A stretch of 64,000 nt of DNA from an uncultured Bacilli bacterium (GTDB taxonomy: Bacteria; Bacillota_I; Bacilli_A; RF39; UBA660). The notes below the pieces were generated by a model, which was not told where the DNA came from, searched no databases, and was given only the letters and a program-made list of their open reading frames with translations. The translations under genes and the position numbers were made by a program. Shown one piece after another: positions 1 to 64,000 of the stretch. Every line of letters starts with the position of its first letter. Positions within the stretch are counted from its first letter, which is position 1. Location: the NCBI GenBank assembly GCA_947629205.1, contig CANRCV010000004.1, positions 441 to 64,440 on the forward strand, given 5' to 3'.

Positions 1-612
1 TTGATTATAATTAGCACTATTACAAATAAAAGAACCAGCTACCACTCGATCTAAATAAGGACGAACGAATATAATCGTCTCATCATTAATTCCACCATCC
101 ATACTAATTAAGAAATTTAATTTTTTATCTTTTCGTATTGTATAAAGTTCTTTTACTCTACTTGCCATCTCTTGTATAAATTTTTGACCTCCATAACCAG
201 GAATAACACCCATAACTAATACTAAATCGACTTTTTTTAAAAGAGAATGAATCTCTTCTAATTTGGTTAAAGGACTAATAGCAATTCCTACTTTACAATT
301 TTTTTCTTGAATGTATTTTATCATTTTTTCATGATTCGTCGTTGCTTCAAATTCATATATAATCATTTCTGGTTGAACATAAGAAAAAACATCAATAAAC
401 TTTTTTAAGTGTAAAGTCATAAGATGAATTTCTTTTGCTTTTTTAGCATTTTTTAAAATATCCATTTTTTCTTGATTAAAATTTGTACATTGATTAACAA
501 ATAATCCGTCCATAACATCGACATGTATAAAATCAGCTTGCGAAGAACAAATTTGTTCTATTGTTTTTTGATAAGTCGTAGGACTTTTTAAAAAAGATAC
601 TGATGTTTTCAT
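1..612 (-). CDS. rpe: Ribulose-phosphate 3-epimerase (C-terminus beyond window start)
   Basis: Minus-strand ORF starting ATG 612..610 with AAGGAGG RBS; translation MKTSVSFLKSP...HVDVMDGLFV...MGVIPGYGGQKF typical of Rpe; conserved position after rsgA. Confidence 0.85.
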   Translation of the reverse strand, partial: MKTSVSFLKSPTTYQKTIEQICSSQADFIHVDVMDGLFVNQCTNFNQEKMDILKNAKKAKEIHLMTLHLKKFIDVFSYVQPEMIIYEFEATTNHEKMIKYIQEKNCKVGIAISPLTKLEEIHSLLKKVDLVLVMGVIPGYGGQKFIQEMASRVKELYTIRKDKKLNFLISMDGGINDETIIFVRPYLDRVVAGSFICNSANYNQ

Positions 613-621
613 AGAACCTCC

Positions 622-1449
622 TTATATATTCTTTATAAATTCTAAATAATTTTGATAACGACTTTTTAATATTTTCTTTTCCTCTACTGCCCTTTTTACT
701 CCACAATCTTTTTCTTTATCATGCAAACAATTTTTAAAAGGACAAGGATAGTTTTGAAATTCCACAAAACTATCTCTAATTTCTTCTTTACTTTTGTTTT
801 GAATCTCTAAACTCGAAAAACCAGGAGTATCTGCAATATAAAAGTTTTTAATAGAAAAGAGTTCAACATGTCTAGTCGTATGTTTTCCTCTTCCTAAACT
901 TTGAGAAATTTCATCCGTTTTTAAATGTAAATTTTTATCCATTTTATTTATGAATGTACTTTTACCAGCTCCCGTTTGACCAGTAATAACTACTACTTTC
1001 TTTTTTAAGTATGGCATTAATTTTTTTAAGTGTTTATTATCTGTAACTATAAATCCTATTTTTTTATAGTAATGAATTATTTTTTTAAGTTCTTGTTTTT
1101 CCTCTTTTGTTGCTAAATCGAATTTGGTAAAACATAAAATAGGTGTAATTTTATTTAATAAAACAATACTAATCATTTTATCTAATAAAGATAAAGAAAG
1201 ATTGGGTTGTTTCACACTTGTCACAATTAAGGCAACATCTACATTGGCAATCATAGGACGAGCAAGTTCATTTTTTCGTGGTAATATTTCTAAAATATAA
1301 TGATTTTCAGGATCAATAAGACAATAATCTCCCACTAAAGGAACAATAGCTTCTTTACGAAATTTTCCCCGAGGAATACAATCATAAGTGCCTACACTTG
1401 TCTTTACTGTACATAAATTACTAATAATTTTAATGATTTTTCCTTGCAT
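622..1449 (-). CDS. rsgA: Ribosome small-subunit-dependent GTPase A
   Basis: 275 aa; circularly permuted GTPase with GQTGAGKST and C-terminal Zn-knuckle CPF.NCLH..E..C; prkC-rsgA-rpe synteny. Confidence 0.9.
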   Translation of the reverse strand: MQGKIIKIISNLCTVKTSVGTYDCIPRGKFRKEAIVPLVGDYCLIDPENHYILEILPRKNELARPMIANVDVALIVTSVKQPNLSLSLLDKMISIVLLNKITPILCFTKFDLATKEEKQELKKIIHYYKKIGFIVTDNKHLKKLMPYLKKKVVVITGQTGAGKSTFINKMDKNLHLKTDEISQSLGRGKHTTRHVELFSIKNFYIADTPGFSSLEIQNKSKEEIRDSFVEFQNYPCPFKNCLHDKEKDCGVKRAVEEKKILKSRYQNYLEFIKNI

Positions 1450-1452
1450 AGA

Positions 1453-3186
1453 CTAACATTGTCCTAATTCTTTAGCTAAATCATCACATTCTTCTTGTGG
1501 ACTAGCTCCAACAGCATATTCAATCGTTAAAGTTACTCCAGAACGAATTGTATCTCCTTTTTTACGACTTTGACTAAGAATCGTTCCTTCTTCGTATTCA
1601 TCAGTAACAACTTCTTTTTTATTTAAAGTTAAACCATTTTCCGTACAGAATTTTTCGATTTCTTCTAAAGTATAAGAACCATCTGTAAAGTCTGGATATT
1701 TATTAATATTCGGTGTATAGAAAGTAATTTCATCTCCAGAAGATAATTTTTCTCCTTCTTTTACGGATTGTTCAATAATTTCTCCTTCTACAGCATCTTC
1801 ATAATTTTCTACTTCTTTTTTCTCTATAAAGACTTTAATTCCTAAAGCTTCTAAATAGCCCTTAACCTCTAAATAATTTTTACCTACATAGTTTTCTATG
1901 GCTATTTGATCATCTCCAACTGAAACAAATAAAGTAATAGCCGTATTTCTTGTTCTTTTACTATTTGCAGCAGGATTGGTTTTAATTACTTTTCCTTCTT
2001 CAATCTCACTAGAAGGTTGTTCCATTTGTTCATCATTTACAATAAACCCAGCTTCTTGTAATTTTACAATAGCTTCTTGAATCGTTAAATTAGTAACATC
2101 AGGAACAGTTGCTTCTTTTTCCGTTGTAATTACTGGTATTAAAACAATTAAACAAGTAATAATTACGACAAGTCCAGTAAAAATAGATGCTAAAATAATT
2201 AATAACTTGTTTTGTTTTTTTAAATCATTTTTCGTAATTTGTTTTGCTATTTGTTCTTCACCTTCACTTTCTTTTTTTGTTTCTTTTAACATTTTTGTTA
2301 CTTTCGTATCTTCAAAATTATTTTCTGGATATTTAAACGTAATTTTTGCTTCTTTGGCTCTTTCATCATTCATACAAGTTTTTAAATCTTCATGCATTTC
2401 TCGAGCATCTGCATAACGATTTTTAGGATTTTTAGCGGTTGCTTTTAAAATAATATTACAAATACTATTTGGTAAGTTTGGCAATTCTTCTTTAATATCA
2501 GGCATTGGTTCTTTTAAATGTTTTAAGGCAATTTCTACAGCGTTATCTCCTCGAAAGGGAAGTTTTCCTGTTAAAAGTTCATACATCACAACTCCCATAG
2601 AATAAATATCACTTTGTAAGCTTGCTCCTTTACCATTTGCTTGTTCTGGTGGTAAATAATGAACACTTCCCATGACCGAATTGGTTTGGGTAAGTTGAGT
2701 GGCATTCATCGCCATAGCAATACCAAAATCTGTAATTTTTACTAACCCATTTTCTAAAATCATAATATTTTGGGGTTTAATATCACGGTGAATGATATAG
2801 GAGTCATGGGCAACACTCATTCCATCCGTAATTTGAAGCATGATATCCACAACTTCACTCGTTGTTAATTTTCCTCGTTTTTTTAATAAATCTTTTAGAT
2901 GTTTTCCTTCAATATATTCCATAACGATATAGTAATTTCCACTATCTTCTCCAACATCATAAACCTCAACAATATTAGGATGATTTAAACTACTTGCTGA
3001 TAAAGCTTCTCTTTGAAAACGACGGACAAACTTTTCATCACTAGCTAAATCTCCTCTTAATAATTTAATAGCAACATTGCGATCTAATATGGTATCATAG
3101 GCAAGATAAACATTTGCCATTCCACCTTCACCAATACTTTTGATAATTTGATAACGATCACTAATCTTTTGCCCCTTCATTATCAT
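1453..3186 (-). CDS. prkC: Ser/Thr protein kinase with extracellular PASTA repeats
   Basis: 577 aa; Hanks kinase motifs (HRDIKPQN, DFGIA), central TM, C-terminal PASTA-like repeats; ATGA overlap with prpC. Confidence 0.9.
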   Translation of the reverse strand: MIMKGQKISDRYQIIKSIGEGGMANVYLAYDTILDRNVAIKLLRGDLASDEKFVRRFQREALSASSLNHPNIVEVYDVGEDSGNYYIVMEYIEGKHLKDLLKKRGKLTTSEVVDIMLQITDGMSVAHDSYIIHRDIKPQNIMILENGLVKITDFGIAMAMNATQLTQTNSVMGSVHYLPPEQANGKGASLQSDIYSMGVVMYELLTGKLPFRGDNAVEIALKHLKEPMPDIKEELPNLPNSICNIILKATAKNPKNRYADAREMHEDLKTCMNDERAKEAKITFKYPENNFEDTKVTKMLKETKKESEGEEQIAKQITKNDLKKQNKLLIILASIFTGLVVIITCLIVLIPVITTEKEATVPDVTNLTIQEAIVKLQEAGFIVNDEQMEQPSSEIEEGKVIKTNPAANSKRTRNTAITLFVSVGDDQIAIENYVGKNYLEVKGYLEALGIKVFIEKKEVENYEDAVEGEIIEQSVKEGEKLSSGDEITFYTPNINKYPDFTDGSYTLEEIEKFCTENGLTLNKKEVVTDEYEEGTILSQSRKKGDTIRSGVTLTIEYAVGASPQEECDDLAKELGQC

Positions 3187-3932
3187 TCTTGTTCACCACT
3201 TTCTTTAATTTCTAAATAAGCTATAGAGACATTATCTTGTCCTCCACGAACATTACATTTACGAATTAATTTACTTAATTTTTCTTCAATCGTTAATTCT
3301 GGATCATTTAAAACACGTTCAATTTGTTCATCGCTAAGCATATTGGTAAGTCCATCACTACATAGTAAAATAGCATCAACAGATAAATCAACATCAAAAA
3401 TATCCAATTCTACTTTTTCCATAGCTCCTAAAGCTTTCATTAAAACATTTTTTTTAGGATGATACTTGGCTTCTTCTTCTGTTAATTGTCCTGTTTCTAC
3501 TAATAAATTAACTAAAGAGTGTGGTTTTGTTACTTGATGTAATTTATCATTTTTAAGTACATAACCTGTCGAATCTCCAATATTACCAAAAATTAAATAT
3601 TCTTTCGTTAATAAAGCTAATACAAGGGTTGTACCAAGTCCTGTTGCTTCTGGATTTTTTTTAGCATATTCAATAATTTCATTATTAACCTCACTCGCAT
3701 TATCATTCATCCAGTTTACAGCATCTAACTTGGAACCTACAGAAGGCATTTCATTAAATCTTTTACCAAAATGCGTAACAGCCATACTAGAAGCAACCTC
3801 TCCAGCACGATGTCCCCCCATTCCATCTGCAACCATTAAAAGATATTCTTGATTATTATTTTTTAATATGGTAACACTATCTTCATTGTGGCTTCTTACT
3901 CTTCCTGCATCTGTTAAATAAAATGATTTCAT
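3183..3932 (-). CDS. prpC: PP2C-family Ser/Thr phosphatase
   Basis: PP2C motifs (ADGMGGH, DGLTN); start trimmed to MKSFYLTD with AGAGGTGGAG RBS; ATGA overlap with rlmN TGA stop. Confidence 0.85.
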   Translation of the reverse strand: MKSFYLTDAGRVRSHNEDSVTILKNNNQEYLLMVADGMGGHRAGEVASSMAVTHFGKRFNEMPSVGSKLDAVNWMNDNASEVNNEIIEYAKKNPEATGLGTTLVLALLTKEYLIFGNIGDSTGYVLKNDKLHQVTKPHSLVNLLVETGQLTEEEAKYHPKKNVLMKALGAMEKVELDIFDVDLSVDAILLCSDGLTNMLSDEQIERVLNDPELTIEEKLSKLIRKCNVRGGQDNVSIAYLEIKESGEQE

Positions 3933-4972
3933 TTCTCCACCTCTTTGCTTCTTAACTGCCCACAAGCAGCAGAAATTTTGCTTCCAAATTCTTTTCGTAT
4001 TGTTACATTAATTTTATTTTCTTTTAATATACTACAAAAATGTTGAATTGTTTTTGCATCACTTTTATATAAATCAATATGATTGGTTTCATTATAGGGA
4101 ATTAAATTTACATAAATATTCATGCCTTTTAATAAATGAGCCAGCTCTTTTGCACAAGAGTCACTATCATTTATCCCTTTAAGCATAACATATTCTATGG
4201 TCACTCGTCTATTAGTATGATGAATATAGTCCTGAATTGCTTGTATAAGTTGACTAATATTATACACTTGATTGACTTTCATAATTTGGTTTCTTATTGT
4301 ATCATTTGGAGCATGTAGAGAAACAGCTAAGTTAATTTGGATATTTTCCTTCATTAAATCATAAATTTTAGGAACAATTCCACTTGTGGATAAAGTAATA
4401 TGACGAATACCTAATGCCAGTCCTTTTGGATCATTTATAATACGAATAAAATCCATTACATGATCATAATTATCTAAAGGTTCTCCAATACCCATAATGA
4501 CAACACTTGCTATACGATCTTTTATTTCTTTTTCAATTTCAATAATTTGTCCAACCATTTCATAAGTTTCTAAATTTCTTACCTTTTTAAGTCGGCCACT
4601 TTCACAAAAAGCACATCCCATATTACAACCAACTTGACTAGATACACATAAACTAATACCATAATCATGATACATGACAACAGCTTCAATATGATTATGA
4701 TCTTCTAATTCAAATAAATACTTTCTTGTTAAAGTATCTCTTTCTTGTTTGATAATTTTAGGTGTTTGAACGACAAAATCTTCTTTTAATTCTTCTCTTA
4801 CTTCTTTTTTTAAATTACTCCATAAATCTATATTCTCTATTTTATGAATATATAACCATTCAAAAACTTGTAAAGCTTTAAATTTTTTTTCTCCTTTACT
4901 TAAAAAATACTCTTCTAATTTTTTTCTTGTATATCCATAAATTGAATTCAATGTCTTTTCACCTAAATTCAT
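3929..4972 (-). CDS. rlmN: 23S rRNA/tRNA m2A methyltransferase RlmN (radical SAM)
   Basis: 347 aa; CNMGCAFC radical-SAM motif; ends in TGA (shows TGA=stop in this genome). Confidence 0.9.
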   Translation of the reverse strand: MNLGEKTLNSIYGYTRKKLEEYFLSKGEKKFKALQVFEWLYIHKIENIDLWSNLKKEVREELKEDFVVQTPKIIKQERDTLTRKYLFELEDHNHIEAVVMYHDYGISLCVSSQVGCNMGCAFCESGRLKKVRNLETYEMVGQIIEIEKEIKDRIASVVIMGIGEPLDNYDHVMDFIRIINDPKGLALGIRHITLSTSGIVPKIYDLMKENIQINLAVSLHAPNDTIRNQIMKVNQVYNISQLIQAIQDYIHHTNRRVTIEYVMLKGINDSDSCAKELAHLLKGMNIYVNLIPYNETNHIDLYKSDAKTIQHFCSILKENKINVTIRKEFGSKISAACGQLRSKEVEK

Positions 4973-5015
4973 TATAGCACAATTTAAAAAAAAGAAAAAA
5001 TAGTCATAAACAAGA

Positions 5016-5615
5016 TTAATAGGTATAATCTAGTTCATAAGTTTTACTTTCTTCTTGAATCAAAATTCTTTTTATTTTATTTTCTTTGGTTACATAAACC
5101 GTGATTTTTTTATCTTCTAACGTATAAATATAAGAAATATCTGTACTTTCAATCACATCATAGTCCTCTTCCGGTATATTTTTTATAAGAGCATATAAAG
5201 AAGAAGGTTGAAAATAAATATCATTTTCATATAAAGTTTCTAAAGGATATCTTTCTCCCATCACGAGTTCATAACATTGATTATTTTCAATTTCGTATTT
5301 TAAAATACCATCTTTATTTTCACGATAACCACTTGTTTTTCCATTTTCATAATTTCCTGTATATTCTACTTTTTCTTCTCCACTCGTAATTGTATATAAA
5401 AAATGATAGTTTGCTTCTAATAAATTTTGCCATATGGCATCATAACTTATTTCTTTTACTTGTTTTTCTATAGGAAGCGTTTTAGGAGGTAGAAATTGAT
5501 TACATAAAAAGACAATTCCTGTAAGTAACGTTAAAGAAATAATCCAAAGAATTAAAACCATTAAAGCATGCCATCTAGGATGTTTCCAACATTTTTTTAA
5601 AAATTCTATATTCAT
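5016..5615 (-). CDS. Hypothetical membrane-anchored protein
   Basis: 199 aa ORF with N-terminal TM segment; sits where rsmB is usually found in Firmicutes. Confidence 0.5.
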   Translation of the reverse strand: MNIEFLKKCWKHPRWHALMVLILWIISLTLLTGIVFLCNQFLPPKTLPIEKQVKEISYDAIWQNLLEANYHFLYTITSGEEKVEYTGNYENGKTSGYRENKDGILKYEIENNQCYELVMGERYPLETLYENDIYFQPSSLYALIKNIPEEDYDVIESTDISYIYTLEDKKITVYVTKENKIKRILIQEESKTYELDYTY

Positions 5616-6545
5616 TTAACTCACCTTTTTTTTCTTTAATTCTTCTTGATTACAACCATTTAAATAAGAGACAATATCCATTTTATTTTTACCAAAAGGT
5701 TTAATACTTTCTAAATAAAGTATTCCATCTTTACACCCGATTCCCATTTCTTTTTTAGAAATATACAATTGATAAGGTTTAGCCATGTGATCCTCTTTAA
5801 AATGGGCTTCAAAAACTTTTATTTCTACCGTATCTAGTAAAAAGTTCGCAACTGGCCAAGGATTTAAACCACGTATTTGATTTAGTATTTGCTCACCAGT
5901 TTTTTGAAAATCTATTTTTTCGTCTTCTCTTTTTATGTTATAAGCATATGTAACTTTATTGATATCTTGTTTTATTCTTTTATTTGTACCAGCTATAATA
6001 CTTGGTAGCGTTTTTATTAATAATTGAGCTCCCATAAGAGATAATTTTTCATGTAACGTACCGACATTATCAACTGATGTTATTGTGTATTCTTCTTGTT
6101 CAATAATATCTCCACTGTCCATTGCCTCATCCATATACATAATGGTAATACCCGTTTTTTCATCTCCATTAATTAAACAATGATGAATAGGAGCTCCACC
6201 TCTATATTTAGGAAGCAAGGATGCATGAACATTAATACAACCATATTTTGGATAATCTAAAATACTTTTAGGAATGATTTGTCCATAAGCACAAGTAATA
6301 ATGATATCGGGATGTACATCCAGAATTTTTTGATAATCTTCTTTTATTTTGGTTGGTTGAAAAACAGAAATAGCATTTTTTTCGGCTTCTACTTTGACAG
6401 GAGTTTTGGTTACTATTTGCTTTCTTCCCACACATTTATCTGGTTGCGTTACGACTAAAACCACTGTTGTATTTTTAATTAATTCTTGTAAAACGGGAAC
6501 AGCAAAATCAGGAGTACCCATAAACACAACTCTTACATCTTTCAT
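5616..6545 (-). CDS. fmt: Methionyl-tRNA formyltransferase
   Basis: 309 aa; formyltransferase N- and C-domains (HASLLPKYRG); priA...fmt synteny. Confidence 0.9.
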   Translation of the reverse strand: MKDVRVVFMGTPDFAVPVLQELIKNTTVVLVVTQPDKCVGRKQIVTKTPVKVEAEKNAISVFQPTKIKEDYQKILDVHPDIIITCAYGQIIPKSILDYPKYGCINVHASLLPKYRGGAPIHHCLINGDEKTGITIMYMDEAMDSGDIIEQEEYTITSVDNVGTLHEKLSLMGAQLLIKTLPSIIAGTNKRIKQDINKVTYAYNIKREDEKIDFQKTGEQILNQIRGLNPWPVANFLLDTVEIKVFEAHFKEDHMAKPYQLYISKKEMGIGCKDGILYLESIKPFGKNKMDIVSYLNGCNQEELKKKKVS

Positions 6546-6607
6546 TTGTAATCACCTACTTATCATTATACAAGAAAAAAAATAAATTTACACTAATTCG
6601 TGCAAAT

Positions 6608-6934
6608 TTATTTCGTTAAAGTTTTTGTATATTCTTCTGTATCTTCTTGTACTTCCATTTCATATAATTGGTCTTCTAATTTATGTAATCTATGACTAGC
6701 ATCAAGACTATGATAATGTAAAGCTATTAGTGCACCTAGCATAAAAATAGAATAAACATATGAAAATTTATCATTATGATTTTGAATGGCCATATCTAAC
6801 ATGGCTAGCATACTTGGTACTCCTAGACAAACGGTTAATCGACCAATCATTAAGTCAAATTTCAAGCTTTTTATTTTCTTTTGAAGTTCTTCCTTATTTT
6901 TGGCATCTTTAACCTCTTTAATTTTCATATTCAA
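6608..6934 (-). CDS. Hypothetical small membrane protein
   Basis: 108 aa ORF, 2 predicted TM; no recognisable family. Confidence 0.4.
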   Translation of the reverse strand: MNMKIKEVKDAKNKEELQKKIKSLKFDLMIGRLTVCLGVPSMLAMLDMAIQNHNDKFSYVYSIFMLGALIALHYHSLDASHRLHKLEDQLYEMEVQEDTEEYTKTLTK

Positions 6935-6994
6935 ATTTCCCCCTTTATTGGAATGGTTCCTATCCTACCACAAGGATAAGTAAATGGCAAATTT

Positions 6995-7426
6995 TTATAA
7001 TTCTTTTTTTAAAGTAAGTTGTTCTTCATATACTTTTTTTGTTACATGAAACATTTTAGAAGAAAGAATGATCTCTTTATATATTTCTTCTAAAAAAATC
7101 ATATAAAGGAGCCATAAACCATTTTCAATGAAAAATACAATGGGATGATTAGCAGAATGTTTAAACCATAACCAATAGTCTTCTAATAAAAAGAGACTAG
7201 CAAATACTCCAAAACTAGTAGTTATTCCAGCAGATATCTTTTCACTTTTTAGTTTTCTTTGCCATTTTTCTAATCCTTCTTTTAATTCTTCTAAAGAATA
7301 CTTTCTTTGTTCAATAGACTGAAAAATACTAGTTTTACTATCGTAAATATTCTTGATTTTCATCTTTTTACTACACATTTTTACATCTTGTTCTAAATTT
7401 TTTTCTATATTTTCTTCATTTTGCAT
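6995..7426 (-). CDS. Hypothetical small membrane protein
   Basis: 143 aa ORF with hydrophobic core; sits where def is usually found. Confidence 0.4.
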   Translation of the reverse strand: MQNEENIEKNLEQDVKMCSKKMKIKNIYDSKTSIFQSIEQRKYSLEELKEGLEKWQRKLKSEKISAGITTSFGVFASLFLLEDYWLWFKHSANHPIVFFIENGLWLLYMIFLEEIYKEIILSSKMFHVTKKVYEEQLTLKKEL

Positions 7427-7482
7427 TATTTAGTTCCCCTCTATTTGAATGGTTTTTACTTTAACATACCGATTTTAAAATG

Positions 7483-9669
7483 TCAAACACTCGTTGGATT
7501 GATATCAATTTCTAAATGAATTTTATGATTAAGAATAAACAAAGAATCTAATTCTTTTAAAGTTTGCATTAATTTTGTATCAAAACGATATTTTATTAAA
7601 ATTTGAAAACGATATATATTATTCACTTTAAAAACATTTGCTGTTGTAGGACCTAAGATAATGGTATTTTCATCTACATTTTTCTTTAAATATTGCACTA
7701 CTTTTACAGCTTCTTTACTACATAGATCATAATCCATTCCTGTTACTTTAATCCCTACTAAATAGTAAAAAGGTGGATATTTTAATTTTTTACGTAGATT
7801 CATTTCATATTGATAAAATTTTTCATAGTTTTGTTCTTTTACACATTTTAAAATAAAATTATTGGGCATGTAAGTTTGAATCACAACCGTCCCAACTGTA
7901 TCTTTTCTCCCAGCTCGACCAGCAGCTTGGGATAAAAGAGAAAAGGTACGTTCATTACTACGAAAATCAGCAATATTTAAAGAAGCATCGGCATTAATAA
8001 TCCCTACGACACTAACCTTTGGAAAATCAAGTCCTTTACTAATCATTTGTGTTCCTAGTAAAATATCATATTCTTGATTTTTAAATTTTTCAATCATTGT
8101 TTCATAACTATTTTTAACTCTTGTTGTATCAGCATCCATTCTTAATACTTTTGTATCAGGAAATTCTTTTAAAATCAATTGTTCTAATTTTTCCGTACCA
8201 TAACCATAAAAGTTTAGGCTTTCTTTACAATTAGGACAAAAATCTTTTTTATACGTTGTATAACCACAATAATGACATCTTAAGTTATTTTTTGTTTTAT
8301 GATACGTTAATGTAATATCACAATGAGGACATTTATAAGTAAAACCACAATTACTACAGGTAATGGTTGTAGAAAATCCTCTACGATTTAGTAGTAAAAT
8401 AACTTGTTCTTGACGACTTAATGCTCCTTCTATTTCATTTTTTAATGCATCACTTAATATTAAATTTCCTTTTTTCGCTTCTTCTTTCATATCAACAATC
8501 GTACAAATAGGTAAAGCTTGATGATTAATTCTATTTTTAAGTTCTAAACGCGTATATAAATTTTTAGTGGATTTGGCCATACGTTCTAAAGTAGGAGTTG
8601 CACTACCTAAAACAATAGGAATTTGATTTAACTCGGCACGATACTCCAAAACATCAATAGCATTATATCTTGGGGTATTTTCTTGTTTATAACTTTCAGC
8701 GTGTTCTTCATCAACAATAATAATTCCTAAATGACTTAAAGGAGCAAAAGCAGCACTACGAACACCAATAACAATTTTTACCTCTCCTCTTTTAATTTTA
8801 CGCCATTCATCATATCGTTCTCCATTTGATAAATGACTATGTAAAACCGCAACAGAATTTGAAAATCTTTGACGAAACGTATAAACAAATTGAGGAGTTA
8901 AACTAATTTCTGGAACAACCACTAAAGCTGTTTTTCCTTGTTTTATGACCTCTTCTATCACTTGCATATAAACCTCAGTTTTTCCAGAACCTGTTATACC
9001 ATACAATAAAAATTTATGAAAAGTATTTAACTTTTTTAAAATCGCATCATAAGCATTTTTTTGTTCGGTATTTAATATTTTTTTCTCATCACTTACATAG
9101 ACTTTATCTTCTAAACGATAAACCTCTTCTTGTTCTTCTCGAATGATATTTTTTTTAAGTAAAGTACTAACACTCGATAAAGAAATTTGTTGGGCTTCTT
9201 TTTTAGTAAGTTTAGAAGAAGCCTCAATACAATCAATAATCTCTTTTTGACTCTTCGTTTTAGCTTGGTTTAAAGCATCATCATAAGGCATATTTAGTAT
9301 TAAAAACTTTTCATATTTTTTATTTATTTTTTTACTTTTTAATGAAGCTTTTAAAGCTTTAGGAAGCATAGTTGCATAAGCAGTCGATAAACTACATAAA
9401 TAAGTATTTTTTAAAAATTGTCCTAATTTTATAAGTTCTTCATTTAAAATACTTTCTTCATCTAAAACCGCTAGAATTTCTCGAATGGTAAAATCGCCTT
9501 CAACCTTTTTTTTCACATTCAAAATAAATCCTTCCAACTCTCGATGTTGAAAAGGAACTTTAACGCGTTTTCCAATTTCTATTTTTTTTAATAAAGAAGT
9601 AGGAACTTTATAAGTATAGGTTTGATCGGTTTGTTTATTTTTTAATTCTAGTAAAACATCTACAAACAA
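7483..9669 (-). CDS. priA: Primosomal protein N' (replication restart helicase)
   Basis: 728 aa; Walker A GITGSGKTEVY, DEAH box, Cys-rich zinc-binding region CSNCGF..CPHCD..C..CG. Confidence 0.9.
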   Translation of the reverse strand: MFVDVLLELKNKQTDQTYTYKVPTSLLKKIEIGKRVKVPFQHRELEGFILNVKKKVEGDFTIREILAVLDEESILNEELIKLGQFLKNTYLCSLSTAYATMLPKALKASLKSKKINKKYEKFLILNMPYDDALNQAKTKSQKEIIDCIEASSKLTKKEAQQISLSSVSTLLKKNIIREEQEEVYRLEDKVYVSDEKKILNTEQKNAYDAILKKLNTFHKFLLYGITGSGKTEVYMQVIEEVIKQGKTALVVVPEISLTPQFVYTFRQRFSNSVAVLHSHLSNGERYDEWRKIKRGEVKIVIGVRSAAFAPLSHLGIIIVDEEHAESYKQENTPRYNAIDVLEYRAELNQIPIVLGSATPTLERMAKSTKNLYTRLELKNRINHQALPICTIVDMKEEAKKGNLILSDALKNEIEGALSRQEQVILLLNRRGFSTTITCSNCGFTYKCPHCDITLTYHKTKNNLRCHYCGYTTYKKDFCPNCKESLNFYGYGTEKLEQLILKEFPDTKVLRMDADTTRVKNSYETMIEKFKNQEYDILLGTQMISKGLDFPKVSVVGIINADASLNIADFRSNERTFSLLSQAAGRAGRKDTVGTVVIQTYMPNNFILKCVKEQNYEKFYQYEMNLRKKLKYPPFYYLVGIKVTGMDYDLCSKEAVKVVQYLKKNVDENTIILGPTTANVFKVNNIYRFQILIKYRFDTKLMQTLKELDSLFILNHKIHLEIDINPTSV

Positions 9670-9694
9670 TATTGTCCCCTCATTTCATCATGTT

Positions 9695-10831
9695 CTAGCG
9701 AAATAACATAATCGATAAGAATGCTATATAAATAACTAAAACAATATAACCATTCATCTCATCGGTTTTAGAAGATTTACCAGGAATTCCTAAGGCCATA
9801 GTTGCTAAATATCCTCCAATTAAACCACCTATATGAGCAGCATTATCAATATTACTAAGCATAAAGCCCATAAATAAATTTAATAAAATGATAGGAATAA
9901 TTTGCGTTTTTAAAGTCGTTCCTAAGTACAAACGATAATGGTATCCAAAGTATAAAATACTTCCTAATAAACCAAATATAGCACCACTGGCTCCAACCGA
10001 TAAAGGATTAAACAAACTAGACATTAAACTACCACTAATAGCACTTGTGATATAGATTAAGAAAAATTTTCTTTTTCCTAAAAAATTTTCCAGTTGCATT
10101 CCAATAACACATAAAGAATAAATATTAACGAGTAAATGAATTAAATTCGCATGTAAAAAAGTTCCTGTCAGTAATCGCCATAATTGACCAGATTGAATTG
10201 CTGTACTAGCTACAGCACCAAGTCGAAATAAACTATAAGTATCCATATTTCCTTTGCTATAAATAAAACTAATAAAGAAATAAATAACACATAAAGCCAT
10301 TAATAAATATGTAACAATAATTTTTTTCGGTTTAAAAGTAGCTTCATAGATTTGATTGGTTTTCGCATTCTTTTTATTAATATCTTCTGTAACATTTAAA
10401 ATTAAATCAAACCCTTCACTATCTTTTAATAGTTTATTTTCAATTCCGGGAAAATACTTTTCTATTTTACTCGTTTCTTTTTTACTTACATCTTTTAAAA
10501 TAATCGATTTAATATGTTTTTCATCTTCTATTTTTACATTTTCATTTACATCTAAAAAAATATTTAATGTATTCATAGTAAAAGAAACTGTTTTTCTTTT
10601 AATTTGACGCATGACATTATAAATTTTAAATAAATCTGTACGAAATTGTTCTTCATTATGAATATAATTTGAATTAATTCTTACAATTTTATATTTTGCA
10701 TCACTATTTTCTAACCATATTTCATCTTTTACTCCATTAACAATAATAGGAGCATAGTTTTCTTCTGTAATAAAATAATGAACCAAACGCATCACAATTT
10801 CATCTTTACGAGTAATAGTAATTGTATTCAT
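9695..10831 (-). CDS. Rhomboid-family intramembrane serine protease with N-terminal cytoplasmic domain
   Basis: 378 aa; GASGAIFGLLG catalytic Ser motif and downstream His (AHIGG); GluP/YqgP-like architecture. Confidence 0.8.
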   Translation of the reverse strand: MNTITITRKDEIVMRLVHYFITEENYAPIIVNGVKDEIWLENSDAKYKIVRINSNYIHNEEQFRTDLFKIYNVMRQIKRKTVSFTMNTLNIFLDVNENVKIEDEKHIKSIILKDVSKKETSKIEKYFPGIENKLLKDSEGFDLILNVTEDINKKNAKTNQIYEATFKPKKIIVTYLLMALCVIYFFISFIYSKGNMDTYSLFRLGAVASTAIQSGQLWRLLTGTFLHANLIHLLVNIYSLCVIGMQLENFLGKRKFFLIYITSAISGSLMSSLFNPLSVGASGAIFGLLGSILYFGYHYRLYLGTTLKTQIIPIILLNLFMGFMLSNIDNAAHIGGLIGGYLATMALGIPGKSSKTDEMNGYIVLVIYIAFLSIMLFR

Positions 10832-10897
10832 CTAGAATCCTCCTTAGTCAGTACTATTATTTTAGTACATTTCATAAATTTAGTAAAGAGGTGATTT

Positions 10898-11230
10898 ATG
10901 TTAAATTTTGGATTAACCCTTGCCTTTATCTTTACACACCTACTTTTTATTTTTCCTATAAAAAAAATCATACAACAAGAAAAAATGGACAATGATTTTT
11001 TATTTATATATTTAAGTAATTTACTTTTATTATTTGCTTTCTTTTACTACTATTTATTCCTTCCTCATTTGTTTTTAGCTTTTTTTACTGCTTTATTTTT
11101 AATGATTTTTTCTTACTTACTTTTTTATCATACCAAAAACTTATTAGGTCGTTATCAAGTATTAAGTTTTCCCTACTTTTTCTTATGTGTTTTTAATTTT
11201 GCTAATATTTTTGTTTTATATCTCTTCTAA
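10898..11230 (+). CDS. Hypothetical small hydrophobic protein
   Basis: 110 aa ORF with GAGGTGA RBS 6 nt upstream; fills otherwise empty 385 bp gap; very Phe/Leu rich. Confidence 0.35.
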   Translation: MLNFGLTLAFIFTHLLFIFPIKKIIQQEKMDNDFLFIYLSNLLLLFAFFYYYLFLPHLFLAFFTALFLMIFSYLLFYHTKNLLGRYQVLSFPYFFLCVFNFANIFVLYLF

Positions 11231-12115
11231 AGTATTTAAATATTCTTGAAAATAATCAGGTAAAGGACAAGAAAAAGACATTTCTTTTTTAGTAGTAGGA
11301 TGGACAAAAGTAATGGATGCAGAATGTAAAAATTGTCCAACCTCTTTTATTTTTTGTTGTCCATAAACCGGATCATTAAATATAGGATACCCAATATATT
11401 TCATATGTACTCTTATTTGATGTGTTCTTCCTGTTTCTAAATTTAATTTTACTAAGGTATATTCCTTATATCTTTTTAATACTTTTAAATACGTTATAGC
11501 TGGTTTACTATTTAGACTTGTCACCGTCATTTTCTTACGCATGAGTTTATCTCTTCCAATAGGAGCATCAATTTTGGCTTCATTATGAGGAAATACCCCT
11601 TTTAAAAGAGCAATATATTCTTTTTTAACTTGATGCTTTTGAAAATCTAGAGCTAACTTTTCATGAGCTTCATTCGTTTTAGCCACTAACAAAATACCAG
11701 AGGTATCTTTATCAATTCGATGCACAATTCCTGGTCGTAGGGAACCATTTTTATCACTTAAACTTTGGGTGTAATACAAAAGTCCATTTGCAAGCGTATG
11801 ATCGGGATTCCCATTTCCCGGATGAACTACTAACCCAGTTGGTTTATTAATCACTAAAAGATCTTGATCTTCATATAAAATATCTAAATCCATTTTAGTA
11901 GGAATTAAATTTGTTTCTTCCTCATACTCTTTTATTATTTGAATATGATCCGTATCCGTAGGAACATAGCTTGGTTTTACAATATTCCCATTTACTTTAA
12001 TACAGCCATCTTTTAACATTTTGGTAACTTTACTACGAGAATAAGATAATTGATCACTTAACACTTTATCAATACGTTCTTTATTTTCTTTTAGAATCAA
12101 TTCTTTCATGTTCAT
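11216..12115 (-). CDS. rluD: RluA-family 23S rRNA pseudouridine synthase (RluD-like)
   Basis: 299 aa; S4 domain plus HRIDKDTSGILLVAK catalytic motif. Confidence 0.85.
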   Translation of the reverse strand: MNMKELILKENKERIDKVLSDQLSYSRSKVTKMLKDGCIKVNGNIVKPSYVPTDTDHIQIIKEYEEETNLIPTKMDLDILYEDQDLLVINKPTGLVVHPGNGNPDHTLANGLLYYTQSLSDKNGSLRPGIVHRIDKDTSGILLVAKTNEAHEKLALDFQKHQVKKEYIALLKGVFPHNEAKIDAPIGRDKLMRKKMTVTSLNSKPAITYLKVLKRYKEYTLVKLNLETGRTHQIRVHMKYIGYPIFNDPVYGQQKIKEVGQFLHSASITFVHPTTKKEMSFSCPLPDYFQEYLNTLEEI

Positions 12116-12560
12116 CTTCTCCTTTCACAATGGCAATAATTAAAAGTAGTACTCCAATCACGATAAAGGTATCTGCAAAATTAAAAATAGGATATTGGTA
12201 ATTCCAAAATCGAAAAGATAAAAAATCTCTTACGTACCCTAAAAAGACACGATCCATTAAATTTCCTACAATTCCACCTAAAATGAGTCCAAAAGCTAAA
12301 GTATTTCTTTTATTTAATTTAAAATGATACATAAAACGATAAATAATAAAAATAGCCAGTAAAGAAGCAAGAATTAAAAAATCTACTTTACTTGCAAGTA
12401 TACTCCATGCTGCTCCATTATTTTCAATAAAATGAAGAGAAAAAAAGTGGGGAATCACTACCCATTTTTCATCCAATGCAAAAAAAAGACCAATCAAAAT
12501 TTTTGTAGCTTGATCCACAACTAAAGCTAAAATAGAAATTAAAAATATTTTTCGATTCAT
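12081..12560 (-). CDS. lspA: Lipoprotein signal peptidase II
   Basis: 159 aa, 4 TM; NxGAAW and FNFAD motifs. Confidence 0.85.
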   Translation of the reverse strand: MNRKIFLISILALVVDQATKILIGLFFALDEKWVVIPHFFSLHFIENNGAAWSILASKVDFLILASLLAIFIIYRFMYHFKLNKRNTLAFGLILGGIVGNLMDRVFLGYVRDFLSFRFWNYQYPIFNFADTFIVIGVLLLIIAIVKGEDEHERIDSKRK

Positions 12561-12598
12561 ACTATCCTCTTCTATTGGTATTATAGCAAGAAAAAGTT

Positions 12599-12817
12599 TT
12601 AAATTTCAACCAATATTACATCTTCTCCTATTTTTTTTATCTGTTTCATACTAATATTAACCTCTCCATTTTTCCAAAAACGAAACCATTTTCTTGGTTC
12701 TACTACAAAATAATTTATACTACCCGTTGCATCAATTTCAATATCTACAATTCTTCCTAACTTTCGTCCATCAACTAAACTAACGACATCTTTGGCTTGT
12801 AAATCCGAAACACGCAA
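12599..12817 (-). CDS. ylmC: PRC-barrel protein YlmC/YmxH family
   Basis: Track ORF trimmed to TTG start preceded by AAGGTGG; VSDLQAKDVVSLVDGRKLGRIVDIEID matches YlmC/YmxH. Confidence 0.6.
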   Translation of the reverse strand: MRVSDLQAKDVVSLVDGRKLGRIVDIEIDATGSINYFVVEPRKWFRFWKNGEVNISMKQIKKIGEDVILVEI

Positions 12818-12866
12818 TATAACCACCTTTTTACAATGTATGAAAAAGAATAAAAAAAAGAACAAA

Positions 12867-13313
12867 TTATTTTGTTCCTGTTGAACCAAATCCACCTTCT
12901 CCTCTTTCGGTATTTTCTAACTCTTCCACTAATTGAAATTCAGCTTTTAAATAAGGAGCAATGATAAATTGAGCTATTCTTTCATTTGGTTCAATACTTT
13001 GCAACTCTTCACTATGATTATGTAGGGCAACCATAACCTCTCCACGATAATCTGAGTCAACAACTCCTACTTTATTAGCAGGTGCTAAATGTCTTTTACT
13101 AGCAAGTCCACTTCTAGCATAAATAAATCCAGCATATCCAGATGGGATTTCAAAAGAAAGTCCAGTTGGTACTAACTTTGTTTCATGGGGATTAAAACTT
13201 AAAGTTTCCTCTATACAAGCATAAAGATCTGCTCCTGCTGCAAATTCAGTTCCATAGGTTGGAATTTTGGCATTTTCTTTCAATTTTTTGACATTTACTT
13301 TTTCACAATTCAT
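12867..13313 (-). CDS. dut: dUTP diphosphatase
   Basis: 148 aa; trimeric dUTPase motifs AAGADL, RSGLA, SDYRGEV, GERIAQ, C-terminal GGFGSTG. Confidence 0.9.
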   Translation of the reverse strand: MNCEKVNVKKLKENAKIPTYGTEFAAGADLYACIEETLSFNPHETKLVPTGLSFEIPSGYAGFIYARSGLASKRHLAPANKVGVVDSDYRGEVMVALHNHSEELQSIEPNERIAQFIIAPYLKAEFQLVEELENTERGEGGFGSTGTK

Positions 13314-13353
13314 TTTTCTTACCTCGTCTCTTTATTCATTATAACAAAAAAAT

Positions 13354-14130
13354 TTATTTTATTAAACGTTTTACGTTACTAATTGCATTTTTTTCGATAC
13401 GAGAGACTTGAGCTTGCGAAATTCCTAAAGATTCTGCTATTTCCATTTGGGTTTTGCCAATAATAAAACGAGAGATTAAAACATTTCTTTCTCTTTCTTT
13501 AATTTTACTAATAGCTCTTCTTAAAGAAATTAACATATCGGTATCTTTATTTAATTGCTTCTTGTCTGCAATTTGATCTAGTAAATAAATAGTATCTCCT
13601 CCATCATTATAGATCGGTTCAAAAATACTCATAGGTTCTTTTAAAGAATCCAAAGCATAATTAATTTGATATTCATCAATAGAAAGTACTTTAGCAATTT
13701 CTTGATTAGTTGGTTCTATTCCTTTTTCTTTTAAATACTCTTCTTTGTATTTAATAATTTGATAAGCTAAATCTTTAATACTACGACTTACACGAATGGG
13801 CGTATTGTCTCTTATGTATCTTTTGATTTCTCCAACAATTAAAGGACAAGCATAGGTGGATAGTTTTAAATCATACGATAAATCAAAATTATCAATGGCT
13901 TTGGTAAGACCAATGACTCCTACTTGAAATAAATCATCCATATTATACTTTTCTTTGTTAAAACGTTTTAAAATACTTAAAACTAATTTTAAATTTCCTA
14001 AAATTAATTCTTCTTTGGCACTTTTATCCCCTGCTTGATACTTTTTAAATAATTCATTCATTTCACTTTGTTTTAAAACTTTAATCGTATTCGTATTTAA
14101 ATTGGTAATATCTACTTTGTATTTACTCAT
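13354..14130 (-). CDS. sigG: Sporulation sigma factor, SigG-like (forespore late)
   Basis: 258 aa; MSKYKVDI...ILGNLKLVLSILKRFNK...DDLFQVGVIGLTKAIDNFDL...FEPIYNDGGD...GKTQMEIAESLGISQAQVSRIEK aligns closely with B. subtilis SigG. Confidence 0.75.
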   Translation of the reverse strand: MSKYKVDITNLNTNTIKVLKQSEMNELFKKYQAGDKSAKEELILGNLKLVLSILKRFNKEKYNMDDLFQVGVIGLTKAIDNFDLSYDLKLSTYACPLIVGEIKRYIRDNTPIRVSRSIKDLAYQIIKYKEEYLKEKGIEPTNQEIAKVLSIDEYQINYALDSLKEPMSIFEPIYNDGGDTIYLLDQIADKKQLNKDTDMLISLRRAISKIKERERNVLISRFIIGKTQMEIAESLGISQAQVSRIEKNAISNVKRLIK

Positions 14131-14190
14131 ATAAAAACTCCTTTCATAGTTGTTTTGCTAAAAAAAGAGTTTTTTTATTCATAGCAAAAT

Positions 14191-14212
14191 AAAAAGACCA
14201 AAAGGTCCTTTT
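14191..14212 (-). terminator. Probable intrinsic terminator after deoD
   Basis: Imperfect hairpin GACC-AAAA-GGTC with A/T extension, followed on minus strand by a U-rich run; overlaps deoD stop. Confidence 0.4.
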
Positions 14213-14963
14213 ATTTGATGATTGATTCTAAGGCTAAAGTGATGGATGCATTTAATGATTTTTCTCGGTCTTCGGGACTCATAAAAACATCACTAAATTT
14301 ACTATCCACAACCGTTAAGATACAAGAGGCTTGTTTATCGAAAGAAGAAGCAATATGGAATAATGCAAATGCTTCCATTTCTTCAGCAATAACACGAATA
14401 TTTTTAGGAACTCTAGAAAGGACATGTTCATTATCGCTGTAAAAACCAAATTGTTCGGTTGTCATAACGGTTCCTGTTTGCACCGTATAATTAAGTTCTT
14501 GAGCTGTTTTTAAAATAGTATTTTTTAATTCTATACTAGGATAAGCTACATGAGTAGGATCCCCATTGTAAGAATAAGCAAAGTTTCCTTCCGTATAACT
14601 ACTTGTAACAACAACCAAATCAGGGACATTTAATTCTTTTACTAATCCACCACAAGTTCCTACACGAACGATTTTTTCTACTCCAAAAAAGTAGAAAAGT
14701 TCAAACGCATAAATACTCATACTAGGCATTCCCATTCCTGAACCCATAACAGTTACTCTTACATTCTTATACATTCCTGTAAAAATAAACATGTTTCTTG
14801 TATCACTTACTAGTTTCGCATCACTTAGGAAGTTTTCAGCAATATATTTTGCTCTTAATGGATCTCCTGGCATCACAACAATTGGTGCAATTTCTTCTTT
14901 TGAACATTCAATATGAGCAGGTTTAATATGCTCCAAAACTTTTGGTGCCTTCACAATAATCAC
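14211..14963 (-). CDS. deoD: Purine nucleoside phosphorylase, DeoD type
   Basis: 250 aa; MPGDPLRAKYIAE, GMGMPSMSIYAFEL, VRVGTCGG, EMEAFAL motifs of PNP family 1. Confidence 0.85.
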   Translation of the reverse strand: MIIVKAPKVLEHIKPAHIECSKEEIAPIVVMPGDPLRAKYIAENFLSDAKLVSDTRNMFIFTGMYKNVRVTVMGSGMGMPSMSIYAFELFYFFGVEKIVRVGTCGGLVKELNVPDLVVVTSSYTEGNFAYSYNGDPTHVAYPSIELKNTILKTAQELNYTVQTGTVMTTEQFGFYSDNEHVLSRVPKNIRVIAEEMEAFALFHIASSFDKQASCILTVVDSKFSDVFMSPEDREKSLNASITLALESIIK

Positions 14964-15083
14964 TCCTTATTATTCCATTTTTAATATAACAAAAAAAAGT
15001 AAAGTTATGAATAATTTTACTTTATTTTTACTCTTCTTTACTTAAATTTTACATTCTATTATTTTACATAATATTGACTTTTC

Positions 15084-16268
15084 TTATTCATCAATATGTT
15101 TGTCATACTCTATATCTGCTATTTCATAGTGTTGATTATTACCAATAAAACTTAAAATCTTGGTAGCAATCCATCCTACTAAAGCTAGAGCAAAGAAATA
15201 CACAAAACCAAAAATAGTAAATGTTGGAGCAGAATCGGTGATAAGTCCAATAATGGATGCTCCAGCACTCATACTAGTAACAATGGTTAGGCTATCAATA
15301 GATTTATTGGTAACATCACTTTTTAAACTAGAAAATAATTTTTGAGCAGATGACACGTACGTTTGCGTCATATCCCATAAATATTTAATATAATCTAAAG
15401 TATCACGTAATGTTTCAAAACGATATCCAGAAATAGCTAAAAATTCTGTTAATTCTTTATCACTCTTAGCAATTCTTTCACGAGTAGAAATATACGTACC
15501 CATTTGATTAATTCTTCCATCGATTAAGTTAATTGTTTTGGCATATCCTTCTAGTTTACTATTAAACTTAACGATATCTGCCCCCTTAACATGAGCATTT
15601 TCTTTAACTTTATCAATTTTTTCCCAAATAATACGATGAAGATTTAAATAGCGATGCATTTGGCCTTTAAATTCACGTATAAAAATTTGTTCTTCAATAT
15701 ATTTTTCGATTTTATCTAAAGAAGACTTTTTATTATTAATAAAATAATATTTATCTCCTCTTACAACATCATAGCGATCATTATTAAATTCAAAATATTT
15801 TTGTTTTTCAGTTCTCGAAAGTAAATCCGCAATATTTTCTTTCGTTGCTTTATCAATCACAATAAAATAGGGATAAACAGTTTCAATATGAGCAAGTTCT
15901 TTAGGAACTGGAGCTCCTAAACTAAATAGATAATTAAAAGCTGGAGATAGTTTATTTTCATAATAATCAGTAACTTTTTCTAAATCTGCAAATAAAGTAT
16001 TTTCACTAACATGATGATTATTCAAACAAATTAAACCATCTTCATAAATTTTAACGGATATATCATAAGCAGTCGTAAACTCAATAAATTCTTCTCCATC
16101 TACTCCATAATCAATTTTACCAATCGCTAATTCTTTACGATAATTTAATAATTTATCATGATCCAAATCTAATTTTGTTCTAGCTTCTCTTAAAAAATCA
16201 TAGATTTCTGTTAATTGTAACATGGTTCTTTGAAACCAACCACCTATATATACATTTGATATTTTCAT
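15084..16268 (-). CDS. Hypothetical protein with C-terminal pair of TM helices
   Basis: 394 aa; large soluble N-domain then two TM segments; immediately downstream of GNAT gene, probably co-transcribed. Confidence 0.5.
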   Translation of the reverse strand: MKISNVYIGGWFQRTMLQLTEIYDFLREARTKLDLDHDKLLNYRKELAIGKIDYGVDGEEFIEFTTAYDISVKIYEDGLICLNNHHVSENTLFADLEKVTDYYENKLSPAFNYLFSLGAPVPKELAHIETVYPYFIVIDKATKENIADLLSRTEKQKYFEFNNDRYDVVRGDKYYFINNKKSSLDKIEKYIEEQIFIREFKGQMHRYLNLHRIIWEKIDKVKENAHVKGADIVKFNSKLEGYAKTINLIDGRINQMGTYISTRERIAKSDKELTEFLAISGYRFETLRDTLDYIKYLWDMTQTYVSSAQKLFSSLKSDVTNKSIDSLTIVTSMSAGASIIGLITDSAPTFTIFGFVYFFALALVGWIATKILSFIGNNQHYEIADIEYDKHIDE

Positions 16269-16284
16269 ACATCTAATCTCCTTT

Positions 16285-16719
16285 TTAAATATCTATACTA
16301 AAGAATGTAGAATCATCAGGAACAAATCCAAATTTTTTATAACAGGTATGAGCAGGAATACGAAAATTTCTACTCCATAGTTTCATAGCAGTACAATTAT
16401 GATTCTTACATATATTTTGTACGACTTCTAACATTTTGGTTGCAATGTGATGCTTACGATACTCCGGTTTTACACAAACATGATTTAAGATAGCATAGGT
16501 ATTCATATCTTCAAAAATTGTCGGTATAATAGCAATTCTTGTATGAGCAATAATTTTATCATCTAATTTTCCTACTACATATATTTGATTACGATCTTTG
16601 TATTCTTGAAAAAGTTCTATTGCTTCTTCATACTTTGTTTCTTCTTCAAAACATTCATTACATAAATCTACAATTCCTCGTATATCAGCAACTGTTGCAA
16701 TTTGAAATTCGACATTCAT
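16285..16719 (-). CDS. GNAT-family N-acetyltransferase
   Basis: 144 aa; acetyl-CoA binding-like segment (HHIATKMLEVV); RBS GAGGTG 9 nt upstream. Confidence 0.7.
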   Translation of the reverse strand: MNVEFQIATVADIRGIVDLCNECFEEETKYEEAIELFQEYKDRNQIYVVGKLDDKIIAHTRIAIIPTIFEDMNTYAILNHVCVKPEYRKHHIATKMLEVVQNICKNHNCTAMKLWSRNFRIPAHTCYKKFGFVPDDSTFFSIDI

Positions 16720-16740
16720 TTTGAATCACACCTCTACTAT

Positions 16741-16772
16741 TTTAAGTTTATAACCCCCCCCCCGTGTGTCAA
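16741..16772 (-). promoter_or_regulatory. Putative sigmaA promoter of GNAT gene with poly(G) in the spacer
   Basis: Minus strand TTGACA(16772..16767)-CAC-G10-T-TATAAA(16752..16747); spacer 14 nt in the sequenced state, 17 nt if the tract were G13. Confidence 0.45.
16754..16763 (-). repeat. Homopolymeric G10 tract (C10 on + strand) in promoter spacer
   Basis: Ten consecutive C on + strand in an otherwise ~28% GC region. Confidence 0.9.
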
Positions 16773-16804
16773 TTAAAGATAAACTATATTTGTAAAATAA
16801 TGTA

Positions 16805-16836
16805 AAATAAAAAAATTCAATTTTATATATTGAATT
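16805..16836 (-). terminator. Intrinsic terminator downstream of endA-like gene
   Basis: aaaaattcaat-tttatat-attgaattttt perfect 11-bp stem flanked by A/T runs. Confidence 0.55.
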
Positions 16837-16856
16837 TTTTAATAGTTATACTTATT

Positions 16857-17564
16857 TTATTCTTTTATCTTGCTCTCTCCAGTTTTATAATCAATTTCTA
16901 CTCCATCTTCTACATTATAAATAAAAACATATATGGATAAAGAAGAACCCCTATCTTCTAAAGAAGATGCTTCTAATAAAACACCATTAGCTAGAAGGTT
17001 ATCATTTTCATAAACGGGTGTAACACGATACAAAACATGATTTTTAGTAGCTTTTATATACTCAGCCACTTGATTTTCAAAAGGAAGCATTCCTTTTGTA
17101 TTCATCTGTCTTGTACAAGTAATTAAGTTTTTGATATTGGCATTTTCTCCTGTTAGTTGATAACCTATTAAGTGACAACGATTATATAAATATTTACCAT
17201 CTACAAAATCATACTTAATTGTATGCCATCCACTAGGTTTAATTGAACCAATACTTTCTCGATCTTTGGTAGGCATTAAATCAAGACCAATATTGGCCAT
17301 TGCCCTTTGAGCTCTATTTAAAGAATCTAGTTCACTATACATTTCAAAAGATGTTGTATTTTGATAGTCTTCTTCTGTAAAATTTGGTTGATTATCATTT
17401 ATAACAACATAGTTTTCTTCCTTATAAGCAGGAATCTCTTCTAATGCATAAGAAGGAGTAACCTTCTTTTGTTGATTGTAATACTCTACTCCTACAAGTA
17501 AGAGAAGAACAATCAAACTAGCAATCAAACTTTTTCTTTTTCTTTTACTCATTTTACACCTCAC
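16857..17564 (-). CDS. endA: Membrane-anchored DNA-entry nuclease (EndA-like DNA/RNA non-specific endonuclease)
   Basis: 235 aa; N-terminal TM anchor; PSGWH, NRCHLIGYQLTG, VLYRVTPVYEN, IDYKTGE align with S. pneumoniae EndA (PPGWH, DRGHLLGYALIG, LDYRTGE). Confidence 0.75.
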   Translation of the reverse strand: MRCKMSKRKRKSLIASLIVLLLLVGVEYYNQQKKVTPSYALEEIPAYKEENYVVINDNQPNFTEEDYQNTTSFEMYSELDSLNRAQRAMANIGLDLMPTKDRESIGSIKPSGWHTIKYDFVDGKYLYNRCHLIGYQLTGENANIKNLITCTRQMNTKGMLPFENQVAEYIKATKNHVLYRVTPVYENDNLLANGVLLEASSLEDRGSSLSIYVFIYNVEDGVEIDYKTGESKIKE

Positions 17565-18277
17565 AAATATTGAAATACATTTCCTAAAGAATCATGAATA
17601 ACAATGTCAGCAAGTGTATCAAAAGATGTACTATCTTTATTAATTAACACTAAATTTTTACCTCTAAAATAATTTATTAACCCACTTGCTGGATATACAC
17701 GTAAACTCGTTCCTGCAACAATTAAGACCTCGGCTTTTTGAATACTTTCTATGGCTTTTGTTAGTATTTCATTATCTAAACTTTCTTCGTATAAAACAAC
17801 ATCTGGTTTTATAATACCTCCACAACTACATCTAGGAATATCTAATGCATCAAATACACTTTCGGCAGGATAAAATTTTTTACAATTCATACAATAATTT
17901 CTTAAAATACTGCCATGTAATTCTAAAACGTTTTGAGCCCCAGCCGTACTATGTAAACCATCAATATTTTGAGTAATAATGGCTTTTAATTTACCAAGAC
18001 GTTCTAATTCTGCTAATTTAATATGCGTAATATTTGGTTGAACACCTAAAGAATTCATTTTATCTTTATAAAATTTATAAAACTCTTTTGGATTGTTCAT
18101 AAAAAAAGTATGACTTAAAATTTCTTCTGGTGGAAACTTATAGTTTTGGTTATACAAACCATCTTTGCTACGAAAATCAGGAATTCCTGATTCTGTTGAA
18201 ACCCCTGCTCCTCCAAAAAAGACAATGTTTTCACATTCTTTTATAATTTCTTTTAATTTTTGAACCTCTTCTGTCAA
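17561..18277 (-). CDS. cobB: NAD-dependent protein deacylase, Sir2 family
   Basis: 238 aa; GAGVSTESGIPDFRS, Zn-ribbon CxxC...CxxC, QNIDGLH. Confidence 0.85.
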   Translation of the reverse strand: MTEEVQKLKEIIKECENIVFFGGAGVSTESGIPDFRSKDGLYNQNYKFPPEEILSHTFFMNNPKEFYKFYKDKMNSLGVQPNITHIKLAELERLGKLKAIITQNIDGLHSTAGAQNVLELHGSILRNYCMNCKKFYPAESVFDALDIPRCSCGGIIKPDVVLYEESLDNEILTKAIESIQKAEVLIVAGTSLRVYPASGLINYFRGKNLVLINKDSTSFDTLADIVIHDSLGNVFQYL

Positions 18278-18289
18278 TGAAAAAACCTC

Positions 18290-18727
18290 CTATTTTTTGA
18301 ATACTTGATTTTCAAAATAAACCTCTTCTAAAAAAACAGGTTCTTGATACATAGTACCTAAAACAGCTAATAAGTAAGCATTAAATTCAAAATCACTTAT
18401 TTCTTGATAACCATTTTTTAAAAGAAAATCTAGTAAATTCTCTTGATAAGAAAACTGAGAAAAGGTTAAATCGACTAAGTAATACGTATTATTATTTGGT
18501 ATTAAAATAAAATGATGTTCATAAGAAAAACCTAAATCCAAAGTATTTATTACTTTACATGGAATATGTTGTTTTAATAATTCTTGATACAAAAAACTAC
18601 TATATATTTTACAAGTTCTTTCTTCTGTTAAATGGTTTAAATCTTCTTTTACTTTCTTTATAGAAGTTATTATTTCTTCTTCTAAATTAATCCCTGTAAT
18701 ATTGGTCATTTTTGAAAATAAATCCAT
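18290..18727 (-). CDS. Hypothetical protein
   Basis: Track ORF trimmed to internal Met with AAGGAG RBS to remove 43-nt overlap with upstream gene; no family recognised. Confidence 0.45.
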   Translation of the reverse strand: MDLFSKMTNITGINLEEEIITSIKKVKEDLNHLTEERTCKIYSSFLYQELLKQHIPCKVINTLDLGFSYEHHFILIPNNNTYYLVDLTFSQFSYQENLLDFLLKNGYQEISDFEFNAYLLAVLGTMYQEPVFLEEVYFENQVFKK

Positions 18728-18744
18728 ATTGTTTAACTCCTTTA

Positions 18745-20151
18745 TTATAGTATACCAAAAAGTAAATCCTTCTGCATACGTAAACAAATTCTTTCTCGAT
18801 AATTTTTATGAAGAATTTTTTGAATTTCTAAAACTTGATTCGTAATAAGATGATCTACTCCATAAGAAGCCATTTCTAATGCTATATCTTCTTGATCCAC
18901 TGTCCAAGCAAATATTTCTTTATTTTCTTTATGTACTTTTTTTACTACACTTTCATCAATTCCTTGATAATGAATACTAAAGGCATCTACCTCTTTATAG
19001 TTTTCAAAATCTAGGGGAAGTTCATTTGTTGTATAACCTATTTTTAAATTAGGATAAAGTTCTTTTACAGTCATTAAATAACTATAGTTAAAAGAGGTAA
19101 TAATGGCTTTATTTTCTAAATGGTATTGGTAGACTAAAGATCCAATTTCTTGTTCAAATGAGGTTCCTTCTTTTTTTGTTTTTAATTCAATATTGACTTT
19201 TAAATGATTCTTTTTGACAAAATTTAAAACCTCTTCTAGTAAGGGTATATGTTCTTCCATATTTTTATAAACTCCTACATTTATGGTTTTTAATTCTTCA
19301 TAAGTAAGATCCCAAAGCGTTTGATTAAGAAGGGCTGTTCGATTTAAATTTCCATCATGAGAAACAACAAGTTGATTGTCCTTAGTTTGCCATACATCTA
19401 GTTCTATAAAATCTGCTCCCGCTTCTTTAGCTTTTTGAAAAGAGGTTAAGGTATTTTCAGGAGCAATAGAGGAATACCCACGATGTCCTTCAATAAAGGG
19501 AATTTTATAATTTTTATTCCAATTCATTTTGGAAAAACTAAAAATATCAAGGAATAAAAACACAAGGAAAAAAGCAATTGTTTTTCTCTTATCAATCAAA
19601 AAGAAGATTTTTTCCTCTTTATTTATTTGCTTGTTGTATAAAGGAACAAATAAGAAAAGAAGAATTTGTAAAAAAATACACCAATAACATATTCCACATA
19701 AAAAATTAAAAAGAAAAAGCAAAAGAAAAAAGGAAATTTGAGCAATTCTTTCTTCTTTATCAAAAGAATTTTTAATAAAAGTGATTAAATAAAATAGAAA
19801 ATAAAGAAAAACAATATACTTAAATACATTTAAAAAGCGATTTAAAAAATCTGGAGCTGTAAAAGTAAGAAACGAATGAAAAAATAAAACAGAAACACAA
19901 GTTGGAAAAGAAAAATAAAATTCCTTTTCTAAAAGATAGGACCAACTCTTTTTTTCTTCTTTTTTATCTAAAGCAAAAAGAAAATGGGTGTAGAATAAAA
20001 AAGGAAAAAATAACAAAAACGTATAAATTCCTCCCACATATACATTGCGAATATAAAATAAAAGAGAATAGAAAAAAGTATAAACTAAACCAAAACCAAA
20101 AGTTATGATTAGTTCTTTTAAAAAATAGTTTACAAATTTATTATCTTTCAT
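18745..20151 (-). CDS. Membrane protein with C-terminal glycerophosphodiester phosphodiesterase domain
   Basis: 468 aa; ~6 TM N-terminal region then GDPD motifs EGHRGYSSIAPENT...ELDVWQTKDNQLVVSHD. Confidence 0.8.
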   Translation of the reverse strand: MKDNKFVNYFLKELIITFGFGLVYTFFYSLLFYIRNVYVGGIYTFLLFFPFLFYTHFLFALDKKEEKKSWSYLLEKEFYFSFPTCVSVLFFHSFLTFTAPDFLNRFLNVFKYIVFLYFLFYLITFIKNSFDKEERIAQISFFLLLFLFNFLCGICYWCIFLQILLFLFVPLYNKQINKEEKIFFLIDKRKTIAFFLVFLFLDIFSFSKMNWNKNYKIPFIEGHRGYSSIAPENTLTSFQKAKEAGADFIELDVWQTKDNQLVVSHDGNLNRTALLNQTLWDLTYEELKTINVGVYKNMEEHIPLLEEVLNFVKKNHLKVNIELKTKKEGTSFEQEIGSLVYQYHLENKAIITSFNYSYLMTVKELYPNLKIGYTTNELPLDFENYKEVDAFSIHYQGIDESVVKKVHKENKEIFAWTVDQEDIALEMASYGVDHLITNQVLEIQKILHKNYRERICLRMQKDLLFGIL

Positions 20152-20290
20152 ACTGCCACCTTTTATTTCATTATAAAAAAAATTTTTAATTTACACAATC
20201 TAAAATTAGTATGTAAAAAAGAAAAAAACATATACAAACGCCCAGCACCTTCAAAAAAGTAGGAATAGATTATAAAAGTAAGGAGCGATT

Positions 20291-21094
20291 GTGATGTTCG
20301 AATCTCTATTAAATTTACACCCTATTTTACAAGCGGGGTTTGCAACTCTTTTTACTTGGAGTATCACGGCTATTGGTGCTGCCTTAGTTTTCTTTTTTAA
20401 AAAAATTAATAAAAATATTATGGATGGCATGCTTGGTTTTGCTGGTGGTGTTATGATAGCTGCCTCTTTCTTTTCCTTAATTGCTCCAGCAATTACGATG
20501 GCAGAGAATTTACATTTAATTACTTGGCTTGTTGTTTTTATTGGTTTTTTCTTAGGAGGAGTGCTTCTTTTTATTGGAGACAAAATCTATGATGTTTTTG
20601 AATCCCATCATAAAACAATGCGTAAAAGTAGTTTTAAACGTTGCTTTATGTTAATTACCTCTATAACATTACATAATATTCCAGAAGGCATGGCCGTTGG
20701 AGTTGCTTTTGGTTCAGTAGTATATGGACTAGATGGAGCAACAATTGCTGCAGCATGGACACTGGCTTTAGGAATAGGACTACAAAATTTTCCTGAAGGA
20801 AGTGCTGTTAGTATGCCTCTTCGTCGTGAAGGAATGAGTCGTAAAAAAGCTTTCTTCTTAGGTCAACTTAGTGGAATTGTAGAACCTATTGCTGGTATTC
20901 TAGGAGCAATACTTGTTATAAAGGTACGTATTTTACTTCCCTATTTACTTGCTTTTGCTGCTGGGGCTATGATTTATGTTGTTGTAGAAGAATTAATCCC
21001 TGAAAGTCAAACGAATAAGAAAAAAGATGTTATGGCTTTATTTACTTTAATTGGATTTTCCGTTATGATGATACTCGATGTTGCTTTAGGTTAA
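20291..21094 (+). CDS. zupT: ZIP-family zinc transporter
   Basis: 267 aa, 8 TM; HNIPEGMAVG and PEGSAVS motifs; AAGGAG RBS. Confidence 0.85.
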   Translation: MMFESLLNLHPILQAGFATLFTWSITAIGAALVFFFKKINKNIMDGMLGFAGGVMIAASFFSLIAPAITMAENLHLITWLVVFIGFFLGGVLLFIGDKIYDVFESHHKTMRKSSFKRCFMLITSITLHNIPEGMAVGVAFGSVVYGLDGATIAAAWTLALGIGLQNFPEGSAVSMPLRREGMSRKKAFFLGQLSGIVEPIAGILGAILVIKVRILLPYLLAFAAGAMIYVVVEELIPESQTNKKKDVMALFTLIGFSVMMILDVALG

Positions 21095-21097
21095 AAA

Positions 21098-21132
21098 ATA
21101 ATTCTTGCCCAAAAACAAGAATTATTTTTTTA
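21098..21132. terminator. Bidirectional intrinsic terminator
   Basis: ataattcttg-cccaaaaa-caagaattat perfect 10-bp stem with A-run upstream and T-run downstream. Confidence 0.7.
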
Positions 21133-21262
21133 TCATTTTTATTCCAATCATAATCCATAAGAGACCTAAAACTACATATATAATTTCTTTTTTGAGTACA
21201 CTACTTACTAAAAAACAAATTCCTGCTAGGATTGGCAGTACGGCTGCTATTTTTCTATTCAT
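21122..21262 (-). CDS. Putative 46-aa membrane peptide
   Basis: MNRKIAAVLPILAGICFLVSSVLKKEIIYVVLGLLWIMIGIKMIKK; AGGAG RBS 7 nt upstream; 3' end overlaps terminator stem. Confidence 0.3.
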   Translation of the reverse strand: MNRKIAAVLPILAGICFLVSSVLKKEIIYVVLGLLWIMIGIKMIKK

Positions 21263-21271
21263 ACACGACTC

Positions 21272-22036
21272 CTATCTTTTTATATCGAATAATTCATTGT
21301 TTTTTTCAAAGTCTCTAATAATTTCATCACGAAATACAAAATATACTTCTGGATTAAACTCTTCAATTTTATATAAATATTTATCTATATCATCTTGTAA
21401 TGTTTGATTTGAAATTTTAGTTAAAGGCTTAAAATGACGAAGAGCGTAGTAACCATCTTTATTGATAATGGCGTTTAATGTCCCATCAATAACGACCTCT
21501 TCTCCATCTAATGTTGTTTCTACAATACTATGTAAAAATCTAGATTTATCACTATAACCATAACAATATCCAGTCACAATTGTATTATCTCGTCCTAAAT
21601 GAGTTGCTGTTGTTAGGGCTTTTGTAAAACAAGTACCCACTCTTGTATCATCTTCTAAATCTGGACAAGTTTCTAAAGAAATAGGTAGACGTTTTGATAA
21701 AGGCATTACCGTAACAGAAAAATCCTCTTTGTTTACAATAAATCGAAAAAAATTTTTATCTTTTACCTTCTCTATTTTTACTTCTTTTGTACCATTTTGT
21801 CTGCTAATTCTTTCTATTAAACTTTGAAAAAATTTTTCATCTGTATCCTTTTTCGTAAAAGCAGAAATTGTATACAAAATTTCATAATTCTCTTTATCAT
21901 ACCAAGTAGCACCAATTTCTTTTAAATACTCAAGTCCCTCTTTTAGGCCTTTTTTATTACAAAGGTCAGCAAATGTTTCATCAATATTTTGAGAATTATG
22001 AAATTCTTCTTGAAATAAAAGATTATAATTTTTCAT
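21272..22036 (-). CDS. Hypothetical protein
   Basis: 254 aa, soluble; no recognisable motif beyond a Cys/His-containing core (GTCFTKALTTATHLG). Confidence 0.5.
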   Translation of the reverse strand: MKNYNLLFQEEFHNSQNIDETFADLCNKKGLKEGLEYLKEIGATWYDKENYEILYTISAFTKKDTDEKFFQSLIERISRQNGTKEVKIEKVKDKNFFRFIVNKEDFSVTVMPLSKRLPISLETCPDLEDDTRVGTCFTKALTTATHLGRDNTIVTGYCYGYSDKSRFLHSIVETTLDGEEVVIDGTLNAIINKDGYYALRHFKPLTKISNQTLQDDIDKYLYKIEEFNPEVYFVFRDEIIRDFEKNNELFDIKR

Positions 22037-22080
22037 ATGATCATCACCTATTTCTTATTAAAATATTAATACTGCATTCC

Positions 22081-22118
22081 CTTTTGAACTGAAATTTTAT
22101 CATTTTTCAGTTCAAAAG
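22081..22118. repeat. Perfect palindromic element (14-bp stem, 10-nt loop), copy 1; coordinates +/-1
   Basis: cttttgaactgaaa-ttttatcatt-tttcagttcaaaag; shares core aactgaaa-tttYatcatt-tttcagtt with element at 38182..38229. Confidence 0.7.
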
Positions 22119-22189
22119 TGAATAGTTTTTTTTAAAATTTATTAAGTATTAAGCTTTTGTATCACTAGTGGTGACACAATTTCATCACT

Positions 22190-23404
22190 CTATACATTTT
22201 TTTCTAACACAACCATACTTTCTAAATGATATGTATAACTAAACATATCAAATAGTATAACTTTTTTTATTTCATAAACATGTTGTAATTCTTTTAAATC
22301 TCTAGCAAGCGTAAAAGGGTCACAAGAAATATAAAGAATTTTTTGAGCTTTACTTTGTAGTAATAGTTCTAAAGAATTTTTATCCAGTCCTTTTCTTGGA
22401 GGATCAATTAGAATGGTATCAAAATCTTCTTTTATTTTCGGTAGTGTTGTTTTAGCATCTCCAAGTACTGGATAGATATTAGTTCGTTTATTTAACTTAC
22501 AGTTTTCGATATTATCTAAAACAGCATTTTTGATAATTTCAATACTAATTACTTTTTTGGCTTTTTTAGAAGCAACAATTCCAAGAACACCAACACCAGA
22601 ATATAAATCAAGTATGGTATTGGACATACTTATATTTTTTTCGACTTCTTCAAATAAGTGACTTGCAACAAATGGATTGACTTGGAAAAACGCATCATAA
22701 CTAATTTTAAATAACAAGTGATGGATTCGTTCATAAAAATAAGATTGTCCATAAATACATTTGTCATTTAACACAATTCCTACTATTTTCACATTTGCAA
22801 AGTTTTCTTCCTTTACGACTAGAGAATCTTTTGTGTTTATAGAAATTAAAACCTCATCATTGGTATTAGAACGCAAAATGGCTTCTCCATTTTGAATAGA
22901 AAATGTTTTTAAAACATTTATCGCATTATTTAAAACAGGACGTGCTAATAAACACTTTTCAATTGGAATTAACGTATGACTATTTTCTTCATAAAACCCT
23001 ATTGCTCCCTTTATAACTTTTAAAGAAAGTTTATTACGATAAAAGTAATAGTTTTCATTTTCTACCACTTGTATTTCTGAATATTTAATTTGTTCTTTTT
23101 CTAAAATATGTTTTAATTTTTCTTTTTTAAATTCAATGGTATCTGGGTAGTCTAAATGTTCTAAAGTACAACCACCACAAATCGAAAAATAAGGACACTT
23201 AGCTTCTATCCTTTTTTTACTCTTCGTTTTATACTCGATTACTTCTCCAACATTGTATTTTTTTGTTCTTTTGGTAATCTTACAAACGACTCTTTCTTCT
23301 GGCAAAGCATTTTTTATAAAAGTAATCTTGTTGTCAATAAAAGCTATTCCTCTACCTTGATCATCTAAACGTTTTATTTCTACTTCATACATCATAAACA
23401 CCAT
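22190..23404 (-). CDS. rlmD: 23S rRNA (uracil-5)-methyltransferase RumA/RlmD family with TRAM domain
   Basis: 404 aa; N-terminal TRAM, 4Fe-4S Cys cluster CPYFSICGGC, C-terminal SAM MTase (DLYSGVGVLG, DPPRKG). Confidence 0.85.
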   Translation of the reverse strand: MVFMMYEVEIKRLDDQGRGIAFIDNKITFIKNALPEERVVCKITKRTKKYNVGEVIEYKTKSKKRIEAKCPYFSICGGCTLEHLDYPDTIEFKKEKLKHILEKEQIKYSEIQVVENENYYFYRNKLSLKVIKGAIGFYEENSHTLIPIEKCLLARPVLNNAINVLKTFSIQNGEAILRSNTNDEVLISINTKDSLVVKEENFANVKIVGIVLNDKCIYGQSYFYERIHHLLFKISYDAFFQVNPFVASHLFEEVEKNISMSNTILDLYSGVGVLGIVASKKAKKVISIEIIKNAVLDNIENCKLNKRTNIYPVLGDAKTTLPKIKEDFDTILIDPPRKGLDKNSLELLLQSKAQKILYISCDPFTLARDLKELQHVYEIKKVILFDMFSYTYHLESMVVLEKNV

Positions 23405-23426
23405 CTTTATTATACACGAACTTTAG

Positions 23427-23455
23427 GTATATAGGGTATTTTTTCGTTCATACTA
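23427..23455 (+). promoter_or_regulatory. Putative forespore (sigmaG/F-type) promoter of gerA-like operon
   Basis: GTATA-17nt-CATACTA fits sigmaG consensus gHATR-N17/18-CATxHTA; 17 nt before gerAA ATG. Confidence 0.4.
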
Positions 23456-23472
23456 AAAATGGTGATGCAACG

Positions 23473-24909
23473 ATGCAAGAAGAACTTTTAAAACGTTTAA
23501 AACAAGAATTTTCTAAAAATACCGATTTTATTGTTAAAAAAATTAAAACCAAACATTTTAAAACGATTTATGTTGTCTATTTAGAAACCGTTACCGGTAG
23601 TGATAAAGTAAATGATTATATTTTAAAAGGATTAACCAAAATTAATAACTTAAAAAGTGTTAAGAAAAAGGATATTGCTAGTATTATTCCCGGGCCAAAT
23701 ACAGTAGAAGTAACAAAACCTGACCAAATGGAATACTATTTAACCAATGGATTTACTTTAGTTTTAACGAGTGAAGAAATTCTTGCTTTTGAAACCAAAG
23801 CCGATATCAATCGAAGCGTTAGTGTACCAGAGGTGCAAAAATCGATTTATGGACCAAGTGATGCTTTTACCGAAAACATTCAAATAAACTTAGGTCTTTT
23901 AAAACGTCGTATTAAATCCAGTCATTTAAAAAGTGATGATTTGAATATGGGAAGAAAAACCAATACCAAGGTCCAAATTTTATACTTTGATGATATAACA
24001 GACATGCAGATTGTGAATAGTATAAAAGATAAACTTTCTAAAATTGATGTGGATGGAATCATTGATGCTGGAAATATTGCCAATATTTTATGTGAAGATG
24101 AAGCAACACCCTTTCCTACAATTTCGCAAAGTGAAAGACCTGATGTAGTGGCTACAGCTCTTCTAGAAGGAAAAGTATGTATAATGGTGGATACTTCTCC
24201 TTTTGTTTTAATCTTGCCGGCTTTTTTTGCTGATTTTATAAATCCGGTAGTAGATAACTACAATCGAAATGTCAATGTAAATTTTTTAAAAGTTTTACGT
24301 TTTGCATCTTTCTTTCTAACCATGATGATTCCCGGTGTTTATATTGCTTTAGTCAACTACAATATGGAAACGATTCCAACAAGCTTGCTTGTCAATTTTG
24401 CGATGCAAAATGCTGAGGTCCCCTTCCCGACCATTATCGAAGCCATTGTTATGATTATCGTTTGTGAAATATTAAGAGAAAGTGATTTACGTTTTCCCAG
24501 TAATTATGGAAGTGCAATATCGATACTTGGAGCTTTAGTTTTAGGAGAAGCCGCTGTTGCAGCAGGAATCGTAAGTCCCATTATGATTATCATTATTGCC
24601 TTTACATTTATAACCAGTTTAATATTTACGGAACTCGAAGTCATCAACGCCATTCGGTATTTTCGTTTTATTTTTTTAATCCTGGCCGCTTTATATGGTC
24701 TTTATGGAATTGCTCTTGGGCTTATCTACTTTAGCATTCATATTACGAGTGTTTCCACAGCTGGAAAACCATACTACTATCCAATTGTTCCTTTTGATTT
24801 TACTTATATTAAAAAAACTCTATTTAAAGTAAAATACGTAAACGATACCAAACGTAGTAAATTACTCGCTCGTAAAAATCTAATAAAGAAAAAGGTGAAG
24901 CAACAATGA
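23473..24909 (+). CDS. gerAA: Spore germinant receptor A subunit (GerAA/GerKA family)
   Basis: 478 aa; soluble N-domain plus C-terminal 5-6 TM region typical of GerA family. Confidence 0.8.
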   Translation: MQEELLKRLKQEFSKNTDFIVKKIKTKHFKTIYVVYLETVTGSDKVNDYILKGLTKINNLKSVKKKDIASIIPGPNTVEVTKPDQMEYYLTNGFTLVLTSEEILAFETKADINRSVSVPEVQKSIYGPSDAFTENIQINLGLLKRRIKSSHLKSDDLNMGRKTNTKVQILYFDDITDMQIVNSIKDKLSKIDVDGIIDAGNIANILCEDEATPFPTISQSERPDVVATALLEGKVCIMVDTSPFVLILPAFFADFINPVVDNYNRNVNVNFLKVLRFASFFLTMMIPGVYIALVNYNMETIPTSLLVNFAMQNAEVPFPTIIEAIVMIIVCEILRESDLRFPSNYGSAISILGALVLGEAAVAAGIVSPIMIIIIAFTFITSLIFTELEVINAIRYFRFIFLILAALYGLYGIALGLIYFSIHITSVSTAGKPYYYPIVPFDFTYIKKTLFKVKYVNDTKRSKLLARKNLIKKKVKQQ

Positions 24910-25988
24910 AAAGAAAATGGATTATCCTTAGTTTCTTAATATTATTTTGTAGTGGTTGCTATGATTATACGGAAATAAATGATATGTCAATTGTTTCTGG
25001 TATTTCGATTGATTATGAAAAAGATAAGTATAACGTAGCTTTTGAAATTTTAAATACCCAAAATAAAGAAAACCAAGAAACAGATGAAAAAGTCTATGCG
25101 GCTTTTGGTAGTGGTTCTTCTCTATCGGAAGCCTTCTCCAATACTTCATTAGAACTTGCAAACTTTCCTTATATGGCGCATTTAAAAACCATCATCATTA
25201 GTGAAGAAGTGGCAAGATACCACGTAGAAGATATCATTGATTTTTTAATACGAGATAATCATATTCGTAATATTTTTTATTTAACCGTTGCAAAAGGAGG
25301 AAGTGCTTATGATATTCTAAGTAAAACTGATAAAAACAATCCGGTTGTCAGTACTGCTATTGCTAACTTAATTGATAGTGATATATATGCCAATCATATT
25401 GCATCGAATTTAAACTTTGAACAATTTGTAATGAACATTATTGATCCAAGAAAAGATACCTATGTTTCTTCGATTGAAATAAAAGATGATATTTTAAAAC
25501 TAGGACCTCTTGCTATTTTTAAATCCTATCAAATGCAAGAGTATTTAACAGAAGAAGAATCTGCAACCTTTAATGTAATGATTGGAGAATCAAAAGAAGT
25601 CCATTTTAAAGTCAGTTGTCCAAATGATGCAAGTAAATTTATTTCTTTAACGACTTTTAACAAACCAAAATCAAACGTTCAAATTGATGATAACAACGTT
25701 ACCTTAAAAACAGAGGTTGAAACACGTATTGTAGAAAACCATTGTACTATGAACTTTAAAGATAGCAACACCTATGAACAAATTGAAAAACAAATTAAAA
25801 ACCAACTCGAAAAAAACATGCAAAAAGTAATGGAAACGAGTTTAAAAAATGATAGTGATATTTTTCGCATAGAACAAATTTATTATCAAAAATACAAACA
25901 AGATACGGATTTTAAGAAACTACATTACAATTATCAAGCAAGTGCCATCATTAATAGAAATGGATTAATATTTGAGGTGAAATCATGA
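24906..25988 (+). CDS. gerAC: Spore germinant receptor C subunit lipoprotein (GerAC family)
   Basis: 360 aa; lipobox LILFCSGC; 4-nt overlap with A subunit; A-C-B order as in gerK operons. Confidence 0.75.
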   Translation: MKRKWIILSFLILFCSGCYDYTEINDMSIVSGISIDYEKDKYNVAFEILNTQNKENQETDEKVYAAFGSGSSLSEAFSNTSLELANFPYMAHLKTIIISEEVARYHVEDIIDFLIRDNHIRNIFYLTVAKGGSAYDILSKTDKNNPVVSTAIANLIDSDIYANHIASNLNFEQFVMNIIDPRKDTYVSSIEIKDDILKLGPLAIFKSYQMQEYLTEEESATFNVMIGESKEVHFKVSCPNDASKFISLTTFNKPKSNVQIDDNNVTLKTEVETRIVENHCTMNFKDSNTYEQIEKQIKNQLEKNMQKVMETSLKNDSDIFRIEQIYYQKYKQDTDFKKLHYNYQASAIINRNGLIFEVKS

Positions 25989-27022
25989 AATTAGAAAATT
26001 TTTCCGTTCATTATTTTTTAACAAGGTCCTTATTTTTAGGAATTGGATTTTCGTTAATTATTGGGGTTACCAAACAAGATAGTATTCTAGCCTTTATTAT
26101 TGGTACTTTACTCGGTTTAATCTTTATTCATCTCATGAATAAAATTCAACAAGAGAAGGGTTCGAAAACCTTAAATGAACTATTAACAGAAATGAAAGGT
26201 TTAGGTATTTTTTTACGAATTGTTTTTATTTCCTATGGTGTCATTTTGTTATGTGAAGGTTTAACGTTTATTCAATTATTTGCTAGTTCTTTTTTCTTAA
26301 TTCATACCCCTATTTGGTTTATTTCTTTACCACTCGTTCTATTATTACTTCGTATTTGTAAAAATGGTAAAACCACCACTTTTCGTGTTGCCACTTGTTT
26401 GTTTCCTATCTCTCTTTTCTTAACCATTATTTCTTTAGGAACTTTACTTGGTTATGCCAAACTGGATAATGTAAATCCCTTACTCGTAACACTACCAATC
26501 CATTTTTTAAAATCGGTATTTTATTATACAACCTTATCCGTATCTCCCTCTATTTTAATGCTTCTAACAGAAAATAATAAAAGCAATACGTTTTCTTACT
26601 TACTTGGAAGTCTTACTTTAATTTTAAAAATGTTTTTAATCATTGCCATATTAGGTCCAATACTTGCTACCATCTATCGCTTCCCAGAATACATTATTTT
26701 AAAAGAAATTAAAATTTTAGATTTTATTGAAAAAATCGAAAACGTTGTTGCTTTATCTTGGATTTTTGATGAATTTATTTATTTATCAATGGCTTCTTTA
26801 TTAGTAAAAGAATTAATTCCTAAAAAATTTAATTTTCTTCATACTTTACTTGTTATAGCTTCTTTCTTTATTGCTTTCCTATTTATAGGAAAATATTATC
26901 AAAATGAACTCAGTATTTATTATTTATTTCCTATTATTACAACTATCATTGTTCTTCTTATTCTTTTTACTTTCTTTTTCTACTTTTTTAAACAAAAGAA
27001 AAAACAAAAAATAGCAAATTAG
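25985..27022 (+). CDS. gerAB: Spore germinant receptor B subunit (GerAB, APC-superfamily permease)
   Basis: 345 aa, ~10 TM; translationally coupled to C subunit. Confidence 0.75.
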   Translation: MKLENFSVHYFLTRSLFLGIGFSLIIGVTKQDSILAFIIGTLLGLIFIHLMNKIQQEKGSKTLNELLTEMKGLGIFLRIVFISYGVILLCEGLTFIQLFASSFFLIHTPIWFISLPLVLLLLRICKNGKTTTFRVATCLFPISLFLTIISLGTLLGYAKLDNVNPLLVTLPIHFLKSVFYYTTLSVSPSILMLLTENNKSNTFSYLLGSLTLILKMFLIIAILGPILATIYRFPEYIILKEIKILDFIEKIENVVALSWIFDEFIYLSMASLLVKELIPKKFNFLHTLLVIASFFIAFLFIGKYYQNELSIYYLFPIITTIIVLLILFTFFFYFFKQKKKQKIAN

Positions 27023-27035
27023 TTATTTTTTGTTT

Positions 27036-28943
27036 TTATTTGTTTGGAGAAAGGACAATACGGAAGCCATTGTTGTTATGTGCTTCACCACCCATGTTAA
27101 CAAAGGCAAAGACACCAGCACCTGCACCATTTTCAACGGCACCGCCACGAACGAACCAAGGATAGGCACAAATAAACCAGGATTCATCTGCATACCAAAA
27201 GTTAATATTTCTTGGTTGAACTTTATCACTATAAATTTTTTGAACAAATGGTCCTAATTCTCCAGTTGCATCTCCTAGTATTCTTCGATTATATTGATTT
27301 CGATTTGTTCCATAATCATAAATATCATAATATTTAAAATAATCTGTTTCTTCACTAGTTTTAAATGGAATATCTTCTAAAGTAAAGCCACTTTCATAAA
27401 ATGTAAAACCACTATCATCTGTATTTTTCATTGCTCCCATTACATATTCCCAGGCACCTCCACTCATGTCATATACTCCAGTATAATTTTTAGTAGTACT
27501 TGCAACACTACTATCTGGATTTGTATAATTTATTGTATTATTTCCGTCTTGTAATGGTAGTTTATTCTCATAGTTATTGTAAGCATTAAATCCAACAATT
27601 GATTCTTCTGTTGCTGCATATCCTGTTACAAATCCAAGATTATTATTGTTTCTTACCTCTTTACATACTCCATTTTCACAAGTTCCATATTTAGAATGTG
27701 ATAAATATGCAACTGCTCCCCATTCTGTATTTTTCATTAAATGACTATCTAATTCTCTTTGATAATTATAACTCGTATTAAAAGCATTTTTAATATTTAT
27801 ATATCTCCAACTATATACATTTGGCTTTATTACTACTTTTGTTTTATCCACTACATTTGTTTTTTCTTTATTACTACTATTAAATGTAGAAGCATCTGCA
27901 CCTTTATATCCAGTTTCAAACTTTCCTACCCAAAATCCATTTGTATCAAATGCAGTAAATGCTGATGGTGTCATCCATTTATCTACTGCACATTCTCCAT
28001 TCTCTCCACTTGGTGGTGTTATACATTCTATTGTATTATCTACTGTATCATAGATTCCAAATTCTATTTCTATTTCTTGCGATTTTTCTTCATATTCATC
28101 TTGTGAAAGGCTATTATATTCTCCCATATTAAAGATTTTGTATTTATATTTTGGTATCCATACAAAATAACTTTCTATATTCTCTTCTTTTATAGTTCCA
28201 TCTTCTTCTATTATTCCATCATCTTTTAATATGACTGCATTCGCCCACTCTTTCTTAGAATAATCATACCATTCTTCTTCTATATTTGCTTTGGTTACTG
28301 TTCCATCATCTTCATTTATTTTTACTGGTATTAAATTATCTTTTATTACTGGATCTGCTCCATTTAATGTATCATCTGTATATACTTTTGCTAGTGTGTT
28401 TAATGTAGCATTGACTACTACCTTACTTTCAAAGATTTTATTCATGGATTCTTCATCTTCTACTGTTACATGTTCATCCATCCATAGTTTTAAACTATAT
28501 TCTTTACTTTCTTTTCCATTTAGTATTCCTGTTGCTAGTTCATATCCTTTTTTATATTTTTCTAATGTTGTTTCTTTTAAACTATTTAATATTCTTTTGG
28601 TATTACTATTTAATTGTACTGCTATATATTGACTATCTAAAGTTGTATTATTTGTTATACCTAAGTTTACTGTATAGTTAATACTTGTATCACATGTATT
28701 TTCTACTTTAAAAGTAAATGGTGTTAATTCTTTTGCTTCTTCATCTGTTATTGGGTATGCTTTTTCTAAATGAATAGCATCACTTTCATTTTCAAGAATC
28801 AAACTTAAACAATCACTTTGAATTTGATTCATACCTTGTTGTTCTGCAGTAGACGTCCACCATGCAAAACTAGAACCTATCATTACAATTACTGTAAAGA
28901 GCATTCCTACTACTAAATATTTTTTCTTTTTACTTTTTTCCAT
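27036..28943 (-). CDS. Secreted TasA/camelysin-like N-terminal module fused to C-terminal FGE-sulfatase (SUMF1-like) domain
   Basis: 635 aa; signal anchor then SSFAWWTSTAEQ (SipW-type motif, cf. TasA GGTWAAFND); N-domain paralogous to 53369..54088; C-terminal YDMSGGAWEYV...RGGAV...NNNGFRIVL matches FGE-sulfatase domain ends (YDMSGNVWEW...RGGSW...NIGFRCV). Confidence 0.7.
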   Translation of the reverse strand: MEKSKKKKYLVVGMLFTVIVMIGSSFAWWTSTAEQQGMNQIQSDCLSLILENESDAIHLEKAYPITDEEAKELTPFTFKVENTCDTSINYTVNLGITNNTTLDSQYIAVQLNSNTKRILNSLKETTLEKYKKGYELATGILNGKESKEYSLKLWMDEHVTVEDEESMNKIFESKVVVNATLNTLAKVYTDDTLNGADPVIKDNLIPVKINEDDGTVTKANIEEEWYDYSKKEWANAVILKDDGIIEEDGTIKEENIESYFVWIPKYKYKIFNMGEYNSLSQDEYEEKSQEIEIEFGIYDTVDNTIECITPPSGENGECAVDKWMTPSAFTAFDTNGFWVGKFETGYKGADASTFNSSNKEKTNVVDKTKVVIKPNVYSWRYINIKNAFNTSYNYQRELDSHLMKNTEWGAVAYLSHSKYGTCENGVCKEVRNNNNLGFVTGYAATEESIVGFNAYNNYENKLPLQDGNNTINYTNPDSSVASTTKNYTGVYDMSGGAWEYVMGAMKNTDDSGFTFYESGFTLEDIPFKTSEETDYFKYYDIYDYGTNRNQYNRRILGDATGELGPFVQKIYSDKVQPRNINFWYADESWFICAYPWFVRGGAVENGAGAGVFAFVNMGGEAHNNNGFRIVLSPNK

Positions 28944-29000
28944 ATTATCAATTCTCCTATAATTCTAATTTTATTCTAAAAAATAGGGTTTGAATTGTCT

Positions 29001-29041
29001 ATGACATAGATGACATACAATTTAAAAGTTAAATATGACAT
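29001..29041. promoter_or_regulatory. Three ATGACAT direct repeats in divergent intergenic region (candidate operator)
   Basis: ATGACAT at 29001, 29010 and 29035 between divergent TasA-FGE gene and XRE ORF. Confidence 0.3.
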
Positions 29042-29065
29042 CATTGTTTTTAGAGGGAAAACAAA

Positions 29066-29269
29066 ATGTTAAAAGAATATAGAATTAAAAGAGGATATAG
29101 TTTAGAAAAATTAGCAGAATTATGTGAAATATCTTGAAGAAATTTACAAAGAATTGAAAATGGAAAAGCAAATGTGGCTAAATTTGAAACCATAAAAAAA
29201 TTACTTTTTGTTTTAAAAGTAGAAGATAAAGATATTTTAAAATTTATAAAAGAAATAGAAAAAGAATGA
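29066..29269 (+). pseudogene. XRE-family HTH regulator interrupted by in-frame TGA at codon 24
   Basis: GAGGG RBS; MLKEYRIKRGYSLEKLAELCEIS-TGA-RNLQRIENGKANVAKFETIKKLLFVLKVEDKDILKFIKEIEKE-TGA; helix-turn-helix continues through the stop. Confidence 0.55.
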
Positions 29270-29290
29270 ATTATTCAAATCCATTCTTTT

Positions 29291-32200
29291 TTAAAATAAA
29301 CTTAATTGACTTGTTTCTGGCATTCCATTAAAGATACCTAAAGTACGCATTTTTTCAATAGTTGATTGATTTACTTTTCCTCGATTACTAAAATCTTCTA
29401 CACTATAGAAAGGTTTTTCTTTTCTTTCTTCCATGATTTTAGTTGCAACAGCATCTCCAAGACCATCTAAACTACTAAATGGTAAGATTAATGCATTTTC
29501 ATCTTTTACCATAACAAAATCTTTTCCTTGACTCTTTTCAATATCAATCATTTTAAAAGATATACCACGAGCTGTTGCTTCTAAAGCTAGTTTTAAAGTT
29601 TCTAATAAAGATTCATCTTTCTTGGTAGTATCAAATCCTTTGGATTGAATTTCAAGTATCTTAGCTTTAATAGCATCATAGCCTTTTACCATACATTCGG
29701 CATCGAAATCAGTAAATCTTGTAGAAAAATACGTACAATAATAGACTAAAGGATTATGAACTTTATACCAAGCAATACGAAAAGCACTAGTTACATACGC
29801 TGCTGCATGGGCTTTTGGGAACATGTATTTTATTTTTTGACAAGAAGAAATATACCAATCGGGAATATTGTATTCTTTTAAGGTTTTTACATGTTCTGCC
29901 CATGTATCTGGCTCTTTACTGGCTTTTCCTTTACGAACAAATTCCATAATTTTAAAAGCTTTTAAAGCTGGAACTCCCTTGTTCATTAACTCAACCATAA
30001 TATCATCACGACATCCAATAACATCTTTAAATGGACAAATATTTTTTTGTATAAGTTCTTGAGCATTACCAAGCCATACATTTTCTCCATGAGCAAGACC
30101 AGATATTTTAACAAGTTCAGCAAATGTGGTTGGTTTGGCATCTTTAACCAATTGAATGGTAAATGGTGTACCAAATTCTGGAACCCCTAAAGTTCCCGTA
30201 TCACACATAATTTGTTCTTTACTAACTCCTAGTGATTTTGTTCCTTTAAATAAATCCATCGTTGCTTTATCATCCAGTGGAACTTTTGTTACATCATCTC
30301 CTGTTAAATCTTGAATCATTCTTAACTGAGTTGGATCGGTATGTCCTAAAATATCTAGTTTTAATACATCAGCATCAATGGCATGATAATCAAAATGCGT
30401 TGTTCTCCAATTGCTCGTTGGATCTTCTGCTGGAAATTGATAAGGTGTAAAATCTAAGACATCCATATAATCAGGGATAACAACAATTCCTCCTGGATGT
30501 TGTCCAGTCGTTCTTTTACATCCCGTACATCCTTTTGCTAATCGTTCAATTTCAATATTTCTTAAAATAATTCCCTTATTTTCACAATACCCTTTTACAT
30601 ATCCAAATGCTGTTTTTTCAGCAACAGTTCCTATAGTTCCAGCACGATACACATTATCGACTCCAAATAAAACTTTGGTATATTCATGAGCACTTGCTTG
30701 GTTTAAATCAGAGAAATTTAAATCAATATCTGGTACTTTATCGGCGTTAAATCCAAGGAAAGTAGCAAAGGGAATATCATGTCCATCTTTGGCCATAATA
30801 CTACCACAATTTGGGCATTTTTTATCTGGTAAATCAAATCCACAAGAATAGTTAACCCCAAAAGGATTTCCTTCTTCATCATTAAAAATACTTAATTTAC
30901 AGTTTGGACAACGATAATGAGCTGGCAAACTATTAACCTCCGTAATTCCCATCATATTGGCAACAAAAGAAGAACCAACACTACCACGAGATCCAACTAA
31001 GAATCCTTCATCATTAGAGTGTTTTACTAGCTTTTGCGCAATCAAATAAATAACATCATAATTGGCTCCAATAATACCTCCTAGTTTTTTTAAAGCTAGT
31101 TTATCTAACTCTTCATCGGTTGCTTTTTCTTCTAAATGTTTTTTAACCATATCCTTAACGGCATCTTTTCCTTTTAATATGGTTTCATGTATAAGAGCAT
31201 AAGCTTTTGCTTCTTCTTTTTCTTCCATTTTACAAGCATCTATTAAAGCATCACCATATAATTCTTTAGCCAAACGTTCTTCTATATTGATAGGAAGAGG
31301 GCTTCCATATAACAAATCTGCTTTATGATACACTAATTCGGTCATTGTTTCGACTGAATTTGGGATTCTAGGAGCAAAAGGTTTTTCGGTATTAATAATA
31401 ACCTCTATTTCTTCACATAAATCTTTTATTTTATTAGGATTATCTACAATAATTTCTTTTCGTGTTTCTTCATCTAAAAAGGCAAAATCTTCCATCATTT
31501 CTTCTGTTGTTTTTAAATATTGATTAGGAATTTCAATTCCTTTTCGATTTAAAGGATGTAGTTTTCCATTAAACTTTTGATTAATAATAATTTCACGATA
31601 AATTTTATCTTCTTTTTTTAAGTTATGAACATCCCCAGTAACAACAACCGGTTTACCAGCTTCTTTGGCTACTCTTATAATTCTTTTTAAATATTCTTGG
31701 GCTTCTAAAAGAGAAGAAAATTTTTCTCCTGGACCAATTAAATGAGAAAAAGCACTAATGGGTTGAACCTCAATATAATCATAGAAATTCATCATATTTA
31801 CTAATTCTTCATCTTCTTTTCCTGCTGCTTTATCAAATATTTCTCCATTAATACAACCAGATCCTATTAACAAACCTTCTCTTGCTTCAATAATATCTTT
31901 TCTAGGTATTTTTGGTTGTTCATTTTTATATAAATATTTGGTATTCGCAAGAGATACAATTTTAAATAAATTTTTAAGTCCTTCTCTATTTTTAGCAATC
32001 ATGGTAGCATGAAAAGGATAAGCAAATCGTACTAAATTTTCTTGATCGATATTCGAAAATAAATCATCGGTTGTTGTAATATTTTGATCATATAAAACTT
32101 TACACATTTTATAAAAAGCTAGAGCTGTTCCTTCTGCATCATAATCTGCTCGATGGTGTTTATCTTCATCCCATGGAACATCTAATCGTTTGGTTAGGGT

Positions 32201-33778
32201 TTGGAGTTTATGATTTGGCCATTCTGGATGTAACATACGGGCCATACTCATCGTATCTAAAACCGTTGGATTAAATTCTTTTAAATTGTATTTATTACAA
32301 GCTGCTCTCATAAAAGAAATATCAAATTTGGCATTATGCGCTACCATTGGTAAATCTTTGGCCCAATCTAAGAAACGACGCGTAACACTTTCTTCATCCT
32401 CTTTTCCTTTTAACATTTCATCTGTTATAAAGGTAAGTTCTGTTATTTTTTTAGGAATGGGTCTTTTTGGATCGATGAGTTCATCAAAACGATCTAAAAT
32501 CTTTCCATTTTGGATCTTAACCGCACCAATTTCGATCATTTGATCACTTCCAGCATAGAACCCAGTTGTTTCTGTATCAAATACAACAAAAGCATCTTCT
32601 AATAAATTAAAGGTACGATTATTAAAAATAATATCTACATCATCATTTACAACATTCATTTCTGCTCCATACAAAACTTTAAAGTGTTCACTTTCTTCTA
32701 ATCCTTTATTGACATCACAAACAACATGATATAGATCTGGAAAAGATTGAACACAGTTATGATCTGTTACCGCAATCGCTTTTTGACCAATTTTCATTGC
32801 ATGTTTTACTAAAGCTTTAGCATCAATAACTCCATCCATGGCACTCATCATGGTATGCGCATGTAATTCAACTCTAGGCCTATTTGTTTGTTCTTTTATA
32901 ATTTCTTCTTTTGAATCTATTTTTTCATAACGATTAAAAGTTAATACTAAATCTTTACTATATGTATCAAACTCGACTTTTCCTTGAAAACGATACCAAT
33001 TTCCTTCTTTAAACTCCTTTAAAGTTTTTTGATATTCTGCTTTATCCTTTTTAAAAATCTTAGCCAGTAAACTATTGGTTTGATCACTAATTTTTAACGT
33101 AATAATATTTACTTTTTCATGTTCTTTGGTATCAATTCCAAATACATAGGCTTCGACAATCACCTTTTTCATATCCCCCATAATATTTTGAATAGAGGTA
33201 ACTTCTCCTTCTATTTTGGGAAGAGTTGATTGTGTTTCTTTTAAAATAGGTATTTCACTGGTTCTTTCTTTTTCTAAATCTTGTTTTATTTCCCAGTTTA
33301 ATTCTTCATTTATTCGACTTGTTAATTCATATCCTAAAAAACCATATTGATATAAACTATTTAAAATGTTTTTCGCTTCTTTTTTAATTTCATTTTCTTC
33401 TACTTTTGATGCGGCTTCAATCGTTATAATTTCATCAACAATGGTAATGGGTGCTTCTTTTAAATTCACTAAAGAAGGTCTTTTTGTTGCTATTTCATTT
33501 ACAATTTCTTTTACATAGTACTCTACATCCTCTTTTTTAATTTCATCATAATGGATAAAAATAGAACACTCTTTTTCGCCTTTAATTTTATTATTTGCAG
33601 CCATTAAAAGTTTTTTAGCAATCGAAAAAGGCAAGATTTGCTTTAACTTTAAATAAACCTCAAATACATCTTTTTGTTTTTTATAAACGACTTTAGCAAT
33701 CGATGCACCTTCAAAAACACTTTCATCGACATCAAATTGTATACTCGTAAAAAATCTTTTTAATTCATCACTCATCAA
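29291..33778 (-). CDS. polC: DNA polymerase III alpha subunit, PolC type (with proofreading exonuclease)
   Basis: 1495 aa; OB fold, PHP, DnaQ-like exo (FVVFDTETTG...HNAKFDISF), Zn-finger CPNC...CPNCG, pol III alpha core. Confidence 0.95.
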   Translation of the reverse strand: MMSDELKRFFTSIQFDVDESVFEGASIAKVVYKKQKDVFEVYLKLKQILPFSIAKKLLMAANNKIKGEKECSIFIHYDEIKKEDVEYYVKEIVNEIATKRPSLVNLKEAPITIVDEIITIEAASKVEENEIKKEAKNILNSLYQYGFLGYELTSRINEELNWEIKQDLEKERTSEIPILKETQSTLPKIEGEVTSIQNIMGDMKKVIVEAYVFGIDTKEHEKVNIITLKISDQTNSLLAKIFKKDKAEYQKTLKEFKEGNWYRFQGKVEFDTYSKDLVLTFNRYEKIDSKEEIIKEQTNRPRVELHAHTMMSAMDGVIDAKALVKHAMKIGQKAIAVTDHNCVQSFPDLYHVVCDVNKGLEESEHFKVLYGAEMNVVNDDVDIIFNNRTFNLLEDAFVVFDTETTGFYAGSDQMIEIGAVKIQNGKILDRFDELIDPKRPIPKKITELTFITDEMLKGKEDEESVTRRFLDWAKDLPMVAHNAKFDISFMRAACNKYNLKEFNPTVLDTMSMARMLHPEWPNHKLQTLTKRLDVPWDEDKHHRADYDAEGTALAFYKMCKVLYDQNITTTDDLFSNIDQENLVRFAYPFHATMIAKNREGLKNLFKIVSLANTKYLYKNEQPKIPRKDIIEAREGLLIGSGCINGEIFDKAAGKEDEELVNMMNFYDYIEVQPISAFSHLIGPGEKFSSLLEAQEYLKRIIRVAKEAGKPVVVTGDVHNLKKEDKIYREIIINQKFNGKLHPLNRKGIEIPNQYLKTTEEMMEDFAFLDEETRKEIIVDNPNKIKDLCEEIEVIINTEKPFAPRIPNSVETMTELVYHKADLLYGSPLPINIEERLAKELYGDALIDACKMEEKEEAKAYALIHETILKGKDAVKDMVKKHLEEKATDEELDKLALKKLGGIIGANYDVIYLIAQKLVKHSNDEGFLVGSRGSVGSSFVANMMGITEVNSLPAHYRCPNCKLSIFNDEEGNPFGVNYSCGFDLPDKKCPNCGSIMAKDGHDIPFATFLGFNADKVPDIDLNFSDLNQASAHEYTKVLFGVDNVYRAGTIGTVAEKTAFGYVKGYCENKGIILRNIEIERLAKGCTGCKRTTGQHPGGIVVIPDYMDVLDFTPYQFPAEDPTSNWRTTHFDYHAIDADVLKLDILGHTDPTQLRMIQDLTGDDVTKVPLDDKATMDLFKGTKSLGVSKEQIMCDTGTLGVPEFGTPFTIQLVKDAKPTTFAELVKISGLAHGENVWLGNAQELIQKNICPFKDVIGCRDDIMVELMNKGVPALKAFKIMEFVRKGKASKEPDTWAEHVKTLKEYNIPDWYISSCQKIKYMFPKAHAAAYVTSAFRIAWYKVHNPLVYYCTYFSTRFTDFDAECMVKGYDAIKAKILEIQSKGFDTTKKDESLLETLKLALEATARGISFKMIDIEKSQGKDFVMVKDENALILPFSSLDGLGDAVATKIMEERKEKPFYSVEDFSNRGKVNQSTIEKMRTLGIFNGMPETSQLSLF

Positions 33779-33789
33779 GAATTCCTCCT

Positions 33790-36690
33790 TTATTTTTTAA
33801 TGATATTGTTTACATTTACTTGATACTTATCAAATCGTTTCGTAACTCTTCCTTGAATTTCTGCAATATCTTTCACTTTTAAATTTTCCAATAACCCAAT
33901 TTGTTTATGAAAAACAACAAAGGTAGAAGCATTGGTTTCATCACTTGCTTCCACAAATGCCATCTCTTCATTATTTTTTGTTTTGAGTCTCTTTATACTC
34001 TCTATTAATACCACGCATCTTACTTGTTTGTCAAAATAATTTTTTATATTTTTTAATTTCATAATGTTTGAATCATTATAAATACTTGTTGGATGATTGG
34101 TAATATAAAACCCATAGCTTTCTAATTCTTTTTGATTTACATTTTCTTCCATAGGATATTGTTCTAATACGGGTTTTAAAAGGAGTGGAGAATCTACACT
34201 ACTTACTAATTCTGCATAATTAAAAACTGCAGGTATATTTTTAAGTAGAGTTGTCATATTTCCAAATTCTTCTAAAATCCCAGCATAGATTAAAGATTCC
34301 ACCATTTTTGTCGTTATAGAATAAGGTTTCATTCTACTAACAAAATCTATAAAATCGGTAAAAAGCCCTTTTTCTCGTTCTTTTAATAAATCTTCTATAA
34401 AATGAGAACTTAAACCCTTTACAATAGAAAAAGGTAGTATCAATTGGCTTTCGATAATCTTATATTCTTTTTCACTTTTATTAATAGAAGGATGGACAAT
34501 TTCTAAATCTAATTTTTTAGCTTCTCTTAAATATTCTTTGGTTTTAATTTCACTCCCAATCGATAGATTTAATAAATTCGTCATAAAATACATAGGAAAT
34601 TTTACTTTTAAATAGGCCATTTGATACCCAATTAGAGCATAAGAAACAGAATGGGATTTATTAAAACCATATCCAGCAAATTTTAATATTAAATCGTATA
34701 ATTCTTCAATCTTTTGTTTTGGATAGCCTTTTTGTAAAGCTCCATTTATAAACTTAACTCGTTCTTGCTCTATAATTTCTTTTTTCTTTTTACTCATAGC
34801 TCTTCTTATAATATCTGCCTCTGAAAAACGATATCCACCAATTTCTACTAATATTTGCATAACTTGTTCTTGATACACAATAATACCTTGTGTTTCTTTT
34901 AAAATGGGTTCTAATTCTGGCAAAAGATAAGTTACTTTCTCTTTTTTTTCTTTTCTTCTTACAAAAGTAGATAAATTATCCATAGGTCCAGGACGATATA
35001 AGGCGATAACAGCCACTAAATCACTAAATTTTGTTGGTTTTACTTTTTGTAAAAAAGAACGCATTCCCATACTTTCAAATTGAAATATTCCAGTTGTATT
35101 GGCATCACTAAAGAGTTTTAAAACCTCGGCATCTTCTAAATTAATTTTATTAATATTTAAATGTTTCCCCGTATCTTTTAAAATTAAATCTAAAGTACTT
35201 GATAAAATATATAAATTTTTAATCGCTAATAAATCCATTTTTAAAAGGCCTAATTCTTCTAAGTATTCCATCGTAATTCCGGTTGATATAGAATTACCTA
35301 CTTTTAATATAGGAATAACATCATCTAAATTAACTCTTGATATAACTATACCTGCTGCATGTGTTGAAATATTTTTCTTAAATCCTTCTATTTTCATCGC
35401 CAGTTTATAAACCTTTTGTAAAGAAGAATTATTTTTTAACATATTTTTTACTTTTTCTTTTTCTAAATTCTCTTTTAAATTTTTATTTGGTTCTATTTCT
35501 TTTAAAAGTTGTTCAAAATGTCCATCTTCTATTTCTACTATTCTTGCTATTTCCCTTAATGCCAGTTTACTTTTTAAAGTAGCAAACGTCATAATTGAAG
35601 CTACTTTCTTTTCACCATAACGTTGTTTAATATATTCAATAACCTCTCCTCTTCGTAAGTTATCAAAATCAATATCAATATCGGGCATGGTTACTCTTTC
35701 TGGATTTAAAAATCTTTCAAAAAGCAAATGATATTTTAAAGGATCTATATCCGTAATCCCTAGAGTATAACAAACAAGGGAACCCACAGCACTCCCTCTT
35801 CCAGGACCTACATAAATATGATTCTTTTTAGCAAATAAAACATAATCATATACAATTAAAATATAATCCACAAATCCCATTTTATTAATAACACTTAATT
35901 CATACTCTAATCGTTTTTCATATTCATCTGTCACTTGATTATTTAATCTTTTCTTTAATCCTTTTTCCGTTAAATTTTTTAAATAAGCATAACGATCTTT
36001 TATTTCAGCATTATAAGAAGGAATATAATTTTCATTTTTAGGAATACAAATCGTAATTAAATCACTAAACTCTTTCGTTGTTTTTTGATCACTTTCATTG
36101 TCGTTTTCATGATAATAATTATTTTCATACTCTTTTAATTGATAATCTTTTGCTTTTGTATCCGTACGAATCATATTTAAATAATCTAAATAAAGTGTAT
36201 CTTCTTTTTTTAAAGAATGAATGTCATTTAAATAAACTATATTTTTACTTTGTAATAAAGCATGGGTTTTTTCTAATTCATTTTGGTATGCCAAATAAAC
36301 GATTTCATAAATAGAAGAAAGTTCTTTATAGTAAGAATAAGTTGCATAAGGAAGAACACATAGTATATTTTTTTTATAAAGTTCTAATTCTACAATACTA
36401 ATTTCTTTTTCCATCACAAGAGTATGAATTTTTAATAAATTTTGATATCCTACATAATCTTTAGAATATAAATAAATTGGTAGATGATTTAAGGTGATTT
36501 CTAAACCAATAATTGGTTTTATATTATTTTCTATACACTTATTATAAAATTCCATAACACCATATAAATTCTCATCTACAATAGCACAAGTTGAAATATT
36601 TTTTTCTTTTAAAAAATCTATTAAAGAATCAATGGTAATTGTACTTTTTAATAAGGAATAATCTGTTGTAATTTTAAGTGGTATAAGCAT
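33790..36690 (-). CDS. dnaE: DNA polymerase III alpha subunit, DnaE type
   Basis: ~967 aa from the third Met (RBS GGGGGAGGAA 8 nt upstream); PHP domain, GFNKSHSVSYA pol core motif, OB fold; directly downstream of polC. Confidence 0.9.
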   Translation of the reverse strand: MLIPLKITTDYSLLKSTITIDSLIDFLKEKNISTCAIVDENLYGVMEFYNKCIENNIKPIIGLEITLNHLPIYLYSKDYVGYQNLLKIHTLVMEKEISIVELELYKKNILCVLPYATYSYYKELSSIYEIVYLAYQNELEKTHALLQSKNIVYLNDIHSLKKEDTLYLDYLNMIRTDTKAKDYQLKEYENNYYHENDNESDQKTTKEFSDLITICIPKNENYIPSYNAEIKDRYAYLKNLTEKGLKKRLNNQVTDEYEKRLEYELSVINKMGFVDYILIVYDYVLFAKKNHIYVGPGRGSAVGSLVCYTLGITDIDPLKYHLLFERFLNPERVTMPDIDIDFDNLRRGEVIEYIKQRYGEKKVASIMTFATLKSKLALREIARIVEIEDGHFEQLLKEIEPNKNLKENLEKEKVKNMLKNNSSLQKVYKLAMKIEGFKKNISTHAAGIVISRVNLDDVIPILKVGNSISTGITMEYLEELGLLKMDLLAIKNLYILSSTLDLILKDTGKHLNINKINLEDAEVLKLFSDANTTGIFQFESMGMRSFLQKVKPTKFSDLVAVIALYRPGPMDNLSTFVRRKEKKEKVTYLLPELEPILKETQGIIVYQEQVMQILVEIGGYRFSEADIIRRAMSKKKKEIIEQERVKFINGALQKGYPKQKIEELYDLILKFAGYGFNKSHSVSYALIGYQMAYLKVKFPMYFMTNLLNLSIGSEIKTKEYLREAKKLDLEIVHPSINKSEKEYKIIESQLILPFSIVKGLSSHFIEDLLKEREKGLFTDFIDFVSRMKPYSITTKMVESLIYAGILEEFGNMTTLLKNIPAVFNYAELVSSVDSPLLLKPVLEQYPMEENVNQKELESYGFYITNHPTSIYNDSNIMKLKNIKNYFDKQVRCVVLIESIKRLKTKNNEEMAFVEASDETNASTFVVFHKQIGLLENLKVKDIAEIQGRVTKRFDKYQVNVNNIIKK

Positions 36691-36786
36691 AAGACATTCC
36701 TCCCCCATCATGGTATATTTTTATTATAACATGAACAAATGTTTAAGGGTATAGGTAAGTTTCAAAAAATGAAAAAAAGGAAAAAT

Positions 36787-37917
36787 TTATTTTCCTAAAT
36801 ATGTAATTCTTGCATATCCATTTCCAGAATTTCCAACCATTGTATTTTGTGTTCCATCATGTTTGGGCATAACCTCTTTCCCGGATTTCATTTCCGTATT
36901 TGTAAAAACAAGTCCGGAATAATGAATAGAATCTCCAGTATGTTGAATGTTATTTTCAACAGATTCTTGTTTTATGGCATTACATCCCTCATATCCAGAA
37001 ATAAAGGATGAACCACCTGAGGCTGAGGTTGCATTTGTAATTCCTTCACTACGACCACCATAATAGCCTCCTCCAGCACCAGCAACACCACAATCGCCAT
37101 TACCAACACTACCTGATCCAGCACATTGGCCATCTCCAACCCCACTTTGTCCTTTACCAAAAGCATAACCAGTTGTTTGATTGATTGCTGATTTTGTTCC
37201 AACTAAATCAGCAGATAAGCCACCTCCTGCTCCTGGAGCGTAACTCCAGCTAGCTCCTCCACCACCTGCTGCAACCATAATTCTAGATTTTAAACTAGCA
37301 AAAGAGTCCCACAAACCATTTACAAGACGAATGTCGGTGGCTCCTCCTCCACCACCACTACTTTCATCATCTGCTTTATCAGGAACACCATTACCACCAC
37401 CATTATATCCACCAAGAGATTCTACTCTTTTACTAGCATTTGCACCAGCACCACCTACATAAAGATATAATGTTTGCTCTTTTTGTAAGCTTATTTCACC
37501 TTTGGTATATGCACCATTTCCTCCATCATTATAAGACACACCTTGATAAAGAGATTTTCCACCTTCAGCTCCCCATAATTCTATTTTATATTTTCCTTGT
37601 AATGGTACTGTAAATGATTGTTCACTTCCTGTATAATCAAATGTCCATTCTGTTCCTTCTTTTATAATAAAATTAATGCTACATGTCGTTGGACTCTTTT
37701 TTAGACTTGATACAAATAATCCCCATCTCTCTGTATCCCATTCTCCAATGGCATCATTATCACATTCTACAATTATATCTCCATAGTTTCCTTTTTGTGG
37801 AACGGTATTTGTTGTTTCTCCATTTATTTTCAAAGCAATGATATTTACATCGTTTTTTAAACTAAAATCAGGTACAACGCCTTTTATAACATCAAAACTT
37901 TTTTCTGTTTTATACAT
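36787..37917 (-). CDS. Phase-variable surface protein with ALK/LTK-like glycine-rich domain; annotated ORF is the out-of-frame body of a longer gene
   Basis: 376 aa ORF; no RBS before its Met; reading frame open upstream through the G10 tract; Gly-rich region GGGYYGGRSEGITNATSASGGSSFISG resembles ALK GRD GGGGYIGGNAASNND...DGVSFIS (Pfam Gly_rich). Confidence 0.7.
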   Translation of the reverse strand: MYKTEKSFDVIKGVVPDFSLKNDVNIIALKINGETTNTVPQKGNYGDIIVECDNDAIGEWDTERWGLFVSSLKKSPTTCSINFIIKEGTEWTFDYTGSEQSFTVPLQGKYKIELWGAEGGKSLYQGVSYNDGGNGAYTKGEISLQKEQTLYLYVGGAGANASKRVESLGGYNGGGNGVPDKADDESSGGGGGATDIRLVNGLWDSFASLKSRIMVAAGGGGASWSYAPGAGGGLSADLVGTKSAINQTTGYAFGKGQSGVGDGQCAGSGSVGNGDCGVAGAGGGYYGGRSEGITNATSASGGSSFISGYEGCNAIKQESVENNIQHTGDSIHYSGLVFTNTEMKSGKEVMPKHDGTQNTMVGNSGNGYARITYLGK

Positions 37918-38035
37918 AGCAAAAGTATGGTATAGTGTTATACCACCAATTAATAAAATAATTCCTATAATTGTACTAATTAAAATTTGTTTTTGTTTTT
38001 TATTTTTGATAAATCTTTCTAATCTAGGTTTGTGT

Positions 38036-38098
38036 TTATCTAATATACCCCCCCCCCAGACTAGACTCTAGAGTTGGGAGGTTTTTATTTTTCTTCAT
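38036..38098 (-). other. Leader ORF ending just after the G10 tract (OFF-state product of the phase-variable gene)
   Basis: GGAGGAAG RBS + ATG 38098; encodes MKKNKNLPTLESSLGGGYIR-stop; a 9-G allele would fuse it in frame to ...ILDKHKPRLERFIKNKKQKQILISTIIGIILLIGGITLYHTFA-MYKTEKSF (TM anchor). Confidence 0.7.
38048..38057 (-). repeat. Homopolymeric G10 tract (C10 on + strand) inside 5' coding region
   Basis: Ten consecutive C at 38048..38057; frame analysis shows G9 (or G12) gives an in-frame full-length protein. Confidence 0.9.
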
Positions 38099-38123
38099 TT
38101 TTTCTTCCTCCTACTATACTTTT

Positions 38124-38152
38124 ATTATAAACGAATTTCTTATTCTTGAAAA
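38124..38152 (-). promoter_or_regulatory. SigmaA-type promoter of phase-variable gene copy A
   Basis: Minus strand TTTTCA(38152..38147)-17 nt-TATAAT(38129..38124); identical in copy B. Confidence 0.5.
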
Positions 38153-38181
38153 GTTTTTTTCATAGTAATCCCTATTCTTCC

Positions 38182-38229
38182 TTTGACAATTAAACTGAAA
38201 TTTCATCATTTTTCAGTTTAATTGTCAAA
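38182..38229. repeat. Perfect palindromic element (19-bp stem, 10-nt loop), copy 2; likely terminator of upstream paralog
   Basis: tttgacaattaaactgaaa-tttcatcatt-tttcagtttaattgtcaaa; core and loop shared with 22081..22118. Confidence 0.75.
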
Positions 38230-38234
38230 TACTT

Positions 38235-39371
38235 TTACTGATTTTCATTTATAAATATTCTATAAGGATTTTGTTGAGTTCCATTACCACTTTGAAATAA
38301 TACTTTTGATTTAAGATAGAAAGACGGATAAATTTTAGTATTACTATAATATCCAGCATGAAAGTTCCATAATTGGCCTGTTTCATCCATGTACCATGCA
38401 TCTGGATTCCCAGAGATCGTTGTTGTCAAAAACCATTGTTTGTTCTTGCTAAATATCCAATTATTTATTACACATGAGCTATTATCACTCTCATTATTCC
38501 ATAGTTTTAAAGATTGTTGCATACATTGTGTTCTAGTTTTTAAAGCTGATCCGCTTGTTGCATATCCATAATCACTTGCATATATTAATCCAATTTTTGT
38601 ATTAGTTGATTTAGAATAACCATCACGAACACTATTTCCACGTTCTGCTTTATAAAATTCAGTTACGGTACTTAAATTGGTTTCCCCTAAATACCATTTT
38701 GCAATATCAATATACGTTTGATATGATTTTATACTACCCCAAAATTCTTCATTTAAAATATTTGTATTTAATTCGCTACTAATCCAATTATTTTGTTGTA
38801 ATTCTGGATGTCCATACCAAGAAGCTTCACTGTAGTTAACATATTTAATTAATTTTACTCTATCTTCATAAATTCCATTCTCACTTGATTGAGTAGGTAT
38901 TATACCTATAATTCGATATAAATTGTTTTCACTACATTCTCCATTTTCTTCTAAACATACATAGTTATTAGGATTAGCACCTATATATCGATAGTCCGTT
39001 TTAGCACTTTCACCAGTTTGATCAGTAGCTTCGTGTGTTTGCACTATTAATCCACTTGCTCCATCTGCAACATTTGTTACTTTTGATTTTAAATAAGTAG
39101 AAAATATTGGAGCATTAAAATCAATGGTACATTTAATTCTACTTTGATTATTGCTGTTTTTTAATTTTAAAGACCATGTTGTATCATCCCAATCTGCTTC
39201 TACTCCACCATCACATTTTATATCTTTCTTAGTAAATCCTTCATTTTGATTAGGAAAAGAAACATCACTTGTTTTTACACCATTTATACTAAAAGCAAGT
39301 GTTACATCTCCACTACTAAAATCAGGCACAACACCTTTTATAACATTAAAAGACTTTTCCATTTTATACAT
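38235..39371 (-). CDS. Phase-variable surface protein paralog (divergent C-terminal domain); annotated ORF is out-of-frame body
   Basis: 378 aa; first ~85 aa homologous to 36787..37917 product (MYK.EKSF.VIKGVVPDFS...EWD..W); C-terminal Trp/Tyr-rich domain ending GNGTQQNPYRI; same upstream architecture. Confidence 0.7.
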   Translation of the reverse strand: MYKMEKSFNVIKGVVPDFSSGDVTLAFSINGVKTSDVSFPNQNEGFTKKDIKCDGGVEADWDDTTWSLKLKNSNNQSRIKCTIDFNAPIFSTYLKSKVTNVADGASGLIVQTHEATDQTGESAKTDYRYIGANPNNYVCLEENGECSENNLYRIIGIIPTQSSENGIYEDRVKLIKYVNYSEASWYGHPELQQNNWISSELNTNILNEEFWGSIKSYQTYIDIAKWYLGETNLSTVTEFYKAERGNSVRDGYSKSTNTKIGLIYASDYGYATSGSALKTRTQCMQQSLKLWNNESDNSSCVINNWIFSKNKQWFLTTTISGNPDAWYMDETGQLWNFHAGYYSNTKIYPSFYLKSKVLFQSGNGTQQNPYRIFINENQ

Positions 39372-39486
39372 AGCAAAAGTGCGGTATAAAGTTATACCAC
39401 CAATTAGTACTATGATTCCTACTATTGTACTAATTAAAATTTGTTTTTGTTTTTTATTTTTAATAAATCTTTCTAATCTAGGTTTA

Positions 39487-39549
39487 TTATTTAATATACC
39501 CCCCCCCCAGACTAGATTTGCTGGTTGGGAGGTTTTTATTTTTCTTCAT
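39487..39549 (-). other. Leader ORF ending after G10 tract, copy B
   Basis: ATG 39549; MKKNKNLPTSKSSLGGGYIK-stop; G9 allele fuses to ...ILNNKPRLERFIKNKKQKQILISTIVGIIVLIGGITLYRTFA-MYKMEKSF. Confidence 0.7.
39499..39508 (-). repeat. Homopolymeric G10 tract (C10 on + strand) inside 5' coding region, copy B
   Basis: Ten consecutive C at 39499..39508; same -1 requirement for in-frame fusion as copy A. Confidence 0.9.
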
Positions 39550-39574
39550 TTTTTCTTCCTCCTACTATATTTTT

Positions 39575-39603
39575 ATTATAAACGAATTTCTTATTCTTGA
39601 AAA
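39575..39603 (-). promoter_or_regulatory. SigmaA-type promoter of phase-variable gene copy B
   Basis: TTTTCA(39603..39598)-17 nt-TATAAT(39580..39575), within a block nearly identical to copy A. Confidence 0.5.
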
Positions 39604-39655
39604 GTATCTTTTTTCATATTAATCCCTTTTAAGATATCATCGAATATCAAAATAA

Positions 39656-40738
39656 TTAATTGCTACAATTATTGTAGCATTTTTTCATATAATCATCTGT
39701 CATACCTGCAATAAAGTCAATGACTTTACGTGCTATTGTTGTACTACTTATATACTCTTCTGTCATATCTTTTAAGAATTTTTTATAAATCTCTGATTTG
39801 GTATTATGTATTTCAATATCATTTTTATATTTATCAAATAAAGTTCTAAACATCTTCTCATACATTTTAATCTCTTGTTTCGTATTGGCTTTTAAATAAA
39901 TATTTTCCATATTAAAGGCTTTTAAATCCACTAAAGCTTTAAAAATGGGTTTACTCATTTTAATATAAGGTTTTCCTTTACTATTTTTGATGATATCACT
40001 TACAAAAGTATTGACGATATTTTTATTTTCTTCTCCAATTAACTTGGTAATATTTTTGGGTAAGTTTTCTTTTTTGATGACACCTAAACGGATGGCATCT
40101 TCAATATCTTTTCCAATGTATGCAATAATATCACTAATTCTTACAACACAACCTTCTAACGTCATAGGTCTTAATTTTTTAATCATTCTCTTATCCACAT
40201 AGCATTGTTTATATTCCTCTAAAAACTCTTCTTTTGTTTTTTTAACAGGACGATATTCATTTAAAGGAAGTTCTCCGTTATGACACATAATAGCATCCAA
40301 AACTTGAACCGTTATGTTTCTACCACGGCCATTTTGTTCTAGATTCATTAAAACACGAACGCTTTCTATATTATGATTGAAATAGCCTTCTCCATTTTCT
40401 AAACTAATTTCATTTAAAATACTTTCTCCCACATGACCAAAAGGAACGTGTCCTAAATCATGACCAAGAGCTGCTGCTTCAATTAAGTCTTCATTTAATT
40501 TTAAGTTTCTGCCAATAGTTCTAGCTATTTTACTTACCAATTGAACGTGGATCATACGTTTTGTAATATGATCATCTTCATTGTAACTAAACACTTGGGT
40601 TTTATCTGCATATCTCGTATAACTCAAGGAATAAATAATACGATCAATATCACGAAAAAAATCCGTTCTATACGGGTCTTTTTCTTCTTTTTTTAAACGA
40701 ATAGCTTCTTCATTTACACAAGCATAGCGACTCAACAT
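39656..40738 (-). CDS. dgt: dGTPase-like HD-domain deoxynucleoside triphosphate triphosphohydrolase
   Basis: 360 aa; HD motif AALGHDLGHVPFGH and downstream His/Asp. Confidence 0.75.
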   Translation of the reverse strand: MLSRYACVNEEAIRLKKEEKDPYRTDFFRDIDRIIYSLSYTRYADKTQVFSYNEDDHITKRMIHVQLVSKIARTIGRNLKLNEDLIEAAALGHDLGHVPFGHVGESILNEISLENGEGYFNHNIESVRVLMNLEQNGRGRNITVQVLDAIMCHNGELPLNEYRPVKKTKEEFLEEYKQCYVDKRMIKKLRPMTLEGCVVRISDIIAYIGKDIEDAIRLGVIKKENLPKNITKLIGEENKNIVNTFVSDIIKNSKGKPYIKMSKPIFKALVDLKAFNMENIYLKANTKQEIKMYEKMFRTLFDKYKNDIEIHNTKSEIYKKFLKDMTEEYISSTTIARKVIDFIAGMTDDYMKKCYNNCSN

Positions 40739-40754
40739 AAGTCTTCACTTCTTT

Positions 40755-43028
40755 CTACTCCTCCGGTTCTTCCTCTTTCAGTTTCACTAAAACCTCTCTT
40801 GGTTTTGAACCATTTTGTGGTCCTATTATACCTCTTTCTTCTAATAAATCAACTATTCTGGCAGCACGATTATAACCAAGTCTAAATCTTCTTTGTAAAA
40901 GAGATGCACTGACCTTACCAGTTTCTAAAGCAAATTTAACCACTTCATCGTAAATTGGATCATCTGTATCATCATTAAATGGAGCAACACCACTTATAGA
41001 ATCGGTAGATTCACTACCCACATTCATTAAAGATTCATCATAACTGGCTTCTTGTTGTTTACTAACAAATTTAATAATACGTTCAATTTCATCATCAGAA
41101 ATATAGCAACCTTGAATACGAGTTGGGAATGGTGCTCCCATTGGTTGATAAAGCATATCTCCTTTCCCAAGTAGTTTTTCTGCACCCGGTGCATCTAGTA
41201 TGGTACGAGAATCAATGTAACTGGCAACCGAAAATGCTATACGTGATGGAATATTCGTTTTAATAACACCCGTAATAATATCGGTAGATGGTCTTTGGGT
41301 TGCTACAATTAAATGAATTCCAGCTGCACGAGCAAGTTGAGTAATACGCATGATCGAATCTTCTACTTCTTTTCTGGCAACAATCATTAAATCCGCCATT
41401 TCATCCACAATGACAACTAAATAATTCATTTTGGCTTGCGGATTATTGGGATGGCGTTCATTTTCACTTTCTATTTTTTTGTTGTAATCGGCAATATTTT
41501 TAACCCCTTTTTCTGCTAATACTTTATAACGACGATCCATTTCCCCTACTACTTTTTGTAAAACAAGACTGGCGCGTTTTGGATCGGTTACAACTGGAGC
41601 TAGTAAATGCGGTATACCATTGTAATTCGATAGTTCTACTTGTTTTGGATCTACTAAAACCAGTTTTACCTCATCAGGTCTATAATGCATTAAAAGAGAA
41701 ATAATAATACTATTAATACAAACAGACTTACCACTACCCGTAGAACCTGCAACTAGTAAATGTGGCATCGTCGTTAAATCGGCATTAATCGTACGTCCTG
41801 CTATATCTTTTCCTAAAGTAACCAGTAAACCTTTTTTAATTTTATCAGGATTGGCATCTCCAATTACTTCTTTTATTTTAACACTACTAACCTCTTTATT
41901 GGGTATTTCAACTCCTATGGTACTTTTACCAGGAATTGGAGCTTCAATACGAACATCTTTAGCAGCAAGAGCAAGAGCAATTTCTTTGTTAATGCTACTT
42001 ACTCGACTCAACTTAGTACCTGTTGGTACAACCACCTCGTATTGCGTAACAGCAGGACCTACATGTATTTCTACAACTTTTCCTTGAATTTGAAAATCAT
42101 TTAAAACACGTTCTAAACATTCTTTATTACTACGAATAAACTCTGTAGAATTTACTTTTTTATTACGAGTTACCTCATCTAAAAGCGTAAGTGGTGGCAA
42201 TTTATACGTTGAATTTACGAATTCATTATGTATTTCACTTTCCTCAATTAATTTTGGTTCATTTTTAGTTGGATGTGGTTTTAATTCTTCTACACTCGTA
42301 ATTACAATTTTATCATCAGGTTCTGTTACCCCTGTAATTGGTAAATCCAGATTTTTCTCTTTCTTGGCTTTTTTATGAAATATTTTTCCAAAAACTGTTC
42401 CTATATTGATATTAAATACCATAATTAAACCAAATAAAGTTAAAATAGAAATCACAATATAGGTTCCCGTTAAACCAAATAAAACGGATACTAAAAAAGA
42501 TAATGTAGCTCCTAAAATTCCTCCTCCAATGACAATAGAGGTTTGTCCCGTACTGGTTAGAATCTCTGCTTTATTAATGGAATCCATTCGATCCATATAA
42601 CTACTAATCGTTTCTTGAAATATTTCTACTGGTTTTGCACAATTCTTAACAAAACTAATATGAGATAAAATTAAAATAACAGCAATTAAAATATAAATAC
42701 CAATTAATTTTGAAGATACAAAATTAGGTAATTTACGTTTTATCAGCATATGAATTCCTAAAACGAATACTAAAATTAAAGCACAAAACCACCATTCACC
42801 AAGTAAAAACATGGCAAATTCTTTAATAATAGCTCCCACAGGTCCAAAGCCAAAACCAATAAGTCCTATTAAAATTAAAATAAGACCTGTAAGTTCTACA
42901 CTATATTCAAATTTATTTTTACTTTCCTCTTTTGATTTTTTTTTCTTTGCCATATGCTTCACCATACTCATTATAGCAAGTTGCTTATTTTTTTGCAAAA
43001 AAAAGTGCCTACTTGACACTGAAATCAT
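40755..43028 (-). CDS. ftsK: DNA translocase FtsK/SpoIIIE
   Basis: 757 aa; N-terminal 4-5 TM, linker, motor domain with Walker A GSTGSGKS, C-terminal winged-helix gamma domain. Confidence 0.9.
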   Translation of the reverse strand: MISVSSRHFFLQKNKQLAIMSMVKHMAKKKKSKEESKNKFEYSVELTGLILILIGLIGFGFGPVGAIIKEFAMFLLGEWWFCALILVFVLGIHMLIKRKLPNFVSSKLIGIYILIAVILILSHISFVKNCAKPVEIFQETISSYMDRMDSINKAEILTSTGQTSIVIGGGILGATLSFLVSVLFGLTGTYIVISILTLFGLIMVFNINIGTVFGKIFHKKAKKEKNLDLPITGVTEPDDKIVITSVEELKPHPTKNEPKLIEESEIHNEFVNSTYKLPPLTLLDEVTRNKKVNSTEFIRSNKECLERVLNDFQIQGKVVEIHVGPAVTQYEVVVPTGTKLSRVSSINKEIALALAAKDVRIEAPIPGKSTIGVEIPNKEVSSVKIKEVIGDANPDKIKKGLLVTLGKDIAGRTINADLTTMPHLLVAGSTGSGKSVCINSIIISLLMHYRPDEVKLVLVDPKQVELSNYNGIPHLLAPVVTDPKRASLVLQKVVGEMDRRYKVLAEKGVKNIADYNKKIESENERHPNNPQAKMNYLVVIVDEMADLMIVARKEVEDSIMRITQLARAAGIHLIVATQRPSTDIITGVIKTNIPSRIAFSVASYIDSRTILDAPGAEKLLGKGDMLYQPMGAPFPTRIQGCYISDDEIERIIKFVSKQQEASYDESLMNVGSESTDSISGVAPFNDDTDDPIYDEVVKFALETGKVSASLLQRRFRLGYNRAARIVDLLEERGIIGPQNGSKPREVLVKLKEEEPEE

Positions 43029-43057
43029 TCTTTTACTGAGACAAAAAAAGAGCTTTT

Positions 43058-43618
43058 TTATGCTCTACTTGAATATTTTCCGTCTTTGGTTGAAATAATA
43101 ATTTTTTCTCCACTTTCAATAAATAGGGGTACTTTTACCGTATAACCCGTTTCTAATGTAGCATCTTTCATTGCATTATTCGTTGTATTTCCCTTTACAG
43201 CTGGTTCTGTATCTGTAACTGTAAATTCAATTTTTTCTGGTAAAGTAATACCAATAATTTCTCCTTCATAAAAATCCATTAAAATTTCTAAATTTTCTTT
43301 TAAGAATTTCTTATCTTCCCCTAAAACAGTGTCGGGAATTTCAATTTGTTCATAAGTATTTGTATCCATAAAAACAAAATTAGAACCATTGGCATATAAA
43401 TATTGCATTGGAGATTTTGTAATATGAGCACGATCAACTTTTGTACCGGAATTAAAAGATACTTCTGTAATAGAACCCGTTTTTAAATTTTTAAGTTTCA
43501 TTTTTACAAACGCAGCTCCTTTTCCAGGTTTTACATGATAGAAATCTTGTACGACACAAGGGGATCCATCTACCATAATTGTCATTCCATTTTTTATTTC
43601 ATTAACACTAATATTCAT
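43058..43618 (-). CDS. efp: Elongation factor P
   Basis: 186 aa; KNGMTIMVDG...VKPGKGAAFVKMKLKNLKTG canonical EF-P with conserved Lys. Confidence 0.95.
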   Translation of the reverse strand: MNISVNEIKNGMTIMVDGSPCVVQDFYHVKPGKGAAFVKMKLKNLKTGSITEVSFNSGTKVDRAHITKSPMQYLYANGSNFVFMDTNTYEQIEIPDTVLGEDKKFLKENLEILMDFYEGEIIGITLPEKIEFTVTDTEPAVKGNTTNNAMKDATLETGYTVKVPLFIESGEKIIISTKDGKYSSRA

Positions 43619-43630
43619 TTTTTAAACCTC

Positions 43631-43804
43631 CTATTTTCCTAATTTTGTTTCAACAAATGTTGTTGTTTTATTACATTTAGGACAAAATTTTTTCACTTCT
43701 AATTTATCAGGTGTATTTTTTTTATTTTTAATACTCGGTCTTCTTTGATATCCACATTCTGTACATTTAAGACCAAAAAATACTCGATTTAGATTTTTTG
43801 CCAT
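43631..43804 (-). CDS. rpmG: 50S ribosomal protein L33
   Basis: 57 aa not in ORF track: MAKNLNRVFFGLKCTECGYQRRPSIKNKKNTPDKLEVKKFCPKCNKTTTFVETKLGK; CxxC...CxxC zinc ribbon. Confidence 0.8.
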   Translation of the reverse strand: MAKNLNRVFFGLKCTECGYQRRPSIKNKKNTPDKLEVKKFCPKCNKTTTFVETKLGK

Positions 43805-43873
43805 GTAAGATACCTCTCTTTCTTTTTAAAACTATATGTATTATAAAATAAATTGTGTACTATTGCAACTTTT

Positions 43874-45871
43874 TTAAAAGTTTTTAAAAACATAATCACT
43901 AGCGGATTTACTAATATAACGATTAATATAAGCAAAATAATTGGTTGTTCCATTATAATGACTTACATTAGGACTTACCACTACCATACTGTATTTAGGA
44001 GATTCTACGGGAGCATAAAAAGCAAAGGTATTATTAATGGTTTCTACATCCCCCACTCCATCTTGATTACTATCATAAATGGTTTCACTCGTTCCTGTTT
44101 TTCCTGCTGCTTTTAAGTTTACATCTACATATCCAGAACCGGTTCCACCATTTAATACTTGATAAAATCCAGTATGAATACGATCAAAATACGTTTGTTC
44201 TAAAGCAAACGTACTTAAAATGGTTTTTTCTTGTTTTAAAACAACATTTCCATCTGTATCTAAAATTTTATCCATTAAAGAAAGTTTATAACGAACCCCA
44301 CTTGTTGCAATTGTATTAATATATTGTAATAATTCTAAAGGTGTATACGTATCATACTGTCCTATAGCTAAATTTAAAAGTAAATCGGGGGCAATGGTTT
44401 TTCCTTTCATTCCCGTCTGTTCATAAGGTAGATCAATACCCGTTTTTACTCCTAAACCAAATAAAGAAAAAGCATCCCGATAAATAGAAAATTCTTTTTC
44501 ACTTACTTGCATTTTTAAATTAGGTTTATATGTATATCCAGCTAGTTTAATAGCTAATAAAAATTGATAATAATTAGAACTGGTTTTTAAAGCTGTTATA
44601 TCATCAATCATACCAAGTGATTTATAAGAACATTTTTCTGGAACTAAATAAAGTTTTACACAAGAATCCTTTATTTTTTTTCCTACCTCTACTAACTTAT
44701 TTTGATAAGCCATAGCCATACTAGCTCCTTTTACAATACTTCCTACTGTAAAAGATTTAGTTAAAACATCACTTTCGACATTTTTAAATACATCATTTCC
44801 TAAATATTGTAATCCTACAATGGCTTTTAGTTGCCCATCTAAAGGAGTACCTACAAGTACATAACTACCATGATAATATTCCGTATTTTTTAACTTTTTT
44901 CCTTCTTTAATTTGTTCTTTTACAATTTGTTCAAGACCAAGTTGCATATGAATATCAATCGATAAAACCAAATCATGTCCTCTTTTTCCTTCTTTTACAA
45001 GGGTTAATGTTCCATCATTTTCCACTTTATAAACATCCTTTTCTCCTTTTAAAAAAGGTTCATATTGTTCTTCTAAATAACTAATACCAATTTGATCATT
45101 AAGAGAATACCCTAAATTTAAATATTTTTCTTTTTCTTCTTCAAAAATAGGTCCAACAGTACCAAAAAGACCTCTTAAGGTAGAACCATAAGGATACTCT
45201 CTTTTAAAATACATTTCACTGGTAATTCCACTTAACTTTTTTTCTAAAATTTGAGCATTTTCCGATTCACTTACCTCTAATTTAATTAATTTGGCTTCAT
45301 AGTAGTAGCCTTCGTTCATTAAGTGGTATAAAAGAGCTACTTTCTTTTCAATTGCACTAAAAGTATTTAACATATCTTCTGTAATACGATCTAGTTTTAA
45401 AAGATATAAATCTTGACTATTTAATTTTCTTTGTTCATACAAATCATATTCTTCCTGCGTAATTAAAGCATCAGCATCTTTTTGATGGGTCACAATCCAA
45501 TAATTTTTTAAATCGAGTAAACTGGGGTTTTGATCCATGGTTAAAACCATTGCAAGTTCTTTGGCAATTTCTAATTCTTTTTCTGTATCAATATAATTAT
45601 TTTTACGATAAACAATCGCTTTTATGCCAATATTATCTACTAATACATTTCCCTTACAATCTAAAATTCTTCCTCTCGGTCTTGATAGGGATTGAACATA
45701 GCGATTGGTTTTTTCTTCATACATTTGTTGATAATATTCTTGCTTTTGAAAAATTGTTTGATATAAAAAAATACTTGTTAGTAAAAATAAACTAAAAATA
45801 AAACCATAATAAAACTTTTTCATTTCAAAACACCTATTCTTAGTATTCAAAAAAAATCTTTTTTCATACAA
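43874..45871 (-). CDS. Class B penicillin-binding protein (PBP2/SpoVD/FtsI-like transpeptidase)
   Basis: 665 aa; N-terminal TM, dimerisation domain, transpeptidase with KTG(T) box (AGKTGTSE). Confidence 0.85.
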   Translation of the reverse strand: MYEKRFFLNTKNRCFEMKKFYYGFIFSLFLLTSIFLYQTIFQKQEYYQQMYEEKTNRYVQSLSRPRGRILDCKGNVLVDNIGIKAIVYRKNNYIDTEKELEIAKELAMVLTMDQNPSLLDLKNYWIVTHQKDADALITQEEYDLYEQRKLNSQDLYLLKLDRITEDMLNTFSAIEKKVALLYHLMNEGYYYEAKLIKLEVSESENAQILEKKLSGITSEMYFKREYPYGSTLRGLFGTVGPIFEEEKEKYLNLGYSLNDQIGISYLEEQYEPFLKGEKDVYKVENDGTLTLVKEGKRGHDLVLSIDIHMQLGLEQIVKEQIKEGKKLKNTEYYHGSYVLVGTPLDGQLKAIVGLQYLGNDVFKNVESDVLTKSFTVGSIVKGASMAMAYQNKLVEVGKKIKDSCVKLYLVPEKCSYKSLGMIDDITALKTSSNYYQFLLAIKLAGYTYKPNLKMQVSEKEFSIYRDAFSLFGLGVKTGIDLPYEQTGMKGKTIAPDLLLNLAIGQYDTYTPLELLQYINTIATSGVRYKLSLMDKILDTDGNVVLKQEKTILSTFALEQTYFDRIHTGFYQVLNGGTGSGYVDVNLKAAGKTGTSETIYDSNQDGVGDVETINNTFAFYAPVESPKYSMVVVSPNVSHYNGTTNYFAYINRYISKSASDYVFKNF

Positions 45872-45887
45872 TATACTAGGTGATTAT

Positions 45888-46148
45888 ATGTATAATATTA
45901 TAGAAAGGTATATGGATAAATTAACCAAAGAAGATGTCAATCGTTTCGCCCAAAACAATAATGTTTTTTTAAGTGAAGAAGAACTGGATTTTACGTATCT
46001 ATTTGTGAAAAAAAATTGGTCAACCGTAATTGCCAATCCTAATACACTTAATTTAGATCGTTACAAAGATAAATTCAGTGAAGAAAATTTACTTAAAATT
46101 AAAAAATTATTTAAAGAATACTCTATACGTTATAAAAACTTTTTATAG
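45888..46148 (+). CDS. Small protein, DUF2624/YlbG-like
   Basis: 86 aa; AGGTGA RBS; weak similarity to YlbG-type proteins; convergent overlap with nfo 3' end. Confidence 0.5.
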   Translation: MYNIIERYMDKLTKEDVNRFAQNNNVFLSEEELDFTYLFVKKNWSTVIANPNTLNLDRYKDKFSEENLLKIKKLFKEYSIRYKNFL

Positions 46149-47029
46149 TCATTTTTGACATCTTCTACTAAATTGGGATTAAATTTTCCTTGTTGTAATG
46201 AAAGTATTTCCAATTTATAGGGAGGATACGCACGTTCAATATAAGGTGTTTCTAATATTTTAGGAACATCTTTTAATTTAGGACAAGTTAACACTTGATA
46301 AAGGGATTGAAAACCAATAGAACCAAGTCCAATATTTTCATGACGATCTTTATGTGCTCCAAGAGGGTTTTTACTATCATTTAAATGAACACAATGAATG
46401 TTTTCTATACCAATCAATTGATCAAATTTTTCTAAAAAAGCATCAAAATCACTTATATTATAACCAGCGTCATTTAAATGACAAGTATCTATACATACCC
46501 CAATATTTTTAGAATGTACTTGATTTACTATTTGTTTTAGTTCTTCTAAAGTACAACCACATTCACTCCCTTTTCCCGCCATTGTCTCTAAAAGAATCAT
46601 AGGAGAATCTGGTTCAATAATAAAATTTAGAGCATCACTTATATTTTGTAAAGCTACATTTTTTTCTAACCCTACAGCGCTTCCTGGATGAACAACAATA
46701 TATTCTACATTTAACTCTTTACAACGTTTTAATTCTTGTTTTAAAAATTGAATACTAAATTGCCACTTTTCTAAATCTTTGTTATTCGCAAGATTAATGA
46801 TATAAGGAGCATGACAAATCACATGTTTTGTAGATATTTTATTTTCTTTCATCAACTGCATAGCTTCTTCTGTTAAATGTGAATCTAATGGTTTACGAAT
46901 GGTATTTTGAGGAGCTCCTGTATAAAACATAAATGCATTCGCTCCATAAGAAAGAGCTTGTTTTACACTCCCTAATAATTGTTCATTTGTAAAATTGACA
47001 TGACAACCTAAAATCATTTTCATCACCAA
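46130..47029 (-). CDS. nfo: Endonuclease IV (AP endonuclease, TIM-barrel)
   Basis: 299 aa; HAPYIINLA, VHPGS, HLNDSK metal-binding motifs. Confidence 0.9.
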   Translation of the reverse strand: MVMKMILGCHVNFTNEQLLGSVKQALSYGANAFMFYTGAPQNTIRKPLDSHLTEEAMQLMKENKISTKHVICHAPYIINLANNKDLEKWQFSIQFLKQELKRCKELNVEYIVVHPGSAVGLEKNVALQNISDALNFIIEPDSPMILLETMAGKGSECGCTLEELKQIVNQVHSKNIGVCIDTCHLNDAGYNISDFDAFLEKFDQLIGIENIHCVHLNDSKNPLGAHKDRHENIGLGSIGFQSLYQVLTCPKLKDVPKILETPYIERAYPPYKLEILSLQQGKFNPNLVEDVKNDYKKFL

Positions 47030-47046
47030 ACCTATTATCTCATAAA

Positions 47047-47066
47047 TAGCAAAAAAAAAGAAGAAA
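47047..47066 (-). terminator. Intrinsic terminator downstream of pilin gene
   Basis: aagaagaa-ttcttctt hairpin preceded on + strand by A9 (U-run on minus transcript). Confidence 0.55.
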
Positions 47067-47097
47067 TTCTTCTTAACTATTAAAACTCCCCACTAAA

Positions 47098-47568
47098 TTA
47101 ACTAGAGCTACTATTAAACATATTACCGCTATTTACACTACTTTCACCATTACAGTTTTCAGAAGCCGTTGTTCCTTCTACTGCACTATCTCCATTTGCT
47201 CCTTTTTCTCCAGATATAGTATATTTTCCATTACTAATCCAGAATGTATAAGTAGGATTTTTACCATTGTTAGGGTTTGATACTAAAACACTTCCGGTAT
47301 AGTCATCCTTTTTTCCTTTTGTATACAATCCTTCATTATATAAATATTCTACAGAAAAACAAGCATTTCCTGTTATCATATGCAATTGATAAGCAGCCAT
47401 TGCAGACTCGATTAATTCATTACCTTCTGTTGCTAAAACATCTCTTTTTCCTTTTTCCAAAAAAGAAAAGACATTTTTAGAAGCCATTAAAAGAATAACG
47501 GCTAAAATAACGATTACTGCTAATAATTCAATTAAAGTAAAACCATTTTTATTCTTAACTATCTTCAT
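47098..47568 (-). CDS. comGC: Type IV (pseudo)pilin, ComGC-like major pseudopilin
   Basis: Start set to MKIVKNKNG|FTLIELLAVIVILAVI (class III prepilin signal, Glu at +5) with AAGGA RBS; 156 aa. Confidence 0.75.
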   Translation of the reverse strand: MKIVKNKNGFTLIELLAVIVILAVILLMASKNVFSFLEKGKRDVLATEGNELIESAMAAYQLHMITGNACFSVEYLYNEGLYTKGKKDDYTGSVLVSNPNNGKNPTYTFWISNGKYTISGEKGANGDSAVEGTTASENCNGESSVNSGNMFNSSSS

Positions 47569-47637
47569 ACAAGTTACCATCCTTGTCTATTATCAATTTC
47601 ATTATACAATAGATAAAAGAAGGTAGTCAATCAAAAA

Positions 47638-47859
47638 CTATTTTAAATTTTCCAAAATACCAGTAATAATATCCATATTATCTATGGCATCACTAATTTT
47701 ATCTGTTACTTTTAAATGATATTTATCTTTCATTGCTTTTACAAAATTTTTATAATTATCACTATCCCGATTTAATTCTTTATACCAATAAGAATTTTCT
47801 TTTAATAAAGCAGCCATTTTGGCATCTTCTTCTAATTTTTGTTGTAATAGAAATTCCAT
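47638..47859 (-). CDS. ylbE: YlbE-like small protein (DUF1811)
   Basis: 73 aa; NSYWYKELNRD resembles B. subtilis YlbE NPYWYRKLSRN. Confidence 0.5.
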   Translation of the reverse strand: MEFLLQQKLEEDAKMAALLKENSYWYKELNRDSDNYKNFVKAMKDKYHLKVTDKISDAIDNMDIITGILENLK

Positions 47860-47861
47860 TA

Positions 47862-48221
47862 TTAATCCTCAAATATTTTATTAATTGGTCTAGGATTTAC
47901 TGTATCTACTGTTTTTGCAACCCCACTCGATGATCCTTTACTCGTTAATTCTTCGACAATTCCTAAAGCTTTTTGAGCAGTAGCGATATGTTCTTGAATA
48001 CTGGATAGATCAATATTTTTTATTTTATCCGTTATACTTTTAAAATTATAATCTGTTTTTGTCTTATTGGTTTTTAAATAATCTTGCCAAGCACTTTCAT
48101 TTTCACCATAAATATCATAAATTTCATATAGTTTTTGCCATGTCGTTTCTCCATTTTTAATATAATGAACAAGTTCTGGATGTGCTTTAGCAAATGTTTT
48201 AAATTGGTCTTTTAAAGCCAT
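47862..48221 (-). CDS. ylbD: YlbD-like putative spore coat protein
   Basis: 119 aa; FAKAHPELVHYIKNGETTWQKLYE...VNPRPINK parallels YlbD FVKEHPKLIKEVRSGKATWQELYE...KRPNHP. Confidence 0.55.
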   Translation of the reverse strand: MALKDQFKTFAKAHPELVHYIKNGETTWQKLYEIYDIYGENESAWQDYLKTNKTKTDYNFKSITDKIKNIDLSSIQEHIATAQKALGIVEELTSKGSSSGVAKTVDTVNPRPINKIFED

Positions 48222-48267
48222 AAAAAATCACCTATTACATAGTATGCAATTTGGTGATTTTTATGGA

Positions 48268-48843
48268 CTATCTCTTACTATTTGAATGATTTTTTATAGA
48301 TTCTATTTCTTCTAATCTTTGCGCTAAGTGTTCCACAATTGTTTCTTTTTGTTTTAAAATCCAATCATTATCTAATTGATGAAGATGTTTAGAATCTAAT
48401 TCTTTATATTGTTTTATAATCGAGATAATTTGTTCATCATCCATTTCTAATTGATTTTTTAAATTTTGATAAACTTCTGTTAAATCAGGATTCGATAAAA
48501 GTTGAATAATTTGCATCACTTTTGGAGTTACTTTTAAATCTTCAGCAAGAACCACCCCTTTATGATCTTGCATCATTTCAGTTAATAAAGTAAGAATAGT
48601 CATTTTGGATTTATACCAAGTACTTACAGAGGTACTCCTTGCTGTTAACTCTTTAGCATCTAATAAATCAAATTGTTTATACAAAGAAATATTTTGCATT
48701 ACTTCTTCATTTGTTAAAGCACAAACCTCATGTAAAGATTCAATTGCCTTTTTTGTATCGGGGAATCCCACTAAATATGTCGTTAAATAAATATAACGAT
48801 TATCTTGCTTCATTTTATCTCTCTCCTTTTTTCTATTATACAA
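48268..48843 (-). CDS. Hypothetical protein
   Basis: 191 aa soluble ORF, no family recognised. Confidence 0.5.
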   Translation of the reverse strand: MYNRKKERDKMKQDNRYIYLTTYLVGFPDTKKAIESLHEVCALTNEEVMQNISLYKQFDLLDAKELTARSTSVSTWYKSKMTILTLLTEMMQDHKGVVLAEDLKVTPKVMQIIQLLSNPDLTEVYQNLKNQLEMDDEQIISIIKQYKELDSKHLHQLDNDWILKQKETIVEHLAQRLEEIESIKNHSNSKR

Positions 48844-48846
48844 CTT

Positions 48847-51363
48847 TTATAATTTAAAATCATCTAAGAAATCGGCCATGGTAAATTCTTTAATTTTGAC
48901 TGTTGATTCGGTTTCTTCTTTGGTCTCTTGTTTTTTCTCATTTGTAATAAAACTCATAAACTCACTTTTTTTAGCTATGAAATCAATTTTATGTTTCGTT
49001 AAAGTAGAACCTGTACTCACCAAATCCATAATTGGAATTTCACTATTTTTAATTTCTTTAATCTCACTATCAGATTTGATTAGAATACTATCTTTGGTAT
49101 TGGTTAAAATTCCATTTATCAGTTCATAATGAACGGTTTTTACTTTTTTAAGTAATGCATTTCCTCGTTTAGCTCTTCCTGTTTCTTCTAATTCTTCTAT
49201 TTTAATTCTTTTAGCTGTTTTTTGATTTGTAAAAATATCTAAGTATTCTTTATGGGTATAAGAATGCCCTGCAACAAGATAGCCTTCTTTTAAATTCATT
49301 CCTTTTACACCACCCGATTTTACACCTGTTAATGGAATTTCACTTGATTTAAATAAAACATAATAACCGGTATTACTGATTAATACAGTATTTTCTTTTT
49401 CTAAAAAGACATCCACAACACTATCGTTTTCTTTTAATTTAATAGCAGACATAACTTTAGAATATCTGGATACCTCATAATCTTTACTACTACTTTTTTT
49501 CACCATACCCTCTTTGGTAACGGTGATAATATTTTGTGGATTCTTTGGTAAAACAAGACTAGATACAACCATTTCTTCTAAATTCATAGAAACAATATTG
49601 TTTATATGTTTTCCTAAATCTTTCCATTTTGCTTCTGGTATTTTATGAACTGGAATATATAAATAATTGCCTAAAGTCGTAAAAACTAATAAAGTATCTA
49701 AAGTTGTTAGTTCATAAAGTCCTGTTACAAAATCTCCTGGTTTTAAAGTGGTTTGTTCTTCTCCACGTGCCGCATAGGATTTAGAACTTACCCGTTTAAT
49801 ATAGCCTTCATGGGTTAAAACAACAACTACATTTTCTTTAGGAATCATATCGGTCATATCCAACTTAATATCGGTAATTTCATCTTTAATAATGGTACGT
49901 CTAGGATTTCCATATTCCTTTTTTAATAGTTTTAATTCTGTTTTCATAACATGTTTTAAAGCTTCTTCATTGGTTAAAATTTGTTCCCAAATCTTTATAT
50001 TTTTAGCTAGTTTAGCCATTTCTTCTTCTAATGCAACAACATCAGTATTGGTTAAACGATAAAGTTGTAATTCCACAATCGCTTTGGCTTGTTCATGACT
50101 AAAAGCATATTCTTTTACTAAATTGTCTATTGCATCTGCTTTATTTTTACTAGCACGAATAATACGAATAACCTCATCTAATATACTAATGGCTTTAATT
50201 AAACCTTCTAAAATATGATAAGAAGATTTTGCTTGATTTAAATCAAATTCTGTTCTTCTAGTAACAACCTCTTTTTGATGAGCAATAAAAGCATCTAAAA
50301 TGTCTAAAATACCAACAAGACGAGGTCGACGATTTACTATTGCTACCATATTAAAATTATAATTCACTTGTAAATCCGTATTTTTAAGTAAATAATTTAA
50401 AATCAGTTCGGCATTCGCATTACTTTTTAAATCAATGACAATACGTGCCATATGATTATGATCAGATTCATCAATCACATCATTAATTCCTTCTATTTTT
50501 TTATCAATTTTTATTTCTGTTATTTTTTTAATTAATTGTTCTTTGATCACCTCATAAGGAATAGAATGCACAATAATTTGTTTCTTACTACCATTTGTTA
50601 CAATTTCACAATCCGCTTTTAAAACTACTTTCCCTTTTCCTTTGGTATAAGCATCTATTAAGCCCATTTTTCCTTCAATGACTCCACCAGTTGGAAAATC
50701 AGGTCCAGGTAGTATTTCCATAATCGATTCTAAACGACAATTAGGAGATTCAATTCTTTTAATCGTTACATCAATGACCTCCCCTAAGTTATGAGTTGGA
50801 ATATTAGTTGCATACCCTGCACTAATTCCTGTTGAACCATTTACAAGTAAATTTGGAAAAGAGGCAGGCAAAACGGTTGGTTCTAGTTCTTCATCATCAA
50901 AATTATAGGTCATTTCAACCGTATTTTTATTAATCGAATTTAACATTTCCTCAGCTATTTTGGATAATCTTGATTCCGTGTAACGCATGGCAGCAGGTCC
51001 ATCACCATCAATAGATCCATTATTTCCATGGATATCAATAAAACACTCACGCATTTTCCAATCTTGACTCATACGAATCATTGCATCATAAATAGAAGAA
51101 TCACCATGAGGGTGAAATTTACCCATGATTTCTCCAACGGCTCTAGCACTTTTACGATGAGGTTTATCATGTTTAAAACCAGAAATATACATACAATACA
51201 AAATTCTTCTTTGTACTGGTTTTAAACCATCTCTTACATCTGGTAGAGCACGTTCTTGAATAATTTCTTTCGAATATCTTCCAAAACCCGTTTCTAATAA
51301 TTCTTCTAAACTATAATCATAAATTTTTTCTATAATCGCTTGGGTTTCACTTTTTTTAGGCAT
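48847..51363 (-). CDS. parC: Type IIA topoisomerase A subunit, probably topoisomerase IV ParC
   Basis: 838 aa; active-site region RYTE; CTD lacks a clear GyrA box (QRRGGKG), favouring ParC; follows parE as in Bacillus. Confidence 0.7.
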   Translation of the reverse strand: MPKKSETQAIIEKIYDYSLEELLETGFGRYSKEIIQERALPDVRDGLKPVQRRILYCMYISGFKHDKPHRKSARAVGEIMGKFHPHGDSSIYDAMIRMSQDWKMRECFIDIHGNNGSIDGDGPAAMRYTESRLSKIAEEMLNSINKNTVEMTYNFDDEELEPTVLPASFPNLLVNGSTGISAGYATNIPTHNLGEVIDVTIKRIESPNCRLESIMEILPGPDFPTGGVIEGKMGLIDAYTKGKGKVVLKADCEIVTNGSKKQIIVHSIPYEVIKEQLIKKITEIKIDKKIEGINDVIDESDHNHMARIVIDLKSNANAELILNYLLKNTDLQVNYNFNMVAIVNRRPRLVGILDILDAFIAHQKEVVTRRTEFDLNQAKSSYHILEGLIKAISILDEVIRIIRASKNKADAIDNLVKEYAFSHEQAKAIVELQLYRLTNTDVVALEEEMAKLAKNIKIWEQILTNEEALKHVMKTELKLLKKEYGNPRRTIIKDEITDIKLDMTDMIPKENVVVVLTHEGYIKRVSSKSYAARGEEQTTLKPGDFVTGLYELTTLDTLLVFTTLGNYLYIPVHKIPEAKWKDLGKHINNIVSMNLEEMVVSSLVLPKNPQNIITVTKEGMVKKSSSKDYEVSRYSKVMSAIKLKENDSVVDVFLEKENTVLISNTGYYVLFKSSEIPLTGVKSGGVKGMNLKEGYLVAGHSYTHKEYLDIFTNQKTAKRIKIEELEETGRAKRGNALLKKVKTVHYELINGILTNTKDSILIKSDSEIKEIKNSEIPIMDLVSTGSTLTKHKIDFIAKKSEFMSFITNEKKQETKEETESTVKIKEFTMADFLDDFKL

Positions 51364-51376
51364 CCACTACACCTCC

Positions 51377-53284
51377 TTACTTTCTAAAATCATCTTCTAA
51401 AGTAAAATCAACATTTTCATTAATCCATTCTTTTCTTGGTTCTACTTGATCTCCCATTAAAAGATGAATTCTTTTTTCTGCAACAGCAGCATCGGTTAGA
51501 TTAACACGAAAAAGACGTCTGTTTTTTGGATCCATGGTGGTTTCATATAACTCATCTGCATCCATTTCTCCTAAACCTTTAAAACGTTGTACTTTATAAT
51601 TACCTTTAATTGTTTTCTTTCTTTCTTCTAATTCTTCATCCGTAGCAATATATTCCTTATCTTTACTACCAATTTCTATAGAATACAAAGGAGGCGTTGC
51701 AATATAAAGCATTCCTTCTTCAATTAAAGGACGCATAAAACGATAAAAGAACGTAATTAATAAAATTTGAATATGTGATCCATCAACATCGGCATCGGTC
51801 ATAATAATGATTTTTCCATAATTCGATTCTTTTGGATCAAAATCTGCTCCCAGTCCTGCTCCAATAGCATATTCAATTTGTTTTAATTCAGCATTGGAAG
51901 CAATATCACTGGCACTCGCTTTTTCACAGTTTAATACTTTTCCTCGTAAAGGTAAAATAGCTTGGGTTTCACGATTACGGAAGGCTTTAGCAGAACCTCC
52001 AGCACTATCTCCTTCGACTAAAAAAAGTTCATTTTTAGAAGCATCTTTACCTGTTGCTTTAGCTAGTTTTTCACTTAACAAACGCTCTTTAGCATTTTTT
52101 CCTGTTCCTTTTCTCGCTGCTTCTCTTGCTTTTCTTGCTGCTTCTCTTGCTACACGACTTTTCATGGCTTTATCCAAAATAGATAAAGCAATCTCTTTAT
52201 TTTCTTCTAAGAAAAATTTTAAATTTTCATACGTAATACTTTCTGTTACACTTTTAGCTTCTGGAGTTCCTAATTTACCTTTGGTTTGTCCTTCAAATTG
52301 TAAAAGTTTTTCTGGTATTTTTAAACTGATAACAACACTTAAACCTTCTCTTACGTCACTACCTTCTAAATTAGCTTCTTTTCCTTTAATTATGTTATTT
52401 GCTCGAGCATAATCATTAAAAGCTTTGGTAATTCCTGTTTTAAAACCTACCTCATGAGATCCACCATCACTTGTTTTAACATTATTAACAAAACTTAAAA
52501 TATTTTCATTGTAAGAATCATTATATTGCATAGCAATATTGACCTCAATTTCATTTTTAATACCACTAAAATGAATAACTTTATGTAAAACATTCTTGCC
52601 TTCATTAATATATTCAACAAAACTAACTAATCCATTTTCATAATGAAACTCTGCTCTTTTATCATCTATTTCATCAACAATTTCTACTTTTAAATTAGGA
52701 AGTAAAAAAGCACTTTCTTGCATTCTTTCTACAATTGTTGTATAAGAAAAAGAAGCATTTTTAAACATTTCATAATCTGGTAAAAAGGTAACCGTTGTTC
52801 CTGTTTTTTTGGTTTCTCCAATCGTTTTTAATGGACTTTCTACTTTTCCACCATCACAAAACCTAATATTACTAATTAATCCATCGGTATAGATTGTAAC
52901 ATCCATTCTTTTGGATAAGGCATTTACAACACTTGCCCCTACTCCATGTAGTCCTCCACTGACTTTATATCCATCACTTTCAAATTTTCCTCCAGCATGT
53001 AAAACCGTATAAATAACCTCTGGAGTGCTCCTACCACTTTCATGCATTCCAATAGGTACCCCTCTACCATTATCACTTATTGTTATACTTTCATCTTTAT
53101 TTAAAGTAATTTTAATGGTATCTCCATACCCATTAATAATTTCATCGATGGCATTATCTACAATTTCCCAAACTAAATGATGAAGCCCTCTTTTATCCGT
53201 TGAACCAATATACATACCTGGTCTTTTACGAACGGCCTCTAAACCTTCTAATATTTTAATTGACGATGCATCATATTTTGCCAT
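51377..53284 (-). CDS. parE: Type IIA topoisomerase B subunit, probably topoisomerase IV ParE
   Basis: 635 aa; GHKL ATPase, TOPRIM (EGDSAGGSAK), PLRGKVLN; adjacent to parC. Confidence 0.7.
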   Translation of the reverse strand: MAKYDASSIKILEGLEAVRKRPGMYIGSTDKRGLHHLVWEIVDNAIDEIINGYGDTIKITLNKDESITISDNGRGVPIGMHESGRSTPEVIYTVLHAGGKFESDGYKVSGGLHGVGASVVNALSKRMDVTIYTDGLISNIRFCDGGKVESPLKTIGETKKTGTTVTFLPDYEMFKNASFSYTTIVERMQESAFLLPNLKVEIVDEIDDKRAEFHYENGLVSFVEYINEGKNVLHKVIHFSGIKNEIEVNIAMQYNDSYNENILSFVNNVKTSDGGSHEVGFKTGITKAFNDYARANNIIKGKEANLEGSDVREGLSVVISLKIPEKLLQFEGQTKGKLGTPEAKSVTESITYENLKFFLEENKEIALSILDKAMKSRVAREAARKAREAARKGTGKNAKERLLSEKLAKATGKDASKNELFLVEGDSAGGSAKAFRNRETQAILPLRGKVLNCEKASASDIASNAELKQIEYAIGAGLGADFDPKESNYGKIIIMTDADVDGSHIQILLITFFYRFMRPLIEEGMLYIATPPLYSIEIGSKDKEYIATDEELEERKKTIKGNYKVQRFKGLGEMDADELYETTMDPKNRRLFRVNLTDAAVAEKRIHLLMGDQVEPRKEWINENVDFTLEDDFRK

Positions 53285-53368
53285 GTTACCACCTTAAATT
53301 AGTATAACATAAAAAAAAAGACGGTGCAAAACACACTGTCAAGAAAATGTCCTATTTTAAAAGAAAAA

Positions 53369-54088
53369 TTAACTTGCTGCTGTAGGAGTTGTATCCTTTG
53401 AAACATTGACTTTATTTTCATCTGTACTAGTAGCATTTATATTAGTACCTTCTTCAATTTGAGTAGCGACTGCTACAACTGCAATACTTGCATTAAATGA
53501 TTTTCCATTAATGGCTGTTGTTGCAGCTGAATCAATCCAAAGTCTTAGTTCATAAGTAACAGATTCTCCAGCTTTTACACTACTTGTTGTTTCATCTTTT
53601 TTACCTTTTAACTTTCCAGTATCTAATTGATAAGATTGTTTAATTTGGTTTTTATTTTGAAAATCATCTAAATTAGTATTTTTTTTACCATTCGTTTTTA
53701 AATTTTGTTTTGATTTAACAGCACTATCTACTTTATTAATAGAGTAATCAATATATTGTTCATCTAAATAGTTATTACTTGAATTATTTAATTGATTTAA
53801 ATAAAGGGTATAACTTGCATCAATATTACAATTATTGGTAAGGGTAAATGTATAGGGGATTTTATTTAAGCCTTTATTGTCTTCTACTGGATACGTATTA
53901 TCCAAATTAATATTAGGACTTATACCTTCAAAAGCCACAGAAAAGCAACCAGAGGTAATTACATTATCTGTTGTTTGTTCTGCCGTTGCCTTCCAAAGTG
54001 CATAACTACTTCCTAAAAACATCGTCATAACCATAAGTATAGCTATTACTGCTAAAGATAAACGATATCCAAAACGCATATATATCAC
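53369..54088 (-). CDS. TasA/camelysin (peptidase M73)-family secreted protein with SipW-type signal
   Basis: 239 aa; ...LGSSYALWKATAEQ...NVITSGCFSV...YTFTLTNNC...GKSFNASIAVVAVATQ parallels CalY/TasA (GGTFAYFSD...NTFAAGTLDL...GNSIKLQFSFEATQ); paralog of N-domain of 27036..28943. Confidence 0.65.
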   Translation of the reverse strand: MIYMRFGYRLSLAVIAILMVMTMFLGSSYALWKATAEQTTDNVITSGCFSVAFEGISPNINLDNTYPVEDNKGLNKIPYTFTLTNNCNIDASYTLYLNQLNNSSNNYLDEQYIDYSINKVDSAVKSKQNLKTNGKKNTNLDDFQNKNQIKQSYQLDTGKLKGKKDETTSSVKAGESVTYELRLWIDSAATTAINGKSFNASIAVVAVATQIEEGTNINATSTDENKVNVSKDTTPTAAS

Positions 54089-54145
54089 CCTATTTTTCTA
54101 TTATCTATTTCTTATTATAGCCGATAAATCGTCATTTGAAAAGTC

Positions 54146-55156
54146 CTAATTTAAATTTTCTAATGCATTTACAGCATCTTGTAAGGTAGAAACAGCAATA
54201 ATTTCTAAATTTAAATGCTTTTTTTCTTTAATTTCCATAGCTTCTTCATAGTTTTCTTCTGGACATAAAAATACATCCGCTTTGTTTTTTTCTGCTCCTA
54301 ATAATTTATATTTAATACCACCAATTTCTCCAACGGTACCATATTCATCAATCGTTCCTGTTCCAACAATCAATTTTCCTTTCGTGATATCTTCCTTTGT
54401 AATAGCGTTATAGATAGCAAGTGAGGTCATTAATCCTCCACTTGAACCACTTTCACTTTCTTTGGTTTCAATACTTACTTTGGGATTGGTTTCATATTCA
54501 AATTTATTCACCATAGCAATTCCTACTTTTAAAGAATCTTCTAGTTCATAAATAGTAGCATAACACTTTCTTTCTTCTTCCCCTCTTTTGACTTTAAAAT
54601 GTACTGTATCTCCTACTTTTAAGGAATTAACATACGTTTTTAAATCATCTAAATCTCTAAATTCTTGATTATCCATACTTAAAATAACATCACCCATTTC
54701 TAAATCGGTATTTGCTTGTTTATCAATATAGATAACGGTATGATAAATATTTTCTATATGAATTTCTTTATTAGCCAGACGAAAAGCACTTAATGTAGCA
54801 TTATCTAATCCCTCTTCTAAGTACAAACGATCACGATATAAACTTTCATCTAAACTTTCATCATCTAATGTAATACTATCGGTTTTTATTAAATCCCAAT
54901 TAGGAAGCAAAAAGGATAAAAGCACAAATGGAATATTGCCATTCATAGCAGAAACATAAGATAAAGCAAGAGTTCCTTTTTGTTCATACGCATCTTCTAC
55001 TTTTACTCTTGTTTCTAAATCAACGATATCTCCTGGACGATAAACGACATAAGGAAGCTTATAAAAAACCAAAAACAAATAAAGAACAATCCCTATTAAA
55101 AATTTATAATTTTCTTTTAAAAGTTTTTTTCCTTTTTCATATACTTTAGTAATCAT
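54146..55156 (-). CDS. ylbL: YlbL/SepM-family PDZ domain protein with Lon-like (S16) protease domain
   Basis: 336 aa; N-terminal TM, PDZ, C-terminal Lon protease-like segment (SGSSGGLMTSLAIY...KLLGA). Confidence 0.75.
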   Translation of the reverse strand: MITKVYEKGKKLLKENYKFLIGIVLYLFLVFYKLPYVVYRPGDIVDLETRVKVEDAYEQKGTLALSYVSAMNGNIPFVLLSFLLPNWDLIKTDSITLDDESLDESLYRDRLYLEEGLDNATLSAFRLANKEIHIENIYHTVIYIDKQANTDLEMGDVILSMDNQEFRDLDDLKTYVNSLKVGDTVHFKVKRGEEERKCYATIYELEDSLKVGIAMVNKFEYETNPKVSIETKESESGSSGGLMTSLAIYNAITKEDITKGKLIVGTGTIDEYGTVGEIGGIKYKLLGAEKNKADVFLCPEENYEEAMEIKEKKHLNLEIIAVSTLQDAVNALENLN

Positions 55157-55195
55157 GCTATCACCAATTTAATTATAGCAAAGGAAGAAGCGTTT

Positions 55196-56104
55196 ATGAA
55201 AAAAAGTTTAAAAGAACAAGAAATTATTTTTATTATTTTACTTTTTATTGTCCTTTTATTTAAAAAGAATATGGTATTTAAAACTTGTATTTTACAAGGT
55301 TGTTTTATTTTTTTTGAAAACGTTTTTCCTTTTTTATTTCCTATGTTTTTAATAAATGATTTATTAATGAATTATCATTTTGATGTTTTTATTACCTATA
55401 CAATTCATCCCTTATTAAAAAAACTATTTCATTTTTCTCCTATTGTATCTTCTATATTTATTTTATCACTATTTTCAGGAACTCCTACCAATGCCTATCT
55501 TATTACCAATTTAGTAAAACAAAAAGCCCTTAGTAAGAAAGATGCATGTATCACATTAAGTTATTCTTTCTTTCTAAATCCTTTATTTTTATATAGTACT
55601 TTTTTAATGTTATTTCAAAGTACTTGGATCAGTATAAAATTAATTGGTATTACTTATGGTCTTAATTTTTTATTTGCTTTTTTCTTTCGTTTTTACCCTT
55701 ATGAACAAACAACCATTCAAAAAAGAGAAAGTCAAAAATTTTCTCTTTGTTTAACCAACAGTTTAAAAAAAACAAGTAATACTTTACTACTCGTTTTAGG
55801 TACTATACTCTTTTATCTTTTCGTATGTGAAGCCTTTTCCATTCTTTTCAAAAATTCAATTGTTAATTGTATAGGAAATGGAATTTTAGAAGCAACGGGT
55901 GGTTTATTCAAATTAAAAACTTTAAACTTTTCGATGAAAGGAAAAGAAATTCTTGCTTTATTTTTTGTTTCTTTTGGAGGATTTAGTATTCATAGTCAAA
56001 TTAAAAATATTATTGATGAAGAAGAAATTTCATATCGTCCTTTTTTAATCGTTCGATGTCTTCATGCTTTTTTAGCCGCACTGATTGGCTTGATAATCCC
56101 CTAA
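55196..56104 (+). CDS. Integral membrane protein, possibly YlbJ-like (nucleoside-recognition/Gate domain)
   Basis: 302 aa, ~8 TM; neighbours ylbL as ylbJ does in Bacillus; weak call. Confidence 0.4.
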   Translation: MKKSLKEQEIIFIILLFIVLLFKKNMVFKTCILQGCFIFFENVFPFLFPMFLINDLLMNYHFDVFITYTIHPLLKKLFHFSPIVSSIFILSLFSGTPTNAYLITNLVKQKALSKKDACITLSYSFFLNPLFLYSTFLMLFQSTWISIKLIGITYGLNFLFAFFFRFYPYEQTTIQKRESQKFSLCLTNSLKKTSNTLLLVLGTILFYLFVCEAFSILFKNSIVNCIGNGILEATGGLFKLKTLNFSMKGKEILALFFVSFGGFSIHSQIKNIIDEEEISYRPFLIVRCLHAFLAALIGLIIP

Positions 56105-56662
56105 AAATTGTTTTTCTAAAAAAGGATTTTCTCCTTGTAAATCTTTTTTCTCTCCTAGATAGAAAAATTCTAAGTCATCAATTGTATTTTTCGATTTACT
56201 ACTTACAATAACGGGAATTGTAAACTTGACATAGTAAAAATCTGCTGTATCTTCTACTGTATTTGAATACGTATAAGAAACACATTGGATACCAAATTTA
56301 GTCTTCGCTGTTTGTTTTTCCAAATTCCATTTTTCTGTTCCATTTTTATTTTGATACGTTAAAGTGGATTCTGTTACTAAAAGAGTAGCTGTTTCATTAT
56401 TTTGATAGGTAAATGTTAATTGTAATTGATTTTGATTACTTCCCGTATCTTGGATACCAATTAATTTTTTTTCTAAGAAATCTTGTTCAATATTTTTTAA
56501 AATAACCGCTCTTGTTTGTTGATTATTGCGATTATAATCAATATTATTTTCACTATTACGAATATCTACCAATAAACGAAATAAAAACATAACAATAATG
56601 GTAATTAAAGCAATACTAATAATTAATTCAGTTAGTGTAAATCCTTTTTGATTCAAATTCAT
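56072..56662 (-). CDS. Type IV pseudopilin (minor, ComGD/GspH-like)
   Basis: 196 aa; MNLNQKG|FTLTELIISIALITIIV class III signal; 33-nt convergent overlap with + gene. Confidence 0.65.
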   Translation of the reverse strand: MNLNQKGFTLTELIISIALITIIVMFLFRLLVDIRNSENNIDYNRNNQQTRAVILKNIEQDFLEKKLIGIQDTGSNQNQLQLTFTYQNNETATLLVTESTLTYQNKNGTEKWNLEKQTAKTKFGIQCVSYTYSNTVEDTADFYYVKFTIPVIVSSKSKNTIDDLEFFYLGEKKDLQGENPFLEKQFLGDYQANQCG

Positions 56663-57273
56663 GTTAATTCCCCCAAACTAAGTGTTGTATAAAAGTACAA
56701 ACAATCGTTATTTTCATCTGTACAAGCTTCTCCTTTTTTCGTTTCCGCAAATTCTGCAATGATACGATATCCCTCTTGCCCATTTCCCCCAATGGTTTTT
56801 AAATATTCTGCAGCTTGGGAATTCACTTGTACTAAAGCTTCACATAAACCTTTTTGATCCGTACAATCTTGTAATTCACTTAAATCATTATAAGTAAAAT
56901 ATAAATTATGAATATGTAATTCTTGATATAAATTCTCACAAAAACCTAAATTATCCTCTTCATTTAAAAATATATCTCCTCGACAACCAAAACTCGTAAT
57001 CATGGATTTAGGTTTTGTATCCTCTTCTTTATTTAAACTAGCCATTAATAAATCAACACGAAAATTTTTAAAAAATTTTTCTAAATAATAAGTACGATAT
57101 AAATAAACCGAATCATTGTATTTCAATCTTGTTTTTTCTTTTTGAATAATACCACTATAACTCGAATAAAGCATAAGTAAAGAAGCCGTCAAAACAGCAA
57201 CTACAATTAAAGTTTCTACAAATACAAATCCCTTTTTTTTCTTCATATTTTGAACGCTCCTTATTGTATTCAT
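56659..57273 (-). CDS. Type IV pseudopilin-like protein
   Basis: 204 aa; ...KKKKG|FVFVETLIVVAVL prepilin-type signal with Glu +5; 4-nt overlap with downstream pseudopilin. Confidence 0.6.
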   Translation of the reverse strand: MNTIRSVQNMKKKKGFVFVETLIVVAVLTASLLMLYSSYSGIIQKEKTRLKYNDSVYLYRTYYLEKFFKNFRVDLLMASLNKEEDTKPKSMITSFGCRGDIFLNEEDNLGFCENLYQELHIHNLYFTYNDLSELQDCTDQKGLCEALVQVNSQAAEYLKTIGGNGQEGYRIIAEFAETKKGEACTDENNDCLYFYTTLSLGELT

Positions 57274-57347
57274 TATAGTAAATTCTAAAAATTTTGTAAA
57301 TCTTTTTAAGTAAAAAAAAGAAGAAAGTAACTTTTTCTTCTATTTCA

Positions 57348-58595
57348 TTAAGCTTTAACAATTTCAATCGCTTTATGCATTTTCATATCGTATTTAATAA
57401 CCTCTAAACTACCATAAGCTTTTAATAACTCTTCTTTGGTAATTCCATAATTGTTTGCCATTTCATCTGCTTGTTTTTCTGCTTCTTTATCACTAATTTC
57501 AATTTTTTCTGTTTCAGCTACTTTTTCTAATAAATAACGATATTTAATTCTTTTTGTAGCTTCTGGTTCCATTTGTTCATGCATTTTTTCATGAGTCATA
57601 CCACTAAATTGATAATATTGTTCTAAAGTTAATCCTTGCATTTGTAATTGTTGTTCAAATTGATGAATCATACGATGAATTTCATCATCCAATATTTCTT
57701 CATTAATATCCATTTTCATATTGGAACTTGCTTTAGCAAGACAATCTTCTATATATTGATCTTCAATCTCTGCTTCTTTTCTTGTTTTGATTGTTTCTTC
57801 AGCTTTCTTTTCTAAATCTTCTTTCGTTTTAACATCATCATAACCTAAATCTTTATAAAATTCTTCATTTAATTCTGGTAAAATTCTTTCTTTAATTTCA
57901 TTTACCTTAACCTCAAATTTTACTTCTTTATTTTTTAATTCTTCTGTATAATTTTCGGGAAATTTTAATTGAAGTTCTTTTTCTTCTCCAACTTTTAAAC
58001 CAACTAAACCTTCTTCAAATCCGGGAATAAAAGTATGAGAACCAATTTCTAATGGATAATTTTCTCCTATTCCACCTTCTAATACTTTATTATCAACATA
58101 TCCAGTAAAATTAATAATAGCGGTATCACCCATACAAACACTTGCATTTTCTTCTTTTACTTTAATTTCTGCAAATTTATTTCTTAAAGCTTCAATTTCA
58201 CTATTAATTTCTTCTTTGGTTACTTTAGCTGCTGGTTTTTTAATTTTTAAATTTTTATATTCTCCTAAAATAACCTCTGGAGCTGTAATAAAGGTAAATT
58301 CTAAAACACATTCTTTTTCATTAATACTTTTTACATCTAATTTTGGTTCACAAACAGGAACAATCGTTTTATCTTCCATTAATTTTTTATAAGAAGCATC
58401 TACTGCCATATCTACAGCATCCATATACAAAGATTCTATTTTAAATTTTTTAAGATAAACCTCTTTAGGTGCTGCTCCTTTACGAAAACCATCAATTTTA
58501 ATATCTTTATTTTTTTTCTTAAAAGCAGAATCCAAATATTTTTCCCATTCTTTATTCTCTACTTTTATCTCTTTTACAATAACATTTTTTTTCAT
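57348..58595 (-). CDS. tig: Trigger factor
   Basis: 415 aa; ribosome-binding N-domain GFRKGAAP, FKBP-like PPIase middle, C-terminal arms. Confidence 0.9.
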   Translation of the reverse strand: MKKNVIVKEIKVENKEWEKYLDSAFKKKNKDIKIDGFRKGAAPKEVYLKKFKIESLYMDAVDMAVDASYKKLMEDKTIVPVCEPKLDVKSINEKECVLEFTFITAPEVILGEYKNLKIKKPAAKVTKEEINSEIEALRNKFAEIKVKEENASVCMGDTAIINFTGYVDNKVLEGGIGENYPLEIGSHTFIPGFEEGLVGLKVGEEKELQLKFPENYTEELKNKEVKFEVKVNEIKERILPELNEEFYKDLGYDDVKTKEDLEKKAEETIKTRKEAEIEDQYIEDCLAKASSNMKMDINEEILDDEIHRMIHQFEQQLQMQGLTLEQYYQFSGMTHEKMHEQMEPEATKRIKYRYLLEKVAETEKIEISDKEAEKQADEMANNYGITKEELLKAYGSLEVIKYDMKMHKAIEIVKA

Positions 58596-58659
58596 TCTTC
58601 GTCCTCTTTCTAACTAGCCTTATTATACATAAGTCCATAAAAAAAAGCAATTGCTTTCT

Positions 58660-59130
58660 TTATTTAATTTCTTGAATGATGACATTGAAATTTCCATTTG
58701 GAGAAGAAACCTCAACACTTTCACCTTTTTTGTGTCCAAGAATTGCTTTTCCTATTGGACTTTCATTTGATATTTTATTATCAAAAGGATCAGCTTCTAA
58801 AGAACCAACAATGGTATATTCTTCTGTTTCCTTATCTTCTTCATATAAAATGGTCACTTTACTTCCTACATGAACAACTCCATTTTCACTTGTATCTGCT
58901 ATAGTACAATGTTCCAGTTTATATTCTAATTCTTTAATTCTAGCTTCTAATTGCGCTTGTTCATTTCTTGCTGCATCATAATCACTATTTTCAGATAAAT
59001 CTCCTAAAGCTCTAGCTTCTTTTAAAGCTTTAATTACCTCAGGTCTTTTTTCTGTTTTAAGAGCATTTAACTCTTGTTCTAAAGCTAAATAGCCATCTTT
59101 TGTTAACATTATATTTTCTACTTGTTTCAT
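58660..59130 (-). CDS. greA: Transcription elongation factor GreA
   Basis: 156 aa; N-terminal coiled coil, C-terminal FKBP-like (GESVEV..PNG). Confidence 0.9.
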   Translation of the reverse strand: MKQVENIMLTKDGYLALEQELNALKTEKRPEVIKALKEARALGDLSENSDYDAARNEQAQLEARIKELEYKLEHCTIADTSENGVVHVGSKVTILYEEDKETEEYTIVGSLEADPFDNKISNESPIGKAILGHKKGESVEVSSPNGNFNVIIQEIK

Positions 59131-59168
59131 ATTTATTCACCTTCTAAAATTTTACAGAATTAAGAATA

Positions 59169-60368
59169 CTATAAATAATCCTGTTTGTCAAATATTTTTA
59201 TACGCATCATATCATAGGGATGTAATTCTTGTTTCACTTTTAATTTAAGAATCATTTTAGGATGATTAGCAATTTCTATTTTTTCTCCTTGTTCATCATA
59301 TATTTCTTTTACTTGATACGTAAATGTTTTGATATTGGGTCCAAAAAACTCAACAACATCTCCCACTTTAAAATAATTTCTTTCTTCTAAAGTAACTAAA
59401 TGGGTTTTTTCATCATATTCTAATACCAATCCTAAAAAATCTTGATTGGAAACCTCATCTCTTCCTAAAAAATATTGTTCTTTTCTAGTTGGTAAACCAT
59501 TTAAAAATTGAGGAGTTGATTCCCGATTAGCACAACGATTTAAGATATCTAAGTAATAGGCACTTTCTTGTTTCGTTAAAGCATGTTTCATAATCTTATC
59601 TATAATTCTTCTATAAACTAAAATGACGGTTGCTATATAATAAATACCACGCATTCTTCCTTCTACTTTAAAAGAATTAACACCTGCCTCTATCATATCA
59701 TTAATATATTCTATTAAATTTAAATCTTTTGGTGTCATACTAAAAATTGGTTCTTCTTTTGAGGTCGAAAATGTCCAACGACAAATTTGGGCACATCCTC
59801 CTCGATTCGCATCTCTTCCCGTACAAAAATTAGATAAAACACACCTTCCACTAAAGCTTGTACACATAGCTCCATGAATAAAACATTCTAATTCTAAATG
59901 GGTTTGTTTTTTTATGGCTTTTATATCTTCTAAAGAGGCTTCTCTTGCTAAAACCAAACGATGGACTCCCAAATTTTTATAATAAGTAGCTGCTTTACTA
60001 TTTAAAATACTTGTTTGTGTCGAAACATGAATCTCGTACTTTACCTTCAACTCTTTAGCTAATTTAAGAACTAAGATATCACTAGCAATAATACCATCAA
60101 TTCCAATAGTATCTAACTCTAGTAAATAGTTTTTTAAACCAATGGTTTCCTTTTCATGAAATAAAATATTGACTGTTACATAGATATTTTTTTGATTTTG
60201 ATGTACAAACTCTGTAGCTTCTTTTAATTCTTCTAAAGTAAAATTATTTGCATTTGCTCGAAGACCATATTGTTTTCCAGCACAATAAACAGCATCTGCT
60301 CCATATAAAATGGCTATTTTTAATTTTTCCATATCTCCTGCAGGAGCAAGTAATTCGACTTTTTTCAT
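59169..60368 (-). CDS. trhP: Peptidase U32-family protein (TrhP/YrrO-like, tRNA ho5U synthesis)
   Basis: 399 aa; U32 core with conserved Cys cluster; yrrM-yrrN-yrrO order as in B. subtilis. Confidence 0.75.
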   Translation of the reverse strand: MKKVELLAPAGDMEKLKIAILYGADAVYCAGKQYGLRANANNFTLEELKEATEFVHQNQKNIYVTVNILFHEKETIGLKNYLLELDTIGIDGIIASDILVLKLAKELKVKYEIHVSTQTSILNSKAATYYKNLGVHRLVLAREASLEDIKAIKKQTHLELECFIHGAMCTSFSGRCVLSNFCTGRDANRGGCAQICRWTFSTSKEEPIFSMTPKDLNLIEYINDMIEAGVNSFKVEGRMRGIYYIATVILVYRRIIDKIMKHALTKQESAYYLDILNRCANRESTPQFLNGLPTRKEQYFLGRDEVSNQDFLGLVLEYDEKTHLVTLEERNYFKVGDVVEFFGPNIKTFTYQVKEIYDEQGEKIEIANHPKMILKLKVKQELHPYDMMRIKIFDKQDYL

Positions 60369-61153
60369 CTTTCTTCCTCCTTCAAACGATAATACGTTTC
60401 TTTTTCTAAAAAACCACTATTACTGATATCTTTTAAATCTTTTCCCATTAAGATATCTTCTACACATTCTTTAGATAAACCAATGGGATTTAAAAAACGA
60501 TATTTAGCATTTTTATGTTTTATAAAACGATAATCAACAAATTTCTTAGCATAAAGTACTGTACCATACGCATTTTCAATTGCTAAAAAATCTTGATTGG
60601 AAATGGGTTCGTGTAATAAGACTTCTTGTTGTTTTAAAAGATCAAATTCTTCTTGAAAATTTTTAAGTAAAGTTCTTCTAGAATACATTGCATCTACAAG
60701 TATAAAGTATGGAACAACTAATGGTTTATGAACTTTATCTAAAATACACATCATTTCTTCTTTGGTAATATCTGTACTTAAAAAAACACTATCTACATCT
60801 TCTAAATAGGCATTAATCGAACTAGCATTCGTAGTATTATGGTTTTGCATATAGATTTTTAAACCAGAATAATGCATTTCTTTTAAAATTTCTAATACAC
60901 CTAAATCAGTAAAAATAATACCTTTTATTTTTTTACTAATTTGTTTTAATTGTTCTTGTAAAGATAAGATACTTTTTTCATCTAATATACGATTAATAAG
61001 TAAAAAAGCATTTTCACTCGTAATTTCTTCCATTTTATATGTTAAAGGATACCCGACACTATACTCTTCCAATGGAAAAAGAAAGTTAATATCTTTAACT
61101 TTCAAATCAAATAAATCTTTACTAGTAGCTACAATGAAATAAGTCTCTTTCAT
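60365..61153 (-). CDS. Peptidase U32-family protein (YrrN-like)
   Basis: 262 aa; second U32 paralog, translationally coupled. Confidence 0.65.
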   Translation of the reverse strand: MKETYFIVATSKDLFDLKVKDINFLFPLEEYSVGYPLTYKMEEITSENAFLLINRILDEKSILSLQEQLKQISKKIKGIIFTDLGVLEILKEMHYSGLKIYMQNHNTTNASSINAYLEDVDSVFLSTDITKEEMMCILDKVHKPLVVPYFILVDAMYSRRTLLKNFQEEFDLLKQQEVLLHEPISNQDFLAIENAYGTVLYAKKFVDYRFIKHKNAKYRFLNPIGLSKECVEDILMGKDLKDISNSGFLEKETYYRLKEEER

Positions 61154-61743
61154 TTTCTTTTACTCACACTTAATCCATCTCCAATATCGATGAATTCCGT
61201 TTCAAACTCTTCATTATTTTTTAAAAAATCAATATACCCTTCAATTTTATCAACAATGCCTCTTAAATTTTTACTATCAATTGTTTCTTTTTTTCCAACA
61301 TAACCATGAAATTTTAAATTATCCGTGATAATAACTCCATTAGGAGCCAAAAAGTATTTAAACTTTTCAAAAAATTTTTTATATTGTCCTTTAGCAGCAT
61401 CTATAAAGATTAAGTCATAAGAGACTCCTGTTAAATTTACCTCTAATGCATCTTGAAAAACAACATTAACCTCTTTATCAAAACCACATTTTTTAACATT
61501 TTTTAAGCATTCCATATATCGAGCTTCATCTCGTTCAATTGTTGTTACTTTTACCTCTTTACTAGAAGAAGCCATTAAAATTGCAGAATACCCAATAGCA
61601 CTACCTATTTCTAAAATATTTTTAATATTATTTGTTTTAATATATTTCATAATAAAGGCAATAGAATCTTTTTCTATAATGGGTACATTTTTTTCTTTTG
61701 CATATTCTTCCATTTCTAAAATTGTTTCTTTCATTTTTCTCAA
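61150..61743 (-). CDS. trmR: SAM-dependent O-methyltransferase (TrmR/YrrM, tRNA mo5U34)
   Basis: 197 aa; class I MTase motif EIGSAIGYS...IFIDAAK. Confidence 0.75.
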   Translation of the reverse strand: MRKMKETILEMEEYAKEKNVPIIEKDSIAFIMKYIKTNNIKNILEIGSAIGYSAILMASSSKEVKVTTIERDEARYMECLKNVKKCGFDKEVNVVFQDALEVNLTGVSYDLIFIDAAKGQYKKFFEKFKYFLAPNGVIITDNLKFHGYVGKKETIDSKNLRGIVDKIEGYIDFLKNNEEFETEFIDIGDGLSVSKRK

Positions 61744-62789
61744 CCTACTTCTCTTTGAATTGCAATAAATTCCTCATATGTATTTGCAAAGAATACCTCA
61801 TGAGTTTTTACATTTGCATAAAAAAATATATAATCTGTATCACTTGGATTTAACACTGCTTCTATAGACATTTTTGAAGGATTACAAATAGGTCCTACTG
61901 GTAATTTACCAGCCATAGAGCCATTCGATTCACTAGTATTATACGGATTAATTGTTTGTAAATCACTCATAGTAAGTGTATCTTTTAAACTTTTTTTCAC
62001 CGCATAGTAAGTGGTTACATCCATTCCTAGTCCTTTTTTCATTTCTAATCTTTTGTAAATAACTTGAGCAACACGAGCACGATCACTTTGATTAACAGCT
62101 TCTAATTCAACAATGGAAGCCATTGTTAAAATCTCATGAATACTATACTTGCTACTTTTTAAGTCTAAACTAGCTAATTTCACTTTCGTATTATCTAATA
62201 TCTTGATTAATATCTCTTTGATACTTGCATTCTCATCAAAAACATATGTATCCGGAAATAAATAACCTTCCAGTGCATAATAAATATTACCATTTAAAAT
62301 TTCATCTGTCAAAAAATCATACTTTTCAATCAATTCTTGCATCAATTCTTTTGATGCTAATACCTCTTTTATTTCATTTTCCGTATAATGGAAATTTTCA
62401 GCAATTAAGTTTATAAAATCCGTCATATTCTTACCTTCTACAAAGGTAATCGTTACATTTTTTAAAGCTACATCGCCATTTTCTATGGTTTTTAAAATTG
62501 AAATAGCAGACATATTACGATCCAATTCATATTCTCCAGCTTGTAAATTCATATCACTATGAAAGAATAAATAGGCTAAAACTGTATAAGAATTACGAAT
62601 TAAACCAGATTCTTTTAAATTTTTAACCACTTGTTTTTTACTAACTCCTTTATCAAGAACAAACGTTACTTTTTCACTTGTTTTACTTACAGGAGTGAAA
62701 CTAAACCCAATAAATCCTATACCAAAACAGACAATAATTACAACAAGAAAAACAATTAAAGCACTTTTTTTTATTTTAATTTTCTTCAT
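61740..62789 (-). CDS. mltG: Endolytic murein transglycosylase MltG (YceG-like)
   Basis: 349 aa; N-terminal TM then YceG domain (GEYEL, LFPDTY, PGPICNP). Confidence 0.85.
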   Translation of the reverse strand: MKKIKIKKSALIVFLVVIIVCFGIGFIGFSFTPVSKTSEKVTFVLDKGVSKKQVVKNLKESGLIRNSYTVLAYLFFHSDMNLQAGEYELDRNMSAISILKTIENGDVALKNVTITFVEGKNMTDFINLIAENFHYTENEIKEVLASKELMQELIEKYDFLTDEILNGNIYYALEGYLFPDTYVFDENASIKEILIKILDNTKVKLASLDLKSSKYSIHEILTMASIVELEAVNQSDRARVAQVIYKRLEMKKGLGMDVTTYYAVKKSLKDTLTMSDLQTINPYNTSESNGSMAGKLPVGPICNPSKMSIEAVLNPSDTDYIFFYANVKTHEVFFANTYEEFIAIQREVG

Positions 62790-63051
62790 GAATTTCCGCC
62801 TCTAACTTGCTTAAAAATGTTTCAATTGTATTCCATTCTTCTTCTGTTTCAATAGGAGAAAGTTCTTTACTTCGGCCTGTTTTATCATAAACATTGGCAT
62901 AAACTTTCATTTTTCCTTTTTCCATTTTATGATCGGTATAAACAACATAACTTTTTTTGGTTTCTTCTGAGTCAAATTTAAAAATAATTTCATATTCACA
63001 TGTATTGCCATCTTTATCTTTGGCAGTAAAATAACTATTTTTTGTATCCAC
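62776..63051 (-). CDS. DUF1292 protein (YrzB-like)
   Basis: 91 aa; position between ruvX and mltG as yrzB in Bacillus. Confidence 0.65.
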   Translation of the reverse strand: MDTKNSYFTAKDKDGNTCEYEIIFKFDSEETKKSYVVYTDHKMEKGKMKVYANVYDKTGRSKELSPIETEEEWNTIETFLSKLEAEIHEEN

Positions 63052-63060
63052 TTTTCTTCC

Positions 63061-63468
63061 CTACTTTCGTTTTAAATATGTATCTAAAATAATAGCAGCT
63101 GCATAACTATCAATCACTTTTTTTCTTTTTTTTCGACTTGTGTCCATTGAAATCAATAAATTTTCGGCTTCACTTGTTGACAAACGTTCATCCATCAGTA
63201 TAATTGGTAAATCAAAATTTTTTTCTAACTCCTCTTTAAAACATAATGTTCTTTCCACTGCTGGACCACTCGAATTATTCATATTTTTAGGATAACCTAA
63301 AATAAGAGTCCCAATCTCTTTTTCTTCAATAATTCCTTTTAATTTTTCTATTAATTCTTGATAGGATGTATATCGAAGAGTTAAGAAGGGAGAGGAAATT
63401 GTATTCGTTTTATCACTAATGGCAAGTCCTAGAGTTTTTGTACCTAAATCTAAACCTAAAATTCTCAT
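63061..63468 (-). CDS. ruvX: Putative pre-16S rRNA nuclease / Holliday junction resolvase-like YqgF
   Basis: 135 aa; MRILGLDLGTKTLGLAISD RNase H-fold N-terminus. Confidence 0.9.
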   Translation of the reverse strand: MRILGLDLGTKTLGLAISDKTNTISSPFLTLRYTSYQELIEKLKGIIEEKEIGTLILGYPKNMNNSSGPAVERTLCFKEELEKNFDLPIILMDERLSTSEAENLLISMDTSRKKRKKVIDSYAAAIILDTYLKRK

Positions 63469-63707
63469 TTTAAATATTGTTCAAGTAAATAAGCTACAAT
63501 CAGTTCTCGATCAATTTCTTGAATCTTTTGTCGAGCATCTTTATAACTTGATATATAACCAGGATCTCCAGAAATTAAATATCCAACAATTTGATTAATT
63601 GGATCATATCCTCTTTCCATTAATGCTTGATAGACTTCTTTAATTGTTAACTCAATTTGAGCTTGTTTAAATAATGTAATATCAAATAGAGTTGTTTTAT
63701 CGTCCAT
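63465..63707 (-). CDS. DUF965/IreB-family protein (YrzL-like)
   Basis: 80 aa; conserved partner upstream of ruvX. Confidence 0.7.
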   Translation of the reverse strand: MDDKTTLFDITLFKQAQIELTIKEVYQALMERGYDPINQIVGYLISGDPGYISSYKDARQKIQEIDRELIVAYLLEQYLK

Positions 63708-63801
63708 ACTTCCACCTCTTATACTATCAATATTTTATCAAAAGATAACGTATAATGCAAATAGTAGTCATTTAAAAAAAAGAAATTAATTTGCACAAAA
63801 A

Positions 63802-64000
63802 TTAATTTCCTTTTTGTAATGCTTGAATTTCATCTAGAGATAAATCTGTACATTTTGTAATAATTGAAATAGCAATATTTTCATCAAGCATCTTCTTAGC
63901 TGTAGAAATAGCTTTATTATATTCGCCTTTTTGAATACCTTCTTGGATGCCTTCTTGAATACCTTCATCATAGCCAGTTTCTTTTGCATCTTCTATTTGT
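63802..64000 (-). CDS. C-terminal fragment of Rpn-family recombination-promoting nuclease / putative transposase (YhgA-like), N-terminus beyond window
   Basis: Minus-strand translation ...EGIQEGIQEGIQKGEYNKAISTAKKMLDENIAISIITKCTDLSLDEIQALQKGN-stop; EGIQ repeats and terminal HTH-like tail typical of Rpn/YhgA C-termini. Confidence 0.5.
   Translation of the reverse strand, partial: QIEDAKETGYDEGIQEGIQEGIQKGEYNKAISTAKKMLDENIAISIITKCTDLSLDEIQALQKGN

What the first reader, a model, noticed from the sequence alone, without database searches (positions are those of the whole stretch)
16719..16772. Third G10 tract sits in the -35/-10 spacer of the GNAT gene promoter (transcriptional phase variation?)
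Minus-strand reading gives TTGACA-CAC-GGGGGGGGGG-T-TATAAA-CTTAAA...GAGGTG-N9-ATG (GNAT start 16719). With G10 the TTGACA-to-TATAAA spacing is 14 nt, which is non-functional. Only the weaker TAAACT hexamer sits at 16 nt. G13 would give the optimal 17-nt spacing to TATAAA. Homopolymer length changes in promoter spacers are the established mechanism for graded or on/off phase variation (Neisseria opc/nadA, Haemophilus hif). The controlled unit is probably the GNAT acetyltransferase plus the 394-aa two-TM protein immediately downstream.
Basis: partly seen in the sequence, partly recalled or inferred. Interest (0 to 1): 0.7.

Follow-up and report, generated by a model that had tools for sequence, protein, structure and literature searches.

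The report
Poly-G switch in a gene promoter
A run of ten G's sits inside the promoter of a two-gene operon in an uncultured gut bacterium, and matching G-runs in related species change length between samples, so it is most likely a known kind of slippage-driven expression switch found in a new lineage and on an unusual target.

Summary
A G10 run (window 16754-16763, minus strand) lies between TTGACA and a -10 element, 35 nt upstream of the GNAT start codon. Chance predicts about 0.001 such runs in this 28.5% GC window, and three are present.

Comparative evidence supports a hypermutable promoter-spacer tract:
- The -35 (TTGACA), the -10 (TAAACT) and the RBS are conserved in three tract-less relatives. 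Only the spacer differs: 18 nt in them, 16 nt here.
- G tracts of 6-11 sit in the same promoter position of the same operon in at least five other species. These account for 5 of the 10 long G/C runs in about 1 Mb of related loci.
- In two of those species the tract length varies (G9/10/11 and G6/7/8) between samples that are otherwise free of SNPs. Interrupted tracts are stable.

The conserved -10 is TAAACT, not TATAAA. G10 therefore gives a 16-nt spacer, which is suboptimal but not clearly dead, and G11-G12 rather than G13 would restore 17-18 nt.

The controlled unit is the GNAT plus a highly conserved 394-aa membrane protein with a CorA-like fold. No reads or sister strains of this species were available, so variation here is inferred. 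This is a new member of a known mechanism and is moderately interesting.

The parts
16767..16772 (-). -35 hexamer TTGACA
   Evidence: Read directly. TAATTGACA is invariant in the window, L003, L004 and L008.
16754..16763 (-). G10 homopolymer (C10 on + strand) in the promoter spacer. Proposed slippage-prone tract.
   Evidence: About 0.001 expected by chance. Replaces an AT-rich spacer in the closest relatives. Equivalent tracts vary in length in related species.
16745..16750 (-). -10 hexamer TAAACT, 16 nt from the -35 at G10
   Evidence: Best minus-strand promoter match in the scan, 10 of 12. TAAACT is invariant in the window, L003, L004 and L008, at a fixed distance from the RBS.
16747..16752 (-).
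   Evidence: Present but not conserved in relatives. Lacks the T at the last position.
16729..16734 (-). Ribosome-binding site GAGGTG, 9 nt before the ATG
   Evidence: ATAGTAGAGG is conserved in relatives.
16285..16719 (-). GNAT-family N-acetyltransferase gene, 144 aa, first gene of the unit
   Evidence: Pfam PF00583, 58.2 bits against a cut-off of 20.7. Only sub-threshold matches to specific NCBIfam families such as RimI and AAC(6'). Best PDB sequence match is a polyamine acetyltransferase, E 5e-6.
15084..16268 (-). 394-aa membrane protein with a CorA-like fold and two C-terminal TM helices. Second gene, starting 17 nt after the GNAT stop.
   Evidence: No Pfam, NCBIfam, PADLOC or PDB sequence hit. 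AF2 pLDDT 92. The top 41 Foldseek PDB hits are all CorA, ZntB or CmaX, E 3e-5. 74-93% identical across 80 species.
16809..16840 (-). AT-rich 12-bp hairpin plus T-run after the upstream endonuclease gene. Terminator-like; isolates the GNAT promoter.
   Evidence: hairpin -7.1 kcal/mol. Function is inferred.
14991..15023 (-). AT-rich hairpin plus T8 after the 394-aa gene. Terminator-like; probable end of the two-gene unit.
   Evidence: weak, -3.6 kcal/mol. Function is inferred.

Best explanation
The G10 run is a slippage-prone simple-sequence repeat that forms most of the spacer of a sigmaA-type promoter. The promoter reads TTGACA - CAC-G10-TTA - TAAACT and drives a two-gene operon: a GNAT acetyltransferase and a conserved membrane protein with a CorA-like fold.

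Gain or loss of single G's during replication changes the -35/-10 distance. G10 gives 16 nt, G11 gives 17 nt, and G12 gives 18 nt, the spacing of the tract-less relatives. Transcription of the operon should then step up or down heritably and reversibly in a subpopulation of cells. The assembled G10 state is probably a reduced-expression state rather than a dead one.

**Shown:** the anatomy; conservation of both hexamers and the RBS; recurrence of the tract at this promoter in other species; length polymorphism of those tracts on identical backgrounds.

**Inferred:** that this species' tract also varies; where the TSS lies; that expression follows tract length.
For: 1. The tract cannot be chance. 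Three C10 runs are observed against about 0.001 expected, with none of 7-9.

2. The other two G10 runs in the window are classic translational switches in the 5' coding region of two surface-protein paralogues. G10 gives a 20-aa stub; G9 or G12 gives 436/437 aa. The organism therefore uses poly-G switching.

3. TAATTGACA, TAAACT and ATAGTAGAGG are invariant in the window and in L003, L004 and L008. The spacer between them is unrelated in sequence and is 18 nt in all three relatives.

4. In about 1.0 Mb of loci from roughly 100 related species there are only 10 G/C runs of 7 or more. Five lie 43-52 nt upstream of the GNAT ATG, between a -35-like and a -10-like hexamer: L013, L021, L049, L054 and L116.
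   - Binomial P is 2e-9 if the runs are treated as independent.
   - P is 8e-4 if the four promoters that look similar are counted as one event.

5. L021 species, 11 independent samples.
   - The seven samples with zero SNPs over 3.4 kb carry G9 (3), G10 (3) and G11 (1).
   - The other two haplotypes carry interrupted tracts, G4AG5 or G5AG4. Each is identical in both of its samples.
   - The tract is the only internal indel in the 3.4 kb alignment.
   - In 14.3 kb across six samples, all four A8/T8 runs are invariant.

6. L013 species: G8, G7 and G6 on a 1-kb background that is essentially free of SNPs.

7. Four contigs end exactly at the tract: L097, L099, L107 and L139.

8. The mechanism has direct experimental precedent. 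In N. meningitidis porA a poly-G tract lies between -35 and -10; 11G gives high expression, 10G about 2-fold lower and 9G about 6- to 13-fold lower (PMC3639595).

9. No Rfam family matches the intergenic region.
Against: - There are no data for this species. The exact GNAT, 394-aa and endonuclease proteins are not on record, and a flank-pattern scan of the metagenome collection found nothing. Variability of this particular tract is by analogy only.
- One tract-bearing species (L049) shows G8 in all five contigs, although three of those runs have consecutive accession numbers and may be related.
- In the reference assemblies most tract promoters have off-optimal spacers of 13-15 or 18-19 nt. 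The ON length cannot be assigned from sequence. The simple rule that 17 nt is best may not hold for G-rich spacers.
- Length differences between short-read assemblies could partly be homopolymer errors. The invariant A8/T8 runs and the stable interrupted tracts argue against this, but they do not control for G-specific error.
- The target is an intracellular enzyme plus a highly conserved membrane protein. It is not a typical surface antigen, so no selective rationale is evident.
- The TSS is not mapped.
Confidence: 0.7

Rival explanations
1. The functional -10 is TATAAA, so G10 (14 nt) is a true OFF state and G12-G13 is needed for ON.
For: In the five other tract-bearing promoters the G run abuts the -10-like hexamer directly, as in Gn-TATAAT or Gn-TATACT. 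Here G10 is followed after one base by TATAAA. Both coding-region tracts in the window are also OFF at G10.
Against: TATAAA is not conserved, whereas TAAACT is invariant in the three tract-less relatives at a fixed distance from the RBS. TATAAA lacks the T at position -7, one of the most critical bases of a -10 element (established knowledge). The scan scores TTGACA-16-TAAACT at 10 of 12. The two hexamers overlap and both might be used at different tract lengths.
Confidence: 0.15
2. The tract is a fixed piece of spacer in this species. It would be a relic of one insertion event, with a low slippage rate (for example under intact mismatch repair), and the promoter would be constitutive with a 16-nt spacer.
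For: No variation data exist for this species. The L049 species shows G8 in all five contigs. All three tracts in the window are exactly 10.
Against: Uninterrupted tracts of 8-11 G at the homologous promoter vary on SNP-free backgrounds in two species. The window has two further G10 tracts placed exactly where frameshift switches work. Runs of 7-9 are absent, which argues for selection on long tracts.
Confidence: 0.15
3. Assembly or sequencing artefact. The tract, or its length, is an error such as a poly-G artefact of two-colour chemistry or a long-read homopolymer miscall.
For: Homopolymer lengths are error-prone. Contigs of relatives often break at the tract. The sequencing platform of the window is unknown.
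Against: Unique conserved sequence flanks the tract on both sides. Equivalent tracts appear in independent studies and assemblers. Tracts of 10 and 11 occur at coding-region sites in L004. The presence of the tract is therefore real. Only its exact length (plus or minus 1) could be wrong.
Confidence: 0.04
4. The G run works other than through spacer length. It might be a protein-binding site or a rigid G/C block that affects promoter melting, or part of a 5' leader if transcription starts further upstream.
For: Reference-state spacers in relatives are mostly not 17 nt. A G/C block next to the -10 could influence open-complex formation (general knowledge).
Against: No better upstream promoter is evident, and an upstream hairpin plus T-run separates the region from the preceding gene. 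No Rfam match. The tract always lies between a -35-like and a -10-like hexamer although the flanking sequences differ. Length polymorphism is the one observed property.
Confidence: 0.08

Closest known systems
Neisseria meningitidis porA promoter poly-G tract
   Same: A homopolymeric G run of about 9-11 between the -35 and -10 hexamers. Single-G changes alter spacing and give graded expression: 11G high, 10G about 2-fold lower, 9G about 6- to 13-fold lower (PMC3639595). This is the same proposed mechanism and the same tract length range.
   Different: porA is in a Gram-negative pathogen and its target is a major outer-membrane antigen under antibody selection. Here the host is an uncultured low-GC gut member of the Bacilli, and the target is a cytoplasmic GNAT plus a conserved CorA-fold membrane protein. 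Expression was not measured here.
Neisseria meningitidis opc promoter poly-C tract
   Same: A homopolymer within the promoter whose length sets high, intermediate or no expression (my own knowledge; not checked in the held library).
   Different: opc encodes a surface adhesin, in a different phylum. The tract position relative to the hexamers differs in detail.
Mycoplasma hyorhinis vlp poly-A promoter tracts and M. mycoides Vmm TA repeat in the promoter spacer
   Same: Promoter-level SSR switching in a low-GC lineage related to Bacilli/Mollicutes. ON/OFF switching follows insertions and deletions in a promoter homopolymer or in the promoter spacer (review PMC10502178).
   Different: Those repeats are poly-A or TA and control variable surface lipoproteins. 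Here the repeat is poly-G, in a 28.5% GC genome where G runs are otherwise absent, and it controls a conserved core operon.
Campylobacter poly-G/C phasome
   Same: A low-GC genome in which G/C homopolymers of 8 or more are the switching elements. Most lie in ORFs and a consistent minority are intergenic. Switching rates are 1e-4 to 1e-3 per division in the absence of mismatch repair (PMC8355987). The window shows the same mix: two coding tracts and one promoter tract.
   Different: A different phylum. The mismatch-repair status of this organism is unknown. Campylobacter targets are mostly surface-structure genes.
CorA/ZntB/CmaX divalent-cation channels (for the 394-aa protein)
   Different: No GMN motif. 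No Pfam CorA hit for the window protein, and distant relatives reach only 26.4 bits against a cut-off of 27. TM-scores are low, about 0.3. The substrate is unknown. Within this gut clade it is always paired with a GNAT.

Membership tests
SSR-mediated transcriptional phase variation (promoter-spacer type) | A simple-sequence repeat long enough to slip (homopolymer of about 8 or more) | tested here: met
   G10 at 16754-16763. About 0.001 expected by chance.
SSR-mediated transcriptional phase variation (promoter-spacer type) | [quoted passage not shown] | tested here: met
   TTGACA and TAAACT flank the tract. Both are invariant in three tract-less relatives while the spacer is not. This is the best minus-strand promoter match. 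The TSS itself is not mapped.
SSR-mediated transcriptional phase variation (promoter-spacer type) | Repeat length is polymorphic within or between populations of one strain or species | tested here: inconclusive
   Met for homologous promoter tracts in two related species: G9/10/11 and G6/7/8 on SNP-free backgrounds. Not seen in a third species (L049). No data exist for the window's own species.
SSR-mediated transcriptional phase variation (promoter-spacer type) | Expression level changes with repeat length | not testable with these tools
   Needs reporter fusions or RNA-seq of length variants.
SSR-mediated transcriptional phase variation (promoter-spacer type) | Switching is reversible and frequent (well above the base-substitution rate) | tested here: inconclusive
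   Indirect only. There are three tract lengths among seven samples with 0 SNPs in 3.4 kb, while interrupted tracts are stable. Rates and reversibility need culture or deep reads.
GNAT acetyltransferase superfamily (first gene) | Match to the GNAT fold/domain model above the curated threshold | tested here: met
   PF00583, 58.2 bits against 20.7. No specific equivalog reaches its cut-off, so the substrate is unknown.
CorA metal-ion transporter family (second gene) | Architecture: cytoplasmic alpha/beta domain, stalk helix, two C-terminal TM helices | tested here: met
   AF2 model with pLDDT 92. The top 41 Foldseek PDB hits are all CorA, ZntB or CmaX.
CorA metal-ion transporter family (second gene) | Sequence match to Pfam CorA (PF01544) above the gathering score | tested here: not met
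   No hit for the window protein. Distant family members reach 26.4 bits against a cut-off of 27.
CorA metal-ion transporter family (second gene) | GMN signature motif at the end of TM1 | tested here: not met
   TM1 reads ...LTIVTSMSAGASIIGLITDSAP.... No GMN is conserved in the family alignments. It is therefore filed as CorA-like in fold, not as a CorA family member.

The most novel reading that the evidence does not exclude
A conserved core operon, a GNAT paired with a non-GMN CorA-fold channel-like protein and often followed by an ABC or MFS exporter, has repeatedly come under poly-G promoter switching in reduced-genome gut Bacilli. The tract looks ancestral in one group of species and apparently arose independently in the window's lineage and in L049. 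That would mean these uncultured commensals bet-hedge on an ion or small-molecule transport and modification function, not only on surface antigens. It would also point to a strong, fluctuating cost of expressing this channel in the gut, for example as an entry route for a toxic cation, an antimicrobial or a phage.
Probability: 0.3. Interest if true: 0.6.

Novelty: new member of a known kind. Interest (0 to 1): 0.45.

Why it matters
Promoter-spacer homopolymer switching is textbook for a few pathogens, including Neisseria, Bordetella, Mycoplasma and Campylobacter. My limited searches of the held library found no description of it for the uncultured, genome-reduced gut Bacilli that are common in human, mouse and rabbit microbiomes.

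If the reading is right, these commensals carry a small poly-G 'phasome'. It would consist of surface proteins switched by frameshift plus one conserved GNAT/CorA-like operon tuned at the promoter.

This has a practical consequence. Metagenome assemblies will break at these tracts or report arbitrary lengths there, and gene callers will truncate the switched genes.

It also has a biological consequence. It flags an unannotated but highly conserved membrane-protein family, 74-93% identical across species, as something whose expression the cell needs to vary. That gives a handle for working out what the family does.

Tried and rejected
**Looking for the same species elsewhere.** All attempts failed.
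- Exact-protein look-ups of the GNAT, the 394-aa protein and the endonuclease (with its ATG start) found nothing.
- The dUTPase matched only two 0.7-0.8 kb contigs that do not reach the tract.
- A flank-pattern scan of metagenome contigs allowing G6-G16 gave 0 hits.

**The 120 listed GNAT homologues** from the first protein search did not include the tract-bearing species. Exact cluster look-up solved this.

**Sequence-based annotation of the 394-aa protein** gave nothing from Pfam, NCBIfam, PADLOC, PDB phmmer or a PDB profile search.
- The first AF2 model, built from a shallow alignment, was mediocre (pLDDT 73).
- Only the deeper alignment plus Foldseek gave a clear CorA-superfamily answer.
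- The afdb50 library was unavailable.

**Rejected ideas.**
- A defence-system reading of the GNAT/membrane-protein pair: no PADLOC hit, and the pair is core and syntenic.
- A riboswitch or ncRNA in the leader: no Rfam match.
- An alternative upstream promoter: nothing better.
- The idea that the two coding-region tracts are also promoter tracts: their -35 positions match 1-3 of 6 by eye, while the frame analysis is clean.

Full report
**1. What is in the sequence**

Two -10 candidates overlap:
- TATAAA at 16752-16747, 14 nt from the -35
- TAAACT at 16750-16745, 16 nt from the -35

The window is 28.5% GC. From base composition about 0.001 C10 runs are expected on the + strand. Three are present, at 16754, 38048 and 39499. 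There are no runs of 7, 8 or 9 and there is one run of 6.

The consensus match alone means little in this AT-rich DNA. The scan found 23 promoter-like sites in 3.5 kb against 23.2 in shuffles, although TTGACA-16-TAAACT is the top minus-strand hit at 10 of 12.

**2. Context in the window**

The ATG at 16719 opens a 144-aa GNAT acetyltransferase (PF00583, 58 bits). A 394-aa ORF follows 17 nt after its stop.

An AT-rich 12-bp hairpin with a T-run at 16840-16809 follows the preceding endonuclease gene. A weaker hairpin with T8 at 15023-14991 follows the 394-aa gene. The terminator function is inferred. No Rfam family matches the intergenic region.

The other two G10 runs lie about 45 nt into the reading frames of two paralogous surface proteins that are anchored at the N terminus. 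With G10 each frame stops after 20 codons. With G9 or G12 it runs on for 436/437 aa. This organism therefore carries textbook translational poly-G switches, which makes a third, promoter-located tract credible as a switch.

**3. Who it is**

The 394-aa protein found 80 loci in species-representative genomes. All are uncultured gut MAGs labelled Bacilli, Tenericutes, Mollicutes or Erysipelotrichaceae, from rabbit, mouse and human. One is a 1.2-Mb circular contig.

The nearest are two rabbit MAGs, L003 and L004, at 93%. The GNAT lies directly upstream of the 394-aa gene in all 80 loci. I infer a genome-reduced gut lineage of the class Bacilli. I could not determine the order.

**4. Which hexamers are real**

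I aligned the GNAT upstream region of the window with L003, L004 and L008.
- TAATTGACA, TAAACT and ATAGTAGAGG are invariant.
- The spacer between the hexamers is unrelated in sequence.
- The spacer is 18 nt in all three relatives and 16 nt in the window. The alignment places a 2-nt gap there.

The conserved -10 is therefore TAAACT. It also keeps the three critical positions T-12, A-11 and T-7, which TATAAA does not (established knowledge of sigma-70-type promoters).

Under this reading G10 gives 16 nt, G11 gives 17 nt, and G12 gives the ancestral 18 nt. The G10 state is most likely reduced in expression, not necessarily off. It is G11-G12, not G13, that would restore canonical spacing.

**5. 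The tract recurs at this promoter in other species**

In the 857 kb of the 80 loci there are only nine G/C runs of 7 or more.
- Four lie 43-52 nt upstream of the GNAT ATG: L013 (G8), L021 (G11), L049 (G8) and L054 (G9).
- Three are in the 5' coding regions of surface-protein genes.
- One is a G8 in a TTTACA-N7-G8-TATAAT promoter upstream of a 512-aa surface protein in L032.
- One lies inside a minus-strand ORF in L066.

In a further 140 kb of metagenome loci the single long run is again in the GNAT promoter: L116, TTGACA-N9-G7AGG-TATACT.

So 5 of 10 long runs fall in about 0.6% of the sequence. The binomial P is 2e-9. It is 8e-4 if the four promoters that share the pattern T[TC]GACA, A-rich stretch, C(G/T)TC, Gn, TA are counted as one ancestral event. 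The loci were chosen for this operon, and the species are related, so these figures are indicative only.

The tract-bearing species are not each other's nearest relatives. Each has closer relatives without a tract. The window's promoter and L049's promoter differ in sequence from the other four. The picture is one older tract promoter with losses, plus at least one or two independent gains.

**6. Do such tracts vary?**

I could not test the window's own species. For relatives I retrieved independent assemblies that carry the identical GNAT protein.

*L021 species, 11 samples.*
- The flanks are identical over 100 nt.
- The tract is G9 in three samples, G10 in three, G11 in one, G4AG5 in two and G5AG4 in two.
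- It is the only internal indel in a 3.4-kb alignment that has 17 SNP columns.
- In 14.3 kb across six samples, all four A8/T8 runs are invariant.
- The seven samples with uninterrupted tracts have zero SNP differences from one another yet show three tract lengths. The two interrupted alleles each define their own haplotype, 10 SNPs away, and are identical in both of their samples.
- Pure runs that vary while interrupted runs stay fixed is what slipped-strand mispairing predicts.

*L013 species.* G8, G7 and G6 occur on a 1-kb background that is essentially free of SNPs.

*L049 species.* G8 in all five contigs. Three have consecutive run accessions and may come from one study.

*Other observations.*
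- Four contigs end at the tract.
- One member of the L054 90%-identity cluster lacks the tract altogether.

*Caveats.* These are consensus assemblies, some at low coverage. G-specific homopolymer error is not fully excluded.

**7. Geometry in relatives**

Reference-state spacers are as follows.

| Locus / species | Spacer (nt) |
|---|---|
| L013 | 13-15 |
| L021 | 17-19 |
| L054 | 18 |
| L096, L098, L116, L049 | 19 |

Most are one or two steps from 17. There are two possible readings. Natural populations may mostly sit in low-expression states. Alternatively, the optimum for a G-rich spacer may not be 17. I cannot decide between these, so ON and OFF lengths stay unassigned.

**8. What is being controlled**

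*The GNAT.* No specific family assignment was possible. RimI and AAC(6') matches are sub-threshold, and the best PDB sequence match is a polyamine acetyltransferase at E 5e-6.

*The 394-aa protein.*
- It has no Pfam, NCBIfam, PADLOC or PDB sequence match.
- It is far more conserved than the GNAT: 74-93% against 50-70% identity across the same species.
- The family is small, with about 250 clusters at 50% identity.
- With a diverse alignment AlphaFold gives pLDDT 92. The model has an N-terminal alpha/beta domain, long helices, a 70-residue helix that runs into TM1, and a second TM helix.
- The top 41 Foldseek hits in the PDB are all CorA, ZntB or CmaX (E 3e-5, probability 1.0, about 300 columns).
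- Distant members graze Pfam CorA at 26.4 bits against a cut-off of 27.
- There is no GMN motif, so I call it CorA-like in fold and not a CorA.

*Neighbours.* In 26 of the 80 loci an ABC exporter follows directly, and in four an MFS transporter does. In the window a terminator-like site and deoD follow. A distant homologue outside the clade stands alone without a GNAT.

The pairing of an acetyltransferase with a channel-like protein and an exporter suggests handling of a small cation or a polyamine-like compound. That is conjecture.

**9. Comparison with known systems**

The closest analogue is porA of N. meningitidis. It has a poly-G tract between -35 and -10, with 11G giving high expression, 10G about 2-fold lower and 9G about 6- to 13-fold lower (PMC3639595).

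Promoter homopolymer or spacer repeats also switch vlp in M. hyorhinis and Vmm in M. mycoides (PMC10502178). Campylobacter uses G/C homopolymers in ORFs and, less often, in intergenic regions (PMC8355987).

The mechanism proposed here is the same. Three things are new: the lineage, the target, and the recurrence of the tract at one conserved operon across species. My searches of the held library found no paper linking these gut Bacilli to SSR phase variation, but this is weak negative evidence.

**10. Verdict**

The -10 is TAAACT, G10 gives 16 nt, and the optimum is G11-G12.
- Confidence that this is a length-variable promoter tract that modulates the operon is about 0.7.
- The main gap is the absence of any read-level or strain-level data for this species, and of any expression data.
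- Novelty: a new member of a known kind.
- Interest: moderate, 0.45.

Noticed in passing
window 38048-38057 and 39499-39508 (C10 on +, G10 on -), genes about 36787-38097 and 38235-39549 (-): Two paralogous N-terminally anchored surface-protein genes carry G10 about 45 nt into the reading frame. G10 gives a 20-aa stub and G9 or G12 gives 436/437 aa, so both are OFF as assembled. ORF callers start them at an internal ATG after the TM helix.
   Followed up: yes
window 36787-37917 (-): The downstream paralogue carries an ALK/LTK glycine-rich domain (PF12810, E 2e-53). This domain is named after animal receptor kinases, and here it sits in a phase-variable bacterial surface protein. The other paralogue has no Pfam hit.
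   Followed up: partly
window 15084-16268 (-): The 394-aa protein belongs to an unannotated family that is highly conserved (74-93% identity across 80 species, about 250 clusters at 50% identity). A confident AF2 model (pLDDT 92) shows a CorA-superfamily fold without the GMN motif. Within the gut clade it is always preceded by a GNAT.
   Followed up: partly
L087-L096, about 4.3 kb downstream of the GNAT start (after the ABC exporter and a truncated amidase gene): Gene content differs completely between samples of one species: Fic+Mrr, OLD-TOPRIM+UvrD helicase, nSTAND3+S8 peptidase, AbiEii, or N6/N4 methyltransferase. This looks like a defence-island hot spot.
   Followed up: no
L087-L092, alignment columns 13430, 13449 and 13801 (small gene after the ABC exporter): Three different 1-nt frameshifting indels between samples change the called product between 63, 100 and 130 aa. 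One is an A7/A8 run. The gene may be decaying or may be another variable gene.
   Followed up: no
L032 2326-2352: A G8 tract in a TTTACA-N7-G8-TATAAT promoter 42 nt upstream of a 512-aa surface protein. Promoter-spacer poly-G tracts are therefore used for other genes in this clade as well.
   Followed up: partly
L084/L095, L087 (G4AG5) and L086/L092, L093 (G5AG4): Two different G-to-A interruptions both fix the tract at a total length of 10, giving an 18-nt spacer. Each marks its own haplotype. These may be locked alleles, which would hint that the 18-nt state is favoured in some lineages.
   Followed up: partly
L097, L099, L107, L139 (contig ends): Four metagenome contigs end exactly at the promoter G tract. 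This fits either population heterogeneity or poor poly-G coverage. It is a practical warning for assemblies of these organisms.
   Followed up: no
window, whole: Base composition is strongly skewed between strands: on the + strand T 39%, A 32%, C 17%, G 11%. All substantial ORFs in the stretches listed (13-20 kb and 35.5-42 kb) are on the minus strand.
   Followed up: no

What the first reader, a model, noticed from the sequence alone, without database searches (positions are those of the whole stretch)
16754..39508. Three exact 10-nt G/C homopolymers in 64 kb of ~28% GC DNA, all at regulatory or 5'-coding positions
At this composition the chance of a given 10-mer being all C is of order 1e-9 per position, so even one such tract is unexpected. 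The window has three, and no other G/C run longer than ~5. All three lie on the coding strand as poly(G). Two are at equivalent positions in paralogous leaders and one is in a promoter spacer. This looks like a genome-wide contingency-locus system based on poly(G). I am not aware of one described for this lineage.
Basis: seen in the sequence. Interest (0 to 1): 0.75.

Follow-up and report, generated by a model that had tools for sequence, protein, structure and literature searches.

The report
Poly-G on/off switches in gut Bacilli
An uncultured, AT-rich gut bacterium carries three runs of ten G's placed where gaining or losing one G should switch two surface-protein genes on or off and retune a promoter, which is the textbook "contingency locus" mechanism seen here in a lineage and gene family where I found no earlier report.

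Summary
The window (28.5% GC) has exactly three C10 runs, which read as G10 on the gene strand. About 0.003 are expected by chance, and the next longest G/C run is a single C6.

Two tracts lie 14 codons into two tandem paralogous genes that share a 320-bp 5' cassette. At G10 both genes stop after 20 codons. At G9, G12 or G6 they encode 436-437-aa proteins with a membrane anchor and extracellular domains.

The third tract fills the spacer of a TTGACA-16-TAAACT promoter upstream of a GNAT acetyltransferase operon.

Homologous leaders in related gut MAGs carry G8, G10 and G12 in DNA. At protein level they show GG, GGG and GGGG forms and interrupted forms. One contig ends inside a tract, and about 230 kb of related sequence has no other G/C run longer than 6.

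Strand bias, the 9-10 length mode and the interrupted homologues match Campylobacter poly-G phase variation. The promoter tract matches Neisseria porA.

Verdict: slipped-strand poly-G contingency loci, a new member of a known kind. Variation within a single population and genome-wide extent could not be tested.

One unexplained extra is an invariant CCTCCCAAC motif in every leader, complementary to both the Shine-Dalgarno sequence and the G tract.

The parts
16754..16763 (-). Tract 1: G10 (C10 on the + strand) inside a promoter spacer
   Evidence: The tract lies between TTGACA and TAAACT, 35 nt upstream of the GNAT start codon.
16745..16772 (-). Promoter-like site: TTGACA (16772-16767), 16-nt spacer CACG10TTA, TAAACT (16750-16745)
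   Evidence: 10 of 12 consensus positions, the best site in the intergenic region. G11 would give the optimal 17-nt spacer and G9 would give 15 nt. The effect on expression is inferred.
16285..16719 (-). GNAT-family acetyltransferase gene (144 aa), first gene downstream of tract 1. Its RBS AGAGGTG is at 16735-16729.
   Evidence: Pfam Acetyltransf_1, E 1e-15; only sub-threshold RimI/AAC similarity, so the substrate is unknown.
15084..16268 (-). 394-aa protein with C-terminal hydrophobic segments. It starts 16 nt after the GNAT stop and is probably in the same operon.
   Evidence: no match in Pfam, NCBIfam or PADLOC.
38048..38057 (-). Tract 2: G10 in codons 14-17 of geneA
36787..38098 (-). geneA. 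The ATG is at 38098-38096 and the RBS AGGAGG at 38112-38107. At G10 translation stops at TAA 38038-38036 after 20 aa. At G9, G12 or G6 the gene gives a 436, 437 or 435-aa protein: basic tail, TM helix, Ig-like stalk and an ALK/LTK-type glycine-rich domain.
   Evidence: frames. (PF12810, E 3e-53). (P0001 is the annotated truncated 376-aa ORF).
38073..38081 (-). Invariant CCTCCCAAC motif of the geneA leader, complementary to both the SD and the G tract
38124..38152 (-). geneA promoter-like site TTTTCA-17-TATAAT, inside the duplicated cassette
39499..39508 (-). Tract 3: G10 in codons 14-17 of geneB
38235..39549 (-). geneB. The ATG is at 39549-39547. At G10 translation stops at TAA 39489-39487 after 20 aa. 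At G9 or G12 the gene gives a 437 or 438-aa protein: basic tail, TM helix (model residues 32-60), beta-sandwich stalk and a cargo domain with no Pfam match.
   Evidence: (family of more than 3700 proteins). (AF2 model, pLDDT 84). (only fold match: Thomasclavelia ramosa IgA peptidase, E 3e-6).
39524..39532 (-). Invariant CCTCCCAAC motif of the geneB leader
39575..39603 (-). geneB promoter-like site TTTTCA-17-TATAAT
37861..38176 (-). Copy A of the duplicated 5' cassette (promoter, RBS, switch leader, signal-anchor coding region). Copy B is at 39315-39630.
   Evidence: 88.7% identity over 319 nt. (alignment A1).
39315..39630 (-). Copy B of the duplicated 5' cassette
38182..38229 (.). Perfect 19-nt inverted repeat with a 10-nt loop, between the geneB stop and the geneA promoter. 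It is a likely terminator or operator that separates the two transcription units.
   Evidence: repeat I7.

Best explanation
The three G10 tracts are hypermutable simple-sequence repeats, that is, contingency loci that change length by slipped-strand mispairing during replication.

Tracts 2 and 3 are translational switches. Each lies 14 codons after an RBS-preceded ATG, in an N-terminal extension in front of the signal-anchor of a surface protein. At G9, G12 or G6 the ribosome reads through into the membrane anchor and extracellular domains. At G10, the assembled state, or at G11, it stops within about 5 codons, and the remaining internal ORF lacks an export signal. The two tandem genes have separate promoters and separate tracts, so a population can display four combinations of the two proteins. 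Related strains place different cargo domains behind the same switch cassette.

Tract 1 is a transcriptional rheostat. It sets the -35/-10 spacing of the promoter of a GNAT acetyltransferase operon: 15 nt at G9, 16 nt at G10 and 17 nt at G11.

Shown here: tract positions, frame consequences, tract-length differences between homologous loci, and absence of such tracts elsewhere. Inferred: the slippage mechanism, reversibility, surface exposure of the proteins, and the effect of spacer length on transcription.
For: - **Excess over chance.** Three G10 tracts against about 0.003 expected, a gap at lengths 7-9, and depletion of long A/T runs.
- **Frame logic.** Both genes are OFF at G10 and G11 and ON at G6, G9 and G12. 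Out-of-frame stops fall 3-5 codons after the tract, and the same design is seen in L037, L066 and L067.
- **Length polymorphism at the homologous site, DNA verified.** G8 and G10 in L066, G10 in L037 and L038, G12 (ON) in L067, and G10 twice in the window.
- **Length polymorphism at protein level.** LGGIL, LGGGIL and LGGGGTL forms, other-frame 'WGGGIL' starts, and interrupted LGRGTL and LGEGNV forms.
- **An assembly breaks at a tract.** The L038 contig ends inside a third leader's tract.
- **The tract is built against codon bias.** GGG is 8% of Gly codons and CTG is 1.4% of Leu codons.
- **The extension is an add-on.** Most family members in relatives start directly at MKL(E/Q)KF, so the protein does not need the tract-bearing extension.
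- **No tracts elsewhere.** About 230 kb of related low-GC Bacilli loci have no G/C run longer than 6 other than these leaders.
- **Promoter placement.** TTGACA-16-TAAACT with the tract in the spacer. The same architecture in N. meningitidis porA gives high expression at 11G, about 2-fold lower surface expression at 10G and up to 13-fold lower at 9G (PMC3639595).
- **Match to Campylobacter statistics.** There, 95% of intragenic tracts are poly-G on the coding strand, lengths peak at 9 (53%) and 10 (26%), and non-variable homologues have shorter or interrupted tracts (PMC6321876).
Against: - No read-level or same-strain data were available, so high-frequency reversible switching within a population is not demonstrated. 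L037 and L038, the only two independent assemblies of one locus, are both G10.
- Five of the six complete DNA-verified coding tracts are out of frame for the canonical start. This is compatible with phase variation, where OFF states are common, but it also leaves room for recoding.
- Homopolymer lengths in MAG consensus sequences can be wrong by one base.
- For tract 1 there is no comparative evidence at all, and a GNAT of unknown substrate is not an obvious contingency gene.
- Mismatch-repair status is unknown.
Confidence: 0.8

Rival explanations
1. Programmed recoding. The genes are meant to be expressed from the G10 template, through transcriptional slippage by RNA polymerase on the C10 template or through +1 ribosomal frameshifting on G GGG GGG GGG U. 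The apparent frameshift would then be a fixed expression-level device rather than a heritable switch.
For: Five of the six complete DNA-verified coding tracts are out of frame for the canonical ATG, and four of them are exactly G10. A predicted hairpin involves the tract. Long homopolymers are known slippage sites for RNA polymerase (background in PMC3711429).
Against: A recoding site should keep a fixed length and a fixed frame relationship. Here the homologous site is G8 (needs +1 nt), G10 (needs -1 nt) and G12, G9 or G6 (already in frame). Known slippage sites are mostly A/T runs. No stimulatory rare or stop codon abuts the tract. The promoter tract cannot be explained this way. Leaky expression by slippage could still coexist with DNA-level switching.
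Confidence: 0.08
2. Artefact or decay. The tracts, or their exact lengths, are sequencing or assembly errors, or the two genes are ordinary pseudogenes that happen to be frameshifted.
For: The window and its relatives are metagenome-assembled. Homopolymer length calls are error-prone. The L038 contig ends in a G run, and two-colour Illumina chemistry can add spurious G's at read ends.
Against: The same tract, with the same flanks (CCTCCCAAC ... CTG-Gn-TAYAYTA), recurs internally in contigs from at least four independent assemblies and samples. Downstream ORFs of 376 and 378 aa are otherwise intact. Both paralogs are interrupted at the identical site. Coding density is 90% with long intact ORFs, which argues against systematic homopolymer errors. 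An error of one base would change the ON/OFF call but not the nature of the element.
Confidence: 0.04
3. The G tract is primarily an RNA structural element. The invariant CCUCCC downstream of the start codon is an anti-Shine-Dalgarno sequence, and the G tract competes for it as an anti-anti-SD. Tract length would then tune ribosome-binding-site accessibility, and frame switching would be secondary or act together with this.
For: CCTCCCAAC is the only invariant block besides the tract in all 7 leaders. It uses the Leu codon CTC, which is 1.4% of Leu codons. It is perfectly complementary to GGAGG and, with one G-U pair, to G6. In all six foldable leaders the predicted SD pairing is about 0.5 to 1.0 at G8 or shorter, and drops to 0.01-0.5 by G10 in four of them and by G11-G12 in the other two. 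MFE folds have z-scores of -2.3 to -4.2.
Against: This is purely thermodynamic prediction. Any G run pairs with a pyrimidine run, and no covariation test is possible because both partners are invariant. The result depends on how much flanking sequence is folded (compare). The peptide (N/I/S)LPT could instead be what is conserved. It does not explain tract 1 and does not replace the frame effect, which follows directly from the sequence.
Confidence: 0.2

Closest known systems
Campylobacter jejuni / Campylobacter spp. poly-G/C contingency loci (phasome)
   Same: Both are AT-rich genomes with homopolymeric G/C tracts far beyond chance, mostly inside ORFs. Tracts lie almost always as poly-G on the coding strand, with lengths peaking at 9-10. 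Non-variable homologues have shorter or interrupted tracts. Both intragenic and intergenic tracts occur (PMC6321876; PMC8355987).
   Different: Campylobacter is a Gram-negative epsilonproteobacterial pathogen, whereas this is an uncultured Bacilli gut organism that carries a spore-germination gene. Campylobacter tracts sit mainly in glycosyltransferase, capsule and flagellar-modification genes at various positions. Here the tract sits in a portable N-terminal leader cassette in front of a signal-anchor, shared by a family of surface proteins. Switching rates and mismatch-repair status are known for Campylobacter and unknown here.
Neisseria meningitidis porA (and opc) promoter-spacer homopolymers
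   Same: A poly-G tract of 9-11 lies between the -35 and -10 hexamers, so that tract length sets spacer length and grades expression (PMC3639595).
   Different: porA encodes an outer-membrane porin under antibody selection. Here the downstream genes are a small GNAT acetyltransferase and an unknown membrane protein. No expression data or length variants exist for tract 1.
Mycoplasma hyorhinis vlp family (also M. fermentans p78 poly-A)
   Same: A family of surface-protein genes carries a conserved 5' region. Each gene is transcribed separately and switched on or off individually by its own homopolymeric tract, giving combinatorial surface variation. The lineage is allied to Bacilli (PMC10502178; PMC3711429).
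   Different: The vlp tract is poly-A in the promoter, so the switch is transcriptional, and the products are lipoproteins. Here the tract is poly-G in the coding leader, so the switch is translational, and the products are signal-anchored proteins with globular cargo domains.
Repeats in the leader or signal-peptide coding region: Neisseria opa (CTCTT), H. influenzae lic1 (CAAT with alternative ATGs), S. pyogenes sclB (CAAAA)
   Same: In these systems a repeat placed just after the start codon, ahead of or within the export signal, acts as a translational on/off switch. L066 also offers a second ATG in another frame, as lic1 does.
   Different: Those systems use multi-nucleotide repeat units, whereas this is a homopolymer. 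None is known to have a conserved anti-SD-like motif.
Group A Streptococcus mga poly-C tract
   Same: Slipped-strand mispairing at a homopolymeric C/G tract inside a coding region of a member of the Bacilli (PMC10330708).
   Different: It is a single locus in a regulator gene, observed mainly as loss of function in culture. It is not a multi-locus, cassette-borne surface-protein switch.

Membership tests
SSR contingency locus (Moxon/Bayliss definition) | A simple-sequence repeat longer than genome composition predicts | tested here: met
   Three G10 tracts against 0.001-0.003 expected. No runs of length 7-9. Long A/T runs are depleted.
SSR contingency locus (Moxon/Bayliss definition) | The repeat is positioned so that gain or loss of a unit changes expression, through reading frame or promoter geometry | tested here: met
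   Frame analysis shows ON at G6, G9 and G12 and OFF at G10 and G11 for both genes. Tract 1 lies inside the 16-nt spacer of TTGACA/TAAACT.
SSR contingency locus (Moxon/Bayliss definition) | Repeat number varies between homologous loci, strains or related genomes | tested here: met
   G8, G10 and G12 are seen in the DNA of homologous leaders. GG, GGG, GGGG and interrupted forms are seen in called proteins. This was not shown for tract 1.
SSR contingency locus (Moxon/Bayliss definition) | High-frequency, reversible length change within a clonal population | not testable with these tools
   No reads or isolates were available. The only locus seen in two assemblies (L037 and L038) is G10 in both. 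One contig ends inside a tract, which is only suggestive.
SSR contingency locus (Moxon/Bayliss definition) | The controlled genes encode surface or host/phage-interaction functions | tested here: inconclusive
   geneA and geneB are predicted to have an N-terminal TM anchor and extracellular domains: PF12810 for A, and for B a confident AF2 model with a TM helix at 32-60 and beta-rich domains. Surface exposure is inferred. The GNAT operon function is unknown.
Promoter-spacer homopolymer switch (porA type) | The homopolymer lies between recognisable -35 and -10 hexamers at near-optimal spacing | tested here: met
   TTGACA-16-TAAACT matches 10 of 12 consensus positions. It is followed by an RBS and ATG at the expected distances.
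Promoter-spacer homopolymer switch (porA type) | Expression level depends on tract length | not testable with these tools
   This needs reporter assays or transcript quantification of length variants.
Programmed recoding site (transcriptional slippage or ribosomal frameshift) | A conserved frame relationship and conserved slippery-site length across homologues | tested here: not met
   Homologous sites are G8, G9 (inferred), G10 and G12, which need +1, 0, -1 and 0 nt corrections respectively.

The most novel reading that the evidence does not exclude
The leader may be a portable 'switch cassette' that works at two levels. At the DNA level, poly-G slippage sets the reading frame. At the RNA level, the same tract would act as an anti-anti-Shine-Dalgarno element that competes with the SD for the invariant CCUCCC motif. 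In-frame alleles of different length (G6, G9, G12) would then give graded rather than equal expression. The cassette would be grafted by recombination onto many different surface-protein cargos in a clade of uncultured commensal gut Bacilli, which would make this a multi-locus phasome in a non-pathogen.
Probability: 0.2. Interest if true: 0.7.

Novelty: new member of a known kind. Interest (0 to 1): 0.45.

Why it matters
A 2025 review (PMC11868660) lists the apparent restriction of genomes with many phase-variable loci to pathogens as an open question, possibly caused by database bias. This window shows three poly-G loci in 64 kb of an uncultured, presumably commensal, gut Bacilli genome. The same switch leader appears on different cargo genes in related MAGs. 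If confirmed, it extends Campylobacter-style poly-G phase variation to a Gram-positive-type commensal lineage.

It also has a practical consequence for annotation. Gene callers currently report these genes as N-terminally truncated ORFs, or start them at spurious upstream codons (P0001, P0022, P0169). The conserved CCUCCC motif gives a concrete, testable hypothesis about coupling between repeat length and ribosome-binding-site access.

Tried and rejected
- **Syntenic loci.** A genome-contig scan with the neighbouring DnaE found nearest genomes at only 67-69% identity ('uncultured Bacilli bacterium', rabbit gut). The syntenic regions lack geneA, geneB and any G/C run of 7 or more.
- **JGI metagenome pattern scan.** Searching for GTCTG6-N(0-9)-GTATATTA gave 18 hits, all unrelated chance matches.
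- **Exact-protein look-ups.** Window proteins and NCBI-only homologues P0001-P0003, P0243 and P0244 are not on record. The inferred G9 and G6 tracts of P0002, P0064 and P0243 therefore could not be checked in DNA.
- **Word-indexed protein search with the 93-aa leader** found only 3 hits, all without the extension. The exhaustive HMMER search was needed.
- **Known RNA and repeats.** Rfam and tRNA scans of the window found nothing. The tandem-repeat scan found no other SSR arrays. The inverted-repeat scan found no invertible-promoter signature around geneA and geneB.
- **Function of the tract-1 operon.** PADLOC gave no defence-system match for the GNAT operon, geneA or geneB. NCBIfam gave only sub-threshold GNAT matches.
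- **PDB sequence searches** for geneA and the geneB family gave no hits.
- **Rejected readings.** A prophage or mobile-element context was rejected because the neighbours are PolC, DnaE, an HD phosphohydrolase and FtsK. A G-quadruplex was rejected because there is only a single G run.

Full report
**Observation**

The window is 28.5% GC and nearly all genes are on the - strand. It contains exactly three C10 runs on the + strand, at 16754-16763, 38048-38057 and 39499-39508. These read as G10 on the gene strand.

C runs fall off steeply: 7135, 1549, 174, 36, 7 and 1 for lengths 1-6. Nothing occurs at lengths 7-9, then three runs at exactly 10. The longest G run is 5. A first-order Markov model expects 0.0026 C runs of 10 or more.

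The single C6 (3814-3819) encodes the conserved DGMGGH motif of a PP2C phosphatase. It is also G6 in a relative, so it is an ordinary coding feature.

A/T runs of 9 or more are strongly depleted (T>=9: 1 observed against 21 expected; T>=10: 0 against 9). The genome generally avoids slippage-prone homopolymers, which makes the three G10 tracts more conspicuous.

**Tracts 2 and 3**

On the - strand each tract lies in a leader that runs AGGAGG, 8 nt, ATG, 13 codons, CTG, G10, TATATTA(G/A)ATAA. With G10 or G11 translation ends after 19-20 codons. With G9, G12 or G6 it continues into proteins of 436 aa (geneA, 36787-38098) and 437 aa (geneB, 38235-39549).

The full-length proteins have four parts:
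- a basic tail (KNKKQKQ);
- one hydrophobic helix, residues 32-60 in the AF2 model;
- a small beta-sandwich stalk;
- a cargo domain.

The cargo of geneA is an ALK/LTK-type glycine-rich domain (PF12810, E 3e-53). The cargo of geneB has no Pfam match but belongs to a family of more than 3700 proteins. Its only structural match is the IgA peptidase of Thomasclavelia ramosa, a member of the Erysipelotrichales (Foldseek E 3e-6).

The ORFs that public annotation reports (P0001, P0124) begin at an internal Met just after the hydrophobic helix. They would therefore lack any export signal.

The two genes share a 5' cassette of about 320 bp at 88.7% identity. It contains a TTTTCA-17-TATAAT promoter, the RBS, the leader and the anchor-coding region. 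Beyond it the cargo diverges. A perfect 19-nt inverted repeat separates the two transcription units.

**Tract 1**

Tract 1 lies in the 137-nt gap between a non-specific endonuclease gene and a 144-aa GNAT acetyltransferase gene. The consensus scan places it inside the spacer of TTGACA-16-TAAACT, which matches 10 of 12 positions. An RBS (AGAGGTG) and the ATG follow at the expected distances. G11 would give the optimal 17-nt spacer.

The GNAT gene is followed 16 nt later by a 394-aa membrane protein. Neither has a specific family, defence-system or substrate assignment.

**Lineage**

The neighbouring DnaE is only 67-69% identical to its best matches among 185,579 species representatives. These matches are MAGs from rabbit gut labelled 'uncultured Bacilli bacterium'. 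Rumen 'Erysipelotrichaceae' MAGs match at 43-44%. The window also holds PolC, a GerXA-like spore-germination protein and ComG-like pilins. One distant geneB-family hit is annotated Candidatus Onthousia, which is Bacilli incertae sedis. The source is therefore an uncultured, low-GC Bacilli gut organism.

**Comparative evidence**

1. Most homologues of both genes in related genomes begin directly at MKL(E/Q)KF.KNKKQK, with their own RBS. The roughly 22-residue extension that carries the tract is therefore an add-on that the protein does not need.

2. A subset of homologues has the extension. DNA was obtained for seven leaders (alignment A4):
   - window A and B: G10 and G10;
   - L037 and L038, two assemblies of one locus: G10;
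   - a third leader in L038, where the contig ends inside the tract;
   - L066: G8 and G10;
   - L067: G12, in frame, giving MKKERNILPTSRKRLGGGGTL....

   All out-of-frame states reach a stop within 3-5 codons.

3. An exhaustive HMMER search with the P0002 leader (79 aa) against 1.84 billion representatives found 123 proteins. Their N-termini include:
   - LGGIL, LGGGIL and LGGGGTL, which are in-frame alleles differing by three G's;
   - 'WGGGIL' and 'MGGGIL' starts, from other frames or from starts next to the tract. In L038 the 'WGGGIL' form (P0022) was verified to be a G10 tract read from a TTG start, and in L066 the related 'TPGGGIL' form (P0169) is a G8 tract read from an ATG that overlaps the SD;
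   - interrupted forms LGRGTL and LGEGNV.

4. L037 and L038 are 100% identical up to about 10 nt beyond the tract. They then diverge to 88% and finally to unrelated cargo. Different cargos therefore sit behind the same switch in closely related strains.

5. In about 230 kb of sequence from related low-GC Bacilli, the only G/C runs longer than 6 are these leader tracts.

6. The tract is encoded against codon bias. GGG is 8% of Gly codons and CTG is 1.4% of Leu codons.

**Mechanism**

The simplest account is the classical one. Slipped-strand mispairing at the homopolymer produces heritable, reversible changes of one base. These switch translation of geneA and geneB on or off independently and grade transcription from the GNAT promoter.

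The details match the best-studied poly-G system closely. In Campylobacter, 77% of G/C tracts are intragenic and 95% of those are poly-G on the coding strand. Lengths peak at 9 (53%) and 10 (26%). Non-variable homologues carry shorter or interrupted tracts (PMC6321876).

The promoter tract has the same architecture as N. meningitidis porA. There, 11G, 10G and 9G between the -35 and -10 hexamers give high, about 2-fold lower and up to 13-fold lower surface expression (PMC3639595).

The arrangement of tandem paralogs with a conserved 5' region, each carrying its own homopolymer, recalls the Mycoplasma hyorhinis vlp family. The vlp tract, however, is poly-A in the promoter (PMC10502178).

Not shown here: length heterogeneity within one population, reversibility, switching rates, surface exposure of the proteins, and any effect of tract 1 on transcription.

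**Rivals**

- **Programmed recoding.** Five of the six complete DNA-verified coding tracts are out of frame, which suggests transcriptional slippage or ribosomal frameshifting. But a recoding site should keep a fixed length and frame. Here the homologous site needs +1, 0 or -1 nt depending on the locus. Some leaky expression by RNA-polymerase slippage cannot be excluded.
- **Artefact or pseudogene.** The same internal tract with the same flanks recurs in independent assemblies, and the downstream ORFs are intact. An error of one base in a MAG consensus would change only the ON/OFF call.
- **RNA-level role.** This is discussed in the next section.

**Unexplained feature**

Besides the tract, the only invariant block in all seven leaders is CCTCCCAAC, 15-18 nt upstream of the tract. 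It uses the Leu codon CTC, which is 1.4% of Leu codons. This argues for a nucleotide-level constraint.

CCUCCC is complementary both to the Shine-Dalgarno GGAGG about 30 nt upstream and to the G tract. ViennaRNA predicts a CCUCCC:G-tract hairpin in four leaders, SD:CCUCCC pairing in the G8 leader and a mixture in L066b. When the tract length is varied in silico, predicted SD pairing is about 0.5 to 1.0 at G8 or shorter. It drops to 0.01-0.5 by G10 in four of the six leaders and by G11-G12 in the other two.

The G tract might therefore also act as an anti-anti-SD, so that in-frame alleles of different length are not equivalent. This is thermodynamic prediction only. It depends on how much sequence is folded and cannot be tested by covariation. 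I give it about 20%.

**Novelty and score**

The mechanism is textbook. The lineage, the gene family and the cassette organisation appear to be undescribed. Searches returned poly-G/C phase variation in Campylobacter, Helicobacter, Neisseria, Klebsiella, Mycobacterium and group A Streptococcus, but nothing for this group.

[quoted passage not shown] Three loci in 64 kb of a presumed commensal bears on that question.

I rate this a new member of a known kind, with interest 0.45. My confidence in the contingency-locus explanation is about 0.8 overall. It is higher for tracts 2 and 3 and lower for tract 1.

Noticed in passing
window 38073-38081 and 39524-39532 (- strand); L037 7535-7543; L066 and L067 leaders: CCTCCCAAC is invariant in all seven poly-G leaders and uses a Leu codon (CTC) that is 1.4% of Leu codons. 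It is complementary to both the Shine-Dalgarno sequence and the G tract. Folding predicts that the SD becomes free only when the tract is about G10 or longer.
   Followed up: partly
whole window: Long A/T homopolymers are strongly depleted relative to a first-order model (T>=9: 1 observed against 21 expected; T>=10: 0 against 9; A>=10: 0 against 2.5). This suggests selection against slippage-prone runs everywhere except the three G10 tracts.
   Followed up: partly
L037 7572-9195 compared with L038 7594-8887: Two assemblies of the same locus are 100% identical through the promoter, the leader and about 10 nt past the G10 tract. They then diverge to unrelated cargo domains (556 aa with no Pfam match against 446 aa with a glycine-rich domain). 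This looks like cargo swapping behind a constant switch cassette.
   Followed up: partly
L038 8945-9015: The contig ends inside the G tract of a third tandem leader (...AGTCGTCTGGGGG, then end of contig). Three other assemblies of this locus (L039-L041) end about 0.15 kb after the preceding gene. The assemblies seem to break at the tract or the variable cassette.
   Followed up: no
L037 5380-5661, L042 461-913, L061 9697-9915, L065 6050-6271: In relatives, family members that lack the poly-G extension sit next to a divergently transcribed small XRE/HTH_3 gene. The window's poly-G-switched copies have no such neighbour, which hints at two alternative modes of control for the same gene family.
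   Followed up: no
L066 2998-3065: In the G8 leader, an ATG that overlaps the Shine-Dalgarno sequence (AGATGGAGG) opens the frame that is in phase at G8. Two start codons in different frames could therefore give expression at two of the three tract phases, as at H. influenzae lic1.
   Followed up: no
window 23473-27022 (+ strand): This block of three + strand genes starts with a GerXA-like spore-germination protein (NCBIfam E 4e-76). The next gene starts with a lipoprotein-like signal. It resembles a germinant-receptor operon, which would imply a spore-forming lifestyle for this uncultured lineage.
   Followed up: partly
window 47098-47580, 56072-56662, 56659-57273 (- strand): Three small proteins have prepilin-type N-terminal GFxxxE motifs (ComGC/ComGE/ComGF-like). 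Many distant homologues of geneA carry the same prepilin motif (PF07963) instead of the TM anchor.
   Followed up: no
window 38182-38229: A perfect 19-nt inverted repeat with a 10-nt loop lies between the geneB stop and the geneA promoter. It is AT-rich, so the terminator scan did not call it.
   Followed up: no
L047 (about 2380-2398) compared with L050 (about 942-961): Two unrelated metagenome contigs (36-38% GC) caught by the pattern scan carry the same locus with G8 in one and G9 in the other, between otherwise identical flanks. This is an incidental example of poly-G length polymorphism in another organism.
   Followed up: no
window 16857-18277 (- strand): Directly upstream of tract 1 lie a secreted-type non-specific endonuclease (PF13930) and an ORF with a Sir2-like sequence motif, next to the GNAT acetyltransferase. 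Whether this pairing of an acetyltransferase with a possible deacetylase has any function is unknown.
   Followed up: no

What the first reader, a model, noticed from the sequence alone, without database searches (positions are those of the whole stretch)
27036..28943. TasA/camelysin-like module fused to an FGE-sulfatase (SUMF1-like) domain
After a signal anchor the N-terminus carries the SipW-cognate-type motif SSFAWW-TSTAEQ and a ~170-aa domain. That domain is homologous to the 239-aa protein at 53369..54088 through shared motifs (TAEQ, SGC, YP(V/I)(E/T)D, (Y/F)TF..N.C, Y.L.LW.D), which in turn resembles TasA/CalY. The C-terminal ~280 aa end in YDMSGGAWEYV...FVRGGAVENGAG...NNNGFRIVLSPNK. This matches the conserved core and terminus of formylglycine-generating-enzyme/SUMF1-type domains (YDMSGNVWEW, RGGSW, NIGFRCV). 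I do not know of a biofilm-matrix/camelysin-type module joined to an FGE-like domain. The divergent, TGA-interrupted XRE gene and the ATGACAT repeats suggest local regulation.
Basis: inference. Interest (0 to 1): 0.65.

Follow-up and report, generated by a model that had tools for sequence, protein, structure and literature searches.

The report
Secreted lectin-fold surface protein family member
This gene encodes one member of a very large, unnamed family of exported proteins from uncultured gut Bacilli, built from a TasA-style export signal, a shared beta-sandwich module and a non-enzymatic FGE-type lectin-fold head; many of its relatives carry poly-G tracts of the kind that switch genes on and off.

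Summary

Its N-module (aa 28-185) is clearly homologous to the 239-aa ORF at 53369..54088 (BLASTP 2e-22; hhalign 7.5e-42).

The C-terminal half is an FGE-subtype C-type-lectin fold, but only at family level:
- PF03781 scores below threshold for this protein (17.2 vs 23.3 bits).
- It is hit by 37 of 91 relatives; no other Pfam family is hit by more than 2.
- The only PDB sequence hits are two FGE-fold proteins, TaqVP and PvdO.
- The FGE catalytic cysteines are absent, so it is a binding module, not an enzyme.

Likeness to TasA is confined to the signal peptide, cleavage motif and first strand. Once signal peptides are trimmed, profile similarity falls to the level of a reversed control.

The fusion is not unique. 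At least 5,853 unnamed homologues exist, up to 10 or more per MAG. The N-module also heads DUF285, LRR and other adhesin-type proteins.

25 of 34 G/C tracts of 8 or more bases in 907 kb lie at the 5' ends of family genes. This copy instead has a divergent XRE gene (TGG to TGA here) and conserved ATGWCAT repeats.

Most likely it is a secreted or surface ligand-binding protein.

The parts
27036..28943 (-). Whole gene, 635 aa plus stop; one member of a large unnamed paralogous family
28863..28943 (-). Signal peptide or signal anchor, aa 1-27: a Lys-rich n-region, a 15-residue hydrophobic core, then G-S-S-F-A followed by W-W. This looks like an SPase I site (S at -3, A at -1) flanked by aromatic residues, as in TasA (T-W-A|A-F).
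   Evidence: Sequence. A27 and W29 are nearly invariant in A1 and A2. hhalign register against TasA. Cleavage itself is inferred.
28389..28862 (-). N-module, aa 28-185: a beta-sandwich with a conserved Cys45/Cys84 pair. It is shared with the 239-aa ORF and with thousands of other proteins.
27939..28388 (-). Acidic middle region, aa 186-335: small beta elements including FVWIPKYKYKIF and a Cys307/Cys318 loop. It leads into the lectin-fold domain and forms part of the conserved C-core that also occurs without the N-module. The exact boundary with the lectin-fold domain was not determined.
27039..27938 (-). FGE-subtype C-type-lectin-fold domain, aa 336-635. Motifs: WVGKFETGY, KPNVYSWRYI, HLMKNTEWGAVAYL, YDMSGGAWEYV, VRGG, GFRIV. 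No catalytic Cys pair. Variable, indel-rich loops lie at about aa 443-475, 503-545 and 566-625.
   Evidence: FGE subtype of TaqVP from PMC6328139
28944..29065 (.). Divergent intergenic region with three clustered ATGWCAT repeats (29000-29041); a candidate XRE operator and promoter region
29066..29269 (+). Small XRE-family HTH gene transcribed divergently, interrupted by TGA at 29135-29137. The intact orthologue in L031 has Trp (TGG) at that position.
53369..54088 (-). Stand-alone N-module paralogue, 239 aa as listed. The database version, P0121, starts at the Met three codons in and is 236 aa.

Best explanation
The gene encodes an exported ligand-binding (adhesin-type) protein. It belongs to a lineage-specific multigene family of uncultured, spore-forming gut Bacilli.

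Proposed mechanism, with each step marked as shown or inferred:
1. Export. A Sec-type signal peptide ends in a conserved S-(F/Y)-A|x-W site. This follows the same [S/T]-aromatic-A|x-aromatic pattern as TasA-class signals. The sequence pattern is shown; cleavage is inferred.
2. N-module. The first mature module is a roughly 155-aa, Cys-stapled beta-sandwich. It is always N-terminal. It occurs alone or in front of interchangeable adhesin-type domains: this C-core, DUF285, LRR, BspA-type LRR_5, Flg_new, dockerin and PKD. The distribution is shown. Its role as a common stalk, attachment or assembly module is inferred.
3. Head. The C-terminal half is an FGE-subtype C-type-lectin fold without the FGE catalytic cysteines. 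Its core motifs are conserved and its loops are variable and indel-rich. This is the kind of fold used as a binding head by DGR variable proteins and phage receptor-binding proteins. The fold is supported at family level; ligand binding is inferred.
4. Control. Many relatives carry a poly-G tract in the 5' coding region or the promoter spacer, which points to stochastic on/off switching. This copy has no poly-G tract. It sits behind a divergent XRE repressor-type gene with repeated ATGWCAT sites, and that XRE gene carries a nonsense codon here, so the copy may be derepressed. The arrangement is shown; the regulatory logic is inferred.
For: - Family size and architecture: 5,853 hits at E<=1e-3, none with a Pfam label or a name. 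At least 581 loci, nearly all in gut Bacilli/'Tenericutes' MAGs, with tandem arrays and 10 or more copies per MAG.
- Architectures among 117 family ORFs: N+C 58, C-core with another N-terminus 47, N-module alone or with another C-terminus 9.
- N-module: 5,846 clusters at 50% identity reach E<=1e-3, always at the N-terminus, in proteins of 170-945 aa. Fusion partners include DUF285 (14 proteins), several LRR families, LRR_5, Flg_new, dockerin and PKD.
- FGE fold: PF03781 is the only recurrent Pfam hit, in 10 of 41 and 37 of 91 members, best E=1e-4. The C-core profile hits only TaqVP (5vf4, E=0.16) and PvdO (5hha, E=0.18) in the PDB. [quoted passage not shown]
- Structure: the AF2 model has pLDDT 79.7. 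Its best viral structural matches are phage proteins, including tail-fibre proteins, at TMq 0.27-0.30.
- No conserved Cys after the RGG motif.
- Variable loops mapped.
- Poly-G: 25 of 34 tracts lie at family 5' ends, P=6e-21. G9 is in frame in 3 of 3 cases and G10 out of frame in 13 of 13.
- XRE and operators are conserved in L031 and L008.
- The organism has peptidoglycan and germination genes.
Against: - No curated model passes threshold on this protein.
- Foldseek of the full model against the PDB did not place any FGE-fold structure in the top 50.
- No ligand, no anchoring motif (no LPXTG, no lipobox) and no experimental data exist for any member.
- Signal-peptide cleavage was not tested. 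The conserved aromatic residues could simply mark the end of an uncleaved membrane anchor.
- This particular copy lacks a poly-G tract.
Confidence: 0.6

Rival explanations
1. Fibre-tip model. The N-module is a divergent TasA-superfamily pilin domain that polymerises by donor-strand complementation. Stand-alone N-module proteins such as the 239-aa ORF form the shaft. N-module fusions such as this protein are interchangeable, often phase-variable, tip adhesins.
For: - The signal and N-terminus resemble TasA.
- An aromatic residue at mature position 2 (W29) is nearly invariant, as described for AbpX donor strands (bioRxiv 10.64898/2026.01.04.697558).
- The A2 profile gives weak hits to AbpX (E=0.4-0.6).
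- AbpA (7ueg) and CanA (9hdi) rank 2 and 6 among structural matches of the N-module model.
- Both stand-alone and fused forms exist, with three tandem stand-alone copies in L003.
- There is no other anchoring motif.
- The mature protein is acidic, pI 4.6.
- The same preprint describes TasA-superfamily loci with predicted tip proteins of varied structure.
Against: - After trimming signal peptides, profile similarity to TasA is at control level.
- Structural matches are weak (E about 4e-3, TM about 0.3), and TasA itself is absent from the top 50.
- No dedicated signal peptidase, TapA-like factor or anchor gene lies next to any of 79 loci.
- The stand-alone and fused genes are 24 kb apart in this window.
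- No multimer model could be run.
Confidence: 0.2
2. The signal sequence is not cleaved. The protein is then a type II membrane-anchored surface receptor or adhesin, and the conserved S-Y-A-x-W motif is just the aromatic belt at the outer end of the anchor helix.
For: - AF2 models a continuous helix through aa 2-25, and through aa 3-31 in the 239-aa paralogue.
- The hydrophobic stretch plus the aromatic residues spans about 21 residues.
- The best PDB sequence hit of the A2 N-terminus is a transmembrane helix, erbB-3.
- An uncleaved anchor would explain retention without any other anchoring motif.
Against: - Small residues at -3 and -1 (S/T and A) are conserved at 90% or more in two different leader types, S-Y-A and T-F-A. 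That is expected for an SPase I site, not for a plain anchor.
- The register matches the known TasA cleavage site.
Confidence: 0.25
3. One reading: a TasA/camelysin biofilm-matrix module fused to a functional FGE/SUMF1-type enzyme, for example one that modifies a sulfatase or a matrix component.
For: The FGE-like motifs are all present and co-linear. The N-terminus is TasA-like.
Against: - The FGE Cys pair (Cys336 and Cys341 in human FGE) has no counterpart. No Cys is conserved after RGG in 41 and 91 aligned relatives.
- Known FGE-fold proteins without these residues, TaqVP and PvdO, are the closest solved relatives.
- None of the window genes annotated with Pfam here is a sulfatase, and no conserved partner gene appears in 79 loci.
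- There is no Peptidase_M73 hit for this protein.
Confidence: 0.05
4. A phage-derived receptor-binding protein, or a target of a diversity-generating retroelement (DGR).
For: The best viral structural matches are phage proteins, including tail-fibre proteins. The closest solved sequence relative is a DGR variable protein.
Against: - tblastn of the C-core against 50,697 phage records finds nothing.
- Neighbouring genes are housekeeping: the gerA operon and polC here, rpoBC and others elsewhere.
- No template-repeat-like copy of the gene exists in the window, and no conserved neighbouring gene, reverse transcriptase included, recurs across the loci.
Confidence: 0.03

Closest known systems
TasA / camelysin (Pfam PF12389 Peptidase_M73) and the wider TasA superfamily (AbpX, AbpA, CanA)
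   Same: - An N-terminal signal ending in [S/T]-aromatic-Ala|x-aromatic.
- A co-linear first strand, and an 'N-L-x-N-x-(K/Y)-P' then 'F-x-(L/I)-x-N-x-(G/C)' register.
- A beta-sandwich fold whose nearest solved neighbours include AbpA and CanA.
- An acidic, secreted protein.
   Different: - No significant profile similarity beyond about 60 residues.
- No Pfam or NCBIfam hit for this protein.
- A conserved Cys pair, which the TasA alignment A3 lacks (no conserved Cys column).
- No sipW or tapA neighbourhood.
- It is used as an N-terminal module in front of large adhesin-type domains.
FGE-subtype C-type-lectin fold binding proteins: DGR variable proteins TaqVP (5VF4), TvpA and Mtd
   Same: - They are the closest solved sequence relatives.
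- The FGE-type core motifs are present without catalytic residues.
- Surface loops are variable.
- Structurally the protein resembles phage tail-fibre heads.
   Different: - There is no reverse transcriptase or template repeat. Diversity here comes from gene-family expansion and on/off switching, not targeted mutagenesis.
- The domain has large insertions.
- It is preceded by the N-module and an acidic linker.
Formylglycine-generating enzyme / SUMF1 (Pfam PF03781); PvdO
   Same: Co-linear motifs: WVGKFE, KPNVYSWRxI, HxMKNTEWGAVAYL, YDMSGGxWEYV, RGG and FRIVL. These give recurrent sub-threshold PF03781 hits and a PvdO hit.
   Different: - Scores are below the gathering threshold.
- The catalytic Cys pair is absent.
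- The protein is extracellular, multicopy and has no sulfatase partner.
- Like PvdO, it is an FGE fold that cannot be an FGE.
Phase-variable surface-protein gene families (Neisseria Opa and PorA, Campylobacter and Mycoplasma contingency genes)
   Same: - Large paralogous family of surface proteins.
- Homopolymeric G tracts either just after the start codon or between -35-like and -10-like promoter hexamers.
- The reading-frame state follows tract length.
   Different: - The host is a lineage of uncultured gut Bacilli, and no such system for it turned up in the held literature.
- The proteins are unrelated to those families.
- The copy in this window has no tract and uses an XRE/operator arrangement instead.

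Membership tests
TasA/camelysin (Peptidase_M73, PF12389) | Match to PF12389 at or above the gathering score (22.5 bits) | tested here: not met
   There is no hit for the 635-aa or the 239-aa protein, even at E<=1, and none among 41 full-length relatives. One distant N-module protein, P0370, scores 23.0 bits but only over aa 4-62. P0410 scores 18.7 bits.
TasA/camelysin (Peptidase_M73, PF12389) | SipW-cognate class signal peptide (TIGR04088) and an adjacent sipW-type signal peptidase | tested here: not met
   No NCBIfam hit at E<=1. No SipW-like motif appears in ORFs of the window or of 82 loci; one ordinary SPase I lies near one locus. No conserved neighbouring gene was found. The cleavage-site pattern itself does resemble TasA's. 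The rest of the genome could not be searched.
TasA superfamily | Homology of the mature jelly-roll domain | tested here: inconclusive
   hhalign of A2 against the TasA alignment A3 gives E=5e-4 and probability 30% with signal peptides included. After trimming, P=0.31 against 0.16 for a reversed control. Foldseek places AbpA at rank 2 and CanA at rank 6, at E about 4e-3 to 9e-3 and TM about 0.3; TasA is not in the top 50. AbpX sequence hits have E=0.4-0.6.
TasA superfamily | Polymerisation by donor-strand complementation | not testable with these tools
FGE-sulfatase / SUMF1 (PF03781) | Match to PF03781 at or above the gathering score (23.3 bits) | tested here: not met
   The protein scores 16.0-17.2 bits, E=0.004-0.01, over aa 473-504 only. 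At family level, 37 of 91 members hit below threshold with best E=1e-4, and no other family is hit by more than 2.
FGE-sulfatase / SUMF1 (PF03781) | Catalytic cysteine pair after the RGG motif (human Cys336 and Cys341) | tested here: not met
   The window sequence after VRGG is AVENGAGAGVFAFVNMGGEAHNNNGFRIVLSPNK, with no Cys. No column in the C-terminal 180 residues reaches 25% Cys in A1. The catalytic residues are as cited in PMC6328139.
FGE-subtype C-type-lectin fold | Fold similarity to FGE, TaqVP or TvpA | tested here: inconclusive
DGR variable protein | Nearby reverse transcriptase and a template repeat matching the 3' variable region | tested here: not met
   blastn of the gene against the window finds no repeat. 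No conserved neighbour appears across the loci.
SSR phase-variable contingency gene | A homopolymer or other simple-sequence tract in the promoter spacer or 5' coding region | tested here: not met
   There is no G/C tract of 8 or more bases at this gene; the only ones in the window are at 16754, 38048 and 39499. The feature is met by many relatives: 25 tracts at family 5' ends.

The most novel reading that the evidence does not exclude
The N-module is a previously unrecognised bacterial branch of the TasA superfamily. Stand-alone N-module proteins would polymerise by donor-strand exchange into a surface fibre. The hundreds of N-module fusions (FGE-lectin head, DUF285, LRR and others), switched individually by poly-G tracts or by XRE repressors, would then be interchangeable fibre tips. 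That would give these uncultured gut Bacilli a combinatorial, phase-variable adhesion organelle.
Probability: 0.15. Interest if true: 0.85.

Novelty: new variant of a known kind. Interest (0 to 1): 0.55.

Why it matters
These Bacilli and 'Tenericutes' MAGs come from human and animal gut samples and are uncultured, and nothing is known about how they contact host or diet surfaces. No member of this family carries a name, and no full-length family member examined has a Pfam label. It comprises at least 5,853 clusters at 90% identity. The N-module alone is found in 5,846 clusters at 50% identity. A single genome can hold 10 or more copies, many behind what look like classical poly-G contingency switches. 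That pattern is typical of proteins under strong selection at a host or phage interface.

Three practical consequences follow:
- Recognising the head as a non-catalytic FGE-type lectin fold, and the N-module as a portable export and attachment module, gives annotators two new domain definitions.
- It gives experimentalists concrete constructs for glycan or mucin binding tests.
- It warns against annotating these genes as sulfatase-maturing enzymes or as TasA.

Tried and rejected
- Pfam and NCBIfam on the two window proteins gave only a sub-threshold FGE hit.
- Consensus sequences with X at variable positions, scanned against Pfam, gave nothing; the X residues penalise the score.
- Foldseek of the full-length model against the PDB returned mostly beta-sandwich noise at TM about 0.1.
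- The look-up of encoding contigs found no record for P0001 or P0002.
- tblastn of the C-core against phage genomes gave no match.
- DGR hypothesis: no template repeat was found.
- SipW hypothesis: a motif scan of all ORFs in the window and 82 loci found only one ordinary SPase I.
- Conserved operon partner: all-against-all clustering of neighbouring ORFs gave only housekeeping genes, each in 6 loci or fewer.
- Genetic code 4 as an explanation for the TGA in the XRE gene was rejected. TGA ends 10 of 51 genes, and no TGA lies within the ORFs analysed.
- The apparent hhalign similarity to TasA (E=5e-4) was traced to the signal peptide by trimming and by a reversed control.
- Literature searches found no description of this family or of poly-G switching in this lineage.
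Full report
**Observation**

The minus-strand ORF 27036..28943 encodes 635 aa. All quoted motifs are present:
- SSFAWWTSTAEQ, aa 24-35
- HLMKNTEWGAVAYL, aa 401-414
- YDMSGGAWEYV, aa 491-501
- FVRGGAVENGAG, aa 597-608
- NNNGFRIVLSPNK, aa 623-635

The window has 28.5% G+C. The gene lies between a gerA/gerAC/gerAB germination operon (23473-27022, +) and polC (29291-33778, -). TGA is a true stop here: 10 of 51 long ORFs end in it, and all 99 Trp codons are TGG.

**N-module**

Residues 11-160 align with the 239-aa ORF 53369..54088(-) at 34% identity, E=2e-22. Profiles built from relatives of each protein find the other at about 1e-36 and find nothing else in the window. hhalign on the mature domains gives probability 100%, E=7.5e-42.

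AlphaFold2 models have pLDDT 79.7 for the full protein and 82.0 for the 239-aa protein. Both show an N-terminal helix, a low-confidence linker and an all-beta domain. Cys45 and Cys84 are each conserved in 98% of relatives.

**Is the N-module TasA-like?**

Evidence against a full-domain relationship:
- Pfam and NCBIfam give no Peptidase_M73 or TIGR04088 hit for either window protein, nor for 41 relatives.
- hhalign of the stand-alone family (A2) against a 32-sequence TasA/CalY alignment (A3) gives probability 30%, E=5e-4. The register is sensible: GSSYA|LW against GGGTWA|AF, GCFxLxF against GTLDLxV, and NLxNaYP...FTxxNxC against dLSNLKPGD...FxLxNxGS.
- After trimming both signal peptides, the P-value is 0.31. 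The same comparison with A3 reversed gives 0.16. The signal therefore comes from the first roughly 60 residues.
- No sipW-type peptidase or other conserved partner lies near any of 79 loci.

Weaker evidence in favour:
- A distant N-module protein, P0370, reaches 23.0 bits on Peptidase_M73 (cut-off 22.5), but only over aa 4-62. P0410 scores 18.7 bits over aa 4-132.
- Foldseek of the N-module model gives only weak matches (best E=3.6e-3, TM about 0.3-0.4). The TasA-superfamily pilins AbpA (7ueg) and CanA (9hdi) rank 2 and 6, and TasA itself is absent from the top 50.
- The A2 profile weakly hits AbpX (E=0.4-0.6) over the 'SIxLxxAYP...TFTLxN' stretch.
- The AbpX preprint defines the superfamily by a jelly-roll core, a donor strand with an aromatic residue at mature position 2, and frequent linkage to a dedicated signal peptidase and tip proteins. 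W29, which would be position 2 after cleavage at Ala27, is nearly invariant here.

Verdict: the export signal and N-terminus are TasA-class-like. Membership of the TasA superfamily is possible but not shown.

**C-terminal half**

- PF03781 (FGE-sulfatase) is the only Pfam hit, below threshold: 16-17 bits against 23.3, over aa 473-504.
- At family level the signal is consistent. 10 of 41 full-length relatives and 37 of 91 C-core sequences hit PF03781 at E<0.1 (best 1e-4). No other of the 24,736 families is hit by more than 2.
- A 91-sequence C-core profile hits only two PDB sequences out of 177,635: TaqVP (5vf4, E=0.16) and PvdO (5hha, E=0.18).
[quoted passage not shown] Its CLec domain begins at residue 112, which is where the alignment starts.
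- All the FGE landmark motifs occur in order, separated by insertions. I recognised these landmarks from my own knowledge of the family.
- The catalytic cysteines that follow RGG in FGE (Cys336 and Cys341, cited) are absent. No Cys column is conserved in that region. So this is a non-catalytic FGE-type lectin fold.
- Conservation mapping shows invariant core motifs separated by variable, indel-rich loops at about aa 443-475, 503-545 and 566-625.
- Foldseek against predicted viral structures gives its best matches to phage proteins, including tail-collar fibre proteins and a crAss-like phage protein, at TMq 0.27-0.30.
- There is no sequence match to phage genomes and no DGR template repeat.

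**The fusion is not unique**

- The full-length search returned 5,853 proteins at E<=1e-3, with full-length coverage down to about 40% identity. None of the 120 listed has a Pfam label, and none carries a name beyond 'hypothetical protein'.
- In species-representative genomes there are at least 581 loci. Nearly all lie in uncultured gut 'Bacilli' or 'Tenericutes' MAGs, for example Ca. Scybalousia and Ca. Ventrenecus. Tandem arrays occur (four copies in L015), and single MAGs hold 10 or more copies.
- Among 117 family ORFs in the fetched loci, 58 have N-module plus C-core, 47 have the C-core behind a different N-terminus, and 9 have the N-module alone or with another C-terminus.
- The second leader type is a transmembrane segment followed by T-F-A-(L/M)-Y-K-x-E-K-x-F-x-V-I-x-G-x-V-P-D-F. 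It keeps the same small-aromatic-Ala|x-aromatic pattern.
- An exhaustive profile search with the N-module finds 5,846 clusters at 50% identity (3,514 at E<=1e-10). The module is always at the N-terminus, in proteins of 170-945 aa.
- The longer proteins carry DUF285 (14 of 83), several LRR families, BspA-type LRR_5, Flg_new, dockerin or PKD domains.
- The N-module is therefore a portable N-terminal unit of adhesin-type surface proteins.

**Regulation**

- In 907 kb of window plus loci there are 34 G/C runs of 8 or more bases. 25 lie within -400 to +200 nt of family gene starts, on the coding strand (binomial P=6e-21).
- The first arrangement is RBS, ATG, a conserved AACCTCCCAAC, a G tract, then the leader. 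G9 is in frame in 3 of 3 cases, and G10 is out of frame in 13 of 13.
- The second arrangement places the G tract between TTGAC-type and TAtnAT-type hexamers.
- This is the classical anatomy of contingency loci. Actual switching is inferred, not observed.
- The gene under study has no such tract. It has a divergent 67-codon XRE-type gene with TGA at codon 24.
- The orthologue upstream of a family gene in L031 is intact and has Trp (TGG) at that codon. L008 has the same arrangement.
- The intergenic regions of the three loci share repeated ATGTCAT/ATGACAT elements. In the window, three sites cluster at 29000-29041.
- If the XRE protein is a repressor, this copy would be derepressed. That is inference.

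**Mechanism and rivals**

Most likely (confidence about 0.6) this is a Sec-exported ligand-binding protein. The N-module would serve as a stalk, attachment or assembly unit, and the FGE-type lectin fold as the binding head. The family is diversified by paralogy, and many of its members carry poly-G tracts.

Rivals:
- An uncleaved membrane anchor (0.25).
- The fibre-tip, donor-strand model (0.2).
- A true FGE enzyme fused to TasA (0.05).
- Phage or DGR origin (0.03).

**Novelty**

The parts are of known kinds: an FGE-type lectin fold used as a binding head, a TasA-class signal, and SSR-type switches. The family, its N-module and its association with poly-G tracts in this lineage are not in Pfam or NCBIfam, and they were not found in the held literature.

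Noticed in passing
window 36787..38098(-) and 38235..39549(-): Two paralogous surface-protein genes. One carries an ALK/LTK glycine-rich domain (PF12810); the other has no Pfam hit. In each, the RBS and ATG are separated from the long ORF by a G10 tract (C10 on the + strand at 38048-38057 and 39499-39508), which puts the start out of frame. G9 would restore the frame. Both therefore look switched off, unless these are homopolymer assembly errors.
   Followed up: partly
loci L006, L007, L011, L014, L020, L047, L049, L050, L071, L079 and others (coordinates): A conserved 5' cassette precedes many family genes: RBS, ATG, AACCTCCCAAC, a G tract of 8-10, then TATATTAGA. G9 is in frame in 3 of 3 cases and G10 out of frame in 13 of 13. 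ORF callers produce spurious 'VWGGGIL' N-terminal extensions from these tracts, for example in P0025.
   Followed up: partly
loci L013, L018, L030, L044, L052, L058, L059, L065, L072, L074; window 16754-16763: G9-G12 tracts sit between TTGAC-type and TAtnAT-type hexamers, giving promoter-spacer-type switches. The window example lies upstream of the 144-aa ORF at 16285..16719(-), not of a family gene.
   Followed up: no
window 38036-38112(-): The conserved ACCUCCC in the leader, which is anti-Shine-Dalgarno-like, is predicted to pair with the poly-G tract in a hairpin: -20.3 kcal/mol, z=-2.3, with 5 of 200 shuffles folding as well. Its significance is unknown.
   Followed up: partly
window 29066..29269(+), TGA at 29135-29137: The XRE-family gene is inactivated by TGG to TGA, judged against the intact orthologue in L031 (87% identity). 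This could be a real nonsense mutation or a sequencing error.
   Followed up: yes
window 53369..57273; L003 6105..13707: Synteny around the stand-alone N-module gene is conserved: two pilin-like genes (one with N_methyl), a membrane protein on the opposite strand, a PDZ plus Lon_C (YlbL-like) protease, one to three N-module genes, then parE and parC.
   Followed up: partly
P0007, P0032, P0036, P0050; window 36787..39549; L003 3060-4162: A second conserved leader occurs in front of unrelated extracellular domains: a transmembrane segment followed by T-F-A-(L/M)-Y-K-x-E-K-x-F-x-V-I-x-G-x-V-P-D-F. This suggests a lineage-specific export or processing signal.
   Followed up: no
window 47098..47580(-), 56072..56662(-), 56659..57273(-): Three type IV pilin or pseudopilin-like genes. 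Two have the N_methyl motif, and no assembly ATPase lies nearby in the window.
   Followed up: no
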